From positions 2,046,001-2,110,000 of the forward strand of contig JAUFOR010000002.1 in the NCBI GenBank assembly GCA_040285745.1: 64,000 nucleotides of DNA, written 5' to 3'. Below, one piece after another: positions 1 to 64,000 of this stretch. Position 1 is the stretch's first letter. Each line of letters starts with the position of its first letter. The DNA comes from Barthelona sp. PCE. Lineage: Eukaryota. Below the pieces are notes generated by a model. It was not told the DNA's origin. It did not search any database and worked only from the letters and a program-made list of their open reading frames with translations. The position numbers were made by a program, and so were the translations under genes.

Positions 1-1182
1 GAACTCAAACGTACGTACAATCAAATTCATAAAGTCCTCCGTGTGATCCGAAACTTCCAGAGGGAAAACATGAGACAAGTACCCAATGGCTAGGTTTGCG
101 GTTCTAACACCAACCTCCGTCTCAGGGCACATATCGATGCAGGAGACTATCTCAGGGAAGACATTAGCATTTGTGATCCTGAAGCAAATACCTTGAAGGA
201 GTTCGCTTGCGATGATTGGCATCTCCTTTAACTCCGGTTCCTCTATGAGCATGGCGCCGAACGACGCGGTGATCATCTCCTTGAAGGAGCGCGTGACGAT
301 GGTGGGTCGATGCATAAGCATTGTCGACAAAACAATCATAGCACGGGATCTGAACTTGGGTTGGATATCATCAGAGACAACGATTGAGAGCATCAGATCG
401 ACGACGTCAGTGTAGTCTGATGTCTTGAACGTCTGAGATCTCACCAGTTCCTCGATAAACAGAAACACTCGCTGACAGTTCTTGTAATCATTGTTCTCAA
501 CAAGATCGATAACGAACGTGGTGAGATTGGTGAATATGGGGAACAGGAGCTCAGCAAGCTCATCGTCGAATCCTGACTGATTAACAACGACTGAAAAAAG
601 AGCAAGAACACCGCACTGGATATCCGTTCCCTTTTCGAGTAGTGGCATGCCCATGTCAATGATGTCTGTTAGCATGGAGTCGAAAATGTGCTCGTTACGC
701 TTGATAAGTGCCTCCAAAATAGAAAGACATACAACAACAGAAATATCTTTGGCGTTGTCATCGGAGATCATATCAATAAGGGTGGGAAGCAGCTCCTCCC
801 AGTCGCCGGCGCCGATTTCGTACGCGCCAATGACTGCGATGACATCAGCAAGAGATTTGTAGTAAAGATCGGCCTCTTTGCTGGGGTTGCTATCAAGAGA
901 TGAAAAGAGGAGGTTCAGGAGCTCCTGCTTGCATTCTAGCTGAAACTCCTCACCTAACTTTGCCCAGGTCTTGGGAATGCTTTGTCGAAGTAGAACACAG
1001 ATGAGCTGCTTTGTGGCGTAGTCCTCTGCATCCAGCAGTACGTGCAGCAGGATTTCTGTGCACAGAGCTGTCTTAACAGCCTCCATGAGGTACTCGTTTG
1101 TGGCTTCCATGTCTGCACCATTGATAAAGTTCTCAATAGCCTCTACGATGGTGTCTTGTGTGAAAGGGTTGTCCTCAGTCAT
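1..1182 (-). CDS. Importin-beta family (importin-4/5-like) HEAT-repeat karyopherin, 3' partial
   Basis: ATG at 1182, open frame running off the window start (absent from ORF track). N-term MTEDNPFTQDTIVEAIENF...ATKQLICVLLRQSIPKTWAKLGEEFQLECKQELL resembles IBN_N; later VGVRTANLAIGYLSHVFP is HEAT-like. Confidence 0.7.
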   Translation of the reverse strand, partial: MTEDNPFTQDTIVEAIENFINGADMEATNEYLMEAVKTALCTEILLHVLLDAEDYATKQLICVLLRQSIPKTWAKLGEEFQLECKQELLNLLFSSLDSNPSKEADLYYKSLADVIAVIGAYEIGAGDWEELLPTLIDMISDDNAKDISVVVCLSILEALIKRNEHIFDSMLTDIIDMGMPLLEKGTDIQCGVLALFSVVVNQSGFDDELAELLFPIFTNLTTFVIDLVENNDYKNCQRVFLFIEELVRSQTFKTSDYTDVVDLMLSIVVSDDIQPKFRSRAMIVLSTMLMHRPTIVTRSFKEMITASFGAMLIEEPELKEMPIIASELLQGICFRITNANVFPEIVSCIDMCPETEVGVRTANLAIGYLSHVFPLEVSDHTEDFMNLIVRTFEF

Positions 1183-1360
1183 GCCAAAAAAGTGTGAAAA
1201 AGTGTGAAATGGATTGGAATGAAGAAAACAAGCAAATTCTTTTCCTTCCCTTTTTCGTATATTTCTTACTTGTGGTGGGCGCTGTTTGTGATTTAAACGT
1301 AGGCTTCTTTGTTTTTTAGATCAAAATATCGAATTTTCTATTAAATGTTTTATTTGTTTC

Positions 1361-2218
1361 TCATTCCGTAAAAAACCAGTCACGTGAGATGAGATGGGCT
1401 GTCGGCCGCGTCGTATAGTTCGTGTCAAGCACCCTTTTAAGGAACTGAACGGTCTCAAACGTTATGTTTGGATTTCGTTTCTTCAATGCTTTATAGAAAG
1501 ATACCTTCGGCATAATGGCCTTCCCCTCTCCCGTCACATACCGGGCCACAGCGCCTGACATCCCCAACAGAGATGTGATCATTGTCAATTGACTGGGTGT
1601 GTCGTTTCCTGCAAAAATGTGGTAACCCACAATCAGCGTTCCCATAACGCATCCTGCGCTCCACACGTCGTTGCACTTGCCAGTTTCTATGCCTAGAATG
1701 AGCTCTGGGGCACGATAGAACCGAGCACATACGTATGATTGGTTGAAACTTTGACCAACGCGCTTCGCTTGACCGAAGTCGCAAATCTTCACTTGGTTGA
1801 TGTGTGGGTTGTATAGGATGTTGCTGGGCTTTATGTCACGATGCATAATGTTGTTTTCGTGAAGATAATCCAGTGTAGTGAATATTTGAAAGGTTATACT
1901 CTTGATTTTTTCCAGACTGAGTGGATGCATGCGAGAAACGTAGTCTAGAAGAGTCATTGGCATATACTCCATTATTAGGTTACTGAAAAAAACAGCTCCA
2001 TCAAGCGACTGTGTGATTATATGTTCTTTCACCGATACTATGTTGTCGTGCTCCAATTGGGATAGGATCTCGACCTCTTGAACGGGAATTAACGGATTAA
2101 AACGGCGCTGACGCTTGACTGCAAATCTCTTATTGTCGATGTAAACCTGAAATACGGTTCCATACACTCCATTCTTGACATTACGTGGCATAACACCCTC
2201 TGGGTGAATCTCATACAT
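1361..2218 (-). CDS. CMGC Ser/Thr kinase, GSK3-like
   Basis: GVYGTV, AVK, HRDIKPSN, KICDFG, SYVCARFYRAPELILG (GSK3 consensus SYICSRYYRAPELI). Confidence 0.85.
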   Translation of the reverse strand: MYEIHPEGVMPRNVKNGVYGTVFQVYIDNKRFAVKRQRRFNPLIPVQEVEILSQLEHDNIVSVKEHIITQSLDGAVFFSNLIMEYMPMTLLDYVSRMHPLSLEKIKSITFQIFTTLDYLHENNIMHRDIKPSNILYNPHINQVKICDFGQAKRVGQSFNQSYVCARFYRAPELILGIETGKCNDVWSAGCVMGTLIVGYHIFAGNDTPSQLTMITSLLGMSGAVARYVTGEGKAIMPKVSFYKALKKRNPNITFETVQFLKRVLDTNYTTRPTAHLISRDWFFTE

Positions 2219-2375
2219 GTTCTATTTTGTAAAGTAGTGAAAAATGTGAAGACAGGTCTTTATTGTGCATTTAGTTTGGTCAGCTATTCAACTCAGAATG
2301 GATGATACTGTAGGTATTGTGCAACTGTGAAGCCTGAAAAGGTCAACCTGCTGTGTTTTATTGTTTTTCACCTCA

Positions 2376-3692
2376 ATGTCGACGTGGGATGCCGAGCAGT
2401 CGAACCACTCGCTTTCCATCCTTGAGAACCTTGCGAGCGCCGCGGCAGAGAGGAAAGTTGATGTGCCTCAGCGAATGCTAGAGGAAGAAATCGAAATTGG
2501 GTTCGATCTCCATCTTGCTCACACAATATCAGAACGCTCGCCGCTGTATATCACGCCACGCAAGCGTAAGAAACCGAAGAAGACAGGGGCAAAAGTTTTT
2601 AACCGCTCAATAAGGAGCAGTGGATACGGTGCTACACATGTTCCTCGTAAGATGCATACCCCAATCACCAACCGCACAGAAAGGCCCAAGCGACCAAGAC
2701 CAAAGCCAATGAAACGATCTCCGGTCGAAGAATTAGGTCCGGTAACTGTTCTTCGTGAGGGATGGGAGCTCGAACAGAACAGCCCAATCAACCTGTGCCG
2801 CCTCAACCCCGACGGCAAGTCGGTTGCGTGTGGGTGTATGAACGGGTCTGTTACAGTGAACCGCTTTCCGCTCAGGAAGAAGCAACACATTTCGTATTTT
2901 CTCAAAGAGACTGTACAAAGCCTCTCCTACTCTCTGACGGGTGATTACCTCGCGGCGGTGTGCAACGGGCAGCTGGGTATCATTGCGGACGGTGTACAGC
3001 GCTTAATCTATGAAGAGGACCTGAACAGACACGCTATGGACTGCGGGTTTCACTTTATCGATAAGTTTCTGGTTGTCGCGAACGGAAACACGCTGGATAT
3101 GAGGCGCCTCATGCTGACAAAAAAGAGCGATGACGTAAACAGACTGAAAAAGCTGAGCGCTCTTTCTACCGTTATGTCGATACCTCACCCTTCCGCACAC
3201 TATGTACGGAGGCTGGGGACGATAAACACGTTCATGAGTCAGTACTGCACGATGGCAGGTAGCGATAACTCGATTAGTTTGGTAAATTTAGACGAGACAG
3301 AGATCATATGGCACTTGCTCAACACACACAAGGACCAGGTGTCTAGATGTGACTTCTGCGTGAACATGACGCACCTCCCCGAGCTGAAATCTTGTGTTTT
3401 GTCAATGGGTGGAGGAGAGGCCAAACTATGGGATCTTCGAACCACTGACTGCGTTCGTTCGTTCGACGTCCCAAACGCCAGGGATGCGGTAGTGACGCCA
3501 GACGGCGAGTTCCTTGCAACAGTGGGCATCGACGGAGTGTTGAGCTATCACTCTCTATTTGAAGGAGACGCAGATCCAGTACGTGTCCGTACAGGGCTAT
3601 CTCAGCTCAATTCGGTTGATTTCTCAACGCACAGACCCATATGTTGCGTGGGAGGTTTCGACACACACTGCAAATGTGTCTTTAAATCTTAA
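2376..3692 (+). CDS. WD40-repeat protein (WDR27-like C-terminal region)
   Basis: First ATG 2376; WD repeats (AKLWDLRTTDCVRSF); FNRSIRSSGYG motif precedes the propeller as in WDR27. Confidence 0.65.
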   Translation: MSTWDAEQSNHSLSILENLASAAAERKVDVPQRMLEEEIEIGFDLHLAHTISERSPLYITPRKRKKPKKTGAKVFNRSIRSSGYGATHVPRKMHTPITNRTERPKRPRPKPMKRSPVEELGPVTVLREGWELEQNSPINLCRLNPDGKSVACGCMNGSVTVNRFPLRKKQHISYFLKETVQSLSYSLTGDYLAAVCNGQLGIIADGVQRLIYEEDLNRHAMDCGFHFIDKFLVVANGNTLDMRRLMLTKKSDDVNRLKKLSALSTVMSIPHPSAHYVRRLGTINTFMSQYCTMAGSDNSISLVNLDETEIIWHLLNTHKDQVSRCDFCVNMTHLPELKSCVLSMGGGEAKLWDLRTTDCVRSFDVPNARDAVVTPDGEFLATVGIDGVLSYHSLFEGDADPVRVRTGLSQLNSVDFSTHRPICCVGGFDTHCKCVFKS

Positions 3693-3696
3693 GATA

Positions 3697-3738
3697 TTAA
3701 AAATGATTTAAAATGATTAAAAATGATTAAAAATGATT
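3697..3738. repeat. 10-bp AT-rich minisatellite (TTAAAAATGA-like) x4 between convergent genes
   Basis: Direct inspection. Confidence 0.7.
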
Positions 3739-3756
3739 TGTTTATTTGCTGGATGC

Positions 3757-4657
3757 CTAACAGTTGCATGTGCCGTCATCAGTGCTACCATTGGAGACCT
3801 GTACAATCTCAAACATGTCTTCATCGTCGGTGTCGTTCTCCATATCGGTCTTGACCTGTTCGGCGACGGAATGGAATAAGTCAGTAACACCTGAACCAGA
3901 CTTTGCTGAAGTTCTAAAGTAAAGAAGATTCTCACTTTCTGCCCACTCACGTGCCTCGTCACCGACAACGTCTTCAAGATCGTTCTTTGCTGCAACAAGT
4001 GCAATGATGCCAACACCGTGTGCACGAAGATCTGCGAGCCTCTTCTTAGTATTCTCGAACGACTCGTGCGATTCAACAGAGTACACTAGCAATGCAATTT
4101 GAGCATCGCGGTAGTACATGGGGGTGAATGCCTGGTAACGGTCCTGACCTGCTGTGTCCCAGATCTCTAGCTTGACAATGTGTCCGTTACTGAGTGGAAC
4201 ATGTTGGAAAAGGAAGGCTGCTCCAATAGTTGATCCTAGTTTCTCGACAAACTGGTCCTTGACGAATCTGAGCACGAGACATGATTTGCCTGCGGCGGAA
4301 ACTCCTAAATATTAGTGATGCTCAAAATGATGTTGAGAAATTCTAATGAAAAAATGCATTGGTTGGCTCAAAAAATTCCAGATGGACATGAACGCAAGCA
4401 TGAGGCGTGTGAGTTAACGTGATTCGTTGTGAATGCCAACGTACGATGAAAAAAACAGCAATACTAACAAGACAACAAGAAGTCTGCTATTCCTTCGCAT
4501 TTGGACTCTTTTACGATCATAAATAACACAATATAGGTATTTGTCAATCCTGAACGCATAATTTGAACACAAATAAATTTCCCGTTATATGAAGCATACC
4601 GAGTAAAACTACCTTGGCCACGATGGGGGCTTTGTTCTGTTGAGCAGCTGGTGCCAT
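3757..4657 (-). CDS. RAB5: Rab5-family small GTPase (exons 4657-4600 and 4304-3757)
   Basis: Spliced product KVVLLG|VSAAGKS, STIGAAF, WDTAGQDRY, PMYYR, TSAK, C-terminal CNC prenylation motif. Confidence 0.85.
4305..4599 (-). other. Spliceosomal intron, 295 nt
   Basis: GTATGC...ACTAATATTTAG; removal restores the P-loop in frame. Confidence 0.9.
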
Positions 4658-5069
4658 TGAAAAAGTCAAATATGCTGAATGAAAGGGATATAAAACGGAA
4701 AACAGTATTTCAGGGTTTAATGAGTATCTCACTTTGCTAATTAAGCTATACGTGGACGTTTGCCACGCTTTCAGCTATTAATTTTATATGCCTGCAATCC
4801 ATCAATTACAAGATTTTGACATGCCTAAAAGCACTTATTCACACTGTGAAGGCGTGAACTTCACTTTTGCCCACATTTTTCCATCTAAAAACTGTCAGAT
4901 CGGGTAAACAATGGAGAGAGAAATTTAGCTCATCGCGGAAACTGTACACTTGAGCATATTTACTTTTGACATTGGTGCAAGCTGCTGATAAATTGTGGTT
5001 ACGATTCTGAAACAAACGAAAAACGCTGTTTAACTAAATTTTCCCTTTTCGCATCGTATTTACATAACA

Positions 5070-6772
5070 ATGTCTAAGAATCATCTTGATAAACTTTTTG
5101 AGGAGGGTATGTAGATTGAATCGAAACAAAAACAATGAACTAACATTAAGCCACTTCAGGTATCAAAAAGCAAAAGAAAAAGCCTTCTGATGCTCCTCCA
5201 GGTATCAGCGGCCGTAAAAAGACGCAGATCGCACCCCCGGGAATCAGTTTAACGCGCAAAACAAAGGCTAAAACACTAACTCTTGATGAACTTGAAGGTG
5301 ACCTCGTTAAATCCGAAATCACAACCTCCATGTTCTCCGAGAAGACAGCTCCCATTGAGGGGGGATTCCTCAACATTGCCGGCTTTGAACCACCAAAAAT
5401 TCCTGATTTTCAATTAGAAAGCGATGATGAACTCGATATCATCGAACCACCTGCCCCCGTCGAAGGATGGCAGCCGTTCAGCTTCTGGAAACAATGGAGC
5501 GACGAAGAGGACAACGATTCAGATTCAGATTGGTTTGCCTCGGAAGATGAGGATGGTACAACTGGTAGAGGCCAAAAGGCTGAAAGTGGCATGCCTGAGG
5601 TTGTACAGATGGAACTTCGTGTCAGCAGACCGAAACCCATTTCCTACGAAGGAGAGCTCCCAGAAGATATGCTCTTCCATGTCCCCACCAAGTTTTTCTC
5701 CAATACTCGCCCGCACCTGATGCTCCCTCATGATGTAATTGATGTAACGCGAAAAATCACTCATTTTAGAGCTCACGATCTTTATCATGAAGATTTTTAT
5801 TATTCAGCTACCAAGCCTTACTTCGCTCCCCGATTCCAGCCAGAGCTATCGAAAATCACTAGAAAGAAGCCTTACATGAATAAGCTTGTCTTTGGTCAAG
5901 AGACTTTAGGTTGTATCATTCCTGCCAGGTTTATCCAGGGCCCATCGCCTGTCATTGAGCTTCCCCCCACCAAATACGCAAAACAGGAACTCATATACCC
6001 ACCGACGAACCTCAAATTCATCACAGAGCGCATCAAAATAATTGGCCTCTTCCTCCAGGATCTCACCTTGTTCAGTAAGAGGAACCATGGGAGCAACACA
6101 GACGGCGAGAAGGCTGCAGCTAACGAAGCTTTGTTTGAAACTTTGGGTCTCTCAGGTTCTTGTCTTGACCTAACGTTTAAGGGGCTCATTCCGATCTCAG
6201 AGATCCTCTGCGCTGTGTTTCAGGACGGAGTCGCATTCGAGTGGCTGCTCAAGTCCCTGAAAAACATCAACAAAGGTGGTAGATTTGCTATGCAACGTCT
6301 CCTTCTCTTTTCTTCTCTGTTCATGCCTCCTGTTGGCGCATTCTCCCTTGCAATCCACACGTTCCGCAAGTGGTACTCGTACGCAGACCCGCGCTACGTG
6401 GAGAACGTTCTCGAATGCCTGATGCACTATCTCGTTATCGAAGACGATGAAGATTTGAATAAGCACGGTTTTATCCCATTCTTGATGCAGCCCACGTCCT
6501 TCTCATACCTGTTTGAGCTATTCAACATACCCGTTGACGCTGAGCACAAGCAATACACAGCCGAGAAGTATTTCCCTGCCCTTCTACGTTATTTCGTTAC
6601 AATAATCGATGGAGTCGACCCTCAGCACATCGTTATCAGGTCTATCTTCTCGTTAATGAATGCTTGGGGACGTGTCCACCCAGATTGGTTGAGAGATATG
6701 ATTGAGTATGAGCTCGATCCTTACCGTGATAGTTTCCCCCATTTCTCTGAAGCCAATCAGTTCTTTGGATAG
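5070..6772 (+). CDS. Pat1-like mRNA decapping activator (exons 5070-5106 and 5151-6772)
   Basis: Splicing joins ATG 5070 in frame to ORF 5330; TLTLDELEGDL motif, Pro-rich region, DLYHEDFYY and helical C-terminal domain. Confidence 0.55.
5107..5150 (+). other. Spliceosomal intron, 44 nt
   Basis: GTATGT...ACTAACATTAAG; frame restored on removal. Confidence 0.9.
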
Positions 6773-6823
6773 TTTTTATTAATAAAGTGATTTTGTTGTG
6801 TTAGAAAAATTTTTTTAAATTTA

Positions 6824-7225
6824 TTATCCAAAAGCTTTGTCTAATGCTTCCTGAAGCTTAAATCCAACACATGTATAGTCAGTTGAATAGGATTTGCTGA
6901 ATCTCTGCTTGGTTGTACATGCACTCTTTGCACTATTGTAAACAGAACTACAAGATTTGATAGCATCTCCGACCTGCATACAGAACTTTAGACATCCGGT
7001 ATCCAGACGGGTATTCTTGCTGAATCTCTCTCTTTTGGTGCAACCCCTCTTGAAAGTCCAGTATGAACCACATACACCACCATTATCAGCACAATATTTA
7101 ACACAAGTACCGTCAGTTTGACTATAACTGCTGTAAGGCTTACGATAGGTGCAGCATCTCTTGCACTGATACGAATTCACAGTGGTAGCACAAATAAGGA
7201 AAAGAATGAAAATTGTTTTTAACAT
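6824..7225 (-). CDS. Small secreted cysteine-rich protein with three internal repeats
   Basis: Hydrophobic signal peptide; repeats CTYRKPYS..TDGTCVKYC / CTKRERFSK..LDTGCLKFC / CTTKQRFSK..TDYTCVGF. Confidence 0.7.
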   Translation of the reverse strand: MLKTIFILFLICATTVNSYQCKRCCTYRKPYSSYSQTDGTCVKYCADNGGVCGSYWTFKRGCTKRERFSKNTRLDTGCLKFCMQVGDAIKSCSSVYNSAKSACTTKQRFSKSYSTDYTCVGFKLQEALDKAFG

Positions 7226-7586
7226 ATTAAAGAAGTAAAGAATATTAAAAGAAGAAAAGAATTAGATTTATGTTATGTTAATGAGAAAATCAACTATTTA
7301 TGCAGAATTTCGGATTGGTAAAGAGTAATATTACGTTATACAGATTAGATTTCTTGTTCGCACAATAAACTCTCTACAGGAACGTAAAATAGACACAGCA
7401 AAATATTTACATGCAGAAGTGCCCAGAAAAACATTGATGCAATGTTTTTTCTTATATCATTAATTTTGAGCTTCCTGTTTATTTTACAGTCTACAAATCC
7501 ACTAATTAGATCTACAAATATGCCGTGCCTCATGAATATGATAGGATTAGAGGAAATGCTAAAGATAAGCAAAATCACATTATGTT

Positions 7587-8351
7587 TTACAACTCTTCCT
7601 TCTCAGCTTCTGCTGTTCTACGCTTCATCTCGACATCATAGTTAAACAAGCGTGACATAGATACTTCTCCCATAGTAATCTGTTTTTTGTGGAAATCAAG
7701 CTCTTCTTGCAATTTTTCTCTAATTTCCTTATTTTTTGCAATTTGATCTTGTAACAAATCCATAGCCTCATCGTAAGTGAATTCAACCATTGTCTTTGCA
7801 CCAAGCCAGAAATAAATCGAATCTTTTGATGGATCAATGGTTGCGGTACTATACAGATCATCCGTTAACATATACTGAATGTCAAACTTATCCTCAGCCT
7901 CGTGCTTCTTCTTGAGATCCTGGACAGTCTGGTAATCGCCTTCTAATTTGGGAATCATAACGTGTACGCTCTTTAAACTGGAAAGAGTTCTTACTTCTGC
8001 AGTCTTGTGACGAGCAATTAAATCATTGAAGAAAGACAGGGCCTTCTCAATACCAACTGCTTCGACAAAGGTCTCAACGCTCTCCTAAAGATGAGTGGTG
8101 CTGAAAATATTCGCAATCAAAAATTAGGTTTCAGTATGGTCCAAAACACTGATTGTACAACACAACTATCATCACTGACAGTGCCGCGTGAAGCGGTTTT
8201 GCTGCTGCACAGCGTGTCATTACATGTGAAACACCAATGTTATCAACGAATAAAAGTAAATCCATACAATAAAGGGCATGGCAGTAATCTTATCCCTGAA
8301 GTCGGGGAAAATGCGGCAGCCGGGAAGTGCTTGGGGGTTCTGAGTTTGCAT
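7587..8351 (-). CDS. PFDN3: Prefoldin subunit 3 (VBP1) (exons 8351-8268 and 8084-7587)
   Basis: Spliced AMPFI|ESVETF; IYFWLGAKTMVEFTYDEA and KKQITMGEVSMSRLFNYDV match prefoldin-3. Confidence 0.9.
8085..8267 (-). other. Spliceosomal intron, 183 nt
   Basis: GTATGG...ACTCATCTTTAG, phase 0. Confidence 0.85.
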
Positions 8352-8765
8352 TGTTGTAATGGTGAGAAAAACAGATAACAAGACTACATTATCCTATTTG
8401 GCTATGTACAGTGTTATTTATGTTGATTTAAGCAATAGTTAAGCACCATATAGCACATAAATGGTGACGCGCGCAGTAGGAATGCAAGATACTATTTTAC
8501 ATTTATGGAAGCACTTTACACTATCATTTATGGATTTATACGATTCTTCAGATAATATTACTGACATCACGTGCAACAAACGTTAAATAAAGAAGCAACA
8601 AACAAGAATGCAGGCAAAAAATTGTTAGAAGGTTGGAATACATGTTATAGAGAACCGACACCGCAGTATATTTGGGTTGACGCATGATTTGATGGTTATA
8701 TTCAGCAAACATCATGTATTGCCGATTCTTTCTCTTTTTACAATATACGCAACGTGTTGCGCTCT

Positions 8766-10124
8766 ATGGAACATAGCCCGTTCATAAACGGATCATCATC
8801 GAGTTTAACTGAGCTCTTGATTCAGTCAAAAAAGCATAGGAGGAACCACATCTTTTGTCAGATCGGCACATCATTAATTATAGTTGCCATTATCACGATA
8901 CTGACGCACATTTTCCTACCTAACTGCCCCATTTATCCTTCAAGCTCCTACTTCAACAAGAACGGGGAACTGCAATATAAAATCTTGGAAACAATCCCCA
9001 TCGGTATGAATGTACCGCTCAAGAACACGTACCACCTGGGCCCCGAAGTAGTAGATCTTTGCCTCTCTGCAAAGAAGACATTCCACGTCGCTGCGTTTTA
9101 CATTACCCTCTCCATGGATGACACGCCATTGCAGTACGGTAAGCAGCTGTATGACTGCTTCGTCGAGCATGCCCATGCGGGTAGACTGAAGCTAGTTGTC
9201 GATTCGAACCCATCTGATCTTCAGAAAGTGGACATCATGGCTCTGAAGGAAATGGGTGCTGAGCTCAATTATCTGGATATGAGCATCGTCAACAAAGGAA
9301 TTGGTGGTAGACTTCACACAAAATTCATGATTGCTGATAAGACAGCCCTGTATATCGGCAGTGCAAATATAGACTATCGTTCTTTAACTCATGTTAAGGA
9401 GTTAGGAATCGTCGTATTTGATTCAACAATGGCCTCTGATCTCCTGGACGTATGGCGTTCGTACAAGGTCGGAAGTTCGAACCCCATTGAGCTCCCCCGT
9501 ATTGCTTCATTTATTAACGTCAACCATCGTTATTCTAACTCTTCCGCTTACATATCAAGCGGGCCCCGCGTGCTTGCCCCCCGTGCGCGTTCCAATGACC
9601 TGGACGCCATATTGCACGCTATCAACAGAGCAAAAGAATTTGTTAATATTGCTGTCATGGATTACTTCCCAGGATTTCAATTTTTATCCGGACAACCCTA
9701 CTGGGCCGTACTTGACGACGCCCTCCGCCGTGCTGCGTACCGTGGCGTCAATGTTTCACTACTATTCTCTTGCTGGCCCCATCATACAAGAGACGATCAG
9801 TGGCCTCACTATTTGTCACTAAACGATGTCGACGGCATCGCTGTGCGCATATACACTGTCCCCCAGCTCGTCGACCAACCCGCGTTCTCAAGAGTTCAGC
9901 ACACAAAGTATCTAGTGAGCGATGGAGACAGCATGGTGCATACGTCAAACTGGTCTGCTGACTATTTCATTGACACTGCAGGTGTTTCGTTCGTGTCAGA
10001 TGATGCAGCCATCCGTGGGATCATGAAGGGAGTTTTCGAACGAGACTTTTATGGAGAATATAGTTCTGCTGATGTTGATTGGATGCAAACTCATTGTTTT
10101 AGTATCGGTCCTCAATCGGCCTAG
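8766..10124 (+). CDS. Phospholipase D3/4-like type II membrane protein
   Basis: N-terminal TM helix; two HKD motifs (LHTKFMIAD..YIGSAN, QHTKYLVSD..TSNWSADYF). Confidence 0.9.
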   Translation: MEHSPFINGSSSSLTELLIQSKKHRRNHIFCQIGTSLIIVAIITILTHIFLPNCPIYPSSSYFNKNGELQYKILETIPIGMNVPLKNTYHLGPEVVDLCLSAKKTFHVAAFYITLSMDDTPLQYGKQLYDCFVEHAHAGRLKLVVDSNPSDLQKVDIMALKEMGAELNYLDMSIVNKGIGGRLHTKFMIADKTALYIGSANIDYRSLTHVKELGIVVFDSTMASDLLDVWRSYKVGSSNPIELPRIASFINVNHRYSNSSAYISSGPRVLAPRARSNDLDAILHAINRAKEFVNIAVMDYFPGFQFLSGQPYWAVLDDALRRAAYRGVNVSLLFSCWPHHTRDDQWPHYLSLNDVDGIAVRIYTVPQLVDQPAFSRVQHTKYLVSDGDSMVHTSNWSADYFIDTAGVSFVSDDAAIRGIMKGVFERDFYGEYSSADVDWMQTHCFSIGPQSA

Positions 10125-10151
10125 TAAATTTGTTTATTGCTATTACTATTG

Positions 10152-10676
10152 TTACTGAAATTTGACACCATCATCCTCTGCAGTATCACCTGGAATAATT
10201 GCACATTTTCCTTGTCTTACAAGAATGTTAAGAACAGCGTCGATAACTGGTCGCTCCAGGCCCTCGAAATCTGTGCCAATGGCGGTGTCTCCCTCGTCAG
10301 TGAGCTCCCACACTGTTAATACTGAGCCAAGTTGCCCGGTGCTCTCAATCCACTTATATAAGAGCTCTGCGTACTCCTCCACTGTGTTTACGAGAACCAA
10401 AAAGCGGGCCTTGGCGTCCTCATTAGCCCAAATACCGTGACCTAGCTTGACAATCTCGTCAAGGAAAAATAAAAGCTCACTGTTTGTGAGAGAGCGGTCT
10501 ATGGTAGTGTTTGTGAATGGGTAACTGTTGATGTCCTCTGATGGTGTGATAACAAACTTGTTTTCATCGCTGCAAAACTCAATAATAATATCTTTCCACA
10601 CTGTGATTTGTTTCAGAAGATTTGTGTCTGATATCTGCCGTGTGAATAGCGGTTCCCAATTGTAAAGTTCGTGCAT
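10152..10676 (-). CDS. VPS25: ESCRT-II subunit Vps25
   Basis: YNWEPLFTRQ (YxFPPFFTxQ), PFTNTTIDRSL, SVLTVWEL, C-terminal GVKF. Confidence 0.9.
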   Translation of the reverse strand: MHELYNWEPLFTRQISDTNLLKQITVWKDIIIEFCSDENKFVITPSEDINSYPFTNTTIDRSLTNSELLFFLDEIVKLGHGIWANEDAKARFLVLVNTVEEYAELLYKWIESTGQLGSVLTVWELTDEGDTAIGTDFEGLERPVIDAVLNILVRQGKCAIIPGDTAEDDGVKFQ

Positions 10677-10850
10677 GTGCTTGAATGAAAAGAAAAAACC
10701 TTATACGCCAAACTTGACTGCATAGAATTCTAGAGAAAATATCTAAGGTTTAATGGTCAGTGCGTTAAATATTATCCATATTTTACAGATTATAATATGT
10801 GAAAATTGAGGATTCAAATAATAGCCGGTATCAAAAAACTCACCTTTTCT

Positions 10851-11432
10851 ATGGATTTAACTGATAAAATCACAGAAGCAAGGGTCTACATTCAGTCCAT
10901 GATGCAGCAGCTCGAGATGGCTAAGGGGCAACCTCAAGAGAAAGTTGACTTTGTGCACAATAACGTAAATAGAGAATTACAACGGATACCTGGCCTTGAT
11001 CAGGAACTTTTATTCAGGCAGGCTCGCTTCTTCACAAAGAATCTTCCACCTATAGATGATGTGAACGATGAAGAATTTTTTTCCATCGCTCAAAGGGCTC
11101 TTTCAACATTTTTTTCTGTTGAAACTCGCGATATAGTGAAGTGTGAATCAGGCATTAACATATCAAATGAGCTGGATCTCTCATGGCGTGGCAGTGAATT
11201 TTTCATTGTCCCCTCTAACAATAATTTAATCAATTACTCAAATGTATTCGCTTTAAAGATGCAATACATTGCACTGACACAATCATTTCGCCATGCAATT
11301 CTATACCTTGTATTTTTTCCCTTCTTACCCAATCAAAAGTGTGTTAATTGCGAAAAAAAGTTTGGTGGAATGGCTATGGACGAGTATTGCCAGCTTAACT
11401 CCGATTATTTACCCTATCATACAACATGTTAA
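10851..11432 (+). CDS. Possible Mediator subunit 27-like protein
   Basis: ATG 10851; C-terminal CxxC...YHxxC-stop zinc motif like Med27. Confidence 0.45.
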   Translation: MDLTDKITEARVYIQSMMQQLEMAKGQPQEKVDFVHNNVNRELQRIPGLDQELLFRQARFFTKNLPPIDDVNDEEFFSIAQRALSTFFSVETRDIVKCESGINISNELDLSWRGSEFFIVPSNNNLINYSNVFALKMQYIALTQSFRHAILYLVFFPFLPNQKCVNCEKKFGGMAMDEYCQLNSDYLPYHTTC

Positions 11433-11716
11433 ATATTTCTTCAATTTTTTTTTCTTTTTTAGTCCACTATTTAAAGCTACTGAAGGTTGAGAACGTGGAT
11501 TATGCACACAATGCGAGGGAAATCAACAATGTTAACTAACGCGTAATGGATGAGGTCTAGTTGAACTAATTAGCAATAAAAAGGTCTCTACGAAGATGAA
11601 AAGGAGAAAAGTATTAAGTACTCTTGCAAACTCCCCTTCATCAACTACTCAAATTTATGCCAGTTACAGAACTTCATAAACATCTAAACAAAGACATTAA
11701 CAAAAAAAAATTTTCT

Positions 11717-12430
11717 TTACTCGATCTTCTTTTCAATAGGAGCCTTTTCGTCAACATGAACCTCTTCTTCTGCGAAAACCATGAACTCTGCTTCTTTCTT
11801 ATCGTACTGGCAAACTATCTCAATCCTAAAAACAGCAAGTTGAATACCAAACTGTTTAAGAATGTTTGCCTGATTGGCTGTAAGTGGCTTACCGATCGTG
11901 CTCACCTTATAATCGGTTTTTAAATAGATTTTACCCTTATCCAAACTGACTGGCATGCCAAGCCTCTTTAAAAGATCGAAATGACTGTGAGTGAATTGTT
12001 CAAGCTCTCCACTGGCAATCACCACCTCGTGGTCGGGTACAAAGCCGGTTCTTGCGTATTCTTGAATCTCATAACCTTCAAAAAACTCACTGATCTGTTC
12101 ATAAGTTCTGTTCGTCATAAGAATACCACATTCACCCCTAACGTACTCACACAGGAAGTGGATGTTTTCTGCAATCTCGGTTTCTGGTGTTTTTCCACAC
12201 GCAACTTGGAAGACCTTATTCTTTCCGAAAAAAAACTTTCCATCGTCCCTAAACTGCGCCCTTAAAGACTTGAGTGCGTTGTTGCGCATGTTGTGAACAT
12301 GGAACACATACACATGATCATATTTTTCAACACTATCGCGGATTCCATCAATCAGTAGCTCCTTATCTTCCCGAGTTCGTGACTCTGTCTCTGTAAGTGC
12401 TTTCGTTCTCACACGTCTTGATCTAGGCAT
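11717..12430 (-). CDS. MRT4: Ribosome assembly factor Mrt4
   Basis: MPRSRR, NMRNN, FFFGKNKV, YARTG, LKRLGMP, LTANQANILKQFG. Confidence 0.95.
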   Translation of the reverse strand: MPRSRRVRTKALTETESRTREDKELLIDGIRDSVEKYDHVYVFHVHNMRNNALKSLRAQFRDDGKFFFGKNKVFQVACGKTPETEIAENIHFLCEYVRGECGILMTNRTYEQISEFFEGYEIQEYARTGFVPDHEVVIASGELEQFTHSHFDLLKRLGMPVSLDKGKIYLKTDYKVSTIGKPLTANQANILKQFGIQLAVFRIEIVCQYDKKEAEFMVFAEEEVHVDEKAPIEKKIE

Positions 12431-12763
12431 CTGTAAATGTTTTTGAAATGGATAAAAGATGTAAAAATGAAAGTACTTTCATATATTGCTCTTATACTCT
12501 CAATTTATTCCCAAATGCGTTGAAGATACCAAATATGGACGTTTCAGTGCTATAAAAAGTGTTCAAGTATCTAGCTGGTGCAAGCAAAAGCAGGCTCCCC
12601 TTCTGGTTATATTAGGTACTCTAACTGGTGCATAAGGTATTTAATTACCATATTAAATCTTATCCGATGGTACAAATACCCTTCCAGGTTATGTTCATTG
12701 AGAACCAAAAATGACCTGCCTTCAGCTTTTTTCCCCTTTACTCCTTTATTATATTCTAATATT

Positions 12764-13132
12764 ATGTCACAAGACACCGTGGTCGAAATGGAAACGCCTA
12801 ATCTTGATGACACGATTGCATCTCTTGAAAAAAACGGAAACTCGATTCTTTCTAATTTGGAAAGTATTTACTCTATTGTATCTCGTATGAATTATCTATA
12901 ATACCATTAAATCAGCTAACACCCAGGTAAAAATGAAGAAATCGTTGCTACCATAGAAGAACGCCAATCTCAAATGAACAACAGATTTACTCAGATTGCA
13001 CAGTATATCAATATGTGCATTGAAGATTGTAATAACAAGAGCCAGGGCATCAATGAATGCACCGAACGTATCCAGAGTACGCAGCAACTCTTCTCGAATA
13101 TGCAAGCACAGTTTTCTCAAGCTATTCAGTAA
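12764..13132 (+). CDS. Small coiled-coil protein, 108 aa (exons 12764-12884 and 12927-13132)
   Basis: Removing a 42-nt intron gives a continuous ORF MSQDTVVEMET...FSQAIQ* that the ORF track misses. Confidence 0.75.
12885..12926 (+). other. Spliceosomal intron, 42 nt
   Basis: GTATGA...GCTAACACCCAG; contains an in-frame stop. Confidence 0.85.
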
Positions 13133-13172
13133 ACAAAAAAAGTCCCCACTTTCTTCAAAAAAAGATATTCTC

Positions 13173-15095
13173 CTACAACACAACTTCCTCGTGGAACTCG
13201 CTGAATGTTGAAAAAGTTAAAATAAAACATTCAGTAAAGAATTCATCGCTAAAAATCAGGGTTTCGTTTTCTGAAAGTCCTGTATAATCCTGATTGAATG
13301 TAATCATATGTGCCTTGACCTGAAAATCGCCCCAATTCCGCTCATAACATGCAATAATACCCGGTCCTGGTGAAATAACATGATTTTCCAAAAAAATGTT
13401 CGGAAGCTTCAACTCACTCTTCTTTGCAAGTTGGTTGTACGCATACACTGTGTCATAACTAACAAACACACCTGTATCCACAAAATAAGGGCTACATCCT
13501 CTCATAAACATAAAATCCGAAAAAACATCCATCACTTTATCATCATCACCGTAGTTCACGTAGAAATATTGTCTACTCCTACGTCCCGCCACAACAACAA
13601 TAGCCTGCCCTCCGTCATACGGATTACATAAGATCCTACTTACCTTGCCTCCAATATGCAGTGTCTTGGTTTCAATTGCGCCATCATTTCCCATCTTGAG
13701 TGCTGAAAGATTACCGCTATCACATATGACCCAAATATAATCTCCACTCACCTCATAACAACCAGCAACACCAAAACTGAATTCCCAAATCACAGTCATT
13801 TGAAGCTCTCCATTGACATACACGTCGAACGTGTCCTGCTCAACCATGCATGGAATTACTGTGTGTTTATCATTAAATTTCGGAACCTCGCAATCAATGA
13901 TCGAAAATTTCCCTGTCTCTTCTCCATCAACGTATGTGTGGTATGTTTCCGTGTTTTCGTCCACAACAACACATCGTGTTCTCCATTCTTTTGCCTTAAA
14001 ATCAAAGAACCTTGAAGCATCTCTTAAAAACAAGCCCTTTTTCTCACTGCATGGTTCAAAAACCATCAATGACTTGTTACACAGATCGAAAATGACGTTG
14101 CTCGGCCTTTGCTCTATATCAAACAACTGTAATTCGCCGAATTTCCACGATGAGAAAGAAGTTTGTGCCTCAATAACAAACAAACCTCGTAAATCACACC
14201 TATACACCGGGGAGAACCGCGCTACACCTGTACTGGTATCATATTCGGTACAACAGGTCTTTCCTGCAAGATCTACAAAATTCCAAACGCTTCTCCGACC
14301 ACCGCTTGCTGTCTGATACCCTGGTCTGTGCAGTATCAGCCCGTTGAAGCGCACGAACTCGATGTGGTCGTCAACACTCTCTCCAATGTACAAATCACAA
14401 TAACGGTCATCTTCAAACACCTCAGTTTCAAAGACTTTTAAAGACCAGAATTCTTCATTCTTCTTCACCACAAACTTGTTTCTCCCAGGTGTAACGTCCA
14501 GTGCGACATATTCAATACCCATTAATGGGTGATCATTATCAAAGCGAGGTTCGTTGTTGTCATCAAATACAACACGATGATGAACAGTGTGACTGTATGT
14601 ATCGACCAGGTAACACGTGCTGTCCTGCACAAAAAGACGAAACTTACGGTAATCTGGTAATTTGACAGCAAAAATTTGACTGGTAACAAGATCAATGAAG
14701 TCTAAATGGGATCTTCGGCGCTCCTGAACCCAGAATCGGTCGTTCAGCATCACGCAGTCATAACGTGAGAGATGTGGAGGTGGAGAAAGAAAACGTTTTT
14801 TCATCAAAAAATCTCCACCCTCAAACTCCCATAACTCAACTGTTTTTATGCTTTCATTAACATGTTCGTATCGGTACATGAGCGTTGGATCCATCAAAGT
14901 TGGGCTTAATCGCTCAAACTCTGAATTATCAGAGTCATAAGAAGGTTCTGTGAAGAATGCTCCCTCTGTCTTGGATACAATCTCGAATTTGTGCGTATTT
15001 AAATCGCTGTTGTTGCTTGAAACAACTATATAGTCTCCAAATCGAGCCAACGATAAGTTTTTCTGGAAATTATGACTGGGAAGCGGTATCGGCAT
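13173..15095 (-). CDS. Hypothetical beta-rich (propeller-like) protein
   Basis: 640-aa ORF of short beta-strand-like segments; no recognised motif. Confidence 0.7.
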   Translation of the reverse strand: MPIPLPSHNFQKNLSLARFGDYIVVSSNNSDLNTHKFEIVSKTEGAFFTEPSYDSDNSEFERLSPTLMDPTLMYRYEHVNESIKTVELWEFEGGDFLMKKRFLSPPPHLSRYDCVMLNDRFWVQERRRSHLDFIDLVTSQIFAVKLPDYRKFRLFVQDSTCYLVDTYSHTVHHRVVFDDNNEPRFDNDHPLMGIEYVALDVTPGRNKFVVKKNEEFWSLKVFETEVFEDDRYCDLYIGESVDDHIEFVRFNGLILHRPGYQTASGGRRSVWNFVDLAGKTCCTEYDTSTGVARFSPVYRCDLRGLFVIEAQTSFSSWKFGELQLFDIEQRPSNVIFDLCNKSLMVFEPCSEKKGLFLRDASRFFDFKAKEWRTRCVVVDENTETYHTYVDGEETGKFSIIDCEVPKFNDKHTVIPCMVEQDTFDVYVNGELQMTVIWEFSFGVAGCYEVSGDYIWVICDSGNLSALKMGNDGAIETKTLHIGGKVSRILCNPYDGGQAIVVVAGRRSRQYFYVNYGDDDKVMDVFSDFMFMRGCSPYFVDTGVFVSYDTVYAYNQLAKKSELKLPNIFLENHVISPGPGIIACYERNWGDFQVKAHMITFNQDYTGLSENETLIFSDEFFTECFILTFSTFSEFHEEVVL

Positions 15096-15241
15096 CTTAC
15101 TGATCTAATATCCATTAAATGCCTCACAGTGCAGTATTTTATAGCCTAAAGTTAAAAAATAACCTTGTGAATGCGGTAATATTTTCGAAAACATACTTTG
15201 AAAACGTAATACACTTGATTTATTCTCTAATTAAAAACAAA

Positions 15242-16405
15242 TTACGGAAGAACAGAAAAAATTCTATTCCGCTTAGAAATAGTCAATTTAGCCTCATATG
15301 AACCTGAATTACATCCACTGTAATAAATAGTAAACGAATCTTTTGCCTCATTATTCTTACGTATTCCATCAACAAAAACTGAATTGGGAGTTTGTCCTCC
15401 TCCATCAATGCAAGTTTCATAAGATTTATCTGGACTCAAAATCGGTGACTCACTTCTGTATCTTATTCTTCGTGGATTGTTGCCGTTCAAAATCAGATAC
15501 CCAACGTTATACTGCAAGTCATAATTTGGTTTGGCAGTTGTATGATTGAATTTTCTCGCTGAATTGTACAAAAATAGATAATTGCCATCACTCAACTTTA
15601 TGGGTGGTGGTCCGGGAATAACAAACTCAGAATCAAAGAAATTTTTTCTTGGCTTCAGCCAGGCTTCCGTGTTGCATGTCCAGTTAATCATATTAACTGG
15701 ATTGCTCCAATACAAAAAAGATTTATCTCCCCAAATCATGCCTAAGATATCATCGCCATCCAGCAACACAGCTCCTCCCGTTGATTTCCTATCATTATCC
15801 CCCCACAAAGGACCATTCTTTGTCCATGTGTTAGGAAGGCCAGATGGGCTCAATGCTAATGAAAGTTTGTGATTTCTTGAATCGTCTACAACAGCAACTG
15901 AGGTATAAAACATGTAATAATAACCTGTTTTCTTCCAAAAAACGATTCTTGGGTCTTCAACACCCGCATTGTCGATTCCTGGCGTATCTGGGGCAAGCAA
16001 AACATCCCTCATGGTGATATTGGTGTAAATTCCTTTTTCAAATTTGGCATACATGATGAAAGATGGTCCTACATCATAGATTGAGTCACCAGTTATGTTC
16101 TGACAACGCACAGCAATGGATATTTCTGAAGTTCCATCGCCCTGATTGTGTCCGTAGTAACAAGCATTATAGTTGTAGTCAAAAACTGAACTTGATGAGT
16201 TGTTATAACCATTTCTTTTCAACTCCACATTCCACACCCAATTTTCCTGTATCATGAAAGCTATACACGCATATGACATCAGACACAAACATGTAAAAAG
16301 TATGCAGCTTCCATGCTTTCTGCAACAGCTTCTATGCTTAATGGTTGGATCTGGATGGGTAACGGATGCCTGTATCAATGAAGTTGTGACATGTACTACA
16401 GGCAT
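15242..16405 (-). CDS. Membrane-anchored glycoside hydrolase, GH130/five-bladed propeller type
   Basis: N-terminal TM; GVEDPRIV, YYMFYT, PGPPPIKL..GNYLFLYN, PNSVFVDG motifs. Confidence 0.75.
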   Translation of the reverse strand: MPVVHVTTSLIQASVTHPDPTIKHRSCCRKHGSCILFTCLCLMSYACIAFMIQENWVWNVELKRNGYNNSSSSVFDYNYNACYYGHNQGDGTSEISIAVRCQNITGDSIYDVGPSFIMYAKFEKGIYTNITMRDVLLAPDTPGIDNAGVEDPRIVFWKKTGYYYMFYTSVAVVDDSRNHKLSLALSPSGLPNTWTKNGPLWGDNDRKSTGGAVLLDGDDILGMIWGDKSFLYWSNPVNMINWTCNTEAWLKPRKNFFDSEFVIPGPPPIKLSDGNYLFLYNSARKFNHTTAKPNYDLQYNVGYLILNGNNPRRIRYRSESPILSPDKSYETCIDGGGQTPNSVFVDGIRKNNEAKDSFTIYYSGCNSGSYEAKLTISKRNRIFSVLP

Positions 16406-16944
16406 GCTGTTTGGTGATAATTATTAACTCGAAAATAAAGGGAAAAACATAAAACACTTCAAGCTACATGCTTGTGAAGCATTATTAAACCCAAAGCTCG
16501 CAGTGTATTTAGTTTATGCACGGTGTAATCGCTAAACACAGAGATTTAGCATGCTGAAAGAAAAACCTCGAATATTGAGCATACCTCATTTTTTTACATT
16601 TAGATATCATTTTTGCTCTTAACAACATTTTATAAGACATTTTTTAAACCCAAATTCAACAAAAACCTAACAAAAGAACAGGCAATACCTTGCCTTTTAC
16701 TTATTACACTTCAGTTACTATTGATGAAGTTGTTCTAACGAAACCTATCGATTAAACCTCACAAAAGATGTTTGTTACAAATGTAATAACGCAGTTTGTC
16801 ATATATGAGCTTTTGTTACACTATACTACTTTAATATTGTTTGTATACATATATGACCTCCTTTAAATGACAGTAAAATGAAAAACATTTATGTTGTGTT
16901 GTTTAAAGAATTTTTTCTTTTTCCTTCGGGTGCTTTATTACATA

Positions 16945-19900
16945 ATGTTTGTGATCTTTAGGGATGATCACGGACGCGCTTGTGTCAAGCAACAGCTCAA
17001 TACTACAACAAACGATGTTGAAGTAACACAACTCCGTGAAGATGATGATTTCACGGGTGACTATTGGGTTTCACAAGACGAAAGTACTTTAGCCATTGTG
17101 TACTCATTTTGTATCAGGTTTTTTCGTGTTCCTTCGTTTGAACTATTTCATGTTGCTGAACAACAGGATAACGAGTTGATAAGTGTAAGTCACGGTTGTC
17201 TAAGTGCTGATGGGAAAATGTTTACCTTTTGTTTAAACAAAGGAGAAAATAAGGTGTATAATTCTATTCGTTTAGAATCTGATTTTGTTAATGTATCATC
17301 CATTTCTTTTAAAGATGGAGGAAGGTGTTGGGTCAATTCTAAATATATAATCATCCAAAAGGGTAAGGAGTTTTACAGATTAGTTCATGAAGAACCAAAA
17401 GAATCCAGTTTAATTAAAGGAAATATCGTAGTGCAGGACAGAAACAATGAAATGTACGTGATACATCGACATGGGTTTTTTTCAACTAAAATCGATGTCA
17501 TCGACGCTGAAGGATCTGTGGAAAGTTTTTCAGAACTGGAAAAGGTTCGACCGATAGAGTATGCTGATATATCAGAGCAATATCTTGTCATTGGTAACAA
17601 AACAACGTTTCAGGTGTACCACAGACAAACAAGAGAAGTGGTTTTGCAATTTGATAGAGAATGTGACATCCAATCTATTCTTATATCAAGGAATCAACAG
17701 CATATTTCATATGTTGAAGATTCTTATTGTGTGGTATGTGATATTAGAGAAAGAAAACGTGTTGCTGAAGTATGCAAAACATTTGTGAGACCAACAACCA
17801 TGTTTAAAGTTTTGGATGAGGAATTAATTTTATTGAAGAATACAGACGAAGCATTTATTTGTTTCAAGAAAACAATAATCTTGTGTGAGTCAAAGTATTT
17901 TGTGTATCCAATTCACCGTGGTTTTCTGTTATTTTTTAACACAAGAGTTTTTTGTTTAAAAGAGGATGGCAAGAAATGTAATACTTACGAATGTCATGAA
18001 GGAAATGTTGTTGATGTTTCAATTATTTTGGATTCTTCTTTGTTAAATGTCAAATTTGAAGATGGTACTAGAATGCTGCTTGAGTGGAGTCCCATTAATG
18101 GTTTTGGACGAACTGCAAAATGTAAGAATTTGGATTTAGATTCTGATGTATCCATTAATGATTTGTGTTTTATACTTGCTGAGCAGCTTAATGAAAAACA
18201 AACTTTTGAACAGCAACTCAGAGAACAGGAGCAACGGAATGAAGAACTTTTAGCTCAAATTACAAAAATGAACGAAAAAGCTTATGAAGAACAACCCAAA
18301 GATAAGGATCAACAAAATGAAGAACTTTTAGCTGAAAATACAAAAATGAAGGAAAAATTTCAGGCAATTTATGAAGAATTAAACAAAGATCCTCATAATT
18401 TTGGTAAAGAATACTACACTGAATTGATTTCACGTGTTGATGCATGTTCTAATGAGATCAAGGAACTTGTTAAGCCACCCCAATCTTTCTTTGACTGGCT
18501 ATCTTCGAACCCCACCGTGGATTCTATATTTGATAGTTTGGGAAATGTCAACATGGCAAAGGAATTTGTCAACAATCTTAGAAGTGTTGTTGAGAGACAC
18601 GGCTTTACTGGTCACCTTAGGGTTTCGTTTGGTTCACAATATAATATTATTGCAGAAAACCCCATTATTGGAATACTTCATGAAGATAAAATGAAGGAAA
18701 AAATGAGGGAACTGCTCGAACTAAACCCTTTCTTTGATTGTTATAACCAATGTTTGGAACTGAATTATCAGGCACTGTTTTTAGACAACACAAGCAACGC
18801 TATAAACTTAATTGATATCAAGTTTAGGAATATTCAAGAAGATATGAACAAATTCCGTTCCATCAAGCACATAACGAAAGCAATCAACAAAACGAACTTC
18901 AATTCCCTTTTTTCAATCAAAGAGCAGATTAATAATTATCAACACGATGTCTCAACTTTTGAAACTACTTTGTTCAGTAATGCAAGGAATGCACTCATTG
19001 CTGAATTGTCAGATATTCAACAATCACTCAATGATATCATCAGGGAAGTGAGTTTTGAGAACGTGGATATCATTGCTGCACTTGAAGAGCTCAATCTATC
19101 AACTATCAATTTTCCATTTGTTCCTAAGGTTATTAACATCAAGTACGCTCAGGGCACACTCAGATTTGCAAGAACATGGAACTCAGTTCAGTTCACTGAT
19201 GATCTGTGCTTAAAATGCTTTTGTTTTTCAAGTCTTTACCTTGGAGATAAGGAGAGTAATTTGAAGGATTTGAGACATGAGCTAAGGGTTCTGACTCGGT
19301 CCGATCCATGTGTAGTTGAGCTTAAGGGTGTGACGCTGGTATACGATCAGGAAGAAAATGAGGATCCAACTCTGGAATTCGTTTGTCTCGAACTTGAAAG
19401 GGCGCCTTATGACCTTGAGCAGTATTTGACCGAATTCCCCGATCTAAATGAGGACACTAAAATCTCCATAGCAAAGCAACTCGTTAAATGCGTATTAACG
19501 ATGCACACAAGGGGAATAATGTTGCGTGACATCAAGCCCAACAACGCCCTTGTATTCTGTGATGAAGACGGTAACAACCCAATCATAAAGCTTTGCGATT
19601 TTAGCGATAGCATAGATCCTCAAAACACACTTAGTAGAACTATCGCTGCAGCAGCGTTTTATATACCGCCTGAAGTGGCGCGTGGTGGCCCACACACAAT
19701 CATGGGTGACATTTTTTCGCTTGGGAGAACAATTTGCAGAGTTTTTGGTTCACCAATAGATATTAATGAATTTTTTTGTCCTCATTCAGACATATTAAAA
19801 AAATGTGAACATCTAGAACCACTTGAAAGACCGAGCATTTACGAGTTGGCGTTGAAGTGGGATATTGACTTTGACCTGGACGTTCGCAAGGAAATGACCA

Positions 19901-21141
19901 AATTTTTGTTTGAGAGACAAGAGCTTGAAAATGAAACAATGTTGCACTCTGAGTATTACATTGATAGCGACGATTTTAGTACCGTTTTCAGCAAAATAAG
20001 GGAACAGTTGTCAGAAAACAATAGAAGATTCTTCAAAGATGCCATTATTACTGTTGGCGATCAACGTCTTCATCTGACCCAGTACATTAGATATCTTTTC
20101 CAGCACAGATTTGTACCGCCCATCACCCTTAAATCAACAGATACTGACGTAAAAAATATGTGCACTTTTCTGTACTGCTGCCTTGTATTCCAGGCACCCA
20201 TTGATGATTCACAAGTCGGAAATTTCGTTCTTAATGCACTCAGCTGCGACTTTGATAAGCTTTCTGATGCTGCAGTTTTTGCAAGGGCTTTTCCTATGCA
20301 ATCTCTCAGCTTTCAGAATATTGCCAGTGATGATAATCTGAACTTCAACCTTTATGGAGGTGAAGACGTACCGGTTACTGATGAAAACCGTGAAACTTTC
20401 GTTGAGGAAGAATGGAGTGATCGATCTGAATATATTCACGATACATTTCATGATTTTGATCTTCCTGAGCAACTGAGAGCACTTTCGTTCAATGAGATAA
20501 AGGCTATCATGTGCGAGCCACCTCGTTTCACAGCGGAGAAGGTGCTCAAAGCACTCAAATTTGTCGATGACATGCCGGAAGATCTAAAGGAATCTTTTGA
20601 AACACTGTTGCACGGGCTATACTCTCTTGAATTAACTCATTTTGTGCACTGGCTCAATGGATCTACCAAACTACCACAGTTCACAGTGTCATTTCATCAG
20701 GATGACACGAAACCACCATTGGTCAACCGTGTAATGCATACTCTACACATACCTAACGATGCACAACATATCAGTGAAGTTATTCGCAGTGCTATTCGCA
20801 ATACCATGCCTAATGATTTGAAATTCCGGATTTTTCGCACACTATCTCGATATTCAACGAATGATGTGCAAGAGCTCAATAATCAATTGGAAAATGCACT
20901 GGATATTGACATCACCATTAATGGCATTGATAATGTGCCTTCAGTTCGTGCTTGTCCCAGATGTTGTACAATGGTGACGTACGATGGCGGTTGCAAGAGA
21001 GTGAAGTGTCCTTTGTGCAACTTCTTGTTCTGTTTCTCGTGTCTCTCATCCATCTGCAATCCCGCTGGTCAGTGCAAAGTTGCCCCAACACAAAAGCTGA
21101 CGTTTGAGCAGGTACAAGACAGTATACATCAGTTCTCATGA
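16945..21141 (+). CDS. Multidomain protein: beta-propeller, coiled coil, protein kinase, HECT-like, RBR RING2-like Zn finger (paralog 1)
   Basis: Likely start MFVIF at 16945. Kinase LRDIKPNN/CDFS/YIPPE/DIFSLG; HECT-like GGEDVPVTDENRETFV and FVHWLNGSTKLP; C-terminal CPRC..GGCKRVKC..C..FCFSC. Confidence 0.8.
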   Translation: MFVIFRDDHGRACVKQQLNTTTNDVEVTQLREDDDFTGDYWVSQDESTLAIVYSFCIRFFRVPSFELFHVAEQQDNELISVSHGCLSADGKMFTFCLNKGENKVYNSIRLESDFVNVSSISFKDGGRCWVNSKYIIIQKGKEFYRLVHEEPKESSLIKGNIVVQDRNNEMYVIHRHGFFSTKIDVIDAEGSVESFSELEKVRPIEYADISEQYLVIGNKTTFQVYHRQTREVVLQFDRECDIQSILISRNQQHISYVEDSYCVVCDIRERKRVAEVCKTFVRPTTMFKVLDEELILLKNTDEAFICFKKTIILCESKYFVYPIHRGFLLFFNTRVFCLKEDGKKCNTYECHEGNVVDVSIILDSSLLNVKFEDGTRMLLEWSPINGFGRTAKCKNLDLDSDVSINDLCFILAEQLNEKQTFEQQLREQEQRNEELLAQITKMNEKAYEEQPKDKDQQNEELLAENTKMKEKFQAIYEELNKDPHNFGKEYYTELISRVDACSNEIKELVKPPQSFFDWLSSNPTVDSIFDSLGNVNMAKEFVNNLRSVVERHGFTGHLRVSFGSQYNIIAENPIIGILHEDKMKEKMRELLELNPFFDCYNQCLELNYQALFLDNTSNAINLIDIKFRNIQEDMNKFRSIKHITKAINKTNFNSLFSIKEQINNYQHDVSTFETTLFSNARNALIAELSDIQQSLNDIIREVSFENVDIIAALEELNLSTINFPFVPKVINIKYAQGTLRFARTWNSVQFTDDLCLKCFCFSSLYLGDKESNLKDLRHELRVLTRSDPCVVELKGVTLVYDQEENEDPTLEFVCLELERAPYDLEQYLTEFPDLNEDTKISIAKQLVKCVLTMHTRGIMLRDIKPNNALVFCDEDGNNPIIKLCDFSDSIDPQNTLSRTIAAAAFYIPPEVARGGPHTIMGDIFSLGRTICRVFGSPIDINEFFCPHSDILKKCEHLEPLERPSIYELALKWDIDFDLDVRKEMTKFLFERQELENETMLHSEYYIDSDDFSTVFSKIREQLSENNRRFFKDAIITVGDQRLHLTQYIRYLFQHRFVPPITLKSTDTDVKNMCTFLYCCLVFQAPIDDSQVGNFVLNALSCDFDKLSDAAVFARAFPMQSLSFQNIASDDNLNFNLYGGEDVPVTDENRETFVEEEWSDRSEYIHDTFHDFDLPEQLRALSFNEIKAIMCEPPRFTAEKVLKALKFVDDMPEDLKESFETLLHGLYSLELTHFVHWLNGSTKLPQFTVSFHQDDTKPPLVNRVMHTLHIPNDAQHISEVIRSAIRNTMPNDLKFRIFRTLSRYSTNDVQELNNQLENALDIDITINGIDNVPSVRACPRCCTMVTYDGGCKRVKCPLCNFLFCFSCLSSICNPAGQCKVAPTQKLTFEQVQDSIHQFS

Positions 21142-21734
21142 TCACGTTCATACTTATTCATAAAGTATGTCAATAAATATGTAAAAGTTTTTATTTGTTC
21201 CAACAAAGAATGGGAATGTACGCTTGTTATTAACACGTTAGCTTGGGTGCCTGGGGAGAGTGTACGCGATTTTCTCGAGTGCTCTGTGCAAACATATGAC
21301 TTAACTTTTCTATTTTTGTTTATTTTCATTAGAAGGGCAATGAAACAGTTCTCAGCACAATCAATGTACTCGGGGGTCGCCACTACCGTAAAGATGCACG
21401 AATATGAGTTACATCCAACGAGTGAGAATCCGAACAATAATATTTGCTCGTAATAATCATGAGCTAAGCTATTTTCATGGTTGCAAGGTGGGTACCAAAT
21501 ACATTCCCAAGTTAAAAAAGTTTAGATTAACAGATTTTGATGTTTATGGAAAAGCAGGTTTTTTTTAATGCAGGTCATATTTAATTTTTTTTCGTTGAGA
21601 TTTTAACAATATTTCTTTTACATTATTAGCGTCCAAAACACACAACTATAACATTCATAAGTTTTTTATGTACTCTATCTCCAGAATTACTGTTTTCTAT
21701 TTTTCATCCACTTTCAACTAAAACTAGTTGAATA

Positions 21735-24700
21735 ATGGTATTAGTACATAAGGGTGATGATGGATGTGCGTATATTAAGAAACTAAACACTGAAACTGGA
21801 GAAAATGATAAAATCTACCTTGACCAATCAGAAGAGTTCTTGGATATTTACTGGGTTTCGAAAGATGAAACAATTATAGCCACAGTTCACTCGTCCTGCA
21901 TCTGTGTGTACCAGGTTGATATAATGATGCCTTTATGGACAATTCCCATTTCAGGAACAGTAAGGATAGGGTGTTTAAGTTCTAATGGAAATATTCTTGC
22001 ATATCAAGAAGGTGATGAGTATTATTCCGTTGTATTAACCAGCACAAACCATATTTCAAAAGTTAATTTTCCTCAAGGAAACAGGTGTTGGGTAAACTCT
22101 AATTGCTTGTTTATTCAGAAGGGCAACCAGTTCCATAAGTTTATCCACGGTGAAAAACGGGCAGCTCTCACCATAGAAGGTGATGTTATGGTGCAGGACA
22201 GGGATTGTGAAATGTACATCATACGTTGTTCTTCAACTGCTGTTCAAATCATCAACGATGCAAGTATTTGTGTGAACACATTTTCGAAAGTTCAGGCACC
22301 TACACCTATTAAATATGCTGATATATCAGAGAAGTATCTTGCTTTTGGTAACGCATCAGCGTTTCAGGTGTACGACAGACAATCACATTCCGTGATCATG
22401 AATATTGATGGCTTAAGTAACATGCAGTCTGTTTGCATATCACCAGATGAAGAATTCATATTCTCCATTGTTTTGAACGATGTCTACATATACAAAATTG
22501 GATCATCTCACAGCTCTGTAGCAGTTATTCCTACTGAGTTTGTTGGATCAGCTACTGTATTTGAAAAACTCGGAGATGGTTTAAAATTGATTAAGAATCC
22601 ACTAAATTCTCTTTTTTACAACCACTACAAGCAAATTTATTATCAGAAGGACTATAAAGTACTTGAAGTTCAACATGGTTGCTTACTGTTTTTAAGCACA
22701 GAAGCTTATGACATGACAGAATCCAGGTGCAGAACTAAAAAGTATGAGAAGGATCGAGAAAATTCCACTGTTTCTAATGTATCACAAATATATGATCTAT
22801 ATAAGATTGAATTCGAAGATGGAGCCACAGTGCTGCTTGAGTGGAGTCATGATAGTGGATTTGGTCGTTCCACAGTGTGGGTTAATGAAAGTGTAATAGT
22901 TGATGAAAACAACAGTATTGCAAGTTTATACTTTGTACTGAACGAAAAAGAGCAACAATGCAACAAGCTTGCCCACCAAAAGGAAGAAGCTGATGCCTTA
23001 CTTAAAGAACAGAAGCTACATCACGCAAATCAACTTTCCAACCAAAGGGAAGAAACTGACATCTTACTCAGAGAACAGAAGCTACATCACGCAAAGCAAC
23101 TTGCCAACCAAAGGAAAAAGACTGACATCTTACTCAGAGAAAAAACATTGCTGTGTGAAAAGCTAACGTCTGAAAAAGAAGAAATGGACAGGAAGTTTAG
23201 TATTGTTTACAATGAACTGGTCAAGCATATCCCTTGTTTGGATGTAGAGACTTACAAAAAACTATCGATGCATTTTGATGACTGTGCTAACGAAATGCTG
23301 CAGCTGGAGGTGCCTCCTGATGACCTTTTCGTTTGGTTATCATCAAACCCAACAATTGAACAGATGTATCAACGCATGAATAAGATACAAGTTGCTATTG
23401 AATTTATTAGTAGTATGAATGCAATAGTTTCTAAGTATGATATCAAAGAAACATTGAGTTCAACTTTTACATCTCACTTCATGGTACTTTCTCCGATCAC
23501 AAAAGCGTTAAACGAAAATCTTTATAGTTCTAAGCTAGATGAATTTCAACGTTTCGATTCCTATTTTGATAAGCAACTCAAATACCAGGAAAAAAATTGG
23601 AATCAAATCCAAGACACCATGAAGAAACTCATCAGCAAACATATTGATTTAACTAATGATGCGAAAAAAGTGAAGCAGATTGTTAAGCAGATTTCAGATT
23701 TCAGAAAAGCCGTGTCCAACTGTGGACTGCTTGTTCATCCAATAGAACACACTGATCTCAATTTGCTCAAGGACAGAATGAAGCAACACCTTCAAATGAA
23801 TATTGTTGATAGCTGTTTCAAATCAGCGAAAATGAGTTTGATTGTATCATTGAATGAAAATAAGGTGCTTCTGGATTCATTAACAGATGAATTTTCTCTT
23901 ATATTTTATCTAGAGGCAACTTTAAAAGAGAAAATAGTTCCCAAATTCCAAAACTGTAATAGATATTTGAATGGGGAGTTAGTTAACCTCAACTTATTTA
24001 ATGAGATTTTCGTCAGAGACGATCGTATTATCAAATGCATATGTGTGTCAAAAAAATTGAACCATAAGCGTGAAAATAACATAAAAGTATTGGAAAGGGA
24101 ATTAAAGGTGATGAATATCAACCAGCCTATCTCAGCCAGTCTCAAAAATGTTTTCATGATTCCAGAAATTTTTGATGGCTTAGTTTCATTAAATTACGTC
24201 TGTTTTGAGTTTGATCGTGCACCCTATAATCTTGAGCAATATTTAAGCAAGTTTCAGAATCTTGATATCTCCACTATGAATTCTCTAGCTCACCAACTTG
24301 TGCTCTGTGCCTATTCAATTCACTCAAACGGCGTCTTTCTACTTGATGTAAGGCCCAGTAGCATTCATGTTAGCTGTAATGTGGATGGATCGAATCCAGA
24401 GCTGAAGTTGTGTGATTTCAGTTGCTGCTTGTCAAACGCGATTGACAATATCAACGTGTCTGATATGGTAAACTATATTGCTCCTGAACTGTCGAATGGG
24501 CAGAATCACACCTTCCTGAGTGACATTTTCTTACTTGGAAGAACAATGGCTTATATTTTTGCACAGGATAGAACAGATATCACTCAGCTTGTCTTATCCA
24601 AAGACTGTGTACATTCTGAAATCATCCAGCGCTGCCAAGCCCAAGATCCTCATCTAAGACCAACCATTTACGATCTTAACTGTCATGAGTGGCGCACTAT

Positions 24701-26027
24701 TGCACCCGTAAAACAAGACCGTCTCACGCTCATCCATCGCCAGATCAACCAGTTCATCGTCGGCAAGCAGGCTCTGTTACGTGACAATAATCAAAAAAAT
24801 AATTTAGTGTACAGACAGACAAATGAATCATTTGAAGAATTTTTCACAATAGTTTTCAGTAGCACCAATTCTTTCATCGATGGAACGGATTATTTAGGTG
24901 CCTTCATTTGTTTGAAAGGTATGAAGCAGCTCTCAATAGTTCAATTCGTGGATCACATTTTTAAGCATCGATCTTTACCGCAGATCAATACAGAAATGCC
25001 TGATGATCTCATTTTGGCCATGTGTGGGTTCCTGTATTGCTGCTTCGTGTTTCAGATATCTGTTGACGAATCACAAGTCGGTCATTTCCTGCTGAATGCT
25101 ATCAGCGATGACTTCGACAAGCTTTCTGATGCAAATGTCATCCACAGGGTGTTCCCAAACGAATCTTTAGCCATTCTCAACATTATGAATAGCGAGAACC
25201 TGAACTTCAATTATTTCGGTGGTAAGTACAAGCTGGTTACAGCTAACAATATTGATGAATTCCTGCAGTTCGCCCGTGAATCCGCATCTGAACCATGGGC
25301 GGAGCTGTCGAAGAGGGTAAACGCCACATTCAACGGATATGAGCTAATATCGCAGCTTGGTGTCACGCTCACGTTCGCTGAAGTCAAAACTATGATGTGC
25401 GGCCCCCCTCGTTTCACCGCCGAGCAGGTACTTGCCACCCTGGAATTCGATGGTAGTGTGCCTACCAACGTGCGTGAAGCTCTTGCCGAAGTATTTCAGG
25501 AATTTGATTCTTTAGAAATGCTTCAGTTCGTTTATTGGCTCAACGGCTCGCCCAAGCTGAATTCCTTTACCGTCATTCTGCATCCAGAAGACACCATGTT
25601 GCCGTCTGTCGCCCTTTGTGACCACACGTTGAGGCTCCCGAACAGCGTTTTGCGCGTGCGTGAAGGAATCCCTCTCGCCATCCGCGGCATCCTCCCAAAC
25701 GAGTTCAAGCTCTTTATCACGCAGCGCCTCTCGCAATGGACGCAGGACGACGTAGACAAGATCAACAACCGTTTGTATAACGCAACCTTGATTACTATTG
25801 AGTTTAACAACATTCCAGGTGTGCCGTCTGTGCGCGTATGTCCGAATTGCCTGACACCCATAGAGCACGGTGGAGCGTGTAAGAGCATGAAGTGCTTCAC
25901 GTGCGCTCGCGATTTCTGCTTCTCGTGCCTCTCATCTAACTGTGGGCATTTTGGTCGGTGCTCCGTTGCCCCGGTACAAAATGTCACCCTCAAGCAGGTG
26001 CAGGAACGCATGCAGCAATTTCAGTGA
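21735..26027 (+). CDS. Multidomain protein: beta-propeller, coiled coil, pseudokinase, HECT-like, RBR RING2-like Zn finger (paralog 2)
   Basis: Collinear with paralog 1 (YADISE, FEDG..LLEWS, RAPY.LEQYL, DFDKLSDA, VPSVR.CP); kinase loop LLDVRPSS; HECT LPSVALCDHTLRLP. Confidence 0.8.
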   Translation: MVLVHKGDDGCAYIKKLNTETGENDKIYLDQSEEFLDIYWVSKDETIIATVHSSCICVYQVDIMMPLWTIPISGTVRIGCLSSNGNILAYQEGDEYYSVVLTSTNHISKVNFPQGNRCWVNSNCLFIQKGNQFHKFIHGEKRAALTIEGDVMVQDRDCEMYIIRCSSTAVQIINDASICVNTFSKVQAPTPIKYADISEKYLAFGNASAFQVYDRQSHSVIMNIDGLSNMQSVCISPDEEFIFSIVLNDVYIYKIGSSHSSVAVIPTEFVGSATVFEKLGDGLKLIKNPLNSLFYNHYKQIYYQKDYKVLEVQHGCLLFLSTEAYDMTESRCRTKKYEKDRENSTVSNVSQIYDLYKIEFEDGATVLLEWSHDSGFGRSTVWVNESVIVDENNSIASLYFVLNEKEQQCNKLAHQKEEADALLKEQKLHHANQLSNQREETDILLREQKLHHAKQLANQRKKTDILLREKTLLCEKLTSEKEEMDRKFSIVYNELVKHIPCLDVETYKKLSMHFDDCANEMLQLEVPPDDLFVWLSSNPTIEQMYQRMNKIQVAIEFISSMNAIVSKYDIKETLSSTFTSHFMVLSPITKALNENLYSSKLDEFQRFDSYFDKQLKYQEKNWNQIQDTMKKLISKHIDLTNDAKKVKQIVKQISDFRKAVSNCGLLVHPIEHTDLNLLKDRMKQHLQMNIVDSCFKSAKMSLIVSLNENKVLLDSLTDEFSLIFYLEATLKEKIVPKFQNCNRYLNGELVNLNLFNEIFVRDDRIIKCICVSKKLNHKRENNIKVLERELKVMNINQPISASLKNVFMIPEIFDGLVSLNYVCFEFDRAPYNLEQYLSKFQNLDISTMNSLAHQLVLCAYSIHSNGVFLLDVRPSSIHVSCNVDGSNPELKLCDFSCCLSNAIDNINVSDMVNYIAPELSNGQNHTFLSDIFLLGRTMAYIFAQDRTDITQLVLSKDCVHSEIIQRCQAQDPHLRPTIYDLNCHEWRTIAPVKQDRLTLIHRQINQFIVGKQALLRDNNQKNNLVYRQTNESFEEFFTIVFSSTNSFIDGTDYLGAFICLKGMKQLSIVQFVDHIFKHRSLPQINTEMPDDLILAMCGFLYCCFVFQISVDESQVGHFLLNAISDDFDKLSDANVIHRVFPNESLAILNIMNSENLNFNYFGGKYKLVTANNIDEFLQFARESASEPWAELSKRVNATFNGYELISQLGVTLTFAEVKTMMCGPPRFTAEQVLATLEFDGSVPTNVREALAEVFQEFDSLEMLQFVYWLNGSPKLNSFTVILHPEDTMLPSVALCDHTLRLPNSVLRVREGIPLAIRGILPNEFKLFITQRLSQWTQDDVDKINNRLYNATLITIEFNNIPGVPSVRVCPNCLTPIEHGGACKSMKCFTCARDFCFSCLSSNCGHFGRCSVAPVQNVTLKQVQERMQQFQ
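22965..23145 (+). repeat. 63-bp (21-aa) coding tandem repeat, about 3 copies, in coiled coil
   Basis: LAHQKEEADALLKEQKLHHANQ / LSNQREETDILLREQKLHHAKQ / LANQRKKTDILLRE. Confidence 0.85.
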
Positions 26028-26199
26028 TTGGTAGTTTTTAACCATCACAAATTTTCATAACTAATTAGTAAAACATTCCTTTATCACAAAGTAGCCCTGA
26101 TCACGTGGATCTTGTGATTTTGTTTTAACAGAAATGGGAATAGAATCATATGTGATGGTAAATCTTTTCTATCTTTGTTCAGTATGATTCTCTGGTGAT

Positions 26200-27435
26200 A
26201 TGTGTAAGGAATCCCCTTTCAGTGTCATATTACACCAAGAAACGCCTCCAAAATCGGGCTTTTTACAAAATTTGTATCAGTTTTGTATGGATACTCCAGA
26301 TTGTGTCGTTTCTGACGTTAAAATCATACAAAAGCTTATCGAATGGCTGGGACTAGACTTATTCAGGGACAATGATACGATACAGTACTATTTAACTTTT
26401 GTATTAACCCAGTTGAGCATGTGTTCTACATTTATCGATTTGAATGAAACGCACGCTTATGTAATTAATGAATTGGTCGATGCAACAGCTCTAAGATGGG
26501 CTCGATCATGCCGTATTCTAGACGAATCTTCTATTGTTGTATTTTCTCAGATACTTTGGCTGATTTACAATCTTATGAGGGATAAATTGGTTATAAAAAA
26601 TGATCTTCAATATTTTATGGTCTATTTCATGGACCAAATTATTGCTGTGGAAAATGAAAAAATTTTTTTTTTCTATCTGTGGTTTCTTTCAGGTTTTTTG
26701 TGCTGTAACCCATCAGAAACGTGCTGCTTGGAGCATATTATGGCAATTTCTTCATTCATTATGAGTTGTTTTACGAAATATGAGGGAAAACTGCAATCTG
26801 AGGTTTTGAAATGTTGCATAGATCTCATGAAGAACGTAATGCGGGGAGATATCCCGTCTACAATTCATGACAACCTCGAAAAATGGTCGGAAACTGAACT
26901 CATTCCGTTTTTGATCGATAATTTTAATAGTTTTGATTGTGAAAAGGAGCAGTTGTGTCATCTGTTTTATACAATGATTGGCTTATGTACCGAGCAGATG
27001 TGGAAGTTCGCCAGCGCCCTCATGGGATGCAATCTTAATGAAGAGAGCCAATCATATTTTTTTTGCGGTATTGCAAATTTAATCAGGCAAGATACAGCAG
27101 TATTTCTTCTGTACAAGCAGTTGATTTTTTCCTATATCCTTGAAACATGCGCTCATCATACATCAAGAACTGTTTCTGTAACTTTTTCCTGTTTTATATC
27201 TGCTTTCTCCTGTGTCAGTTCCAAAGATCATCCACTATTCTGCACACTGGTTCAGTACGCAATCAGTGTCATGTCAGTCATTGAAACCTCCCTATCGCAG
27301 TGGAACAAAGAATTTGATGATTTGATGGAAATTGTTAAAAATCACACAGAGTGTAGTGGGACGTTTTTAGAATCTATACAATTTTTGAAAGCCAACTCTC
27401 ATCTTCTCCGTGAAAATAAGCAAATTTTTCATTAA
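26200..27435 (+). CDS. Hypothetical alpha-helical (ARM/HEAT-like) protein
   Basis: 411-aa helical ORF; true start uncertain. Confidence 0.6.
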   Translation: MCKESPFSVILHQETPPKSGFLQNLYQFCMDTPDCVVSDVKIIQKLIEWLGLDLFRDNDTIQYYLTFVLTQLSMCSTFIDLNETHAYVINELVDATALRWARSCRILDESSIVVFSQILWLIYNLMRDKLVIKNDLQYFMVYFMDQIIAVENEKIFFFYLWFLSGFLCCNPSETCCLEHIMAISSFIMSCFTKYEGKLQSEVLKCCIDLMKNVMRGDIPSTIHDNLEKWSETELIPFLIDNFNSFDCEKEQLCHLFYTMIGLCTEQMWKFASALMGCNLNEESQSYFFCGIANLIRQDTAVFLLYKQLIFSYILETCAHHTSRTVSVTFSCFISAFSCVSSKDHPLFCTLVQYAISVMSVIETSLSQWNKEFDDLMEIVKNHTECSGTFLESIQFLKANSHLLRENKQIFH

Positions 27436-27532
27436 CCTCACATTTGTTGATTGTCAAAGAAACAGTATAAACTTAACTGAAAGATTTCCGCAGTTAAAAA
27501 AATTATGAATAGATCGCTTTACTCGTTTTGGA

Positions 27533-28839
27533 TTGTTAACGTTGACGCAAGACACATTAACTGTGATGTTCAATGGTCCTAGGTGCACTATAGTCCATGT
27601 AGAGAACGGAAAGGCAATGATATCTTACGGCAAGATAAAATGCTCAAGATTACTTTGTGATAGTTTCAAGCACATAAATTTTAATGAGCTTTCATTTCAT
27701 GACGAAGGCTGTGTTTTTTATGGTGTTTGTTACAATACAGGTGCCTACGGTCCAATTAAGTATCGAAGTGTTGGCAGTGAAATTTTCCATTTGGACTTAT
27801 TGTGGCCGGAAATGGTCTACTATGATGGAATAGCACTATTTCCAAGCAATAACAATGAGAAAAGACAAGTTTTTATCTACTTAAAGGAGAATAAGGTAAT
27901 AGTACTTCATAATGTGAGTAATAGTAGAGATGATAAAAACGATTATTCCCAACTCTTTACCCATCCAACTTATGAAAGTCTTGTTGTTGTTGCACTGAAA
28001 TCTGGCAAAGAACTTGTCAAATTTAATTGGGAAGATTCAGAACCAGTCATATGTGAATATGAACAAGGTGGACGGATATGCTTAAACTTTATTCTTGGAT
28101 TGCCACTCAGTGTCGACTATTGTGACAATCACACCTGTCTTTTATATCTGGGCAATACCGTGATTTTGGACCTTCCAGAGGGTCAATACATTAACAGTAC
28201 GTATAATTCCCTCAACACATCAACATGTATACGTTGTACAAATGCAGTACATTTTTTTCAGTTCATCATCGACGGAAATGATGTATATATTCAAAAACAC
28301 ATTACATTTGATAAGGAAAAAAGTATTGCTTTCCATTATAATCCACGTACACTTGTACAATATGCGGATCATCAACTTTTTGTTGAACATAAATACGTTG
28401 GAGGTTTGGAAATACAGTATTTACACTGTCTAAATTGGTCAACGAAGAGCTTTTTGGAACCTATAGAACTATATAAATTCCATAAAAAGGATAATACTGA
28501 AGAAGGTTATCGTTTTCGCAGTTTTGTGGGCGATTCATACATAAGTCACCAAAGGCGTTCTTAAAGTATCCATTGAAGATGGTGATTGAAAAAGAATATT
28601 TTTTGAACAATGAAGCCCCTAAGAAATCTTTCAACAATAATCTCAATATGAATCTACCAAACAATGTTCTACAGTCAGCAAGCTATGAAGAAAACACCAA
28701 AGAAATTATTTTAAAAACGTACAACATTGAGAAAGATCCAGAGTCAAAAGAACCAGAGATTACAACTTTTAATGTTCGCTCCTTTCTGGCAAAGGTATCA
28801 ATAATTGAATATCACATGCCAAATCATAGTGAATTTTAA
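27533..28839 (+). pseudogene. Frameshifted hypothetical beta-rich protein (ORFs 27533-28564 and 28573-28839)
   Basis: Adjacent ORFs in different frames 8 nt apart with similar composition; real lesion versus sequencing error not resolvable. Confidence 0.45.
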
Positions 28840-28866
28840 AAATGAGTAAACAATCATACTAACTAT

Positions 28867-29805
28867 TTATTCCATCATCCATCTGTCCCACATCTCATCG
28901 CCAAACATTCCGCTGCCTATTCTAGTTCGATATATGTACTTTTTCTTCAAAGAAACATTATATATGCAAGCAGATCTTTGTATCATCCCAGCATACCATG
29001 TATAATATGGTGTTAAGAGAACAAATAAAAAATAAAAAATTGGGCTAAACCAAGGAATCGATTTATGTGCAACAAACGCATTCTTCAAATCCTTTCCCCT
29101 GATGAATTCACGCTTAGTAATAGTAGAATTGTATTTTTGCTTCATTTTATATAATAATTTTTTTTCGTAATCTCGACATTCATCATCTAATGGAGCGATG
29201 TTAATATGAGGACAAACAATACAAATGGGCGCACAAGTGGGCACATCAAACACTGTTTCATCAACAATATCCAGAAACTCAGATTCAACACTAAACAAAC
29301 GACCTTCTTTATGAAAATGAAAGTAGAACTGAATTTCCTTCCATTCTTTAAATATACTCTCTGTTTCTTCAACAGTTAACTTCTCAAGTGTAGACTTTGC
29401 TGTCCGTGTTACACATCTAAATATAAACAGCAACAAAAACCCTATAAAAATCAGTGCCTTCTTCCCATCCGCCACATTTCTTCTGTATGGATCATGAAGA
29501 AGACTGGAAATGTTTAATCCAACAATAATAGGGAGATCCAGTGCTATTGCACGAAAAACAATGAAAAAAGATGACTTTTCTTTGTCATTCATAACGCAAA
29601 CAACAATATTATATATAAAAGATACATATAAATATACTATAGAACCAGATATCAACCACTGACCCACAATACCGCTATAAAACAAGTTATTTGAAAAAAA
29701 AAACATATTTGCGACAGGTACAAGGTATGCCACTGCGCTGAGCACAAAAAGAGGAAAATTAATATGTGCCTCAGTCAAAGAATTATCTGGATTTAAGAGA
29801 GACAT
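28867..29805 (-). CDS. Multi-pass membrane protein (TMEM151-like C-terminal half)
   Basis: Four N-terminal hydrophobic helices, soluble beta domain starting IQFYFHFH, then PWFSPIFYFLFVLLTPYYTWY. Confidence 0.5.
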   Translation of the reverse strand: MSLLNPDNSLTEAHINFPLFVLSAVAYLVPVANMFFFSNNLFYSGIVGQWLISGSIVYLYVSFIYNIVVCVMNDKEKSSFFIVFRAIALDLPIIVGLNISSLLHDPYRRNVADGKKALIFIGFLLLFIFRCVTRTAKSTLEKLTVEETESIFKEWKEIQFYFHFHKEGRLFSVESEFLDIVDETVFDVPTCAPICIVCPHINIAPLDDECRDYEKKLLYKMKQKYNSTITKREFIRGKDLKNAFVAHKSIPWFSPIFYFLFVLLTPYYTWYAGMIQRSACIYNVSLKKKYIYRTRIGSGMFGDEMWDRWMME

Positions 29806-30139
29806 ACTGAAAAATTTTTTTAACAAATTATTTAATGTTGTTCCTAATATTCTAAGTGAATTCGAACCTAAAATATGCCTTTAAGGTAAAGTTCCCTGTT
29901 AAAAGCGTAAAAAAGTATTTTGCAACACAAAGTTAATAAATCGTGTTCTCAACTGAATCATTCGCAACAAAATTCCATTAGTTCTCTAATTTACAAACAA
30001 TGTATACAAAAAAGAAAGTACAAAACCTACTGCTTCTGCTATTATATCTCCGTAAATTGTTATGTTCACCCCGCCATTGGTTCTCTATTCCAGTGTTAAT
30101 TGCAAAAAGTCAACATTGAGAAATGCTTACCTCTTTCAC

Positions 30140-33100
30140 ATGACAAAAACTTCTGCAAATCGTACAGGGCATATTTCTACTTACAGCTACACAGATCTTA
30201 ATGTAGATGAGTTGTTTAAGATTATAAAAGATATGAGGGGATTCCAAAACCAACAATAATTGAAGATTTGGAGTTAAATAAGACTCCTGCCGGTGAAGAC
30301 AACTTGATTGTCACCGCTACATATGTTAAGGATGGTATACAAATTAAAAAGAGAGTTGATATGGGAAAATTCAGGTTCTACCCTTCCACCAGTAAGACTT
30401 TAAAACACAAACTACTCACTTTGGTCAACATTGATACTCATGACGAGTTAAAATCGACCTACCAAAAACACAATCGGGGGTTCAAGCTTTTTCCAAGCAA
30501 TACCTATTCAATTGAGAGTTGGGTGTATAACATTGTCGATCCCGGGAGAGGTGATGCATTGTTCAATCACCTATCACTTATTAAACGTGTACAACTCGTA
30601 TCAGATTCAGTAGCTTATCGAGTGCAAAAACCAATTCTTTTACCCTGTGATCTAAGAAGAAAATTCGAAGATCTGAAGCATTATGTTATAGACTTGGGTG
30701 GCAGGGTGTCATGGGATGATAAAGACGTCACCAGAGAAATTATGGATGCTATAACCAAACCTTCCGATTCAATTATGCGTAGTGCACGCTTTTTCCTGCA
30801 CTCTTTCTGGGCTAATGTCTACACCTTTGAGTATGATCAAATTGAAATGTTATTTAAATGCAAAAACAGTTGTTTATCAAACAATACCTTTTTTTCAGAG
30901 CTCTACAATCCAGAAGATTACGGGGAACTGGTTAACTTAACCATGAGAGTAGAAGGATATGTAGATGTAGCTGATACTTCTGTTTTTCCATCTAAGAAAT
31001 TCGCAAGAGAACTTAGACTAAGTACTAATCTGTCTGAAAAGAAAAGAGCCGTCTCTGGGATCCCAAAGAGAGGTATGCTGGTCAAATTCGAAACATATAT
31101 GCATCACATCAAAGAATTTAACGATTTTATCACAATGTGGTTGTTTAAGATTCTTATTCATAAAAACATGGCAATTTGTTTGCAGTATGATGCATCCAAT
31201 TTGAATAGACGTGAATCTATCATCATAAAGGTGAGTATACCGGATTTTGGGGATCATGACGTTGATCCGCCTACGCACAATTTTTTTAACGCTGATACAA
31301 TAGTTTTTTTGAAAGATTCTGATGAAGTTACTGCTCTACAGTACCTTGACACGCTTAAGAGATGCACATATGTTGCATTATGTAAGCGAGTTGATACAGA
31401 TAAGCCTCAATACGCAGATCCACCATATCCCAGAACATCAAGATCTGGTAAAAAAGGATATGATATAGCTGTGACTGTGCTAGATTTCCTGGTTAACATG
31501 GATGTACTATCGAGTTATGCGTTACCGACAAAGAGGAAAAATGGTGGATCGCATTCTGATTTTGAACCTTTGTTAATATTAAACGATGTGCAAGAGCATC
31601 AGTTCAAGATAACCTATGTGTTGGATAAAGAAAGAGAAATCGAACTGGAGTTTGTAGATGGAAAACATCCGGTTATAGTTATTGGAACGGATGGTGGTAA
31701 ACCTGAACTTCAATTTATCGAAATGCTCACCCGCCGCTATGAACAGTTCATGCACTCTCCATGTTTCGCGCATGTATCTCATAACATGTTATGTATCATC
31801 AATGGATTTGATATTAATGTGAAAGAAAGTATGAGACCCAGTGGAGAACGTTTTTTTTATCAACTATGCAACGCTATCAACTGGAACGAATTTCGGTCCG
31901 GTATTAACGACAATAGTATTAGGTTAGAAGATAGATTCAACTTATTCCTGAATAATTTTTACAATAATCGTGTTGATTTTGACTCAGAATTTTTTGTTGG
32001 AGCTATACTTCCCATCTGTCTCAGAGAAACATTCGGTAACGGTCATATCCACATGGAGAAGAACCCTATCAACCGTTGGACCAATGGCAAGGAAGTTAAA
32101 TATGTTGATCTGAAGGAGAACGAGAAGGAGAGTAGAAGCAATCCTATGGAGATAGAGCATTTTTTGATTGGGTACGAGAACAGAATACTGCAAGAACTGA
32201 AGAGCAGGGGGAACTCTGCTGGGTATTTGGAAATTCTGGCTGACATGTCCAATATTGATGATCGTACCAAGTTCGAAGAATATGAGGAATTCGCATACAA
32301 GAACGGCAACTTTCCCATTAATGTCATGTTTGAAATGTTGAGCAGAGAAGAAGAGGAGATTAAGTTTTTGGCATTAGTGCAGTCGTTGATTGACCTTCAG
32401 TTGTGGAGGATGTTTTTTCTTGAAGATGAAAACGATCCACTACAACGTGTCCGTTGGCAAGCAACTGAACAATTTGGAAAAGCTATTTGGAATGATGTTG
32501 AACCAAGAGTCTTTGCAGAAAATTTCAATCTTGGAGATGATCTTTTAGAGTGTTGTAACATTTTCCAAGCCTTTATTGAGTATGTGATGTGGATTCAGCG
32601 CTTGGCTTGCTCTGATCACAACATGGTGCAGCATATCCACTTTCAGATAGCTGCACTTTTGAAGTTTTTGACTAATTGTAAGGAATTTAATATCAATAAG
32701 AGTATTGTATATAGATATGCAAGTGCCTTAAGAATATTTACTGTGCGCTATATGTCCAAGAATTATATTCAAGCACAGTCGTTGGTTGCGTTTCTGTTGT
32801 GTGACGTTGATTCAGTTCAGCTATCTAAGTCTGATATCGAATCAACCTTTGTTAATGATGAAGGCCCACTTCATAAGAACTATATCAATTCATTAGATGA
32901 AAAATTCCGCAAACCAATAACTCACCAGGATCTTGAATACATGAAAGTAGTTTTGTGCCACAGTTTCCTCCCTTCAAGAATGAATCCTGATAAAGAGAAC
33001 TCTGTAGATAACATATCTCGGTGCAATTGGTCAAGGAAATGTAGCCATTTTCTTGAAAATGTAAGAGAAAGAGGTGACAAAGTTCAGGGTTTGGTTGGTT

Positions 33101-33693
33101 ATATCGCAAGTGTGCTGGAAGATTCGCGTCATTTCAACTATTCACCAAATGATCCAGTTGATCTTACAATCTCACTTTCTGTGGAGCTACAACAAAATCA
33201 AACACATTCGGGTAATAATTATTTTTCTCTTTTTAAAAATATCTCCCCTTTAAGAAGAAGAAGTAGAAATGCTTCACGAACTGCGTTTGACTTATCTCCA
33301 ATAACACGAAAACTGCCTAGAGTCTCTCCAGAAGTTGAAGAAGAGGAAATGGAATCAAGAAGCGTTAGAAGTGCAATTACGTATCTCAACTGTGCTGCTG
33401 TCGAAACACATTTTAGGAATGAATCTGAGGAAGACAAACACTTTGTGAATTCAGAAATGATCCGCATCGCATTCACAGAGGGTTACACTAAGCTTCCAGA
33501 TTATCTTCATGCAGGTTTCAAGAAGTTCATGCAACCATTTGACAACTGTACGGGCTCCGTAGAAGGTGGATTCAGCGCATTGGGCAATATCATAGGCAAA
33601 CAACAGTATAAAATTAGCGATGAGAAGTATTATTTATTATTTATGGCTAAGCAATGCAAAGGAACTCCCATTATGCCATTTGATAAGATATAG
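30140..33693 (+). CDS. Large hypothetical protein (~1180 aa), probable 1-nt frameshift near 30225-30240
   Basis: ORF 30268-33693 extends upstream in frame (YEGIPKPTIIEDL) and joins the ATG-30140 frame across short A/G runs. Confidence 0.65.
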
Positions 33694-33884
33694 AGCATGT
33701 ACAGCAATAAAGCAACACATAACATACAAAAATAGAACACAGACAACGCACAATTTCATTAAGGGATTTTATACACAACAATGCAGGTATGGGCCAATCA
33801 AAACTTTAATTAAAAAAGATTACCCCATCAGCAAATACGGTTATGGGTCGACTATATACTTGAAACATTTCCGTATTATCAAAG

Positions 33885-33959
33885 AGCGCTATAGAGTAAT
33901 TGGTTATCTCGTGAGGCTCATAACCTCAAGGTTTCTGGTTCAAATCCAGATAGTCGCTA
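33885..33959 (+). tRNA. tRNA-Met (CAT)
   Basis: Anticodon arm TGAGG-CTCATAA-CCTCA, T-arm TCTGG-TTCAAAT-CCAGA, acceptor AGCGCTA/TAG(T)CGCT; oligo-T terminator follows. Confidence 0.9.
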
Positions 33960-34055
33960 TTTTTTTTTTCTTTTTTTGCAATTCCTTATTTTCATTTTAA
34001 TACCCAAAAATGAATGTACTTTTAAATATAAGACCCAGCCGTGGTGAAATTTAAG

Positions 34056-34566
34056 CGTACATTCCGGATTTCTCTTTTTTACTATTTTTATGGCCCGACC
34101 TCGTGCTTGTTGAATGATGGAAGCATGTGGTTGACGGAACTCATGGCAGAGTGAATCTGTGACTCATGTTGAATGATGGAAGCATGTGGTTGACGGAACT
34201 CATGGCAGAGTGAATCTGTGACTCATGAATGTGCTGTCCGAATTACGTCCTTTATCGTACATTCCGGATTTCTCTTTTTTACTATTTTTTATGGGGTGGG
34301 AACTCAATTACCCGACCTCGAGCTTAGGAACTTATTCACGCCATCCAACTAGATATCTGTCAGTAAACATGCATGTATCCGAGAGAACTCAGCCCCTGTG
34401 AAGTCATTTATCGTACATTCCGGATTTCTCTTTTTTACTATTTTTTATGGGGTGGGAACTCAATTACCCGACCTCGAGCTTAGGAACTTATTCACGCCAT
34501 CCAACTAGATATCTGTCAGTAAACATGCATGTATCCGAGAGAACTCAGCCCCTGTGAAGTCAATTT
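34056..34566. repeat. Composite repeat array: ~38-bp leader x3, 59-bp doublet (34108-34225), 156-bp doublet (34251-34561)
   Basis: CGTACATTCCGGATTTCTCTTTTTTACTATTTTT at 34056, 34256 and 34412; doublets visible directly. Confidence 0.9.
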
Positions 34567-34567
34567 A

Positions 34568-37500
34568 TTAACGTCTACGTATTGCCTTCATTTTGTGACC
34601 AAAACCAGCTTGCCCCTTTGGATTTGATTGAAAAACAGCTTGCCCCTTTGGATTTGATTGAAAAACAGCTTGCCCCTTTGGATTTAATTGTGGAGCGGCA
34701 GTTTGTTCGTCCAAAGAGACATATGTAGTAAAGCGTAAAATATTAATACGTCCATACTTTTTAATAACCTGTTTTTCACTCATAGCTTCTTTAGAACCAA
34801 ATACTGACTTTTTTAATGTGTGTTGCATGGTGGAATGACCAAATCCAAAACTTTGCTGGTGATAAGTCTTCTTTCTTCTACGTCCACCTTCTTCAGGTTT
34901 CTTACCCTCCAATACGCATTGAATACGACCAATTAATCCAGTGGTATCCTGAAGAAGACATCTTTGATAAGCTTCTGGCATTTCTTCATGTAACGGTGCG
35001 AAAAGAATTCTTCCTTCCTCCGGTTTCGAACAAAAGTATTTCAGGAAGAAGACTATCCAGCTGTAAAGACGCTTCTTTCCAAGCTTCTTGATACTAGAAA
35101 CAAACTCTTCTGGTGTAGGAGTTTTAAAACTATAATGCTGTGCTCCTCTGACATTGGGAGTTGCAATAGCAAAACGACATATATAATCAATTGCTTCAAC
35201 GAACTCAACTTCCCGAACACCCATTAACAAAATGAAGTTGTTTGAGACATCAATGAACGGATATTTGTCCATCATATTAACAGCAGTTGCAAACACTAAA
35301 TCAAGGAATTCTGGTTCTTCGGCATAAACTGTATGACTGTATTTCAATGGATGTGCAGAGTACTTGAACAATTCAATGCGATACTGATTATAATTCACTT
35401 TCATACCGGTTTTGAGAGGTTTAGTAACCATATTAGGATGAAGATTCTTCTTGTCCAAAATATTCTTGAAATCATAAACGCCTTCAACAAATTTTGAATA
35501 AGCTTCTCTTCCAAGAGTCTTATACACTAAAAGTCCAAGACCAGGGATTGAATTATTGTAATCCATGCAAATGACATCGACTGAGTCCATGCACCACTCA
35601 CCCAATTCATCACTTACGATAGAATCATAAGCTCTTGCCAATTGCAAAGAGCAGTGACGAACAACATGAAGCATGCAACGTTTGTTGACTGGTTTAGCTT
35701 TCTCACCCTCTGGTTCGAAGCGAAGAACAGGCAAAATAACTGAATGTTCAAGCTGTGGGTAAATTTCCAACCATGCCTCATGATCCAAGCGCTTCTTCAA
35801 CGCTGTGAATAACTTACACATCTCCTTCAACAGTTCCTTGTTGGTTATGTATCGTTCGGCGCTTTCGGTAAAGATTGTGAACATTGGACTGTTTGTCCAG
35901 TCACCATTGGACTCGAACAAGCTCATTATCACTTCCACAGCAATGTTGAACAAAACCAATCGAACATCAATAGAGATACGTTTCTTCCAGATCATTAAAA
36001 TGAAATCATCAACATCAAGCGTACGATCGTGCATTGCTATCTGACGAGCGAGACAGATCACCATCTTTGTTGAAGTAACCCCCAATTGATTTTCGCAGAT
36101 ATTGGTTATATCCTTCATAAACGTGTTCAATTGGTCCCCACTGAAATAGCGAATCATGGAGAGCAAATTGTTCATTGCCAGGGGTGAAGTACGGTTGAAT
36201 TTGAGTGCATGCAATAAGAACTCGTAGTCGTTACCGAAACACTTGAAAATCTCGACAACAGCATCTTCAATGTCGACAGAAAAACCGCGGCAGAGAACAC
36301 ATGCACCAATGACTTGATCGCGCTGAGATTCAGAAAGTGTAATGTTGTAAAAATGTGACAAACAGTTGAACTCCTTAAAAAAGGCTTTGATATCGCCTAA
36401 TCTTCCCATCAGGGCATCAAGTCTCTTCTTGGATGCCTGTGCTTCAACCTTGCTCGTTTCAGTACTCTCCATGGTGGATAAAAGCTGCTTCTGCTTCTGA
36501 GTAATCTCTCCTAAAAGTGCGATGTACTCATCAAACTCACCCATAATCTCATCACGGATACTGTCTAGCTCACCCTGTCTTACAACCAGCATGGGATCAT
36601 ACTTGATCTCTGAGGCATACTTACGCCACGTGGTACGGGTAATAGGAGGATGATAGTTTGTGCTAAAGGCGTGGAGACGTACACCTGGCTTGAACAAACG
36701 ACTCTTGGCAATAGAAGTGCTCTTGATGACCTTTGCATCTGAAAGAAATCTTGCTTCTTTAACTGCAAAAGTTGCTTTAAGATTTGGCAACGAACATCCC
36801 ATATCAACCACAAGATTATCAAGACCGTACTCAGTCAAAAAATTCTGATTTGGAATCGTGATACGTTGTTCCGTTTCGTTTTCTACACTAAAGTACTTTA
36901 GACTCTCGCAAAACTTCTTGAGAAATGCGCTGAGGTTTCCACGCATGTTGGGTTTCAGAGGACCAGCAAACGCTCCCTTGATAACATCCACCCAGAATGG
37001 AACATTAATACTTGTGTTCTCCTTATACTTTGCAACAACATCTTTTTTAGCAGCCTGTTCCCTAAAAAAGCTATCACGGGTGAAGCTTCCATTCTTTAAA
37101 AGGTGCTTCATGGAAAACTGGGGTGGAAAATCGGGATAGATCAAAGGAATATCCAATTGGTAGGTATCCATTTCGCTTTCTGTAAAGAAGTGTGTCATCT
37201 CCCTCAGATAATATGCAGCTGCCTCAATAACATCATTCCCCTGAGGTGAAAGAGATATGCTACAAAGTGGTGAAGTCCACGTTTCTGAGAAGAAAATGTT
37301 TTTGTTGCAACTCGTTGGAGAAGCCAACATGAAATTTAGTGACTTGAATATTTCAATGATAATATCAGTATGAAAGATTGCGGTACAAGGAACTATAACC
37401 TTCTCGTAACCTCCATCACAAAAGTCAGAATGTAGGTTACGAATAATTGATTTAGAATCATATTTGTTGCGGAAGAGTTGGATGATAAGTCTCAGTGCTT

Positions 37501-38710
37501 CAAGTTCGAGATCTCCTTCCCATAAAAGGTACCTAGAAAGGAAACAAGCAACAACATCAACATGATAACCGCCACACTTCTTAGAAACAAATTTTTCAAA
37601 CACTTCCTTAGTTGCTTCATCAACACGGATAGTTTGATGAAGGTATGTTATCTCAACCAAATTTTCGCTGTCAATAATCGAAACATTTCGTAAAACTGAA
37701 AGCACAACTCCTCTATCACTAGCAGGGCAAGTTTTATCGGAATTCACCTTCTTCCACACCCCTAGTTCTTCTAAGAAACCAAATGGAGCTCTAGGAGGTT
37801 GGGGAATTTTCTCTAAATATTCATAATAAACACCTAAATCAAGTAAAACAGGTTTCAGCTCACTTAACAACATAAAATTCCCTGATTCTCTGACGATTTC
37901 CAAAAAAAGTTCTTCATCGTATTTGAGAACCATGTAAATATTGTCACCATCAACTAAAACACTTCCGTCACGAATACTATCCACAAGCACTGTCGGATAA
38001 CGAGAATAAACTTCTTTTTTCAAAGCTACCTCCAGATCAGAAAAGTTATGATTCTCGGAGTGTCTTACAATCTCAACAACACTATCAACAAATGTGTTAG
38101 ATTTTTTGATTAAACGTTGCACAACCGCCTTATGTTCGCGGTAAAAATAACGCATGCTCAGTCCGTTATTGAACTTATGTAACATATATGCTTCAAGAAC
38201 AGGCAGTGTTTCAGTACGTTTCAACAAAGCGGAAAGCAACTTTATATCAATTTTCTCAACTTCAATGTCTTGCAGGACTTCAATTGAACAGTTTCCGATG
38301 ATTTTTGCCTTGTCTTCGAACGAGAATGAACCAGTTTCATCCGTGTAGATGTCATCACATATGGAACCGAAGTTGCACATGCTTCGACCCAGTTTAGTGA
38401 TGAATCGTTGTCTCACAGCAGGATTCAACTGCTTTAGCTTGTCCAGGACGTTATCCTGAGCCATAAAAGCCTTGAAAACTAAAGGGAAATCAAAGAATCT
38501 CAATACAAGACGCTTATCCTCGCTATTCAGTAATTCGAACATGCGCTCGTAGTCCTTGCGCATTCTCAAATGATGCAAATATGCCTTTTTCTCTTTAATC
38601 GATGAGAATTCTGATAAAACTGCATCAAAGACTGGCAACTTGCACAACTCAGCCAAAAGCTGGTTACGGCACAGAGTGCTGTCGTTGATTAAACGTAAAA
38701 AACTATCCAT
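34568..38710 (-). CDS. Large alpha-solenoid (HEAT/ARM-like) hypothetical protein, ~1380 aa
   Basis: Uninterrupted helical ORF; second ATG (38710) is the likely start; basic low-complexity C-terminal tail. Confidence 0.75.
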   Translation of the reverse strand: MDSFLRLINDSTLCRNQLLAELCKLPVFDAVLSEFSSIKEKKAYLHHLRMRKDYERMFELLNSEDKRLVLRFFDFPLVFKAFMAQDNVLDKLKQLNPAVRQRFITKLGRSMCNFGSICDDIYTDETGSFSFEDKAKIIGNCSIEVLQDIEVEKIDIKLLSALLKRTETLPVLEAYMLHKFNNGLSMRYFYREHKAVVQRLIKKSNTFVDSVVEIVRHSENHNFSDLEVALKKEVYSRYPTVLVDSIRDGSVLVDGDNIYMVLKYDEELFLEIVRESGNFMLLSELKPVLLDLGVYYEYLEKIPQPPRAPFGFLEELGVWKKVNSDKTCPASDRGVVLSVLRNVSIIDSENLVEITYLHQTIRVDEATKEVFEKFVSKKCGGYHVDVVACFLSRYLLWEGDLELEALRLIIQLFRNKYDSKSIIRNLHSDFCDGGYEKVIVPCTAIFHTDIIIEIFKSLNFMLASPTSCNKNIFFSETWTSPLCSISLSPQGNDVIEAAAYYLREMTHFFTESEMDTYQLDIPLIYPDFPPQFSMKHLLKNGSFTRDSFFREQAAKKDVVAKYKENTSINVPFWVDVIKGAFAGPLKPNMRGNLSAFLKKFCESLKYFSVENETEQRITIPNQNFLTEYGLDNLVVDMGCSLPNLKATFAVKEARFLSDAKVIKSTSIAKSRLFKPGVRLHAFSTNYHPPITRTTWRKYASEIKYDPMLVVRQGELDSIRDEIMGEFDEYIALLGEITQKQKQLLSTMESTETSKVEAQASKKRLDALMGRLGDIKAFFKEFNCLSHFYNITLSESQRDQVIGACVLCRGFSVDIEDAVVEIFKCFGNDYEFLLHALKFNRTSPLAMNNLLSMIRYFSGDQLNTFMKDITNICENQLGVTSTKMVICLARQIAMHDRTLDVDDFILMIWKKRISIDVRLVLFNIAVEVIMSLFESNGDWTNSPMFTIFTESAERYITNKELLKEMCKLFTALKKRLDHEAWLEIYPQLEHSVILPVLRFEPEGEKAKPVNKRCMLHVVRHCSLQLARAYDSIVSDELGEWCMDSVDVICMDYNNSIPGLGLLVYKTLGREAYSKFVEGVYDFKNILDKKNLHPNMVTKPLKTGMKVNYNQYRIELFKYSAHPLKYSHTVYAEEPEFLDLVFATAVNMMDKYPFIDVSNNFILLMGVREVEFVEAIDYICRFAIATPNVRGAQHYSFKTPTPEEFVSSIKKLGKKRLYSWIVFFLKYFCSKPEEGRILFAPLHEEMPEAYQRCLLQDTTGLIGRIQCVLEGKKPEEGGRRRKKTYHQQSFGFGHSTMQHTLKKSVFGSKEAMSEKQVIKKYGRINILRFTTYVSLDEQTAAPQLNPKGQAVFQSNPKGQAVFQSNPKGQAGFGHKMKAIRRR
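34606..34690 (-). repeat. 30-bp coding tandem repeat (NPKGQAVFQS), about 3 copies
   Basis: CAGCTTGCCCCTTTGGATTT at 34606, 34636 and 34666. Confidence 0.9.
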
Positions 38711-39013
38711 AAACTGTTGAAATGAAAAAAACAAGGTAAATCGCATTTGCTGTGTTAAACACAGCCATTATTTACAAAATAAATCTGGGGTGTCTATCAA
38801 CTTCATCCCAATGTAGCTTAATATTTTGTTGTTCTTATGAAAAAGCTTATTGAACCGTAATAACACTATTCTTTTGGGTCAATTTTCGGTCTTTCTTGTT
38901 GTTCGGGTGATTATAGTACTCCTTTTAATGTGCTGGAAGGTCTAAAAAATTTTGATAATTGGGTCACTTCTTGAATTTTTATTTATTACCTTTATCACCA
39001 TTATATAATATCA

Positions 39014-40741
39014 ATGGGTATTCCTAGATTCCTACCCTTCATCATAGACAATTTTCCATCATGTCTAATGCAAAAGCAACCAGATAAAAAATTACGATTT
39101 GACTTTTTGCTACTAGAATGCGATTCTTTTTCACATCGTGCACGACACTCAGTAAGAACCATACAAAACAGTGAAAATTACATGTTTAAAATGATCCTCA
39201 GATCTTTCACTGAATGTAATATATCAACCGGTGCATTTTTCCTCACTGATGGTGCAGAATCATTGGCTAAAAAAACAAAAACACTACCAATTCGATTCCG
39301 TAGAAAGCTTGACAGGATGTATTGCTTCATGGACCAGCTATACAATGGTGTTGATTCAGACAGCCTTGATATTGGGCATTTAATCTCTGCAACCGGAAAC
39401 AACACGGTAGCATACGATAGGGCGTTCCGTAGTGCGATGAACCGTGTGCTTCAAGTAATCCTGTCATGGGGAAAGATTGGCGCAATCGCTGACGGAGCAC
39501 TGGAAGCAGAACATAAAATGGAAAAAATTATTTCTTATTGTCGTACTATGAATTCCTCCTCTAAAATACTAATCACAACGCCAGATTCCGACGTTGTCAT
39601 GATCATGCTTGGCCTTAACGTTCAAAATGTGTTTGTCAACGTTGTTCAAAAGCATCGGTCTGCAATGATCAACATAGACCAATTAAGATGGGATATTAAT
39701 CGCGCTTACTTGGATTGGCGCAACATTATTGTTATGCATGGCCTCTTGGAGAACGATTACTGTGTTGCAATGATCGAGCATACTGTGTGGCAAGACGCAA
39801 TGAAATATACCAAAGAAAATGGTATACGTCTCATGAAGCGCGATGGAACCATAGACAGCAACGCTGTGAGGCGTGTTCTTAATGAGTTTGCATTTGTTAA
39901 TCAAGTGGAAGCCGAGGTTGAACCAGAAGATGAAAATGTTGAAAATGCTCCATGTTTAGCCACTGATGATGATATCGCAATCGCCTCTCGATATTGGCAG
40001 ATCTTTTGCATCACAGTTGGATCATACATATACGGTGCACCATCAACGTTGCAACAGCCCACCATAGCTGAGCAATTGACACCTTTTCAGCGCAAGCTCA
40101 TTATAGATCAGCTTGCAGTGGCCGATCTAACACTCCCACAGCCGCTATTCAGCAATATCCAGGCGGAACTTGATGAAAACGCAAAACATTACACACGTAC
40201 TTCTCGTATTCTTCTGTATCCCCTCAATCTCTGGCAACACATGCTTCCTGAGCATGTTTATCTTGCAATAATTGATGCTCTTGAAGCCAATGATCTCACG
40301 CACATCCTCACCAGCCGTACACCAACAAAGACTCAGGTGTCAGCGTGGATGGAGGAACATAATAGAATTATTGATCACAACGCAACAATTGAGAACTATA
40401 AGGACAAAATAAGACTGGGTTATCCCGAATATGGCTGGTTCCTTCCAGATGAAGAGGAAATACGCGAGCTTATTAATGTTATTGAACCTGTGTTACAAGC
40501 TCAAGACGGTCCTGGTTCGAATATTTTTGAATCCTCTATTCTGAGGACTAATCTCGTTGCAAAGCCCTTCATGCAAGTGTTTACAGCTTCAAGATCACAC
40601 TGTAGAAACGCATTTGAGAATTTCATCAAAAATGATCCCAACATGAAACTGACAAAGAATTCCTCTTTCACAAACAGAGATGAAGAAGTACAATATTCTA
40701 GATTTACGTACAATTTTGCATCTGCTGATGAAATTCACTAA
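39014..40741 (+). CDS. Divergent XRN-family 5'-3' exoribonuclease (nuclease domain only)
   Basis: MGIPRF, FDFLLLECD, TDGAESLAK, LEAEHK, PDSDVVM, ENDY align with XRN motifs MGVP, DNLYLDMN, DGVAPRAK, GEGEHK, DADL, GNDF. Confidence 0.8.
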   Translation: MGIPRFLPFIIDNFPSCLMQKQPDKKLRFDFLLLECDSFSHRARHSVRTIQNSENYMFKMILRSFTECNISTGAFFLTDGAESLAKKTKTLPIRFRRKLDRMYCFMDQLYNGVDSDSLDIGHLISATGNNTVAYDRAFRSAMNRVLQVILSWGKIGAIADGALEAEHKMEKIISYCRTMNSSSKILITTPDSDVVMIMLGLNVQNVFVNVVQKHRSAMINIDQLRWDINRAYLDWRNIIVMHGLLENDYCVAMIEHTVWQDAMKYTKENGIRLMKRDGTIDSNAVRRVLNEFAFVNQVEAEVEPEDENVENAPCLATDDDIAIASRYWQIFCITVGSYIYGAPSTLQQPTIAEQLTPFQRKLIIDQLAVADLTLPQPLFSNIQAELDENAKHYTRTSRILLYPLNLWQHMLPEHVYLAIIDALEANDLTHILTSRTPTKTQVSAWMEEHNRIIDHNATIENYKDKIRLGYPEYGWFLPDEEEIRELINVIEPVLQAQDGPGSNIFESSILRTNLVAKPFMQVFTASRSHCRNAFENFIKNDPNMKLTKNSSFTNRDEEVQYSRFTYNFASADEIH

Positions 40742-40973
40742 AAAAAAATAAAATACTGCCCATATCTGAATTTAATCTCTATGAGATTAAAACTATCCCA
40801 CTTTTCGCATCTTATTTGAACTTGTAAAACTTATGAAATGGTGTGAAAATAAAAAACAGAATTATTATCGCTACAAGTACATTAACGTTCATATTTGAGT
40901 CAAAAATTTTACATTGATACGTTCAACGTCAACATTCGTTCGTTTCTACTATGAAAAAAAAAATCCAAAAAAG

Positions 40974-41045
40974 CACGATTGACAGGGATCGAACCTGCGA
41001 CCCTGAGCTTAGGAGGCCCAAACTCTTCCACTGAGTTACAATCGC
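40974..41045 (-). tRNA. tRNA-Arg (CCT)
   Basis: GCGATTG/CAATCGT acceptor, ACTC/GAGT D-stem, TGGGC-CTCCTAA-GCTCA, GCAGG-TTCGATC-CCTGT; T-run downstream. Confidence 0.95.
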
Positions 41046-41181
41046 TGTTGCTTATATTAAGAAACGGAAATAACCTCTGCACTCTTTTTTTAGTTGTCAT
41101 AAACTCCCGATTTTGATGATTTTAGAAGAGTCTCGCAGAGCTAAAATAATACTTTTAATGAATGTAAACATTAATGTATTT

Positions 41182-41294
41182 TTATCCTCTATCCTACACC
41201 TTGGATGGTTTACTGAAGTGACAGCCTGCATGTTGGGAGGGCAGACAGAACGAACCGTTAGACAGGACGGGTACGGATCAATCAAGATACCGCC
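41182..41294 (-). repeat. Split direct repeat B2 (113 bp)
   Basis: Identical by eye to 41705-41817. Confidence 0.95.
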
Positions 41295-41565
41295 GCACGC
41301 TACGTACCCGTAGAGCCATGATTAGTGGCTAACTGTCTCGCTATTGAGAAAATATGATGAAATTTTTTGTAAAATTTCTTGATAAAACTTACCTGCGTTC
41401 TTTCTGCACTAGGATATAATTTATGCAGAAGATGATGAAAGACTTTCTTGGATAATCCAGCACAGAATGTGTGCGGAGTAGTTTTTTCCAAGCTCACGGA
41501 AAAACAACAAAAAGTTTCGAAGATTATGCTTGAAATTTAACTTTCTGGTTTTTTGTCTTTTTTAA

Positions 41566-41704
41566 TTTTTTGAATTCAGGAAAGAAATCGAAAAGCAGTT
41601 ACTCGAGTCCGAGTAACTTAGCTAGGATTATTCTTTAACTCTCACTATCAGTGTATGTCATCTAGGTTTCGGGTGCATCAAGATTCCGATTGCCATCAAC
41701 TACA
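41566..41704 (-). repeat. Split direct repeat A2 (139 bp)
   Basis: Identical by eye to 47856-47994; abuts B1; contains hairpin AGTTACTCG-agtc-CGAGTAACT. Confidence 0.95.
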
Positions 41705-41817
41705 TTATCCTCTATCCTACACCTTGGATGGTTTACTGAAGTGACAGCCTGCATGTTGGGAGGGCAGACAGAACGAACCGTTAGACAGGACGGGTACGGA
41801 TCAATCAAGATACCGCC
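41705..41817 (-). repeat. Split direct repeat B1 (113 bp)
   Basis: Identical to B2; overlaps the YR stop codon. Confidence 0.95.
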
Positions 41818-43025
41818 CATTCTCGTATCTGGTTTATACTGTACAGTTCCCCCGGCATGGCGTACTCCAGGTCGTGAATATCCAGGTAATACTTATTCAT
41901 GGTTTCATTGGCGCTCCAGCCCCCAATCTGTCTGGCTGTGTCTTTGTCACCATGAATTTTGATAATATCTTGGCATCTCCCCGCTCTTATGGCGTGGGGG
42001 TTGAATCTCGCTCCAGGCGGTGCACCTATGAGGTTTGGATCGTCAAAGACGGTGTTAAACCTTTTTAGAATTTTTTGCTTCCCGGTCTTTTGCTCCTCTA
42101 CTGAGGAGTAACGCGGTGCCCTGCCGCTTTGTTTCGAGTACATGCACAGTAAACGGCGCAAATACACTTTCGTACCAATATTTTTTGGGGAGTTGTTACA
42201 AAACGTCCTTTTCGGCTTTTCCCATGCGTTTTATGCTTTGGGATTATCACTGAGAGGGATTGCTCCATGCTGTTTTCATGAAGAGTGATCTCAAGGTGTC
42301 GTTTTTCTATAAAATTCAATTCTCCCGATCTACAACCGAGAATGTAGTGGATCGACAGTATTTGGCAGTCCAGGATGCATTGTTCCACCTCCTGTGAGAC
42401 CATAGCACTTATTTGGTCTCGTGGAGAAATTTTTGTCCTTTTGGGGCTCTACGATAGTCTCGTGGGCTCTCTCTTGGACGAGGAACAGCAGCTTCTGGAC
42501 CACAGACGCTCTTATAGCGCATTTATAACTGTGTGATTTGGGGATTGCTCCGCTTTCGTCGGTTATGATCTTTGTACGAGCTGAAATGAGGTACTGCCTG
42601 TCTGTATCTCAGGCGTCCTCCCAGCAGCCGGTTGTAAGCAGTCTAATAACTCTTAAAGAGTTTCTTAGAAGGGATCCTTATGCATCAAGAGTGCTACTCT
42701 TGTAATGCAGGATTTGGGCTGTGTTGCCTTCGGGCGATTCGCCCTTTTCGGCTCTCTCCACTAGGTCAGCTATGCGTAAACCTACTAACAGTTTGCAGTG
42801 GCTTGGATTTTTTATCCAGCCATACATCCTCCTTATTGCATTCTGATTAGCTTCAATGTACTGTCCAAATCGCTTGATGGCGGTCCTGGCTGTGCTTAAG
42901 GAACCTTTTCTTAAGAACAGCGCCAGGAGTTCGTCTACTCTCATTATTTCGGCTGGAAACCTGAAATGTTTCCTCACTATGAAGGGGACATCTATCCTTA
43001 CGAAGTCAGTGTCGCCCTTCCACAA
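41805..43025 (-). pseudogene. Tyrosine recombinase (frameshifts and in-frame stops)
   Basis: LGCRSGEL (catalytic R), IPKHKT (K), PHAIRAG (HxxR), IGGWS..TMNKYY (W, Y); N-terminal STARTAIKRFGQY. Confidence 0.85.
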
Positions 43026-45480
43026 GCTTCCTGCTTGTACAGCCTTTGATTTGACAGGGAAAAATTTTTTCCGGGTTGATGGTAATTTCGCACATTTCTT
43101 TCCATGGACGAACGAACTGCGATACCATACCCCACACGGGTGTGGATGGGAGAGGTTGTGGTAACTTCTCTGATAGTAACACCGGTCCTAAGGGCCGCTA
43201 GTAAAATAATTTCTAACGCCGCTGCTGCTGACTGGGCAGGGACCATCTGTTCGACTGTGTGGCTCTCTCTTCCGATCATATCTATCTCAAACTTCGGTTT
43301 AGAGCGGGGGACTGTGTATATTATATCTTCCAGTCCCTCAAACACTGGTGTTGTATCAATTTTGTCTTCTCTCAGTTTTAAGAAGGGTGCCATTAACTTG
43401 GGCAGTCCCTGTCGTCTCGATACGGGCATAAACACTAAGTAGTTTTAGAGTGTTTTTCGAAACAAGTTCATTACCCGGATGCAGCCAACTGAGCGGCCGC
43501 TCTTGTCCTGTTTTGCTCTCGCTATGAGGGGGCTGGTATGGCCCGGCTCATAAGCGCTTGGGACGACAGAATTTAGAATTATAATCTCCTTTGGGGGAAC
43601 GAGCTCTTGAAGGAAGGTTCCCCTCGATTGTTTCCAGCAGACTGGCTCTCCACGCGAGGCCATGTCCGAAAGGTGATTAAGTACAGAGGGAACGTAAATC
43701 GCTTCCACAACAAGGTCCTTCTCTCGGCAGAATATTCTTGCCAAGGTCCGGGCAGCATCATTGGGGACAGTATTGCACGACGTTAGTTTGTACGTCGCAG
43801 CTACCACATAAGTGTTATCGCAATACTAAAACGAGATATCCGTTGGATAGCTTGGACCCGAGGCTGTGCAGCATAGCCATCAGGGGTTCCGTCTCTGCAT
43901 AAGCGATCGACAGTTTTGTTTTCTGGATCGCTTTCGCTTTATCTTTTGCTGATAGCATATTCAGCCTATCGATGAGTTCATTCTTGGCAAGATCAATGCC
44001 GCCTCCACTGCGAAGTAGCAGGTGTTCGAAACAGGTTTCGTCAACATCATCCGTTGCGAAAGCTGTGCCTGCGATACTTATTTTCTCTTCACTTACAGCA
44101 GCGTCACTTATTAAAAACCCGCTTTTTCCTGGTGGAAAGAAGGGGTTGTGGTGGAAAATCGTGATCGGCTAAACTCGCAAGGGTACACGCGAGGTGGTGT
44201 GCCTCGTTTGTACCAATGAATCCAAGTGGAGACCCGCTGGTAGGGTCTGTTGCCTTTGGCTGGGCCTCGATCTGGCCGTATTCATGATGCTGGACCTCCT
44301 TCAGGTCTTGATCGCCGATCGTGAGCGATCTCGTCATGAGCCACTTGGTTATTTTTCCAGGAATGCCATCTTTATCCTTTCTTCTTTTCTTTAGTGCTTC
44401 GTGTATGATGGCATTGATCGTAATGGCGGAGACATGTAGCTTTCTGCTAGCAGCTCTAAACGCCGTGCACTTCGATGCAAGTTCTACGAAGTCTTTTTTT
44501 TCCTTGCATGAAGCTTGTGGGCCAGTTCTTGAGCCCTTAGCGCGATCTTACGGCAATTAGCATCACTTGGTGCTAATGCCACTTTCATATTTGGATCGTC
44601 CGGCGGTCCAAAGGTAGATGTGATGGTGAAACCTATCACATCTAATTTCTTACATGGTTCGACAGATTTTTTCTTGTTGATAGTGATATCCAACCAGAAA
44701 CAGATTAGCTTGAGCAGACGCATGGCGTCGCTGGCACTACGGTATCTGCCTCTTCGATCTGGGGATTGCCATCCGAAAACATCGTCTATGTAGGCCCATA
44801 GTTGGTAACCTAGAGCACGCATAGGCGCTAGGGCTAGGTTCATCAACGCTGAGAATATAGCGGGGCCAAAACGTGACTCCGAAGCACAACTTTGTGCACC
44901 GGTAAAAGCCACCGTTGAGGGAAAATGTAAAGAACTTTTGAAAGTCTTCCGCAATGGGGATGAGATGGAAGCCGTTGGATGCATCGATGGAGAACAAATC
45001 ATCGTTCGGGTTTACCAGGTTAAATAACCGCACCTTGGGCAGTTCCATTGGGAACATGTTAAACATGTCGTTAATCGGGGTGCAATCAGTAATAATTCTT
45101 ATATCACTTACTGAGACATCTTCGAAGTACTCCTCAATGTCTTCTCGGCTGGCCCAGTCTTGGCTGAGGGCGACAATGGCCGATTGTTCGATGCCTTTGG
45201 GCACCACACCGATTTTAATAAAAGCTGTTTTTACGCCAACAGGAGGTTTCGACATTTCCCAAGCTGGGTCATGATCCAGCTTAACAAAGGCGTCGCTTTT
45301 TTCTATCTTTTCCTGTACTAGGAGGGAGATGAGCGATCCATCCTCAAACCAGTTTTCTTATGGACCGTTAAACGGTCTTTTACGGATTTGAGAAACGTTT
45401 TTTGATTACTCATGACGTGATGGGCGCTTATTCCGTGCGTCAACATCGATTGGAGGTTGGTGGAATGGTCGTCACTTAAA
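42998..45480 (-). pseudogene. Reverse transcriptase-RNase H (frameshifted)
   Basis: IRIITDCTPIN, SIDASNGFHLIPI, LCFG..GPAIF, AYIDD, IGFTI; RNase H LISDAA, IAYAE, YCDNTYV, VPSVLNHLSDMASR. Confidence 0.9.
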
Positions 45481-47807
45481 CCTGCGATTTTTTCATAGTA
45501 TCGATGCGTTGACGGGTTTGAAGAGGCGCATGTGGGATCGTCTGTAACGTATACTCCATGAATTTCTCTGCCTTGTCTAGATATATTCCTAGCTCTCGTA
45601 TTTTTAGGCCGGGGATAGCGTCCACAAGAGACGCTGGCGGAGATGGCTCAGCCCAACCAGTTAGGTCAGGGGCCTGTATACTTACTGTCTCACTCGCTCC
45701 ACGCTGGGGTTCCTCAATGCTGGCTGAGATTGGCCTGGCATTTTTCTGCACCGCAACGTTAAGGCGGTTTTGAACCACTCAGCACTCAGGGTAGGTCCTA
45801 CTGGGCCTACAACTGGGGATATGTGAGGTTGTGTTGGTGTTGGTGTTGGTGGCAACTCCTCAACAGGTTCTGGTGCGATAATGTGGGATTATAGGGATGC
45901 GACAAGCGCTATATCCATGTATAAGTCCCTATCGCGGGAGGCAGCCGCTAGATCTGCCTTAAGTTTGGGGATAATGACGCTTTTTTTCGTGCTTCAGCTT
46001 TACGCTTTCTGCGCCTTTGATCCTCCAATAAACCTCGAATTTCGAGAAAAAGGTGTCGTTATGCGGGCCAACTAGCGCCTCACGGTGCTGTGGCGGCATA
46101 ACAGATGCGGACAGTTTCTCAACTGGGATTTACAAGTGAGAGATTCGTCATCTCACTTTCTCCTGCCTACACTCTCCTGGATTGCTTGCGCTTAGGGACA
46201 TCAGGAGGGCGGGAGGTCGACGAATAGCGTCGAGGTGCTGGTAGGGGGGTTGCACAGGGGAGTTTATGACCCTCGTACAATCTGCCATAGATGTGGCGTC
46301 GGTTACCGAGATTTTTTCTCAAGGCCCTCATGAAACTAGACTTTTCATGGGTGACGCCACGGCCGATGATGGTGAGTAGGATGATCTTCATCAGGTACTC
46401 AGCCACTGCCTATGGCTACCGTCAGCTCCAGGACGCGGTGGGTTAGGACCACTGGGACTACCGTTTTTAGACGACTAGCGTGATACTGTCTTCTCTTTCA
46501 AGAATTTGAGGAGTTGCTGGGGAAGCTGACGCTCTCGTTCAAGGCTCTTTGCCGAGAGGAGCTGTCAGGGATGACCCCCATCCTGTCTAAAACGTCCGGG
46601 ATTCCCGGGGAGGACTTACAGCCGAGGTAGCTGCTGGTCCTGGTAGTGTCAAAAGTGGTTATTACGGATTTCTCACAGTTTTTTCAACGTGGTTTTCTAC
46701 GGATTTCTCACAGTTTTTTTTCAACGTGGTTTTTTAAGGATTTCTCACAGTTCTCAAGTGTGGTTCTTAAGGGTTTCTCGCAGTTCTTCCATTACTGGAG
46801 GAGCCTTCGGGCTTGGACTGCTATCAGCGAGGTAAGGAAATCATTCATCCTTACCCTGGCCTCTGGGTCTGTGCCCCCTTGTGGTGTGACCAAAGTGGGG
46901 CCTCAGGCTCCTCAGGCGCCTCCTCGACATATCGGGAGACGCCGCGAGATTTCACCTTGAACGTTGGGACAATCTCATCACGTACTTCCGCGACGTTACT
47001 CGCGGGCTTGAGGACTGCCTTAAAGGCTGCCTCGTCAAAGTCACTGGCCGCCTGGGGCTTCCTACGTGTACTTTGTGCTAGATGTCTGACGCGATCTAGC
47101 TGAGGAATCGCAAGCTCAAAGAGCATCTTGTTGCCCCTGGCTGTCTGTTGATGTCTACTGAGAGTAAAGAAGACGAGAAAGAGGTGGAAAACGTAGATTT
47201 ACGTTTCTTCCCTCTTTTGAGACTTACTATTTTATTTATTTTTAAACTATTGTGGGTGTAGGTACGAGGTACCTGCGTCCTCAGTAGGCTCGTCTTCTTC
47301 TGAATCCCACTCTGAAACTCAGTAAACACACTAGCAAGTTTTACTCCTTTGATAGAGTAACATGCACTCGAAGTAAGAATCATATCCCAAGCTTTTTGTG
47401 CGATTCCTGCACGCGACCTGGTAAGGTCGGCTGTTGCCTTTCTTATTATCCCAGCGGTGGCCTCCGCTGTGGGCATGCCCATAAAGAGGAGGAGTAACGC
47501 GTACTGCTCCCCTTTGCCGCCCTCGCTGCTGCCTCTGTCCCAAACCCGCTGGGGCTGGGCTCATTGTGGTTTAGCAGCGGTATTTCATCTACAGTGTGCA
47601 CCCAGGATGCCAATAGGACAGGTAGTACTATGCCGCTCAAGTGAAACGATTTCTTGAGCTTCCCGAGGTCTGGGGTGTCCCTGAGGCTGTACATAGTCTC
47701 AAAGGTGGCGACTACCATGTCCCTGGCCCTCAACAAGGGCTCCTTACAGTATGTTTTTAAATTTCAAAACTTAGATATTCTATTCCCTCATTTACATAAC
47801 CCGACAT
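45480..47807 (-). pseudogene. ORF1 / gag-like region (multiple frameshifts)
   Basis: Probable ATG at 47807 (MSGYVNEGIEYLSF); chain of overlapping ORF fragments upstream of RT. Called by position only. Confidence 0.5.
46657..46785. repeat. Degenerate ~31-36-bp tandem repeat x4 in ORF1
   Basis: GGATTTCTCACAGTT at 46666, 46701 and 46738, plus a variant at 46772. Confidence 0.8.
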
Positions 47808-47855
47808 TGAACAAAGGATTTAAATCTCAATGTATATCAATCTTTGACGGGTTTT

Positions 47856-47994
47856 TTTTTTGAATTCAGGAAAGAAATCGAAAAGCAGTTACTCGAGTCC
47901 GAGTAACTTAGCTAGGATTATTCTTTAACTCTCACTATCAGTGTATGTCATCTAGGTTTCGGGTGCATCAAGATTCCGATTGCCATCAACTACA
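47856..47994 (-). repeat. Split direct repeat A1 (139 bp), 5' end of the element
   Basis: Identical to 41566-41704. Confidence 0.95.
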
Positions 47995-48263
47995 GTTATA
48001 ATTTTGAATAAAATTATGGTCTAACTATGTAAAAAAAAGATTCATTTTTTAATTTTTTAAAAGATTAATATCTAAAAATTTAATTATTAGAATTGAAGAA
48101 ACATTAATAGTAAAGTCTTTTATAGTTAGTAGGCAGGTTTTTTTGAAATAGTTTATTGTGCTTTTATCTTTTAGATATTATACTGAAGTAGGTTTATTGA
48201 CGTCGGGGAACGCTCACGTGGGAAGGCTCGCCTTCACGTGTAGAGGGTGTTTCGTCCGGGAAG

Positions 48264-48559
48264 TGGCCTAAAACCCTTTTTTTTTTGAAAAAGGTAAGAA
48301 AAACCGTATCGGGTCCTACGGACACCTACTACACATGACGGTTCGCTTCGTCCCCCTCCGCTGTTTACTACCTCAAGTATAAAGTCTGAAGGCTAGCGCC
48401 TGTATGTCACCTGGCCTAAAACCTTTTTTTTTTGAAAAAAGGTAAGAAAAACCGTATCGGGTCCTACGGACACCTACTACACATGACGGTTCGCTTCGTC
48501 CCCCTCCGCTGTTTACTACCTCAAGTATAAAGTCTGAAGGCTAGCGCCTGTATGTCACC
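48264..48559. repeat. 148-bp tandem doublet
   Basis: TGGCCTAAAACC...TGTATGTCACC at 48264-48411 and 48412-48559, differing only in homopolymer lengths. Confidence 0.95.
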
Positions 48560-48602
48560 ATATTTACAATTAATGTGAACAATTTCAAAACATCACTGTC
48601 CA

Positions 48603-49577
48603 TCACTGATCAAAAACAACAAGATGAACACCTCCAGGATCGTCCTCACCTTCTTCAAATTTAATAACAAACTTGTTTTTATCCATTGCAATAATGTGGT
48701 CAACAAAATCGTAATCACCAATACGAGTTCTAAGATCCATATCGATCACGAAAGCTTCGTCAAATACAGAAAAATATGCTGATGCACCTACCATGATATT
48801 GAAATTAACATTAATATCATTGCTAGTCTTTTTCCATGTTTCAGACATTATATCAAATGAAACCCATGTTGGATTTCCATTTTCTAGTACAGTGAACGTT
48901 ATGTTATTCGTTTCTTGCCTGTAGACAGCAAAATATTTCATGGATAGTTTGACTTCGCCTTGCAGCTCGTAAGTATACTTTTCCTTACTTTCAACGTTAT
49001 ATATTATGGAATTAGTGCCCGGTATAACAAGATAACCAGCATGCACAGAGAAATGAGAAGAAAAATCTTCAAAAATGTGTAGTATTTCAAAATCTTCACT
49101 TTCTATTGTTGTTCTTGCAACAGCAACTTGGTTCACATCTCCATCCAGTGGCACACCGTTCATATAGATGTGATCGGTATCAACTACGATGTGCATGGGT
49201 TTTGTTTGAAAGGGATATCGATGAGTCTTTCTTGAAAAAACACCCCATTCAGTATTTAAAAAAAATACATCGTATTCATTATGATGGAAAAGCAGCAACG
49301 CGTGTGCTGAAGCAGAGTATTTAAGCTCAGACCAGAAAAGATCATTGGTATTGGCATTTAGTGGAAGTTCTATGTGCTCAATAATGTTTTCTGGGGTTGA
49401 GACCGATCTCATCTCAACAAAAAGGTTCCCGTCAGGTTCAATAGTATTATCATTTTCTTCATGGAAAGAAAGTACCAAAAATTTGTCATCATCAACAAAA
49501 GTAAGACCTGTTGCTGTTGGAAATTGTAAAACAACACCCGTTTGATTATCTTCAAAGGGTTCTATCTCAAAAAACAT
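48603..49577 (-). CDS. Hypothetical acidic beta-propeller-like protein
   Basis: 324-aa ORF with a beta-strand pattern. Confidence 0.65.
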   Translation of the reverse strand: MFFEIEPFEDNQTGVVLQFPTATGLTFVDDDKFLVLSFHEENDNTIEPDGNLFVEMRSVSTPENIIEHIELPLNANTNDLFWSELKYSASAHALLLFHHNEYDVFFLNTEWGVFSRKTHRYPFQTKPMHIVVDTDHIYMNGVPLDGDVNQVAVARTTIESEDFEILHIFEDFSSHFSVHAGYLVIPGTNSIIYNVESKEKYTYELQGEVKLSMKYFAVYRQETNNITFTVLENGNPTWVSFDIMSETWKKTSNDINVNFNIMVGASAYFSVFDEAFVIDMDLRTRIGDYDFVDHIIAMDKNKFVIKFEEGEDDPGGVHLVVFDQ

Positions 49578-50160
49578 AATAAACCGGAAAGAAAAGGAAT
49601 AAAAGATTCGTACAAACGATTCATAATAAAATAGTACTTGTGACTATACATTTACAGTTTGCTTGAGATCATTGAACAATAAAAACAACAATAAATAAAA
49701 GAAATGGGCAGAACAGAAAAAAGTAATAACAATTGCTTTGAAATTGGATACAAATTGCTTCTTGCGTTAAAAACCCTGTTATAATCATAAAAAAGCCCCA
49801 GAAAGCACAGCAAATTAAGTTTAAATTATCGATGAAAACAACAATTCCCTTCTTTTTGTTAATACAAGAATCTTTATATGTCTGAGCAGCACACACCATG
49901 CAACCGTATCTATCCAAGAGAATTGAAGGGTACTAACTTGAACATATAATCCCACTAAGTGTAATCGCCCTTAAAGCACATAATCAACGAGTTTTCGTTG
50001 TTTTATAACCCTAATTACATCATTTATATGCAAAACATAAGCATGCTAAAGAGATTGTTTTTTTGTTTAACTGAGAACTATTCTACTCTTTTGGTGGTAC
50101 TCACCGAACTTAACATTAGTAAAAACTAAGAGAAAATCCACAGCAATCCTTAAACATCCA

Positions 50161-50376
50161 CTATTCATTGAGAAATTTCTGTTCTTCATTAACAGTTGAA
50201 CGAACTACATGAGGGCACATTTCACGCTCATCTGCACAGATATCACATCCATTTTGAGTCCTGTAATCTTGAATTTCCCTTTGCAAACTCTCTATCTCAA
50301 CAATGACAATTCCTGGCGTTTGAAGAGGACTAAAGGGTGTTGCTGTTGTGGGAAGTGCGGGTTCTTCTGGTGTCAT
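50161..50376 (-). CDS. Possible small protein with CxxC...CxH motif
   Basis: 71-aa ATG ORF only. Confidence 0.3.
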   Translation of the reverse strand: MTPEEPALPTTATPFSPLQTPGIVIVEIESLQREIQDYRTQNGCDICADEREMCPHVVRSTVNEEQKFLNE

Positions 50377-50680
50377 TGAATAATACCTAACTATAGACGG
50401 GTAAAAAAGTTTAGCAGGGCTCTTCTAGAAAAGTATGAGCTCTGAATCAGTTTTTTGTGGACTACAAGAAAGAGTACACCCATTGAGTAGGTGAATGCGC
50501 CACGAAAATGATCATAAGTCTATTTCAGTCTGCGTCAGTTTTATCCGACTTATATGGGTTATTTGAAGGGCTGACATCGCGTTTTTGTACAAAGACGCGT
50601 GGTTGACGAGAAGGTCTTCCTCTTTCAGTCACTCCTTCGTGCTTTCTTGCTTATAACCATTTCTCTTTTTATCAAGAAGT

Positions 50681-51235
50681 ATGTCTTACGGATACCTAAC
50701 TCCGCAATCTAGTAACATCCACTTACACCCAGACCCTTCACTTGAAACACAAATGAATACCGAAATTCCTGAAACCATCGATGCCCCAGTTGAATCAAAG
50801 GTCGAAGACGCCATCTCACCCGACTATATTGTTCCCAATATCCTTGAGACCAAGCTTTCAGAGGAGCAGATGAAGATTATGATTCAGAACATTCAAACTC
50901 TCGTCGCTACTGTCCCAATGACGAACATCTTTAACCCTAGCCTGCCTGTCACCAATCAAGTTTTGGAAGAGAACTTACAACACTTCCAGAAGCTTTTCCT
51001 TGTTATGACTGGTCATATCAGGGATTCTGTTGATTCACAAGGTTATGTTCCCGACAACAACCTCGTCGCTGCTCCTGCTGTCCTTAATAATTCAAAGAAT
51101 CGTGGTCGTATTCGTCGTTATCGTCAAGAGAAGCGTAGATTCACTGGTCCTGATACTACCGTTTCAAACGCTAGGCGCCGTGCTGCTTTGGCCAAGCCCC
51201 GCGATGCCAAAGGTCAATTTATCAAGACAACCTAA
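50681..51235 (+). CDS. CCT-motif (CONSTANS/NF-YA-like) DNA-binding protein
   Basis: C-terminal RIRRYRQEKRRF...ARRRAALAKPRDAKGQFIK. Confidence 0.6.
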   Translation: MSYGYLTPQSSNIHLHPDPSLETQMNTEIPETIDAPVESKVEDAISPDYIVPNILETKLSEEQMKIMIQNIQTLVATVPMTNIFNPSLPVTNQVLEENLQHFQKLFLVMTGHIRDSVDSQGYVPDNNLVAAPAVLNNSKNRGRIRRYRQEKRRFTGPDTTVSNARRRAALAKPRDAKGQFIKTT

Positions 51236-51544
51236 GGTTTGATGAGTTGTATGTATTGTTGGAAATATTCTATCGTTTGTTGTTGTCAGTAGTCTTGTAA
51301 TGTTAAGGGATTCCCTTTTCTGTATTACTTTTTATTTCATAACTTTGTTTTAAAGATCATTGTGACTTAAATAGAAAAAATTGACTTTTTTCTTTATCCT
51401 TTTTCTTAATCATTAAATTCTTATAAAGCATCGTTGGAAAAGATCTCAATCTCATATACGTTGCAATCTACTGTCATTCAACATTCATATTTCTCTCGTT
51501 ACATACATATGTAGGATGTAGCAATAATAAAAAAAAAAAAATTT

Positions 51545-52069
51545 TTAACGTTGATAGTAATTATTTAGACCGTTTGAATGCTGCTTTGGTGGCCTGCGTT
51601 GCTGTTCTTGCTGTTGCCCATCATAATTGTACCTACTGTCTCTGACAGCTTGCTGCTTTCTAGGAGGGTGCCTTTGTGTCGGTCTTCTTTCCTGTCTGTT
51701 ATTGTACTGCCTTTCACGAGGACCACGGCTATGATTATTACGGTGCTGAAACGACCGTCCTCGCTCCTCTATAACGCTCACTGTTGAAGGTTGAGCAAGG
51801 CCACGAAGCTTACCTTGTTTTAAAATCTTTTTCTTTTGCAAATTCCATTTTAAGATATCTTCCTTAGTACAGTGCTTCATTTGGAACTGACAGAAATCCA
51901 TCCAGCTTGCAGGTGTGAATGAATAGTTAAAATAATCATCAATACTAACACCACGAAGATTCCATGGTGCGTTTTGTCCAAATAACTCTTCAAAATTCCA
52001 TAAATATATGGGGACCCCCTCGAAAAGTGGCATGCTATACTCTTCCCCAGCATATTCAGCCTCAGTCAT
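51545..52069 (-). CDS. FIP1: Polyadenylation factor Fip1
   Basis: PWNLRGVSIDDYFNYSFTPASWMDFC matches the Fip1 motif. Confidence 0.85.
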   Translation of the reverse strand: MTEAEYAGEEYSMPLFEGVPIYLWNFEELFGQNAPWNLRGVSIDDYFNYSFTPASWMDFCQFQMKHCTKEDILKWNLQKKKILKQGKLRGLAQPSTVSVIEERGRSFQHRNNHSRGPRERQYNNRQERRPTQRHPPRKQQAVRDSRYNYDGQQQEQQRRPPKQHSNGLNNYYQR

Positions 52070-53156
52070 TGTAAATAAACTGTTGAAAAGGAAAATGTTT
52101 GTGATATCAGCTTTGTAAAGCTTTTTTTACAGAAAGATCGGCCTATAAATAAGTATAGGAGTTGATCGAGTGAAAAGTTTGGGGTGACAGCTTACATTTG
52201 CATTTTTGCATTTATTTGCAAGCTATGCGAGAAGGATTTCATTCAGCATTTACATCATTGAATATTTTGTGCTGGGGAAGGTCTGAGAGTGGGATTATAA
52301 CTTAAGTTATGTCTTGTAATTAGGCGTTTTCTAAAAGAAACTCTACTCTGTATCATTTGTACTTTTACGAGTATTAAATATAGCTGTGAAGCTTCGGCTG
52401 AGCTGATTAAAGGAGTATTGGGATTGAAAACACCACATTTGATAATTCAGTACAATCAAGTCGACTCCACGCGAGTTAACTCAATTCGGACTACTCTTTC
52501 CTTTAATCTTAATTTTTTTGTGTTTATTAATAAAATGAGTGCTTAATTTTTTGGTTGTTGATATTTGTTTATTGTATTTGGTTTCTTATGGCTCATCATA
52601 TATGTAAGTTACAGGGTACTCTTGAAAAGATATACCAATTCTGTTTAGTCAGATAAAAACGCCAAATAGCTGGAATTCTCATTGGGAGTAAGCACGATAT
52701 TCATAGTACTGCTTTTATGTGGATAAATATTACTTCTATTGTACTTTTTTGAAAAAAGGTACCACATATTAAGGGCAGATATCCAAATTATACTAAAGGA
52801 ACAAAAACACGTATGAAGCCGTTCAATCTGCTATAAAGACAAACACATTTATATCATAATGTGGTTAAAACTGTTTACGTTGAAAAAATACAAAATGTGA
52901 ATTTCTTCCTTAATTCAGTTTTATATCATCTATATCAGCAACCATAACACACACAAATCCAAATCACACACTGATGTATTTGAAATATGAACATACGGTG
53001 TTTTTAGAAAATATAAACTCAATGTAGATCAATACACACTTTTTTGACGAATTTGAACAAATAAAATTGTAGGACACACGTCCCTGTCAACGTGGTAATA
53101 TTAAAAACTCGTTACACATTCATAACCCATTTCGTGTCTACTAACAACAAATTTTA

Positions 53157-54672
53157 ATGGAAAGTGCAACAATTATTCCCGTGAATTCGGAGAGAAAGGT
53201 TATCAAAGAGGACGTCCCCGTTCTACTTAAGGTATGTGATATATTCGCAAAATTTTGTGTTCAAGAAGCGTCTGACTTGGTTGTATAAGTGCTGATCGGA
53301 AGTGGCTGCCAGTTTTCCAGTGTCATACGAGTGTCTAGTATAGAACATTGCAATAATAAGTTGTTTTTCTATACAAGCTACTCATTACATTTGGAATTTT
53401 TGGAACCTCACTTTCAAGGCCAATATTGCACCGAATATATGTCAATATGCAAGAAACACACCTGCGATAGAATTAAAGTTTTTTTCTAACATTTAGGGTT
53501 GGGATGAGATGAACAACACTGGAGCAAGCTACACACCACTTGAGGGCGGTCACTTGCCTAACAAGAGACCCCTGGAAGAGCATCTCAAGTACGGTTACAT
53601 CAGTTTGGATAAGCCTGCTAATCCTTCCACTCATGAGGTTGTATCTTGGATCAAGCGCATCCTTCGTGTCGAGAAGACCTCAAGCACAGGAACCTTGGAT
53701 CCTGCTGTTACTGGAGAGTGTGTCATTCTACTTAACCGCGGATCTCGTCTTACAAAGGCTCAGCAGGAAGCAGGAAAGCAGTACGTGTGTCTCTGCCGCC
53801 TCGGTGACCCCACCACCAAGGACCCAGACTTTGTGATGCCGACAGAGCAGGATGTTATTCGTGTTCTCCAGGAACTCACTGGACCTCTTCTTCAGAGGCC
53901 ACCAGAGAAATCAGCTGTCAAGCGTGTTCTCCGTGTCCGTAAGATTACCAACAACACCCTCCTCGAGTACAAGCCCGAAACCAGACAGATCCTCTTTACC
54001 AGCGACTGTCAGGCTGGTACCTACATGCGTACTCTTTGCGAGCACATTGGTATCATGCTCCGCACCACTGGAACAATGGAAGAGCTCCGTAGAAGCCGTT
54101 CCGGCCACGTCAGCGAGATGAGCGCAGTGACCATGCACGATTTGTTGGACGCTCAGTATCACTATGACCACACTGGAAGCGAACTTTTACTCCGTGAGGC
54201 CATCCATCCTCTCGAGGATCTGCTCGTGCACCACAAGCGCATTATCGTTAAGGATTCATGTATCAACGCCTTATGTTACGGCGCCCCCCTCCACTATCAG
54301 GGTATCCTTAGGTATGATGCCGAGATTGTCGAAGGAGATGTTATTGTGCTTGTGAGCACAAAGGGTGAGGCCATTGCTCTTGCTACAGCCGGTTTATCAT
54401 CATTCTCTCTACAGAACGCTACCTTTGGCATCGCTGCTCGTATTAAGCGTGTCATTATGGATAAGGACACTTATAAGCAGCGCTGGGGTAAGGGTCCTCG
54501 TGCGTTGCAGAAGAAGAAGCTGAAGGAAGATGGAATGCTGGACAAGTACGGTCGGCCTAATGATCGTACCCCTCCTGAATGGTTTAGAAAGGTTATTCTT
54601 ATGAAGGGAGAAGAAGAGAACCGCAAGGAAGAGGGTGAAGGAATGCCCTACAAGATTCAGCGCACCGAATAA
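53157..54672 (+). CDS. CBF5: H/ACA pseudouridine synthase Cbf5/dyskerin (exons 53157-53231 and 53497-54672)
   Basis: PVLLK|GWDEM; LDKPANPSTHEVVSWIKRIL, GTLDP, AGTYMRTLC, PUA domain. Confidence 0.95.
53232..53496 (+). other. Spliceosomal intron, 265 nt
   Basis: GTATGT...TCTAACATTTAG, phase 0. Confidence 0.9.
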
Positions 54673-54832
54673 TAAAGAGCCAAATGCTTGATTACATATT
54701 TTCAATGTTGAGTTATTAATTTTTACTCACCAGAGTGGTTTGTATGCGAAAACCAACCCACTGCAAAAGAAAAAGTGGCTTAACAACTCCTACCGAGTAT
54801 ATAACTCTTTTCATCACATACATTGATTTAGA

Positions 54833-55449
54833 ATGGCTCCGAAGTACGATAAGAAGATCATCAAGCAATTAGAGAAGATGGGCGCCGAGAAAGTCGAGGA
54901 TTTCTCACGTATTGCCTTGAATCATCAGGAAGTATGTGTTTCAGCACCGTTTCTTTATTTTAAGCAGCTGGGTAGCAACGAGTTCCGACCTTAAGGGATT
55001 TGGACAACCAGCAGCAAAGATATTGGTGTTGTATTGTTAACAATGCCTCTAATATTTAGTACCAGCTTGTTTTCACTGATAAGTTTAGCGTTTACCAAAT
55101 TCCCGGCACCGATACCTACTATGTGATCGGTAGCTTCGGTTCCGTTGACCTCAACCAGGTTCGTCAATTCGATAGCATGATGGAGAAGGGTGCCAACGCT
55201 CCTGCTATGGAGACCCCCGCTGTCCCCACACAGGCTGAAGCCACACAGGAAGAGGGATCTGCTGAGGAAGAGATTCCTACTGAGGAAGAGATTGCTGAGT
55301 ACATTGCTGATGTTGATATGGATGAGTACGAAGAAGATTTGCAGGCCATTATCGCCAACAAGGAGATGTCCCGTGAGCTTGCTGCTTACTACCTTAAGAA
55401 GTACGATTTTGATCCCATTGAAGTCGTTTTGAACCTTGGCACTGAGTAA
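54833..55449 (+). CDS. Nascent polypeptide-associated complex alpha-like (exons 54833-54931 and 55060-55449)
   Basis: KKIIKQLEKMG, VYQIPGTDTYYVIG (NAC domain), C-terminal UBA-like region. Confidence 0.8.
54932..55059 (+). other. Spliceosomal intron, 128 nt
   Basis: GTATGT...TCTAATATTTAG, phase 0. Confidence 0.9.
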
Positions 55450-55692
55450 CTTTCGCCATTGGTACGAATGGCTCCCAGCTAGGCATTCAGCGCTTAGTGG
55501 AGTAAAATTATGATTGATATTCATGGTTATGTTTTTTTTATGATAATAGATCCCTCTTTATTTTACTTTTCTGCTTATTAACAAAGAAAGTAATGTCATT
55601 TAAACCACAAACTTGAATATGTGCTACATCTATATGGATTGAATGAATCGTATCAGTTTTTTTACTCTCTTTCATCATATTTATTGACAAAA

Positions 55693-57426
55693 ATGAACGA
55701 TCCTGGGTATTTGATGCAGCAGGCAGAACAGATTGAGTTTGAAAAGAGGCATATTAGACCAAGTGCACGTATTGTGGGTAATCAAGCCAGAAAATCTGCT
55801 TTGGCTCAGATTTCAAAGAAAAGACTTGTTATTAAAGAACGTAATGCATCTACACGTCCCTCGAAACCACGTCCATTTCGAGAAAATCCAGTAATCGCTG
55901 TCCAAAAAAAAATTTTTAAACCAAGGAAAAGGAATGTGAAACTTCGTACACTAGATTATGCAGCCCCCTACGACCATGACAAGTCACACGATAATGATTC
56001 AGATAGTGATGGAGATTTGAGCAAGTTGCGTTTCGGTTTTAGTGGACGCACAATTTCTGTTGATGAAAGTCGTAACATCGAGGGCGGAGAGGGGTTGCAC
56101 CACCATGGAGGAGCTGTTCACCGTGCAGGATACACTATACACGAAGTATTAGATTTATTGAGATCTACACAACAAGAGCAAAGGGAGTTTGCATGCTCCA
56201 TCGTTATTAACATTGTAGACAAGCAGAATGAGCGGATGGATGTTCAAAAGGCGGTATTGGAGAACTTCCCGCGTGTATTCAAGGTGTTGTATCCTAAGTT
56301 TATTACATGTACGCTGGAAAGGTATATGTGCATGCTTCTTTCTCGTCTTTTTCCTCCAAAGAATCAGTTCATTGATTACATACTCGGTTGTCTCTTGTTT
56401 TCGCTCCAGGATGATTTCTTTCCATATTTTGGCCCAAAAAAGCATCAAAAGTTATTTCCAGACGATGTTGAGGAAAAGCATATCCTCTCTCTTATTTTGG
56501 ACAGTGGGTTCCACAGTACACTCGTAGATCCTCTCAACGTGAAGCTTTACGCGCATTTCTTGAGTGGGTGTTTGCTTGTTTGTGAGGAGATAGCTGCAAG
56601 AGCTATTCCTCAATTGAGGATGATGTTTACCAAGTTGGGAGACGAAGTTGACGATTTAAGTGCTCTAGCGTGTCTGGTGCGGTGTCCATCGATCCTACCT
56701 AAGGCGTATCTTGTGCGTGCAAACGAAATTGTTGAGGCAGATCATGGTGAGGAGGCAGTTGATGTAGATCAAATTTTTGTACCAAACATTCCGTATTCAC
56801 TGCTCCCTCTCCGCTTCGTTGGCGCACGCAATGTTGCCCAGGTGCGCTGGATGAAGCGTTCAGGTGCTGATTATCATAAAGAAGCTATTAGTTTTTTCAC
56901 AGCTCAGCCAGTTTTTCTCCCACACTCTGGCTTGTCTTTTGTGGATCCCACAAGGCTGAGCGACCACGAAATGGCACGACTCATCGCCAGAGTGAACCCA
57001 GGTATCGGTTTTATGCGATCTTTACTGAAAGAAGTGTATAACATCGAACTTGAGCCTGAAATTTATGTTTTCTCTGACTTTGAGGTCACAAAGTACCCGG
57101 GAATGATTTTATTTGTGCTACATGGTGCGCTTCGTCATCTAATCTTCGAGTTTGACGAAGAAATGCTATGTAATTTGGCTGACACGGCTGTTCTTCAGCC
57201 AGGAGTATGCTGGCTGTTAGAAGAGCTCAAAGGAACAGCAGAGCGCATAAAACAGGCAGAAGAGGGTACACTTGACGCCTGGATGAGGTTTATGCAACGT
57301 GGCGATCATTTCGGTGTTGAGATATCTACAAAGAACTGCCGTTTCGTACTAAAAAGTCTCGGATTCAAGGCCGAGCGTAGGTTTAGAGAGGTTCTTGGCG
57401 CCAACATTGACCGTATTGTTTCATAA
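55693..57426 (+). CDS. RPAP1: RNA polymerase II-associated protein 1 (RPAP1/Rba50)-like
   Basis: LRFGFSG, GLHHHG..AGYTIHEVLDLLRS..EQR motif. Confidence 0.8.
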   Translation: MNDPGYLMQQAEQIEFEKRHIRPSARIVGNQARKSALAQISKKRLVIKERNASTRPSKPRPFRENPVIAVQKKIFKPRKRNVKLRTLDYAAPYDHDKSHDNDSDSDGDLSKLRFGFSGRTISVDESRNIEGGEGLHHHGGAVHRAGYTIHEVLDLLRSTQQEQREFACSIVINIVDKQNERMDVQKAVLENFPRVFKVLYPKFITCTLERYMCMLLSRLFPPKNQFIDYILGCLLFSLQDDFFPYFGPKKHQKLFPDDVEEKHILSLILDSGFHSTLVDPLNVKLYAHFLSGCLLVCEEIAARAIPQLRMMFTKLGDEVDDLSALACLVRCPSILPKAYLVRANEIVEADHGEEAVDVDQIFVPNIPYSLLPLRFVGARNVAQVRWMKRSGADYHKEAISFFTAQPVFLPHSGLSFVDPTRLSDHEMARLIARVNPGIGFMRSLLKEVYNIELEPEIYVFSDFEVTKYPGMILFVLHGALRHLIFEFDEEMLCNLADTAVLQPGVCWLLEELKGTAERIKQAEEGTLDAWMRFMQRGDHFGVEISTKNCRFVLKSLGFKAERRFREVLGANIDRIVS

Positions 57427-57481
57427 TTTTTTTTTTTTGGGTGTTTTCATTTGTGAATTCAGTTTTTTAGTAAAATCAATT

Positions 57482-58642
57482 TTACTGCGTTTGGCACTCT
57501 GGGTTTTGTTGACCTTCACCGCCTTCTTCGCCGCCCTGTGCGCCGCCCATTGCACCAAACATACTTCCCATCATGTTTTGAATCATACTAGGGTCGATAT
57601 TCTGCAACATCTGCTGCGACATATCCATCATAGCGTTCGTTGTGTTCTCATCCATCTCTTCGCCAGTGAGCGACGTCATGATGCCGTTAACCATGGATCC
57701 GAGTTGGCCTCTGGCCTCTGGGTTTTCAAACACCTCATTGATGGGAATAGCTTGCTCGTTATCTACTTGGACAACAGGTTCTGGAGCGGGCTCCGGCTGT
57801 ACAGAATCGCGCTCGGGTTCTTGCGCGGGTGCAGCAATTGTTGGGGCAACCGGTGCAGTGGGGAGGGTATCCATCATTTGGAGAATTCTTTCCTGAGGGT
57901 TGAGCTCATACGCCTTCATGAACGCATTTTTAGCCTCATCATACTGACCGAGGGCGTTCAGAGCGTGTCCGAGGTTCAGATGTGCTTTGCCGTAATCGGG
58001 CGCCAAATCGATGGCGTGTTCGCAGTCTGCAACGGCAGCCCCGAAGCGGTCCAGTCGGAGGTTAGCTGCTGCTCTGTTGCAATAATAGATGGGGTTCTCG
58101 GGTTCCGCCTCGATAGCCTCACTATATGAAAGGATCGCCTGCCCATAGTTCTTCTCCCTCATAAATGCATTTCCCTTTTGCTTTAGATTCTCAGAGAACT
58201 GCTCGTTTTGGATTGGGAGAGTCATGTTGTCCATCTCCTCTTGGTGGCTTTTCTGACCCATAAACAGTTTAACGAAGAGTTCTTTTGAGGAAGGCAGGAC
58301 TTCAGTGCTAATCGCATTATATCGAATGTAATCAACGCGGAGACCAACAATCTTCTGCATTATATTACCCTGATCGATGTTGTCGAACACTCCGCGGCGA
58401 ATAAGGCGTTGGAGGTATAACTCGAACTTCTTACCATGATTTAAGTTGTTTTTAAGCTTCTTGTAGATCAAGACAGAGCGCTCGAGGTCTACAGAATCCT
58501 CCTCAATGTCGAGGCAGTGTTTTTCAGCATAAGTTTCGAGCCACCCCAATGCTTGTTGCAGATTCTCATCTTTCTCCTGCATATTGAGCTTAGAGAGGAA
58601 CTGGATGACAGACGAGAACGTTTCAGCTTTGTTAAAATCCAT
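57482..58642 (-). CDS. SGTA/Sgt2-like TPR co-chaperone
   Basis: N-terminal dimerisation-like segment, three TPRs (LKQKGN, YYCNRAAA, YGKAHLNLG), M/Q-rich C-terminus. Confidence 0.75.
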   Translation of the reverse strand: MDFNKAETFSSVIQFLSKLNMQEKDENLQQALGWLETYAEKHCLDIEEDSVDLERSVLIYKKLKNNLNHGKKFELYLQRLIRRGVFDNIDQGNIMQKIVGLRVDYIRYNAISTEVLPSSKELFVKLFMGQKSHQEEMDNMTLPIQNEQFSENLKQKGNAFMREKNYGQAILSYSEAIEAEPENPIYYCNRAAANLRLDRFGAAVADCEHAIDLAPDYGKAHLNLGHALNALGQYDEAKNAFMKAYELNPQERILQMMDTLPTAPVAPTIAAPAQEPERDSVQPEPAPEPVVQVDNEQAIPINEVFENPEARGQLGSMVNGIMTSLTGEEMDENTTNAMMDMSQQMLQNIDPSMIQNMMGSMFGAMGGAQGGEEGGEGQQNPECQTQ

Positions 58643-58703
58643 TTTTCTATTGAAATCGGTTATGAAAAATAAAACTCATTAAAAAGTAATACATAGAATT
58701 TAC

Positions 58704-60074
58704 TCATTCCTTGAAATGCTCGAGCCGCCTGTTGCGGTATGTCTGGTAAAGGTCATTCTTAAATTCAAGCGTAGATTTCAGCTTCTGTTCGTTTCCGCGT
58801 AAAACATCTAAAAACTCGGTGTTCTGCTGCACCAAATCATCTACAGTTGTTACCTTTAGCTTGAACTCCTTGTTGATGATATCAATTTCGTCGTCCAAAC
58901 CACTGGGGAACTTGTAGCAAACTTCCCTTCTAGTGTTGTTGTATATGTTCGCAATGACTGGCCCCAGCACCTGCTTGGCATCTTCGACGTCATCCAATAC
59001 TAGAGTTTCTGATTGGATCTCCCCGTATCCCATCTTGAGGGTGATGTTAAAATCCTCAATAGGCTCCTTCGGCACAAGCTCCTGTGGCACCTCGATATGC
59101 TCTTGGTTGAGGTCAACAGGAAGGCACTGGTCGATGGAAGTGAACTGTATTGTCGTTGGCGTGGGTTTCGGTAGAGCAACCTTTGGTACCTGATTTTTTT
59201 CATCTTTCTCAGGGATGTCAACCGGTGACAGTGGGATAGTGAGGCTGGGCATTTTCTCGTCACGTGTTACGCTGATGCTAATTTTTGCGGGTGGCGACTT
59301 CACGTTCTTCTCATCTGATCGAGTTAATTGAACCAGTTGACAAAGGGCGTTAATCGAGTCTATCCATGACTGGGCAACGATGCCGTTCACGGCAAGAAAC
59401 ACCAGTTTGATAGTGGAGAAGTGCACGACCCACACTCCTTCCTTGACGCCAACAAGTGCAGGCTCTGTGATGGATCCGAGGCTCAGGTTAAGAATAGGTT
59501 GCTCATCCCCTTCTCTCTCGTATATAAGCATGCGTTCTTGCGTCAGGAGGAGGAACACACGCATGAATGACATGTCTGGTCGGCCCAACTCGCTCGGGGT
59601 GGGGCTCAACAGGGCCATGTTAGCGGATTTGATAGAGGATACACTGAACTCGCTAACTTCCTCCTTGATGCTACGTAATATCTGTAGTAGCTCTTCTCTG
59701 CGACCATTGGTGACAGAGAACGTGAAGAAGATGCTGCTTTCGAGGAGATTAAATGAAAATTCGTCCTCATTATCTTTTGCTGGTTGGATCGATGAAATAT
59801 CTGCGATTGAATGTGTGGTTGTGAGCGCGTTGTCTCTGGGAGACACGATACGAATTTGTTTGTGCTCTAAATATGAGATTGTGACTTTTAAAAATATCCT
59901 AATCTTCCTTACACGCAGATACATATATTTGGTACATGTGGAGTACCGTTATATGCTGGATACGCTTCATAAAGAAGATAGATACACTGTAGACATACCA
60001 ACAACTAGTTTTCTGAGTAGCTTACGTTTCCCACTGCCCACGATCTTATAGACTTCAAATTCTGTGACCGTCAT
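58704..60074 (-). CDS. Tandem PH-like domain protein with C-terminal coiled coil (exons 60074-59999 and 59866-58704)
   Basis: Spliced MTVTEFEVYKIVGSGKRKLLRKLVVE|HKQIR; AQSWIDSIN is a PH-type terminal helix. Confidence 0.7.
59867..59998 (-). other. Spliceosomal intron, 132 nt
   Basis: GTATGT...TCTCATATTTAG; restores the frame to ATG 60074. Confidence 0.85.
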
Positions 60075-60899
60075 GGTATTTGAAGACCTCTAAACCGTAA
60101 AAATTCCTTGAAATGGGTACAATATCGTAAAACATTCTATTGGTTTGAACTCTTATAGAGTAATACTATATTGGACACGTATAGCGTGTGAAAAAACTGT
60201 ACTTGAGTCTATGCGGTACTTTACAATTGCTTTAACATGAGGTTTAAATTTTTGCCTGGAATTGAGTTTTGCATTCAAATTTTAATTTCAAGTCCTTTTC
60301 AACGTCCCCTGTTCGTTTTAGTTGCAATACAGGCAGATCTAAGCTATTTAATATGTGTACGAATGATCAACTTTTGTAACGCATCATAAAAAGTCTTTTA
60401 TGGATATTTAGAGTTATATTTTCGATCACCCAATGTTTAGAAAAGGACTGTTAGGGTGTGTGTGATGTATGTTTAAGACATATAAGTAAAAATAGTTTAA
60501 CCTGGTTTAGTGATAAAATAGTATCTGCAGGTTATTTTAAATACGGAAAAAAACTTATAGAACCCACAGAAGCGAAGGAAATATAGAACGAAATGGTAAA
60601 GAAAATAATTTTCAAGTTCAAGTACTTCTATGGTTGAAGCACTTTCAAAGTGCTACTGACTGAGGTGAAATAGCCTACAGTAACAATAAACGAGAGTAAT
60701 GTAAGATAAGTTAGCAAATGCAAAAAGTTCAGTTTTGGAAAATGAATATCTGTCACGCTGAATATAAACAGGATTATAGCACTAATAGATGTGAGAAGTA
60801 TCATCCTAACACACGTCAATGATAGTGTAAAGGATATATTGTGCTTTGTAAGGTATTTTTGATTTTCTCCCTTCTTCTTACTTTGGATTAAATCTGCAT

Positions 60900-62435
60900 A
60901 TGGTAGCAACGCTTCCTATTCCATATCATGACTACATTTTCACACCAAACGTCATTTTGGTCGTGGCAACATTCTTCTCATTTTTGTTTTCGTTTGCAAT
61001 GGGTGCAAATGATTCCGCAAATTCACTAGGAACAGCCGTGGGTAGTAAGTCAATCTCGTTACGTAAGGCACTATTAATTGGTGGTCTTTTTGAGGGTATT
61101 GGAACAGTACTTCTTGGAGCAGCTGTCTCAGATACCATTCGTAAGTCCATTATTGATCTCGACACAACAATTGAGTGGCGAGACTTTGCAGCTGGTATGT
61201 TGTGTGTTCTAATTGGAGGTTTCGTCTTCATCCTAGGTGCCACCTTCCTTAATCTTCCTGTCTCAACCACACACGCCGTTGTATCTGCCACAGCTGGCTG
61301 GTCTGTTGTCTACAAGGGGGATTTCTCTTCACTCAACATGGGTAAGTTGGGTACTATCGCAGCTTCTTGGGTTCTTTCTCCTGTGTTTGGTGGTCTTTGC
61401 GCTTATCTCATGTACAAGGTTGTGGAGGCAACGTCCATTAAGAAGGATGAGCCCTCCCAGTCGACCCAAAGAATGATGCCTGTATATTTCGGAGTTACTA
61501 TCTTTATCCTTTCCATGTTCATTACAGTCAAGGCTTTCCCTGATGAGTGGAACGTAAGCATGCTTGTCGCCACAATCATGGCTGTTGTGATCAGTATTGT
61601 TTCTACCGTTGTCTTTTATTTCACAGCAATGAAGAAGTACAAGCATCGTTACCCCAAGGGCTGCGATGAAGATTTCCCTCTTGAGGAACACATGAAGCCC
61701 GTTGAAGAAGAAAGCGAGATCGAGGTTGAGCTCTCTGAAATGGAGGATGCCGAAGAAGCCGAAACCGTTGAAGGCGAGGAGAAGGAGGAGCACAAGACAC
61801 GCCGTCGTGCTAACTCTTTGCTCCGTGATAAGGACGTCCTTGGATACGGTTCTAACTCTGATAGCGATTCCGACAGCAGTGATGAAGAGGACGATAACCT
61901 CAAGGTAGCCGCCCACGCTAAGTTCACCCCCGGTCAGCTTATGTTCATCCCTCTCCAAGTCATTGCATCTTTCGCACAGGCTCTCGGCCACGGTGCTAAC
62001 GATGCAGCTAACGCCCTCGCACCCCTTGGTGCCATTGTCGGTGTGTGGCAGACCGAATCCATCGAGCTTGAGAACGCCATTCCCATGTGGGCTACTCTTC
62101 TGACTGCTACTGGTATCATTATTGGTCTCCTTGTATTAGGTCACCGCGTTATTGGTACGATTGGTGAGGGTATTGCCTCAGTCTGCCCAAGATCCGGTTT
62201 CGTCGCATCATTCGCCTCTACGCTTATGGTTTTGATTGGATCAGCTCTTGGTCTTCCTCTATCTTCCTCTCACATTCTCACAGGGTCAGTTGTCGGTGTA
62301 TCCATCGCAAAGGGTGTCCCTGTTAAGTGGAAGCTCGTTGGTTCAATCGGTATCAGTTGGATCGTCACATTACCCGCATCTGCCGCCGCTACGGCAGGTT
62401 TCTACGCCCTGATTAAACTTGGGCAGTCCTCATAG
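60900..62435 (+). CDS. PiT/PHO4 (SLC20) inorganic phosphate transporter
   Basis: GANDSANSLGTAVGS, LPVSTTH, HGANDAANA, GLPLSSSH. Confidence 0.95.
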   Translation: MVATLPIPYHDYIFTPNVILVVATFFSFLFSFAMGANDSANSLGTAVGSKSISLRKALLIGGLFEGIGTVLLGAAVSDTIRKSIIDLDTTIEWRDFAAGMLCVLIGGFVFILGATFLNLPVSTTHAVVSATAGWSVVYKGDFSSLNMGKLGTIAASWVLSPVFGGLCAYLMYKVVEATSIKKDEPSQSTQRMMPVYFGVTIFILSMFITVKAFPDEWNVSMLVATIMAVVISIVSTVVFYFTAMKKYKHRYPKGCDEDFPLEEHMKPVEEESEIEVELSEMEDAEEAETVEGEEKEEHKTRRRANSLLRDKDVLGYGSNSDSDSDSSDEEDDNLKVAAHAKFTPGQLMFIPLQVIASFAQALGHGANDAANALAPLGAIVGVWQTESIELENAIPMWATLLTATGIIIGLLVLGHRVIGTIGEGIASVCPRSGFVASFASTLMVLIGSALGLPLSSSHILTGSVVGVSIAKGVPVKWKLVGSIGISWIVTLPASAAATAGFYALIKLGQSS

Positions 62436-62473
62436 TCATATCCCCGCTGTTAATTGCAGTAAAAACTTGTTTT

Positions 62474-63397
62474 TTATTCACTTTCATCGTCGTCTTCCAG
62501 CACTCTTTGCTGCTTCTTTTTGATTAGGTCAAAATCTTCGATATCGCTTTCGCTCGATAGTTCTCCGTCACTTTCATTGTAACCTCCAATACCATCCTCT
62601 ACTACAATTGAGCTGATTAACTTCAGTTCTTCCTGTTGCTCCTTTGATTTCTGACGACGTACCTGTGACGCTGTACGTTTCTTCTCCATCTCAAACAGTG
62701 GGATGGATGCTTCGTCGATAGGCTCGGGTTTTGGTTCTCTAAGTTTAGAAATATCTATATCGAAATCAATATCATCATCATTTACGCCAAGAGCTGTATT
62801 CATCGGCATTTGCATCGGTAGAGAACTATCCAAAGGTGCCACTGGATCGAATGGAGCGTTAGGGATGAAAGGTTCGAACTCTTCATCAGAAAAAACAAGA
62901 CTAGCATCATCTTCGTTACGGTGATGGTATAAATCATAGTGCTCCATGTTATATCCCCGCTGCTTGAGGGCTTCCAGCTGTGCTTCTGTGATTTCGGGAT
63001 CGAAACGACCCATCTCGGCAACATCTTTCAGTCGATTGCGAATCTTTGGGTTCTTGGCTTTTGTGAGGTTATAGATACCAAATGCAAATTTGGGAAAATC
63101 CTTGCCGCTTCTATTGTCGAAACGCATTGCCCAAGTACTGAAAAACTTGCTCAAGTACTCGAAAACTTGGCTTGGCCTCATTTTCTCCAATTTTTCAGGG
63201 GAGTAACAATATTTAAGCAGCCAGTTTACACCCACATCGGGGTCAAACAATCGCTCAGCCTTCTCACTAGCTGTTTGAGGTTTCTTACTGGTTTTTTTTT
63301 TAGCCGATTGAAGTTCATTCAGATCGAATGTATCATCGAGTAAATCACCCGGGTCCATGTCTATCATGGTATCTAGCATAGATGTTCTGTTGGTCAT
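62474..63397 (-). CDS. Tipin/Csm3/Swi3-like replication fork protection factor
   Basis: ERLFDPDVGVNWL..FFSTWAMRF..FPKF pattern; acidic tail. Confidence 0.5.
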   Translation of the reverse strand: MTNRTSMLDTMIDMDPGDLLDDTFDLNELQSAKKKTSKKPQTASEKAERLFDPDVGVNWLLKYCYSPEKLEKMRPSQVFEYLSKFFSTWAMRFDNRSGKDFPKFAFGIYNLTKAKNPKIRNRLKDVAEMGRFDPEITEAQLEALKQRGYNMEHYDLYHHRNEDDASLVFSDEEFEPFIPNAPFDPVAPLDSSLPMQMPMNTALGVNDDDIDFDIDISKLREPKPEPIDEASIPLFEMEKKRTASQVRRQKSKEQQEELKLISSIVVEDGIGGYNESDGELSSESDIEDFDLIKKKQQRVLEDDDESE

Positions 63398-63567
63398 TGC
63401 AATTTTGACGACATAGATGTGAAAAGGGATGTAAGTGCAATTACATGGAATATTGTCGCTGTATAGCTTCCTAATTACATTGAGACAGGAAGGAAGGGTG
63501 AATTATATTTTTTAAGTATATGTGGAAGTGTTTGTGAGTTTTTTTCTTATCTAACATCATTCAGCAC

Positions 63568-64000
63568 ATGAAATCAGCGGATCAAATCATCAAAGAGGCA
63601 AAGGAGCAGGTCCAAAAGGGGGATATTAGCAAAGCAGCTAATATTCTAGTAAGGGGTGTTGATTCATACCCTGAAAACATCACAATGCTTGAAACAGCAG
63701 CTGAAATATTCATGATGGGCCAGCTGGGGCCACAGGCGCTTTACTGTTTGGAACAATCTTTTAAACTGGACGATGAAGGAAAGCGTGCCACTCGTCATTT
63801 CCTTATAGGGCAACTGCTTGACGCAGAGTCCGCCGTTGAGCATCTTACATCAGCATTTGACATACTTACGAGTGGAATCGATGAAGAATTGTCGGAGAAA
63901 GAGATGGTTAGTCGTGTTGGCGATGTTTTGTGCGCTTTACTCGAGACTTACATCACCGATCTTGCCGAGAACCTGGATGAAAACGAGGGTTTCAAGGCTG
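63568..64000 (+). CDS. Acl4-like TPR protein (Rpl4 assembly chaperone), 3' partial
   Basis: ATG 63568, open to window end; HFLIGQL and LCALLETYITDL motifs. Confidence 0.6.
   Translation, partial: MKSADQIIKEAKEQVQKGDISKAANILVRGVDSYPENITMLETAAEIFMMGQLGPQALYCLEQSFKLDDEGKRATRHFLIGQLLDAESAVEHLTSAFDILTSGIDEELSEKEMVSRVGDVLCALLETYITDLAENLDENEGFKA

Follow-up and report, generated by a model that had tools for sequence, protein, structure and literature searches.

The window, i.e., the whole 64-kb stretch of Barthelona sp. PCE DNA analyzed in this study, contains seven predicted introns, including two short ones (44 and 42 nt) and five long ones (295, 183, 265, 128, and 132 nt). All seven begin with GTATGN, in which N is T in four introns and C, G, and A in one each, and all seven end with a fused branch motif and 3' splice site, [CT]T[AC]A[CT]-N4-AG. 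A stricter version of this motif has 11 matches on both strands of the window, seven of which belong to these introns. The introns and their stems are listed below, where the tails are the bases left on the 5' and 3' sides of the stem's outermost pair.

4305-4599, minus strand: intron of a Rab5-family GTPase gene, 295 nt, GTATGC...ACTAATATTTAG
4575-4583 and 4335-4343, minus strand: Rab5 outer stem, GGGAAATTT with GAATTTCTC, tails 16+30=46
5107-5150, plus strand: short intron, 44 nt, GTATGT...ACTAACATTAAG, predicted from splice motifs and ORF joining only
8085-8267, minus strand: intron of a prefoldin-subunit gene, 183 nt, GTATGG...CTCATCTTTAG, junction predicted
8247-8252 and 8108-8113, minus strand: prefoldin outer stem, TATTCG with CGAATA, tails 15+23=38
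8227-8232 and 8128-8133, minus strand: prefoldin second stem, GTTTCA with TGAAAC
12885-12926, plus strand: short intron, 42 nt, GTATGA...GCTAACACCCAG, likewise predicted from splice motifs and ORF joining only
53232-53496, plus strand: intron of a Cbf5/dyskerin gene, 265 nt, GTATGT...TCTAACATTTAG
53245-53249 and 53463-53467, plus strand: Cbf5 outer stem, TCGCA with TGCGA, tails 13+29=42
53256-53261 and 53455-53460, plus strand: Cbf5 second stem, TGTGTT with AACACA
54932-55059, plus strand: intron of a NAC-domain gene, 128 nt, GTATGT...TCTAATATTTAG
54942-54948 and 55025-55031, plus strand: NAC outer stem, CAGCACC with GGTGTTG, tails 10+28=38
54952-54956 and 55016-55020, plus strand: NAC second stem, TCTTT with AAAGA
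54967-54971 and 55008-55012, plus strand: NAC third stem, GCTGG with CCAGC
59867-59998, minus strand: intron of an orphan 412-aa gene ('PH' gene), 132 nt, GTATGT...TCTCATATTTAG
59980-59984 and 59895-59899, minus strand: 'PH' outer stem, TATCT with GGATA, tails 14+28=42
59970-59979 and 59902-59911, minus strand: 'PH' second stem, ATCTTCTTTA with TAAGGAAGAT

Three of the five long-intron junctions exactly reproduce deposited proteins, and RNA-seq mapping was used for the gene models of the Barthelona genome paper. The spliced translations are identical to database proteins for Cbf5 (P0001, 416 aa), for the NAC gene (P0122, 162 aa), whose junction at residues 33/34 falls inside the NAC domain (residues 6-58), and for the 'PH' gene (P0121, 412 aa). 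The label 'PH', which comes from the preliminary description, is unsupported, as the protein matches no Pfam family at E<=1 and has only itself as a homologue. The Rab5 junction is predicted from domain continuity; in exon 2 there is a match to the Ras profile from position 8, the best PDB matches are Rab5-type, and exon joining restores the P-loop GxxxxGKS as read from the translation. The junctions of the prefoldin intron and of both short introns are predicted from ORF joining only. The Prefoldin domain is located in exon 2 of its gene, while the 44-nt intron lies in a gene for a 552-aa protein with no Pfam family and the 42-nt intron in a gene for a protein of 108 aa. The prefoldin intron also carries the strings GTGATGA and CTGA, with only ~35 nt between them. 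A search of metagenomes with the Cbf5 protein returned seven loci of at most 49% identity, with no close relative and no orthologous intron among them.

Several other candidates in the window were considered. The 42-nt candidate at 61195 (plus strand) is in frame in a long ORF and its 3' motif is off-spacing, and it was taken as coding. The candidate at 19048-19143 (plus strand) starts with GTGAGT inside an uninterrupted 1416-aa ORF, that at 60186-60292 (plus strand) starts with GTGTGA and is intergenic, and the 51-nt candidate at 15146-15196 (minus strand) lies upstream of a start codon and has a 3' motif one base short; all were rejected. A candidate eighth intron at 16407-16584 on the minus strand was noted as well, for which the tails would be 31.

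The preliminary description had proposed, from stems chosen by eye, that the long introns are shortened by an outer stem to the ~40 nt of the short introns. All five long introns and the two short ones lie at the places that it implied, the short ones have the lengths it gave, all of its stems occur in the respective introns, and a recount of the bases outside the outer stems returned exactly its values of 46, 38, 42, 38, and 42 (here and below in the order Rab5, prefoldin, Cbf5, NAC, and 'PH'). RNAfold, run with the splice signals kept unpaired (constrained MFE) and not given the stems, recovered one dominant outer helix per intron, leaving tails of 46, 38, 42, 40, and 40. It is confirmed that each of the five long introns has a hairpin leaving about 40 unpaired bases, like the short introns, whose own lengths of 44 and 42 nt represent n=2 only and which are essentially unstructured (MFE -1.4 for the 44-nt intron) or unstructured (-0.2 for the 42-nt intron).

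Across a sweep of eight constraint and temperature settings (40 folds), the tails of the Rab5, prefoldin, and 'PH' introns were constant, the NAC tail was 38 or 40, and the Cbf5 tail was 28 in one fold; at 20 C, small additional hairpins appeared in the Rab5 and Cbf5 tails. Boltzmann sampling returned the outer stem more often than any other state in all five introns, at 74%, 81%, 50%, 52% (with a further 29% for a one-pair shift in NAC), and 39%, and in Cbf5 and 'PH' competing outer pairings account for as much as roughly half of the ensemble. The basal helices consist of 5-9 bp with 0-2 G-U pairs, and a fold in which they are blocked is only 2.7-4.5 kcal/mol less stable. The stem-to-branch distances are 22, 15, 21, 20, and 20 nt, and the linkers are 38, 30, 34, 30, and 34 nt. 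In unconstrained MFE structures the 5' splice site is paired in three of the five long introns; its pairing near the branch motif was set aside because 25-44% of shuffles do likewise.

Two nulls were used for comparison, namely 300 interior dinucleotide shuffles per intron and 200 random genomic segments per length. The placement of the stems is non-random: among the shuffles, the probability of a tail range of <=8 is 6e-4 and that of all five tails lying within 43±5 is 1e-5 (windows set after the data were seen), and equal-length genomic segments gave matching values. Tails of 36-48 nt occur in only 9-16% of shuffles per intron, and in 0.7-3% of them a stem starts 10-16 nt in from the 5' end and ends 23-30 nt short of the 3' end. 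Moreover, the 45-nt flanks of the introns are more complementary to each other than shuffled flanks (Fisher p 8e-5), with duplex z scores of -2.59, -2.28, -0.87, -2.82, and -2.73.

Folding energy was compared with the shuffles as well, a check which the preliminary description had set beforehand as capable of refuting the proposal, and the outcome was divided. The constrained MFE z scores are +0.32, -1.93, -1.83, -2.91, and -4.01 (-3.15 for 'PH' in a second shuffle calculation), and the five combined gave Fisher p 5e-4; however, the whole Rab5 intron is no stabler than its shuffles (z +0.3, or +0.08 in the second calculation), of which 184 of 300 fold at least as well. The prefoldin and Cbf5 energies are marginal (p 0.04-0.05 constrained and 0.08-0.10 free). 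The excess stability is specific to the transcribed strand in four of the five long introns, with sense and antisense z scores of +0.34 and +1.74 for Rab5, -1.73 and +0.26 for prefoldin, -1.91 and -1.98 for Cbf5, -3.54 and +0.31 for NAC, and -4.44 and -0.09 for 'PH'. Together with the G-U pairs in the basal helices, this bears out the earlier suggestion of structure at the RNA level.

Not every measure of length distinguishes the introns from the controls. When all unpaired exterior bases are counted, the values become 46, 38, 42, 24, and 40, which are not unusual (P 0.68 for the range, and 0.30), and the exterior path length is also not significant against shuffles. The value of 24 arises in NAC, where an additional small hairpin in the 3' tail (55031-55047, -3.9 kcal/mol) is subtracted, and the clustering of lengths then vanishes. 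The shuffles themselves leave a median of 27-31 unpaired exterior bases, and therefore closeness of the ends alone is expected for any RNA of this size. The proposal that an outer stem makes the long introns look short is supported by where the stems lie, by how well the flanks complement each other, and by the asymmetry between the strands, while its wording as a strict length ruler proved too strong, because the tails spread over 38-46 nt with n=5+2, because the NAC tail hairpin would reduce the unpaired length to 24, because alternative pairings reach up to about half of the ensemble in Cbf5 and 'PH', and because the Rab5 energy is no better than that of shuffles.

We consider it likely that the five are cis-spliced spliceosomal introns in which the excess sequence is folded as an RNA hairpin that restores the length of a short intron. 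[quoted passage not shown] The surplus of each long intron, 90-249 nt, would fold as RNA into one irregular hairpin, and its basal helix would begin 10-16 nt past the 5' splice site and stop 15-22 nt ahead of the branch adenosine. Such stems presumably form in vivo, and they may be kept because a reduced spliceosome would tolerate only a narrow spacing of branch point and 5' splice site.

The same tails could have arisen through history instead of a need of splicing, if an old ~42-nt intron had taken up a sequence able to pair with itself, for instance a mobile element of palindromic or inverted-repeat type, and the tail sum were simply the original intron length. This origin predicts tails near the short-intron length and a single hairpin for the remainder, both of which are seen, and for the Cbf5 intron sense and antisense stability are equal (z -1.91 vs -1.98), as a DNA-level palindrome would be. 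It appears unlikely nonetheless: blastn against the 64-kb window found each intron interior only once and no mutual similarity among the five long introns, the stems are irregular with G-U pairs, and the antisense strand is no stabler than shuffles in four of the five introns, which is unexpected for a decaying DNA palindrome. A MITE-like inverted-repeat insert in particular was rejected, given the lack of other copies in the window and a stability excess confined to the sense strand in four of five introns. Furthermore, if only self-folding inserts had survived, that would itself imply a length constraint.

The hairpins might also reflect chance and selection by eye, as the ends of a 130-300-nt RNA are always close and stems of 5-9 bp can always be found. 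The shuffle median of 27-31 unpaired bases, the non-significant result for all exterior bases, the Rab5 z score of about 0, and the original choice of stems by eye are in line with this reading, which we nevertheless regard as quite improbable, since MFE folding recovered the stems without prior knowledge, their placement is rare in shuffles and genomic segments, and both the flank complementarity and the combined MFE depart from the shuffles (Fisher p as above). Long introns in intron-poor genomes are frequent snoRNA hosts, so that the hairpins could have another job, be it hosting a small RNA, binding a regulatory protein, or governing intron decay, with their position being incidental. The GTGATGA and CTGA strings of the prefoldin intron would fit a hosted RNA; however, these box-like strings are just ~35 nt apart, no Rfam match at E<=1 was found inside any of the five long introns, and five unrelated genes share a common stem placement and no common sequence, which makes this explanation highly improbable.

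Unlike the introns of Giardia, Spironucleus, and Trichomonas, whose 3' motif is of the ACACAG type, those of Barthelona end in ATTTAG or CTTTAG, and two of the seven use CTCAT as the branch sequence. [quoted passage not shown] The single-stranded donor-acceptor length after pairing is given there as 35-45 nt in Giardia, for which 11 introns are identified, and the corresponding values are 40-42 in S. vortens, 41 vs 43 in S. salmonicida, and 25-44 in T. vaginalis; internal pairing back to the short-intron length applies to five of five long introns here, with tails of 38-46 nt. The preliminary description had called stem-shortened long introns and split trans-spliced introns established in the three genera; the stem-shortened ones are indeed published (Hudson 2019), although that wording was loose. 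Barthelona differs in being free-living and in belonging to the BaSk clade, a separate lineage that is sister to Fornicata (Williams 2024), in having much denser introns in this window (seven in 64 kb) with a structured majority (5/7), and in that shuffle statistics are given here, whereas the available text of Hudson 2019 gives only predictions by MFOLD.

Zipper stems of Saccharomyces cerevisiae are enriched over shuffled controls, like the stems here (Rangan et al. 2025, PMC12350175). As defined in the part of that paper available, a zipper stem has a total linker of 42-85 nt and is separated from the branch point by >=20 nt, and the Barthelona stems fall outside this rule (linker 30-38 nt, stem-to-branch 15-22 nt), while their 5' distance of 10-16 nt satisfies it. 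As far as that text goes, yeast also has no fixed short-intron length to be matched and a variable branch-to-3' splice site distance, unlike Barthelona. Long complementarity between the 5' and 3' intron parts is known from the trans-spliced split introns of Giardia, and likewise the intron ends here are complementary; however, as set against the available account of Hudson 2019, the five introns of Barthelona are contiguous and cis, 128-295 nt long, with exons on the same strand and basal helices of only 5-9 bp. A precursor state for trans-splicing, which had been suggested for these introns and is already a speculation in Hudson 2019 as far as its available text goes, finds no support in the window, because each of the five long introns is of the ordinary cis type, and no split genes were seen in the 64 kb.

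Barthelona sp. PCE is a free-living metamonad with a genome of 10.2 Mbp and 5064 proteins, the smallest reported for a free-living eukaryote (Williams 2024). In the genome paper, introns come up a single time, in the methods, and no descriptions of barthelonid introns or of their spliceosome were found in the literature searched. Hairpin-shortened introns are known in Giardia and its relatives, and Barthelona extends the pattern to a new lineage. So far, the concept of a spatial ruler for reduced spliceosomes has been based on a few dozen hand-folded examples from intron-poor organisms. It is conceivable, though we would lean slightly against it, that PCE has introns of the order of 1000 (extrapolated from seven per 64 kb to 10.2 Mb) which are either ~42-44 nt long or restored to that length by a hairpin, with the structured ones in the majority. 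[quoted passage not shown] The trait would then date to or before the ancestor of BaSk and Fornicata, perhaps of all metamonads, and would not be a quirk of intron-poor parasites.

The window was scanned for GTATG with a branch-like motif further on, and the flanking open reading frames (ORFs) were joined, which yielded seven predicted introns in 64 kb.

5107-5150, + strand: short intron i44, 44 nt; motifs and ORF joining only
12885-12926, + strand: short intron i42, 42 nt; motifs and ORF joining only
4305-4599, - strand: Rab5-type GTPase intron, 295 nt; Ras profile match, restored P-loop
8085-8267, - strand: prefoldin subunit intron, 183 nt; motifs and ORF joining only
53232-53496, + strand: Cbf5 intron, 265 nt; spliced product is P0001
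54932-55059, + strand: NAC-domain gene intron, 128 nt; spliced product is P0122
59867-59998, - strand: intron of an orphan 412-aa gene, called the PH gene in the preliminary description, 132 nt; spliced product is P0121

GTATGN opens each of the seven and [CT]T[AC]A[CT]-N4-AG closes it, which places the branch motif at a constant distance from the 3' splice site, and seven of the 11 occurrences of a stricter 3' motif on both strands of the window are those of the introns. Each lies 37-121 nt past the start codon, and this strong skew towards the 5' end resembles that of intron-poor genomes. As well, a candidate eighth intron of 178 nt (16407-16584, - strand), which directly follows an ATGAG mini-exon, keeps the frame with a 387-aa ORF (15242-16405), begins with GTATGC and shares the architecture of the seven. 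Its 3' signal, ATCAC-N5-AG, has a spacing one base off the others, and its outer stem leaves 11 nt on the 5' side and 20 nt on the 3' side, giving a sum of 31 nt.

The spliced translations of the Cbf5 gene (P0001, 416 aa), the NAC gene (P0122, 162 aa) and the orphan gene (P0121, 412 aa) are identical to database proteins at every residue, and RNA-seq was used for training and validation of the Barthelona gene models (Williams et al. 2024, PMC11316075). In the NAC protein, the NAC domain (residues 6-58) straddles the junction at residues 33/34 and passes the Pfam cut-off only when spliced, while exon 2 of the Rab5 gene aligns to the Ras profile from position 8, has Rab5-type proteins as its closest solved relatives and regains the P-loop on exon joining. 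The 412-aa product of the orphan gene (58704-60074, - strand) matched no Pfam family at E<=1, and its sole match in a search of 5.8 billion proteins was the identical deposited protein; the PH label is thus unsupported by either.

The long introns had been described as folding back to an effective length of about 40 nt, and all of the stem pairs listed for them are present. The tails, which are the intron bases outside the outer stem, are also as claimed, namely 46, 38, 42, 38 and 42 nt for Rab5, prefoldin, Cbf5, NAC and PH (the order used throughout), or 16+30, 15+23, 13+29, 10+28 and 14+28 counted outside the outermost pair. In constrained RNAfold predictions, 6 nt at the 5' end and 12 nt at the 3' end of each intron, where snRNAs and proteins bind, were kept unpaired, with the structure otherwise free; each long intron formed one dominant outer helix, the same stem, with tails of 46, 38, 42, 40 and 40 nt. 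The short introns are essentially unstructured (MFE -1.4 kcal/mol for i44 and -0.2 for i42). Over 40 folds, in which constraint width and temperature were varied in eight combinations, the tails of Rab5, prefoldin and PH were constant, those of NAC switched between 38 and 40, and those of Cbf5 fell to 28 in one fold, at 20 C. Boltzmann sampling (1000 structures per intron) gave the outer stem more often than any other state (74%, 81%, 50%, 52% and 39%), with a further 29% for NAC in which it is shifted by one pair. Against a strong reading, these basal helices are short, at only 5-9 bp, and the energy lost when they are blocked is 2.7-4.5 kcal/mol.

When each intron interior was dinucleotide-shuffled 300 times, the same measure gave median tails of 48-68 nt, with 36-48 nt in 9-16% of shuffles; in 0.7-3% a stem began 10-16 nt from the 5' end and closed 23-30 nt before the 3' end. 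When one shuffle was drawn per intron, the probability of a range <=8 was 6e-4 and that of all five within 43±5 was 1e-5, for tolerance windows picked after the data were seen and with n = 5 + 2 introns; random genomic segments (200 per intron length) gave the same probabilities. Complementarity between the 45-nt 5' and 3' flanks also exceeded that of shuffled flanks (z -2.59, -2.28, -0.87, -2.82, -2.73; Fisher p 8e-5). The whole-intron folding energy, which the preliminary description had named as a possible refutation, favours structure for the five introns combined (constrained z +0.32, -1.93, -1.83, -2.91, -4.01; Fisher p 5e-4), but prefoldin and Cbf5 are marginal, and the Rab5 intron taken whole does not exceed random sequence in stability; what stands out in it is the flanks alone. 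The folding tool's own shuffles agree for both introns checked (PH -3.15, Rab5 +0.08). When all unpaired exterior bases are counted instead of dominant-helix tails, the values (46, 38, 42, 24, 40) are not unusual (P 0.68 for range), the low NAC value being due to a 6-bp hairpin in its 3' tail (-3.9 kcal/mol). Proximity of the two ends is a known general property of RNA this size, in line with the shuffles' median of 27-31 unpaired exterior bases. The evidence is therefore the stem position and the tight agreement among the five, not the closeness of the ends, and taken across the five long introns the observation is real and non-random.

Long introns of this kind might instead be palindromic DNA inserts or hosts of small RNAs. 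A palindrome at the DNA level would be equally stable on both strands; all five intron cores fold more stably as sense than as antisense, by 5-14.5 kcal/mol, and after composition correction (sense z +0.34, -1.73, -1.91, -3.54, -4.44; antisense z +1.74, +0.26, -1.98, +0.31, -0.09) the excess is sense-specific in four of five, Cbf5 being symmetric as such a palindrome would be. 
No second copy of any intron interior occurs within the 64-kb window, which also speaks against inserts, and the five interiors bear no resemblance to one another. A hosted small RNA is disfavoured since Rfam gave no family match inside the five long introns at E<=1. Because of the sense-specific excess, the lack of repeat copies in the window and the Rfam result, a structure maintained in the transcript is more likely than either.

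The window is gene-dense and eukaryotic, with a G+C content of about 40%, and exon 2 of Cbf5/dyskerin was 100% identical to 'hypothetical protein PCE1_000951 [Barthelona sp. PCE]' in a protein database search. Strings like snoRNA C and D boxes (GTGATGA and CTGA) lie only ~35 nt apart in the prefoldin intron (8128-8180, - strand). A nuclear RNase P RNA gene (52224-52505, + strand; Rfam RF00009, 54 bits) lies between protein genes just upstream of Cbf5, and Rfam identifies tRNA genes at 33886-33958 (+) and 40973-41045 (-), the latter alone being called by ARAGORN, as tRNA-Arg(CCT). Within 41182-48559, ~6.3 kb lacks any long ORF; its minus strand has only numerous stop-to-stop pieces of 80-206 aa, and its G+C reaches 0.485. 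Direct repeats of 139 nt, identical throughout, bracket it (41566-41704 and 47856-47994), and the region also has a repeat of 113 nt (41182-41294 = 41705-41817) as well as a 148-nt tandem pair (48264-48559). Eight of the ORF pieces were tested, and one of them weakly matched the tyrosine recombinases (Phage_integrase), below threshold at E 0.01. The stretch may be a decayed mobile element.

Williams et al. (2024, PMC11316075) describe Barthelona sp. PCE as a metamonad that lives free and belongs to the BaSk clade, the sister group of Fornicata; its genome has 10.2 Mbp, a GC content of 40.3% and 5064 predicted proteins. The text of that paper mentions introns once, in its methods, and our literature search found no paper on barthelonid introns. 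The same pattern was reported by Hudson et al. (2019, PMC6679479): Giardia has single-stranded lengths of 35-45 nt, S. vortens 40-42, S. salmonicida 41 vs 43 and T. vaginalis 25-44. These authors proposed a narrow-distance mechanism for diplomonads and Trichomonas, suggested that the folding of introns makes up for the reduction of the spliceosome, and predicted that wider occurrence of such introns was possible. The Barthelona introns share the sequence-level features of this class; they extend it to another lineage, lie more densely in this stretch and were compared here with explicit controls. Yeast zipper stems are functionally alike but differ in geometry, being defined by linkers of 42-85 nt (Rangan et al. 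2025) vs 30-38 nt in Barthelona. Trans-splicing was rejected for the Barthelona introns, and calling them its precursor exceeds the evidence.

A length-restoring hairpin is probably the best explanation of the long introns. The extra sequence of each would be looped out as one hairpin, leaving linkers (5' splice site to stem plus stem to branch) of 30-38 nt in all, where the two short introns have 34 and 36 nt, while the branch-to-3' distance would be set by the fused branch/3' motif. A spliceosome accepting only a narrow distance from 5' splice site to branch may then handle both classes alike. We infer these steps, the computed part being the stems, their placement and the strand bias. The effective-length reading stands to this extent, but a 'strict' ruler goes beyond n = 5 + 2, a Rab5 z of ~0 and candidate tails of 31. 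The finding matters mainly because the Barthelona genome could allow large-scale tests of the ruler hypothesis.

Follow-up and report, generated by a model that had tools for sequence, protein, structure and literature searches.

A 148-bp tandem doublet in Barthelona sp. PCE, probably a duplication within the 3' remnant of a second YR-type retroelement family

The 148-bp doublet at positions 48264–48559 of the window (the whole 64-kb stretch of Barthelona sp. PCE DNA analysed here) is probably a recent tandem duplication within a dead 3'-end remnant, of about 400 bp, of a second family of YR-type retroelements. The best reading of the data is that the doublet is of mobile-element origin, yet has nothing about it that would mark it as a miniature element in its own right. 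What looks like a plain tandem repeat would therefore be retroelement debris, and the doublet an ordinary remnant with a local duplication.

That the doublet announced by the first-pass annotation is real is agreed upon by TRF, a repeat search and gapped alignment. TRF gives a period of 148 and 2.0 copies for 48264–48559, and the two units, aligned with gaps, show no substitution and differ by 1 nt in the length of two homopolymers (C3/C2 and A5/A6). The units are:

48264..48411, no strand assigned, doublet unit 1 (148 bp, GC 0.47; TRF and repeat search)
48412..48559, no strand assigned, doublet unit 2 (148 bp; same as unit 1 bar the two 1-nt homopolymer length changes, gapped alignment)

Neither flank continues the 148-bp repeat, as judged from alignment of the flanks, and within the 64-kb window the unit was found at this locus only (BLASTN, word 7, E<=10). 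With exactly 2.0 copies and flanks free of further repeat, the locus does not have the features of a satellite or variable array, which had been named beforehand as an outcome that would refute a miniature element. An exact-pattern search of prokaryote-genome contigs with a 40-mer of the unit gave 0 matches. The doublet (GC 0.47 in the unit) and the 68 bp to its left (GC 0.60) belong to a 364-bp GC-rich island (48196–48559, 0.47–0.60) amid neighbouring intergenic DNA at 0.18–0.26. Its right end is sharp and coincides with the GC-rich/AT-rich border of the remnant. Gapped alignment showed no microhomology at the duplication junction, and the first 11 nt of the doublet (hereafter the 11-mer) are not repeated at its right end. 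We also considered the doublet as a coding sequence and rejected this candidate, as no ORF of more than 55 aa crosses it.

The doublet lies close to a resident element, which we call family 1: the measured gap to A1 (47856–47994) is 269 bp, in agreement with the distance of about 270 bp given earlier. The resident element is 6.8 kb long, lies on the minus strand and has split direct repeats in the order A1-(ORFs)-B1-A2-B2:

47856..47994, minus strand, A1 (139 nt, 100% identical to 41566–41704)
41818..47855, minus strand, element interior with gag-like region, RT, RNase H region and tyrosine recombinase (three-frame translation, tblastn with P0001–P0003)
41705..41817, minus strand, B1 (113 nt; its first nt is base 3 of the conserved Trp codon, with the stop 9 nt further on)
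41566..41704, minus strand, A2 (139 nt; abuts B1)
41295..41565, minus strand, A2-B2 spacer (271 bp; antisense weakly B-like)
41182..41294, minus strand, B2 (113 nt, 100% identical to B1)
40973..41045, minus strand, tRNA-Arg (CCT) (ARAGORN; 136 bp downstream of B2)

The coding sequence of the resident element is split over all three frames and is 90–98% identical to three Barthelona sp. PCE proteins (P0001–P0003). P0001 and P0002 match Pfam RVT_1 above the curated cut-off (E 1e-11 to 3e-11); none of the 14 ORF pieces of the resident copy, which is frameshifted, reaches this model, and a YIDD motif is visible in the translation of the element.

Several features of the resident copy deserve mention in their own right. 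Although many frame breaks interrupt the family-1 copy at 41818–47855, both of its repeat pairs, A as well as B, show 100% identity. The gene models of P0002 and P0003 have breakpoints in common with the window copy, for instance one ending in ...GYLVLVLR; the shared frame breaks reflect either the copying of a defective lineage or systematic homopolymer errors left in assembly repeats. A 37-nt repeat (3.8 copies, 80–95% identity) occupies 46644–46785 in the 5' gag-like region. The flank outside A1 (47995–47999) reads ATAAC in element sense and resembles the B end GATAA before A2 (41705–41708), as if the element had inserted into a target resembling the joint between B and A. Finally, the tRNA-Arg (CCT) gene has the same orientation as both retroelement sequences, which may hint at insertion upstream of tRNA genes.

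The resident family has relatives in the same organism. A HMMER search with P0001 as query retrieved P0004 (1923 aa, 34% identity, E 4e-102), the representative of five near-identical Barthelona sp. PCE proteins (P0004 and P0152–P0155, 1849–2533 aa), which define what we call family 2. The P0010 and P0013 lineages display the same tail pattern and catalytic motif, so that there are at least four lineages of polyproteins combining RT with the YR motif (P0001, P0004, P0010 and P0013), all annotated as hypothetical proteins. None of the four families departs from H-x-x-R, W and Y, which are spaced by 3, 23 and 10 residues. Pfam Phage_integrase is matched with an E-value of 0.01 and 16.1 bits, under the cut-off of 27.1, and in a profile search against the PDB 13 of the 17 matches were Cre/Tre catalytic domains, all of them weak (E 0.13–0.95). 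From these sequence features, families 1–4 are all predicted to possess a tyrosine recombinase catalytic domain. According to Pfam, two of the family-2 gene models are chimeric: in P0004 a COMM-domain segment is fused ahead of the retroelement ORF, and in P0155 a splice within the retroelement tail joins it to an ABC transporter. The genome itself is a 10.2-Mb nanopore and Illumina assembly polished with short reads, as described in the available portion of the genome paper (PMC11316075). A term search for 'retrotranspos' and 'DIRS' in that portion of the text returned neither (PMC11316075), and a literature search on YR retrotransposons and metamonads yielded no report of such elements in barthelonids.

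The left edge of the doublet ties it to family 2. In a tblastn search, residues 1898–1923 of P0004 matched 48274–48197 on the minus strand with 26 of 26 residues identical (E 7e-11), and the match is followed by TAA. Because of this tail match, the GC-rich 68 bp and the first 11 nt of the doublet can be assigned to the 3' end of a sister-family polyprotein gene. The family-2 coding tail shares 11 nt with the start of unit 1: these first 11 nt are the antisense of codons V-L-G-H in a minus-strand ORF that continues into the left flank. The corresponding features are:

48194..48274, minus strand, end of the family-2 polyprotein, its last 26 codons and TAA stop (tblastn; read as the 5' part of family-2 B)
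48164..48193, minus strand, possible 3' remainder of family-2 B (ends GATAA, family-1 B ending GGATAA; boundary uncertain)

The 26/26 match to the C-terminus of P0004, a protein 34% identical to the resident family, bears out the origin from a sister-family retroelement that the first-pass annotation had proposed. Its claim that the doublet is oriented opposite to the element is true of the B-like strand only, whereas the coding tail reaching into the doublet shares the minus strand with the element.

The tail was found in one protein cluster only. All five members of the P0004 cluster have the tail ...ELEGWVLGHFPDETPSTREGEPSH; four of the five end in ...VSVPRRQ, and P0155 is spliced from within the tail into the neighbouring gene. 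Among 5.8 billion clusters, none besides the P0004 cluster contains the tail. When the 43-aa window ORF that holds the tail was used as query, only the P0004 cluster was retrieved among longer proteins and nothing among short proteins, and an exact-pattern search with a 41-mer of the family-2 tail gave 0 matches both in prokaryote-genome contigs and in viral contigs.

The point at which the homology begins is informative as to the nature of this stretch. Homology to P0004 starts at V1898, directly after W1897, which aligns with W138 of family 1, a Trp that is invariant in all four families; upstream of V1898 the window reads F-F-K-K-K-R and the protein M-E-L-E-G-W. We read the stretch 48197–48274, which like the resident element is on the minus strand, as belonging to the family-2 B repeat. 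By analogy with family-1 B1, family-2 B would start at the conserved Trp codon. Since the homology starts right after this Trp and the sequence upstream is not the family-2 ORF, the B copy appears to be 5'-complete and in a B2-like context, and we infer that it is of the B2 type rather than the B1 type. B complete at its 5' boundary without the family's ORF before it is the configuration of a solo AB repeat or 3'-repeat remnant. When 48274–48164 was aligned globally to family-1 B, the score was reached by 23 of 2000 shuffles, 108 of 2000 block-preserving shuffles and 38 of 2000 genomic segments.

The rest of the unit appears to be related to the same B repeat in the inverted sense. Three features can be distinguished:

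48275..48301, no strand assigned, A/T-rich near-palindromic linker CC T10 G A5 GG (hairpin loop; minus strand resembles the 3' end of family-1 A)
48302..48411, plus strand, inverted, diverged B-like arm of unit 1 (alignment to family-2 B, hairpin fold)
48450..48559, plus strand, B-like arm of unit 2 (second copy of the unit-1 arm)

Positions 50–132 of the unit's plus strand are collinear with positions 2–99 downstream of the 11-mer in the minus-strand B, and under three scoring schemes the score of the unit's plus strand against family-2 B was reached by 20, 60 and 356 of 10000 shuffles (p 0.002–0.036). Under one scheme the family-2 B tile ranks first of 2536 window tiles, and under another it falls outside the top 10. 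The inverted similarity is weak (about 60%), interrupted by many gaps and scheme-dependent. It went undetected by BLASTN. In nhmmer leave-one-out tests, a model of family-1 B plus family-2 B missed the unit at E<=100, a model of family-2 B plus the unit missed family-1 B, and a model of family-1 B plus the unit matched a 23-nt piece of family-2 B (E 9.9). Folding is consistent with an inverted repeat: one unit plus B (248 nt, minus strand) folds as a single long hairpin at -80.7 kcal/mol, compared with -62.9 +/- 4.9 kcal/mol for shuffles (z -3.63, 0 of 200), and when folded as DNA it gives z -2.03 (4 of 200). All this is best explained if the plus strand of the unit copies family-2 B imperfectly and in inverted orientation. 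As the segment ahead of B (hereafter the pre-B segment) would consist of an imperfect inverted B and an A/T-rich linker, it could form a hairpin of about 100 bp with B; and the weak B-likeness first noticed in the unit's plus strand would follow from this, the strand opposite to it being the one that pairs with B. Family 1 offers a weak parallel in its spacer, whose reverse complement scores against B at a level reached by 247 of 5000 shuffles and which folds together with B2 at z -2.44 (2 of 100 shuffles). Family-1 repeat A has no inverted likeness to B (z -0.33).

The collinearity with family-1 B from which the first-pass annotation had started survives in part: the blocks that it listed do align in order, but the significance of the alignment is marginal and depends on the method. 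The core of the alignment comprises 24 columns with 20 matches. In the shuffle test by which that annotation had proposed to check it, a local alignment of the unit to B, 29 of 2000 dinucleotide shuffles reached the score; a repeat of the local test gave 43 of 1000 shuffles and 27–63 of 2000 random window segments. In global alignment, the score for unit positions 38–137, the range originally aligned, was attained by 8 shuffles and 11 GC-matched segments (2000 of each), that for positions 38–148 by 55 and 46, respectively, and that for positions 12–148 by 1206 of 2000. Over the original range p is about 0.004–0.05 depending on the test. As a query, the unit found its two best matches among 268 tiles of the resident element in B1 tiles; among the 2536 tiles of the window, one of the three scoring schemes places B tiles at ranks 4, 5 and 10, and the remaining two leave them out of the top 10. 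When B served as query, tiles of the doublet came at ranks 17–48 of 2534. The relation was detected neither by BLASTN in the window (word 7, E<=10) nor by the nhmmer leave-one-out models, and in a control a low-complexity alignment of the unit with the AT-rich DNA on its 5' side scored equally well (10 of 2000). Taken on its own, without the family-2 evidence, the unit's B-likeness would thus be suggestive, not established. A degenerate core motif common to the unit and B occurs at 7 loci in metagenome contigs, all GC-rich (0.52–0.67); we discarded these as chance matches, the likeness being confined to a motif of 23–29 nt and tblastx finding nothing.

The minus strand of the unit was likewise compared with family-1 A. 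Positions 110–131 match positions 117–139 of A locally (15 of 2000 shuffles), a low-complexity match, and the 137-nt pre-B segment aligned globally to A (139 nt) at a score that 41 shuffles and 60 genomic segments, out of 2000 each, also attained, a weak hint. One possibility, resting on the low-complexity 3'-end match and the similar length, is that the minus strand of the unit represents the family-2 A repeat.

These observations are best explained by the following arrangement in minus-strand sense: 137 nt of pre-B segment with the first 11 nt of B, then the 137-nt pre-B segment again, then B with the last 26 codons. Because the duplicated segment holds 11 nt of B, present in both units, the junction between family 2 and the pre-B segment must predate the duplication. 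A family-2 element would have inserted into a convergent intergenic region and lost its interior through recombination or truncation, leaving the pre-B segment and B. The pre-B segment would be family-2's own sequence ahead of B2, either its A2 or its spacer. A stretch of 148 bp across the pre-B/B junction would then have been copied once, recently, by slippage or template switching, perhaps aided by the hairpin, and the remnant would have no present function.

Near-exact doublets are not rare in the window, which also contains, at 34108–34568, one of 59 bp x 2.0 (100%) and one of 156 bp x 2.1 (98%). The 156-bp doublet (34247–34568) proved unrelated to A, B, the family-2 tail and the unit in eight comparisons (all z<=1.6). 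Both belong to a duplication cluster at 34033–34690 that comprises a partial copy (34033–34108), the 59 bp x 2.0, the 156 bp x 2.1 (1 substitution) and a 30 bp x 3.0 repeat. Like the 148-bp doublet, this cluster is convergent intergenic and lies directly 3' of a minus-strand ORF (34571–38767), but it has no relation to A, B or the unit.

Some observations count against a duplicated family-2 remnant. The duplication ends on the right just where the remnant does, which random slippage does not predict; the junction lacks microhomology and the similarity of the arms is weak and scheme-dependent; and family-1 A is not inverted-B-like, the family-1 spacer being only weakly so. A variant that we regard as improbable would have the inverted-B segment and B2 form a native 3' hairpin playing the part of the DIRS-1 internal complementary region in cDNA priming or completion, with the extra 148-bp copy left behind either by a template switch during reverse transcription or by a short strong-stop-like cDNA recombined into the donor. 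If so, the ends of the unit would mark the ends of the family's RNA or cDNA.

Among the readings that dispense with a native inverted segment, the most serious, possible though on balance unlikely, is a head-to-head composite in which the minus-strand family-2 B abuts the plus-strand B of another or older YR family, the junction having been duplicated and nothing being mobile now. In a three-way alignment the unit's plus strand does resemble family-1 B and family-2 B alike, and in the frame that matches the tail the unit reads T-V-S-G-P-T-D-T-Y-Y-T-stop, which recalls W-V-L-G-H-F-P-D-E-T-P-S-T. The proteome of the organism contains at least four YR-type families, and the same convergent intergenic site also took in the family-1 element. 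Such a composite would nevertheless require a break precisely where family-2 B begins on its 5' side, together with loss of the rest of that element, and among the proteins of the other families none has an ending like that read in the unit's frame; the similarity of the arms is too weak to separate a native inverted segment from a foreign B. The first-pass annotation had instead seen in the doublet a candidate minimal non-autonomous A-B-A-B element. Spelled out, this would be a self-contained plus-strand miniature, A1-B1-A2-B2 without interior, with an A of about 38 nt and a B of about 110 nt, mobilised in trans by a sister YR family. The exactly 2.0 copies without substitutions are what is expected if the repeats regenerate at insertion (the Ngaro/PAT model as given in the accessible text of PMC6681497), the B-like part (110 nt, as against 113 nt for family-1 B) is weakly collinear with B (8–55 of 2000 shuffles), the right end falls at a compositional boundary, intact sister families exist, and short non-autonomous YR derivatives are known, such as SIRE of VIPER (same source and extent, PMC6681497). 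The left end of the doublet speaks against it. The left 11 nt of its 'A1' are inside a continuous minus-strand family-2 ORF tail that extends into the flank; a doublet end located inside a B repeat and ORF tail is not an element terminus, which argues against a self-contained A-B-A-B. Moreover, the 11-mer, expected at the right junction after site-specific integration via a shared core, is missing there; the 64-kb window holds no second copy; the short derivatives described in the consulted portions of PMC6681497 and PMC8547959 are single A..B units, not doublets; and the B-like part, marginal in its resemblance to B and not picked up by BLAST or nhmmer, makes up an inverted repeat together with the family-2 B beside it, which is on the strand opposite to the proposed miniature. 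We therefore consider this claim to be mistaken in all likelihood.

Two further readings were weighed. The view that assembly introduced the second 148-bp copy into a locus that really has one would fit with a nanopore assembly polished with short reads (PMC11316075, from the part of the paper at hand), with homopolymer lengths as the only differences between the copies and with the inverted repeat at the locus; it is very unlikely, as assemblers rarely make clean 148-bp tandem duplications and the window contains two more near-exact doublets. We give scarcely any credence to the idea that the units encode small RNAs, or serve the gene next to them as a regulatory module, with no tie to a retroelement. 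Each unit has a T10 run, a possible Pol III terminator, and the doublet lies 44 bp from the stop of the neighbouring ORF:

48603..49643, minus strand, neighbouring 346-aa ORF (no Pfam match; stop 44 bp from the doublet)

Rfam at E<=10, however, returned three matches only, each far under its gathering score; single units fold as RNA no better than shuffles (z -0.10 to +0.77); ARAGORN found no tRNA-like gene at the doublet; and a retroelement coding tail overlaps the unit. The 346-aa ORF has no tblastn match to P0004, P0010 or P0013.

A duplication in a family-2 remnant thus remains the reading that we favour, and it can be set beside several known systems. The resident element has the repeat layout (A1-ORFs-B1A2B2), the RT and the YR motif of Ngaro/PAT/VIPER-like DIRS-order elements, but differs from this layout by its 271-bp A2-B2 spacer. 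Family 2, its 34%-identical sister, is known here from proteins and the tail remnant. Together with the other lineages, it suggests that this free-living metamonad, with its 10-Mb genome, has no fewer than four lineages of YR-type retroelements. In Cafeteria burkhardae, the solo AB repeats of Ngaro retrotransposons are intergenic remnants consisting of terminal repeats only, as far as the accessible text describes them (PMC8547959). Like these (PMC8547959, within the same text), the locus studied here is a short intergenic terminal-repeat remnant of a split-direct-repeat YR element with B outside an ORF context; unlike them, its pre-B segment is tandemly duplicated with 11 nt of B, and this segment would be an inverted, diverged copy of B and only possibly an A repeat. 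SIRE of Trypanosoma cruzi is a short derivative of VIPER corresponding to the A2-B2 region, and the available text leaves open whether it is mobile or a mere remnant (PMC6681497). Like SIRE, the doublet is a few hundred bp long and stems from the region of the 3' repeats in a YR retroelement (PMC6681497, same passages). SIRE, however, is described there as highly dispersed and as a single A..B unit (PMC6681497), whereas the doublet is known from one locus. With ordinary young tandem duplications the doublet has in common its two head-to-tail copies at one locus, and it differs from them in that its DNA is retroelement-derived and one of its ends is the edge of the remnant. Lastly, as in DIRS-1-type elements, whose internal complementary region is mentioned in the text to hand (PMC6681497), a segment complementary to the terminal repeat lies just upstream of the 3' repeat and may fold back. 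If the pre-B/B hairpin were native and conserved, it would link the split-repeat and inverted-repeat DIRS architectures, and a native hairpin would give a testable handle on cDNA completion by split-repeat elements. DIRS-1 itself has inverted terminal repeats, as that text has it, while the neighbouring family here has direct, split repeats, and the complementarity at the doublet is only about 60%, its role being putative.
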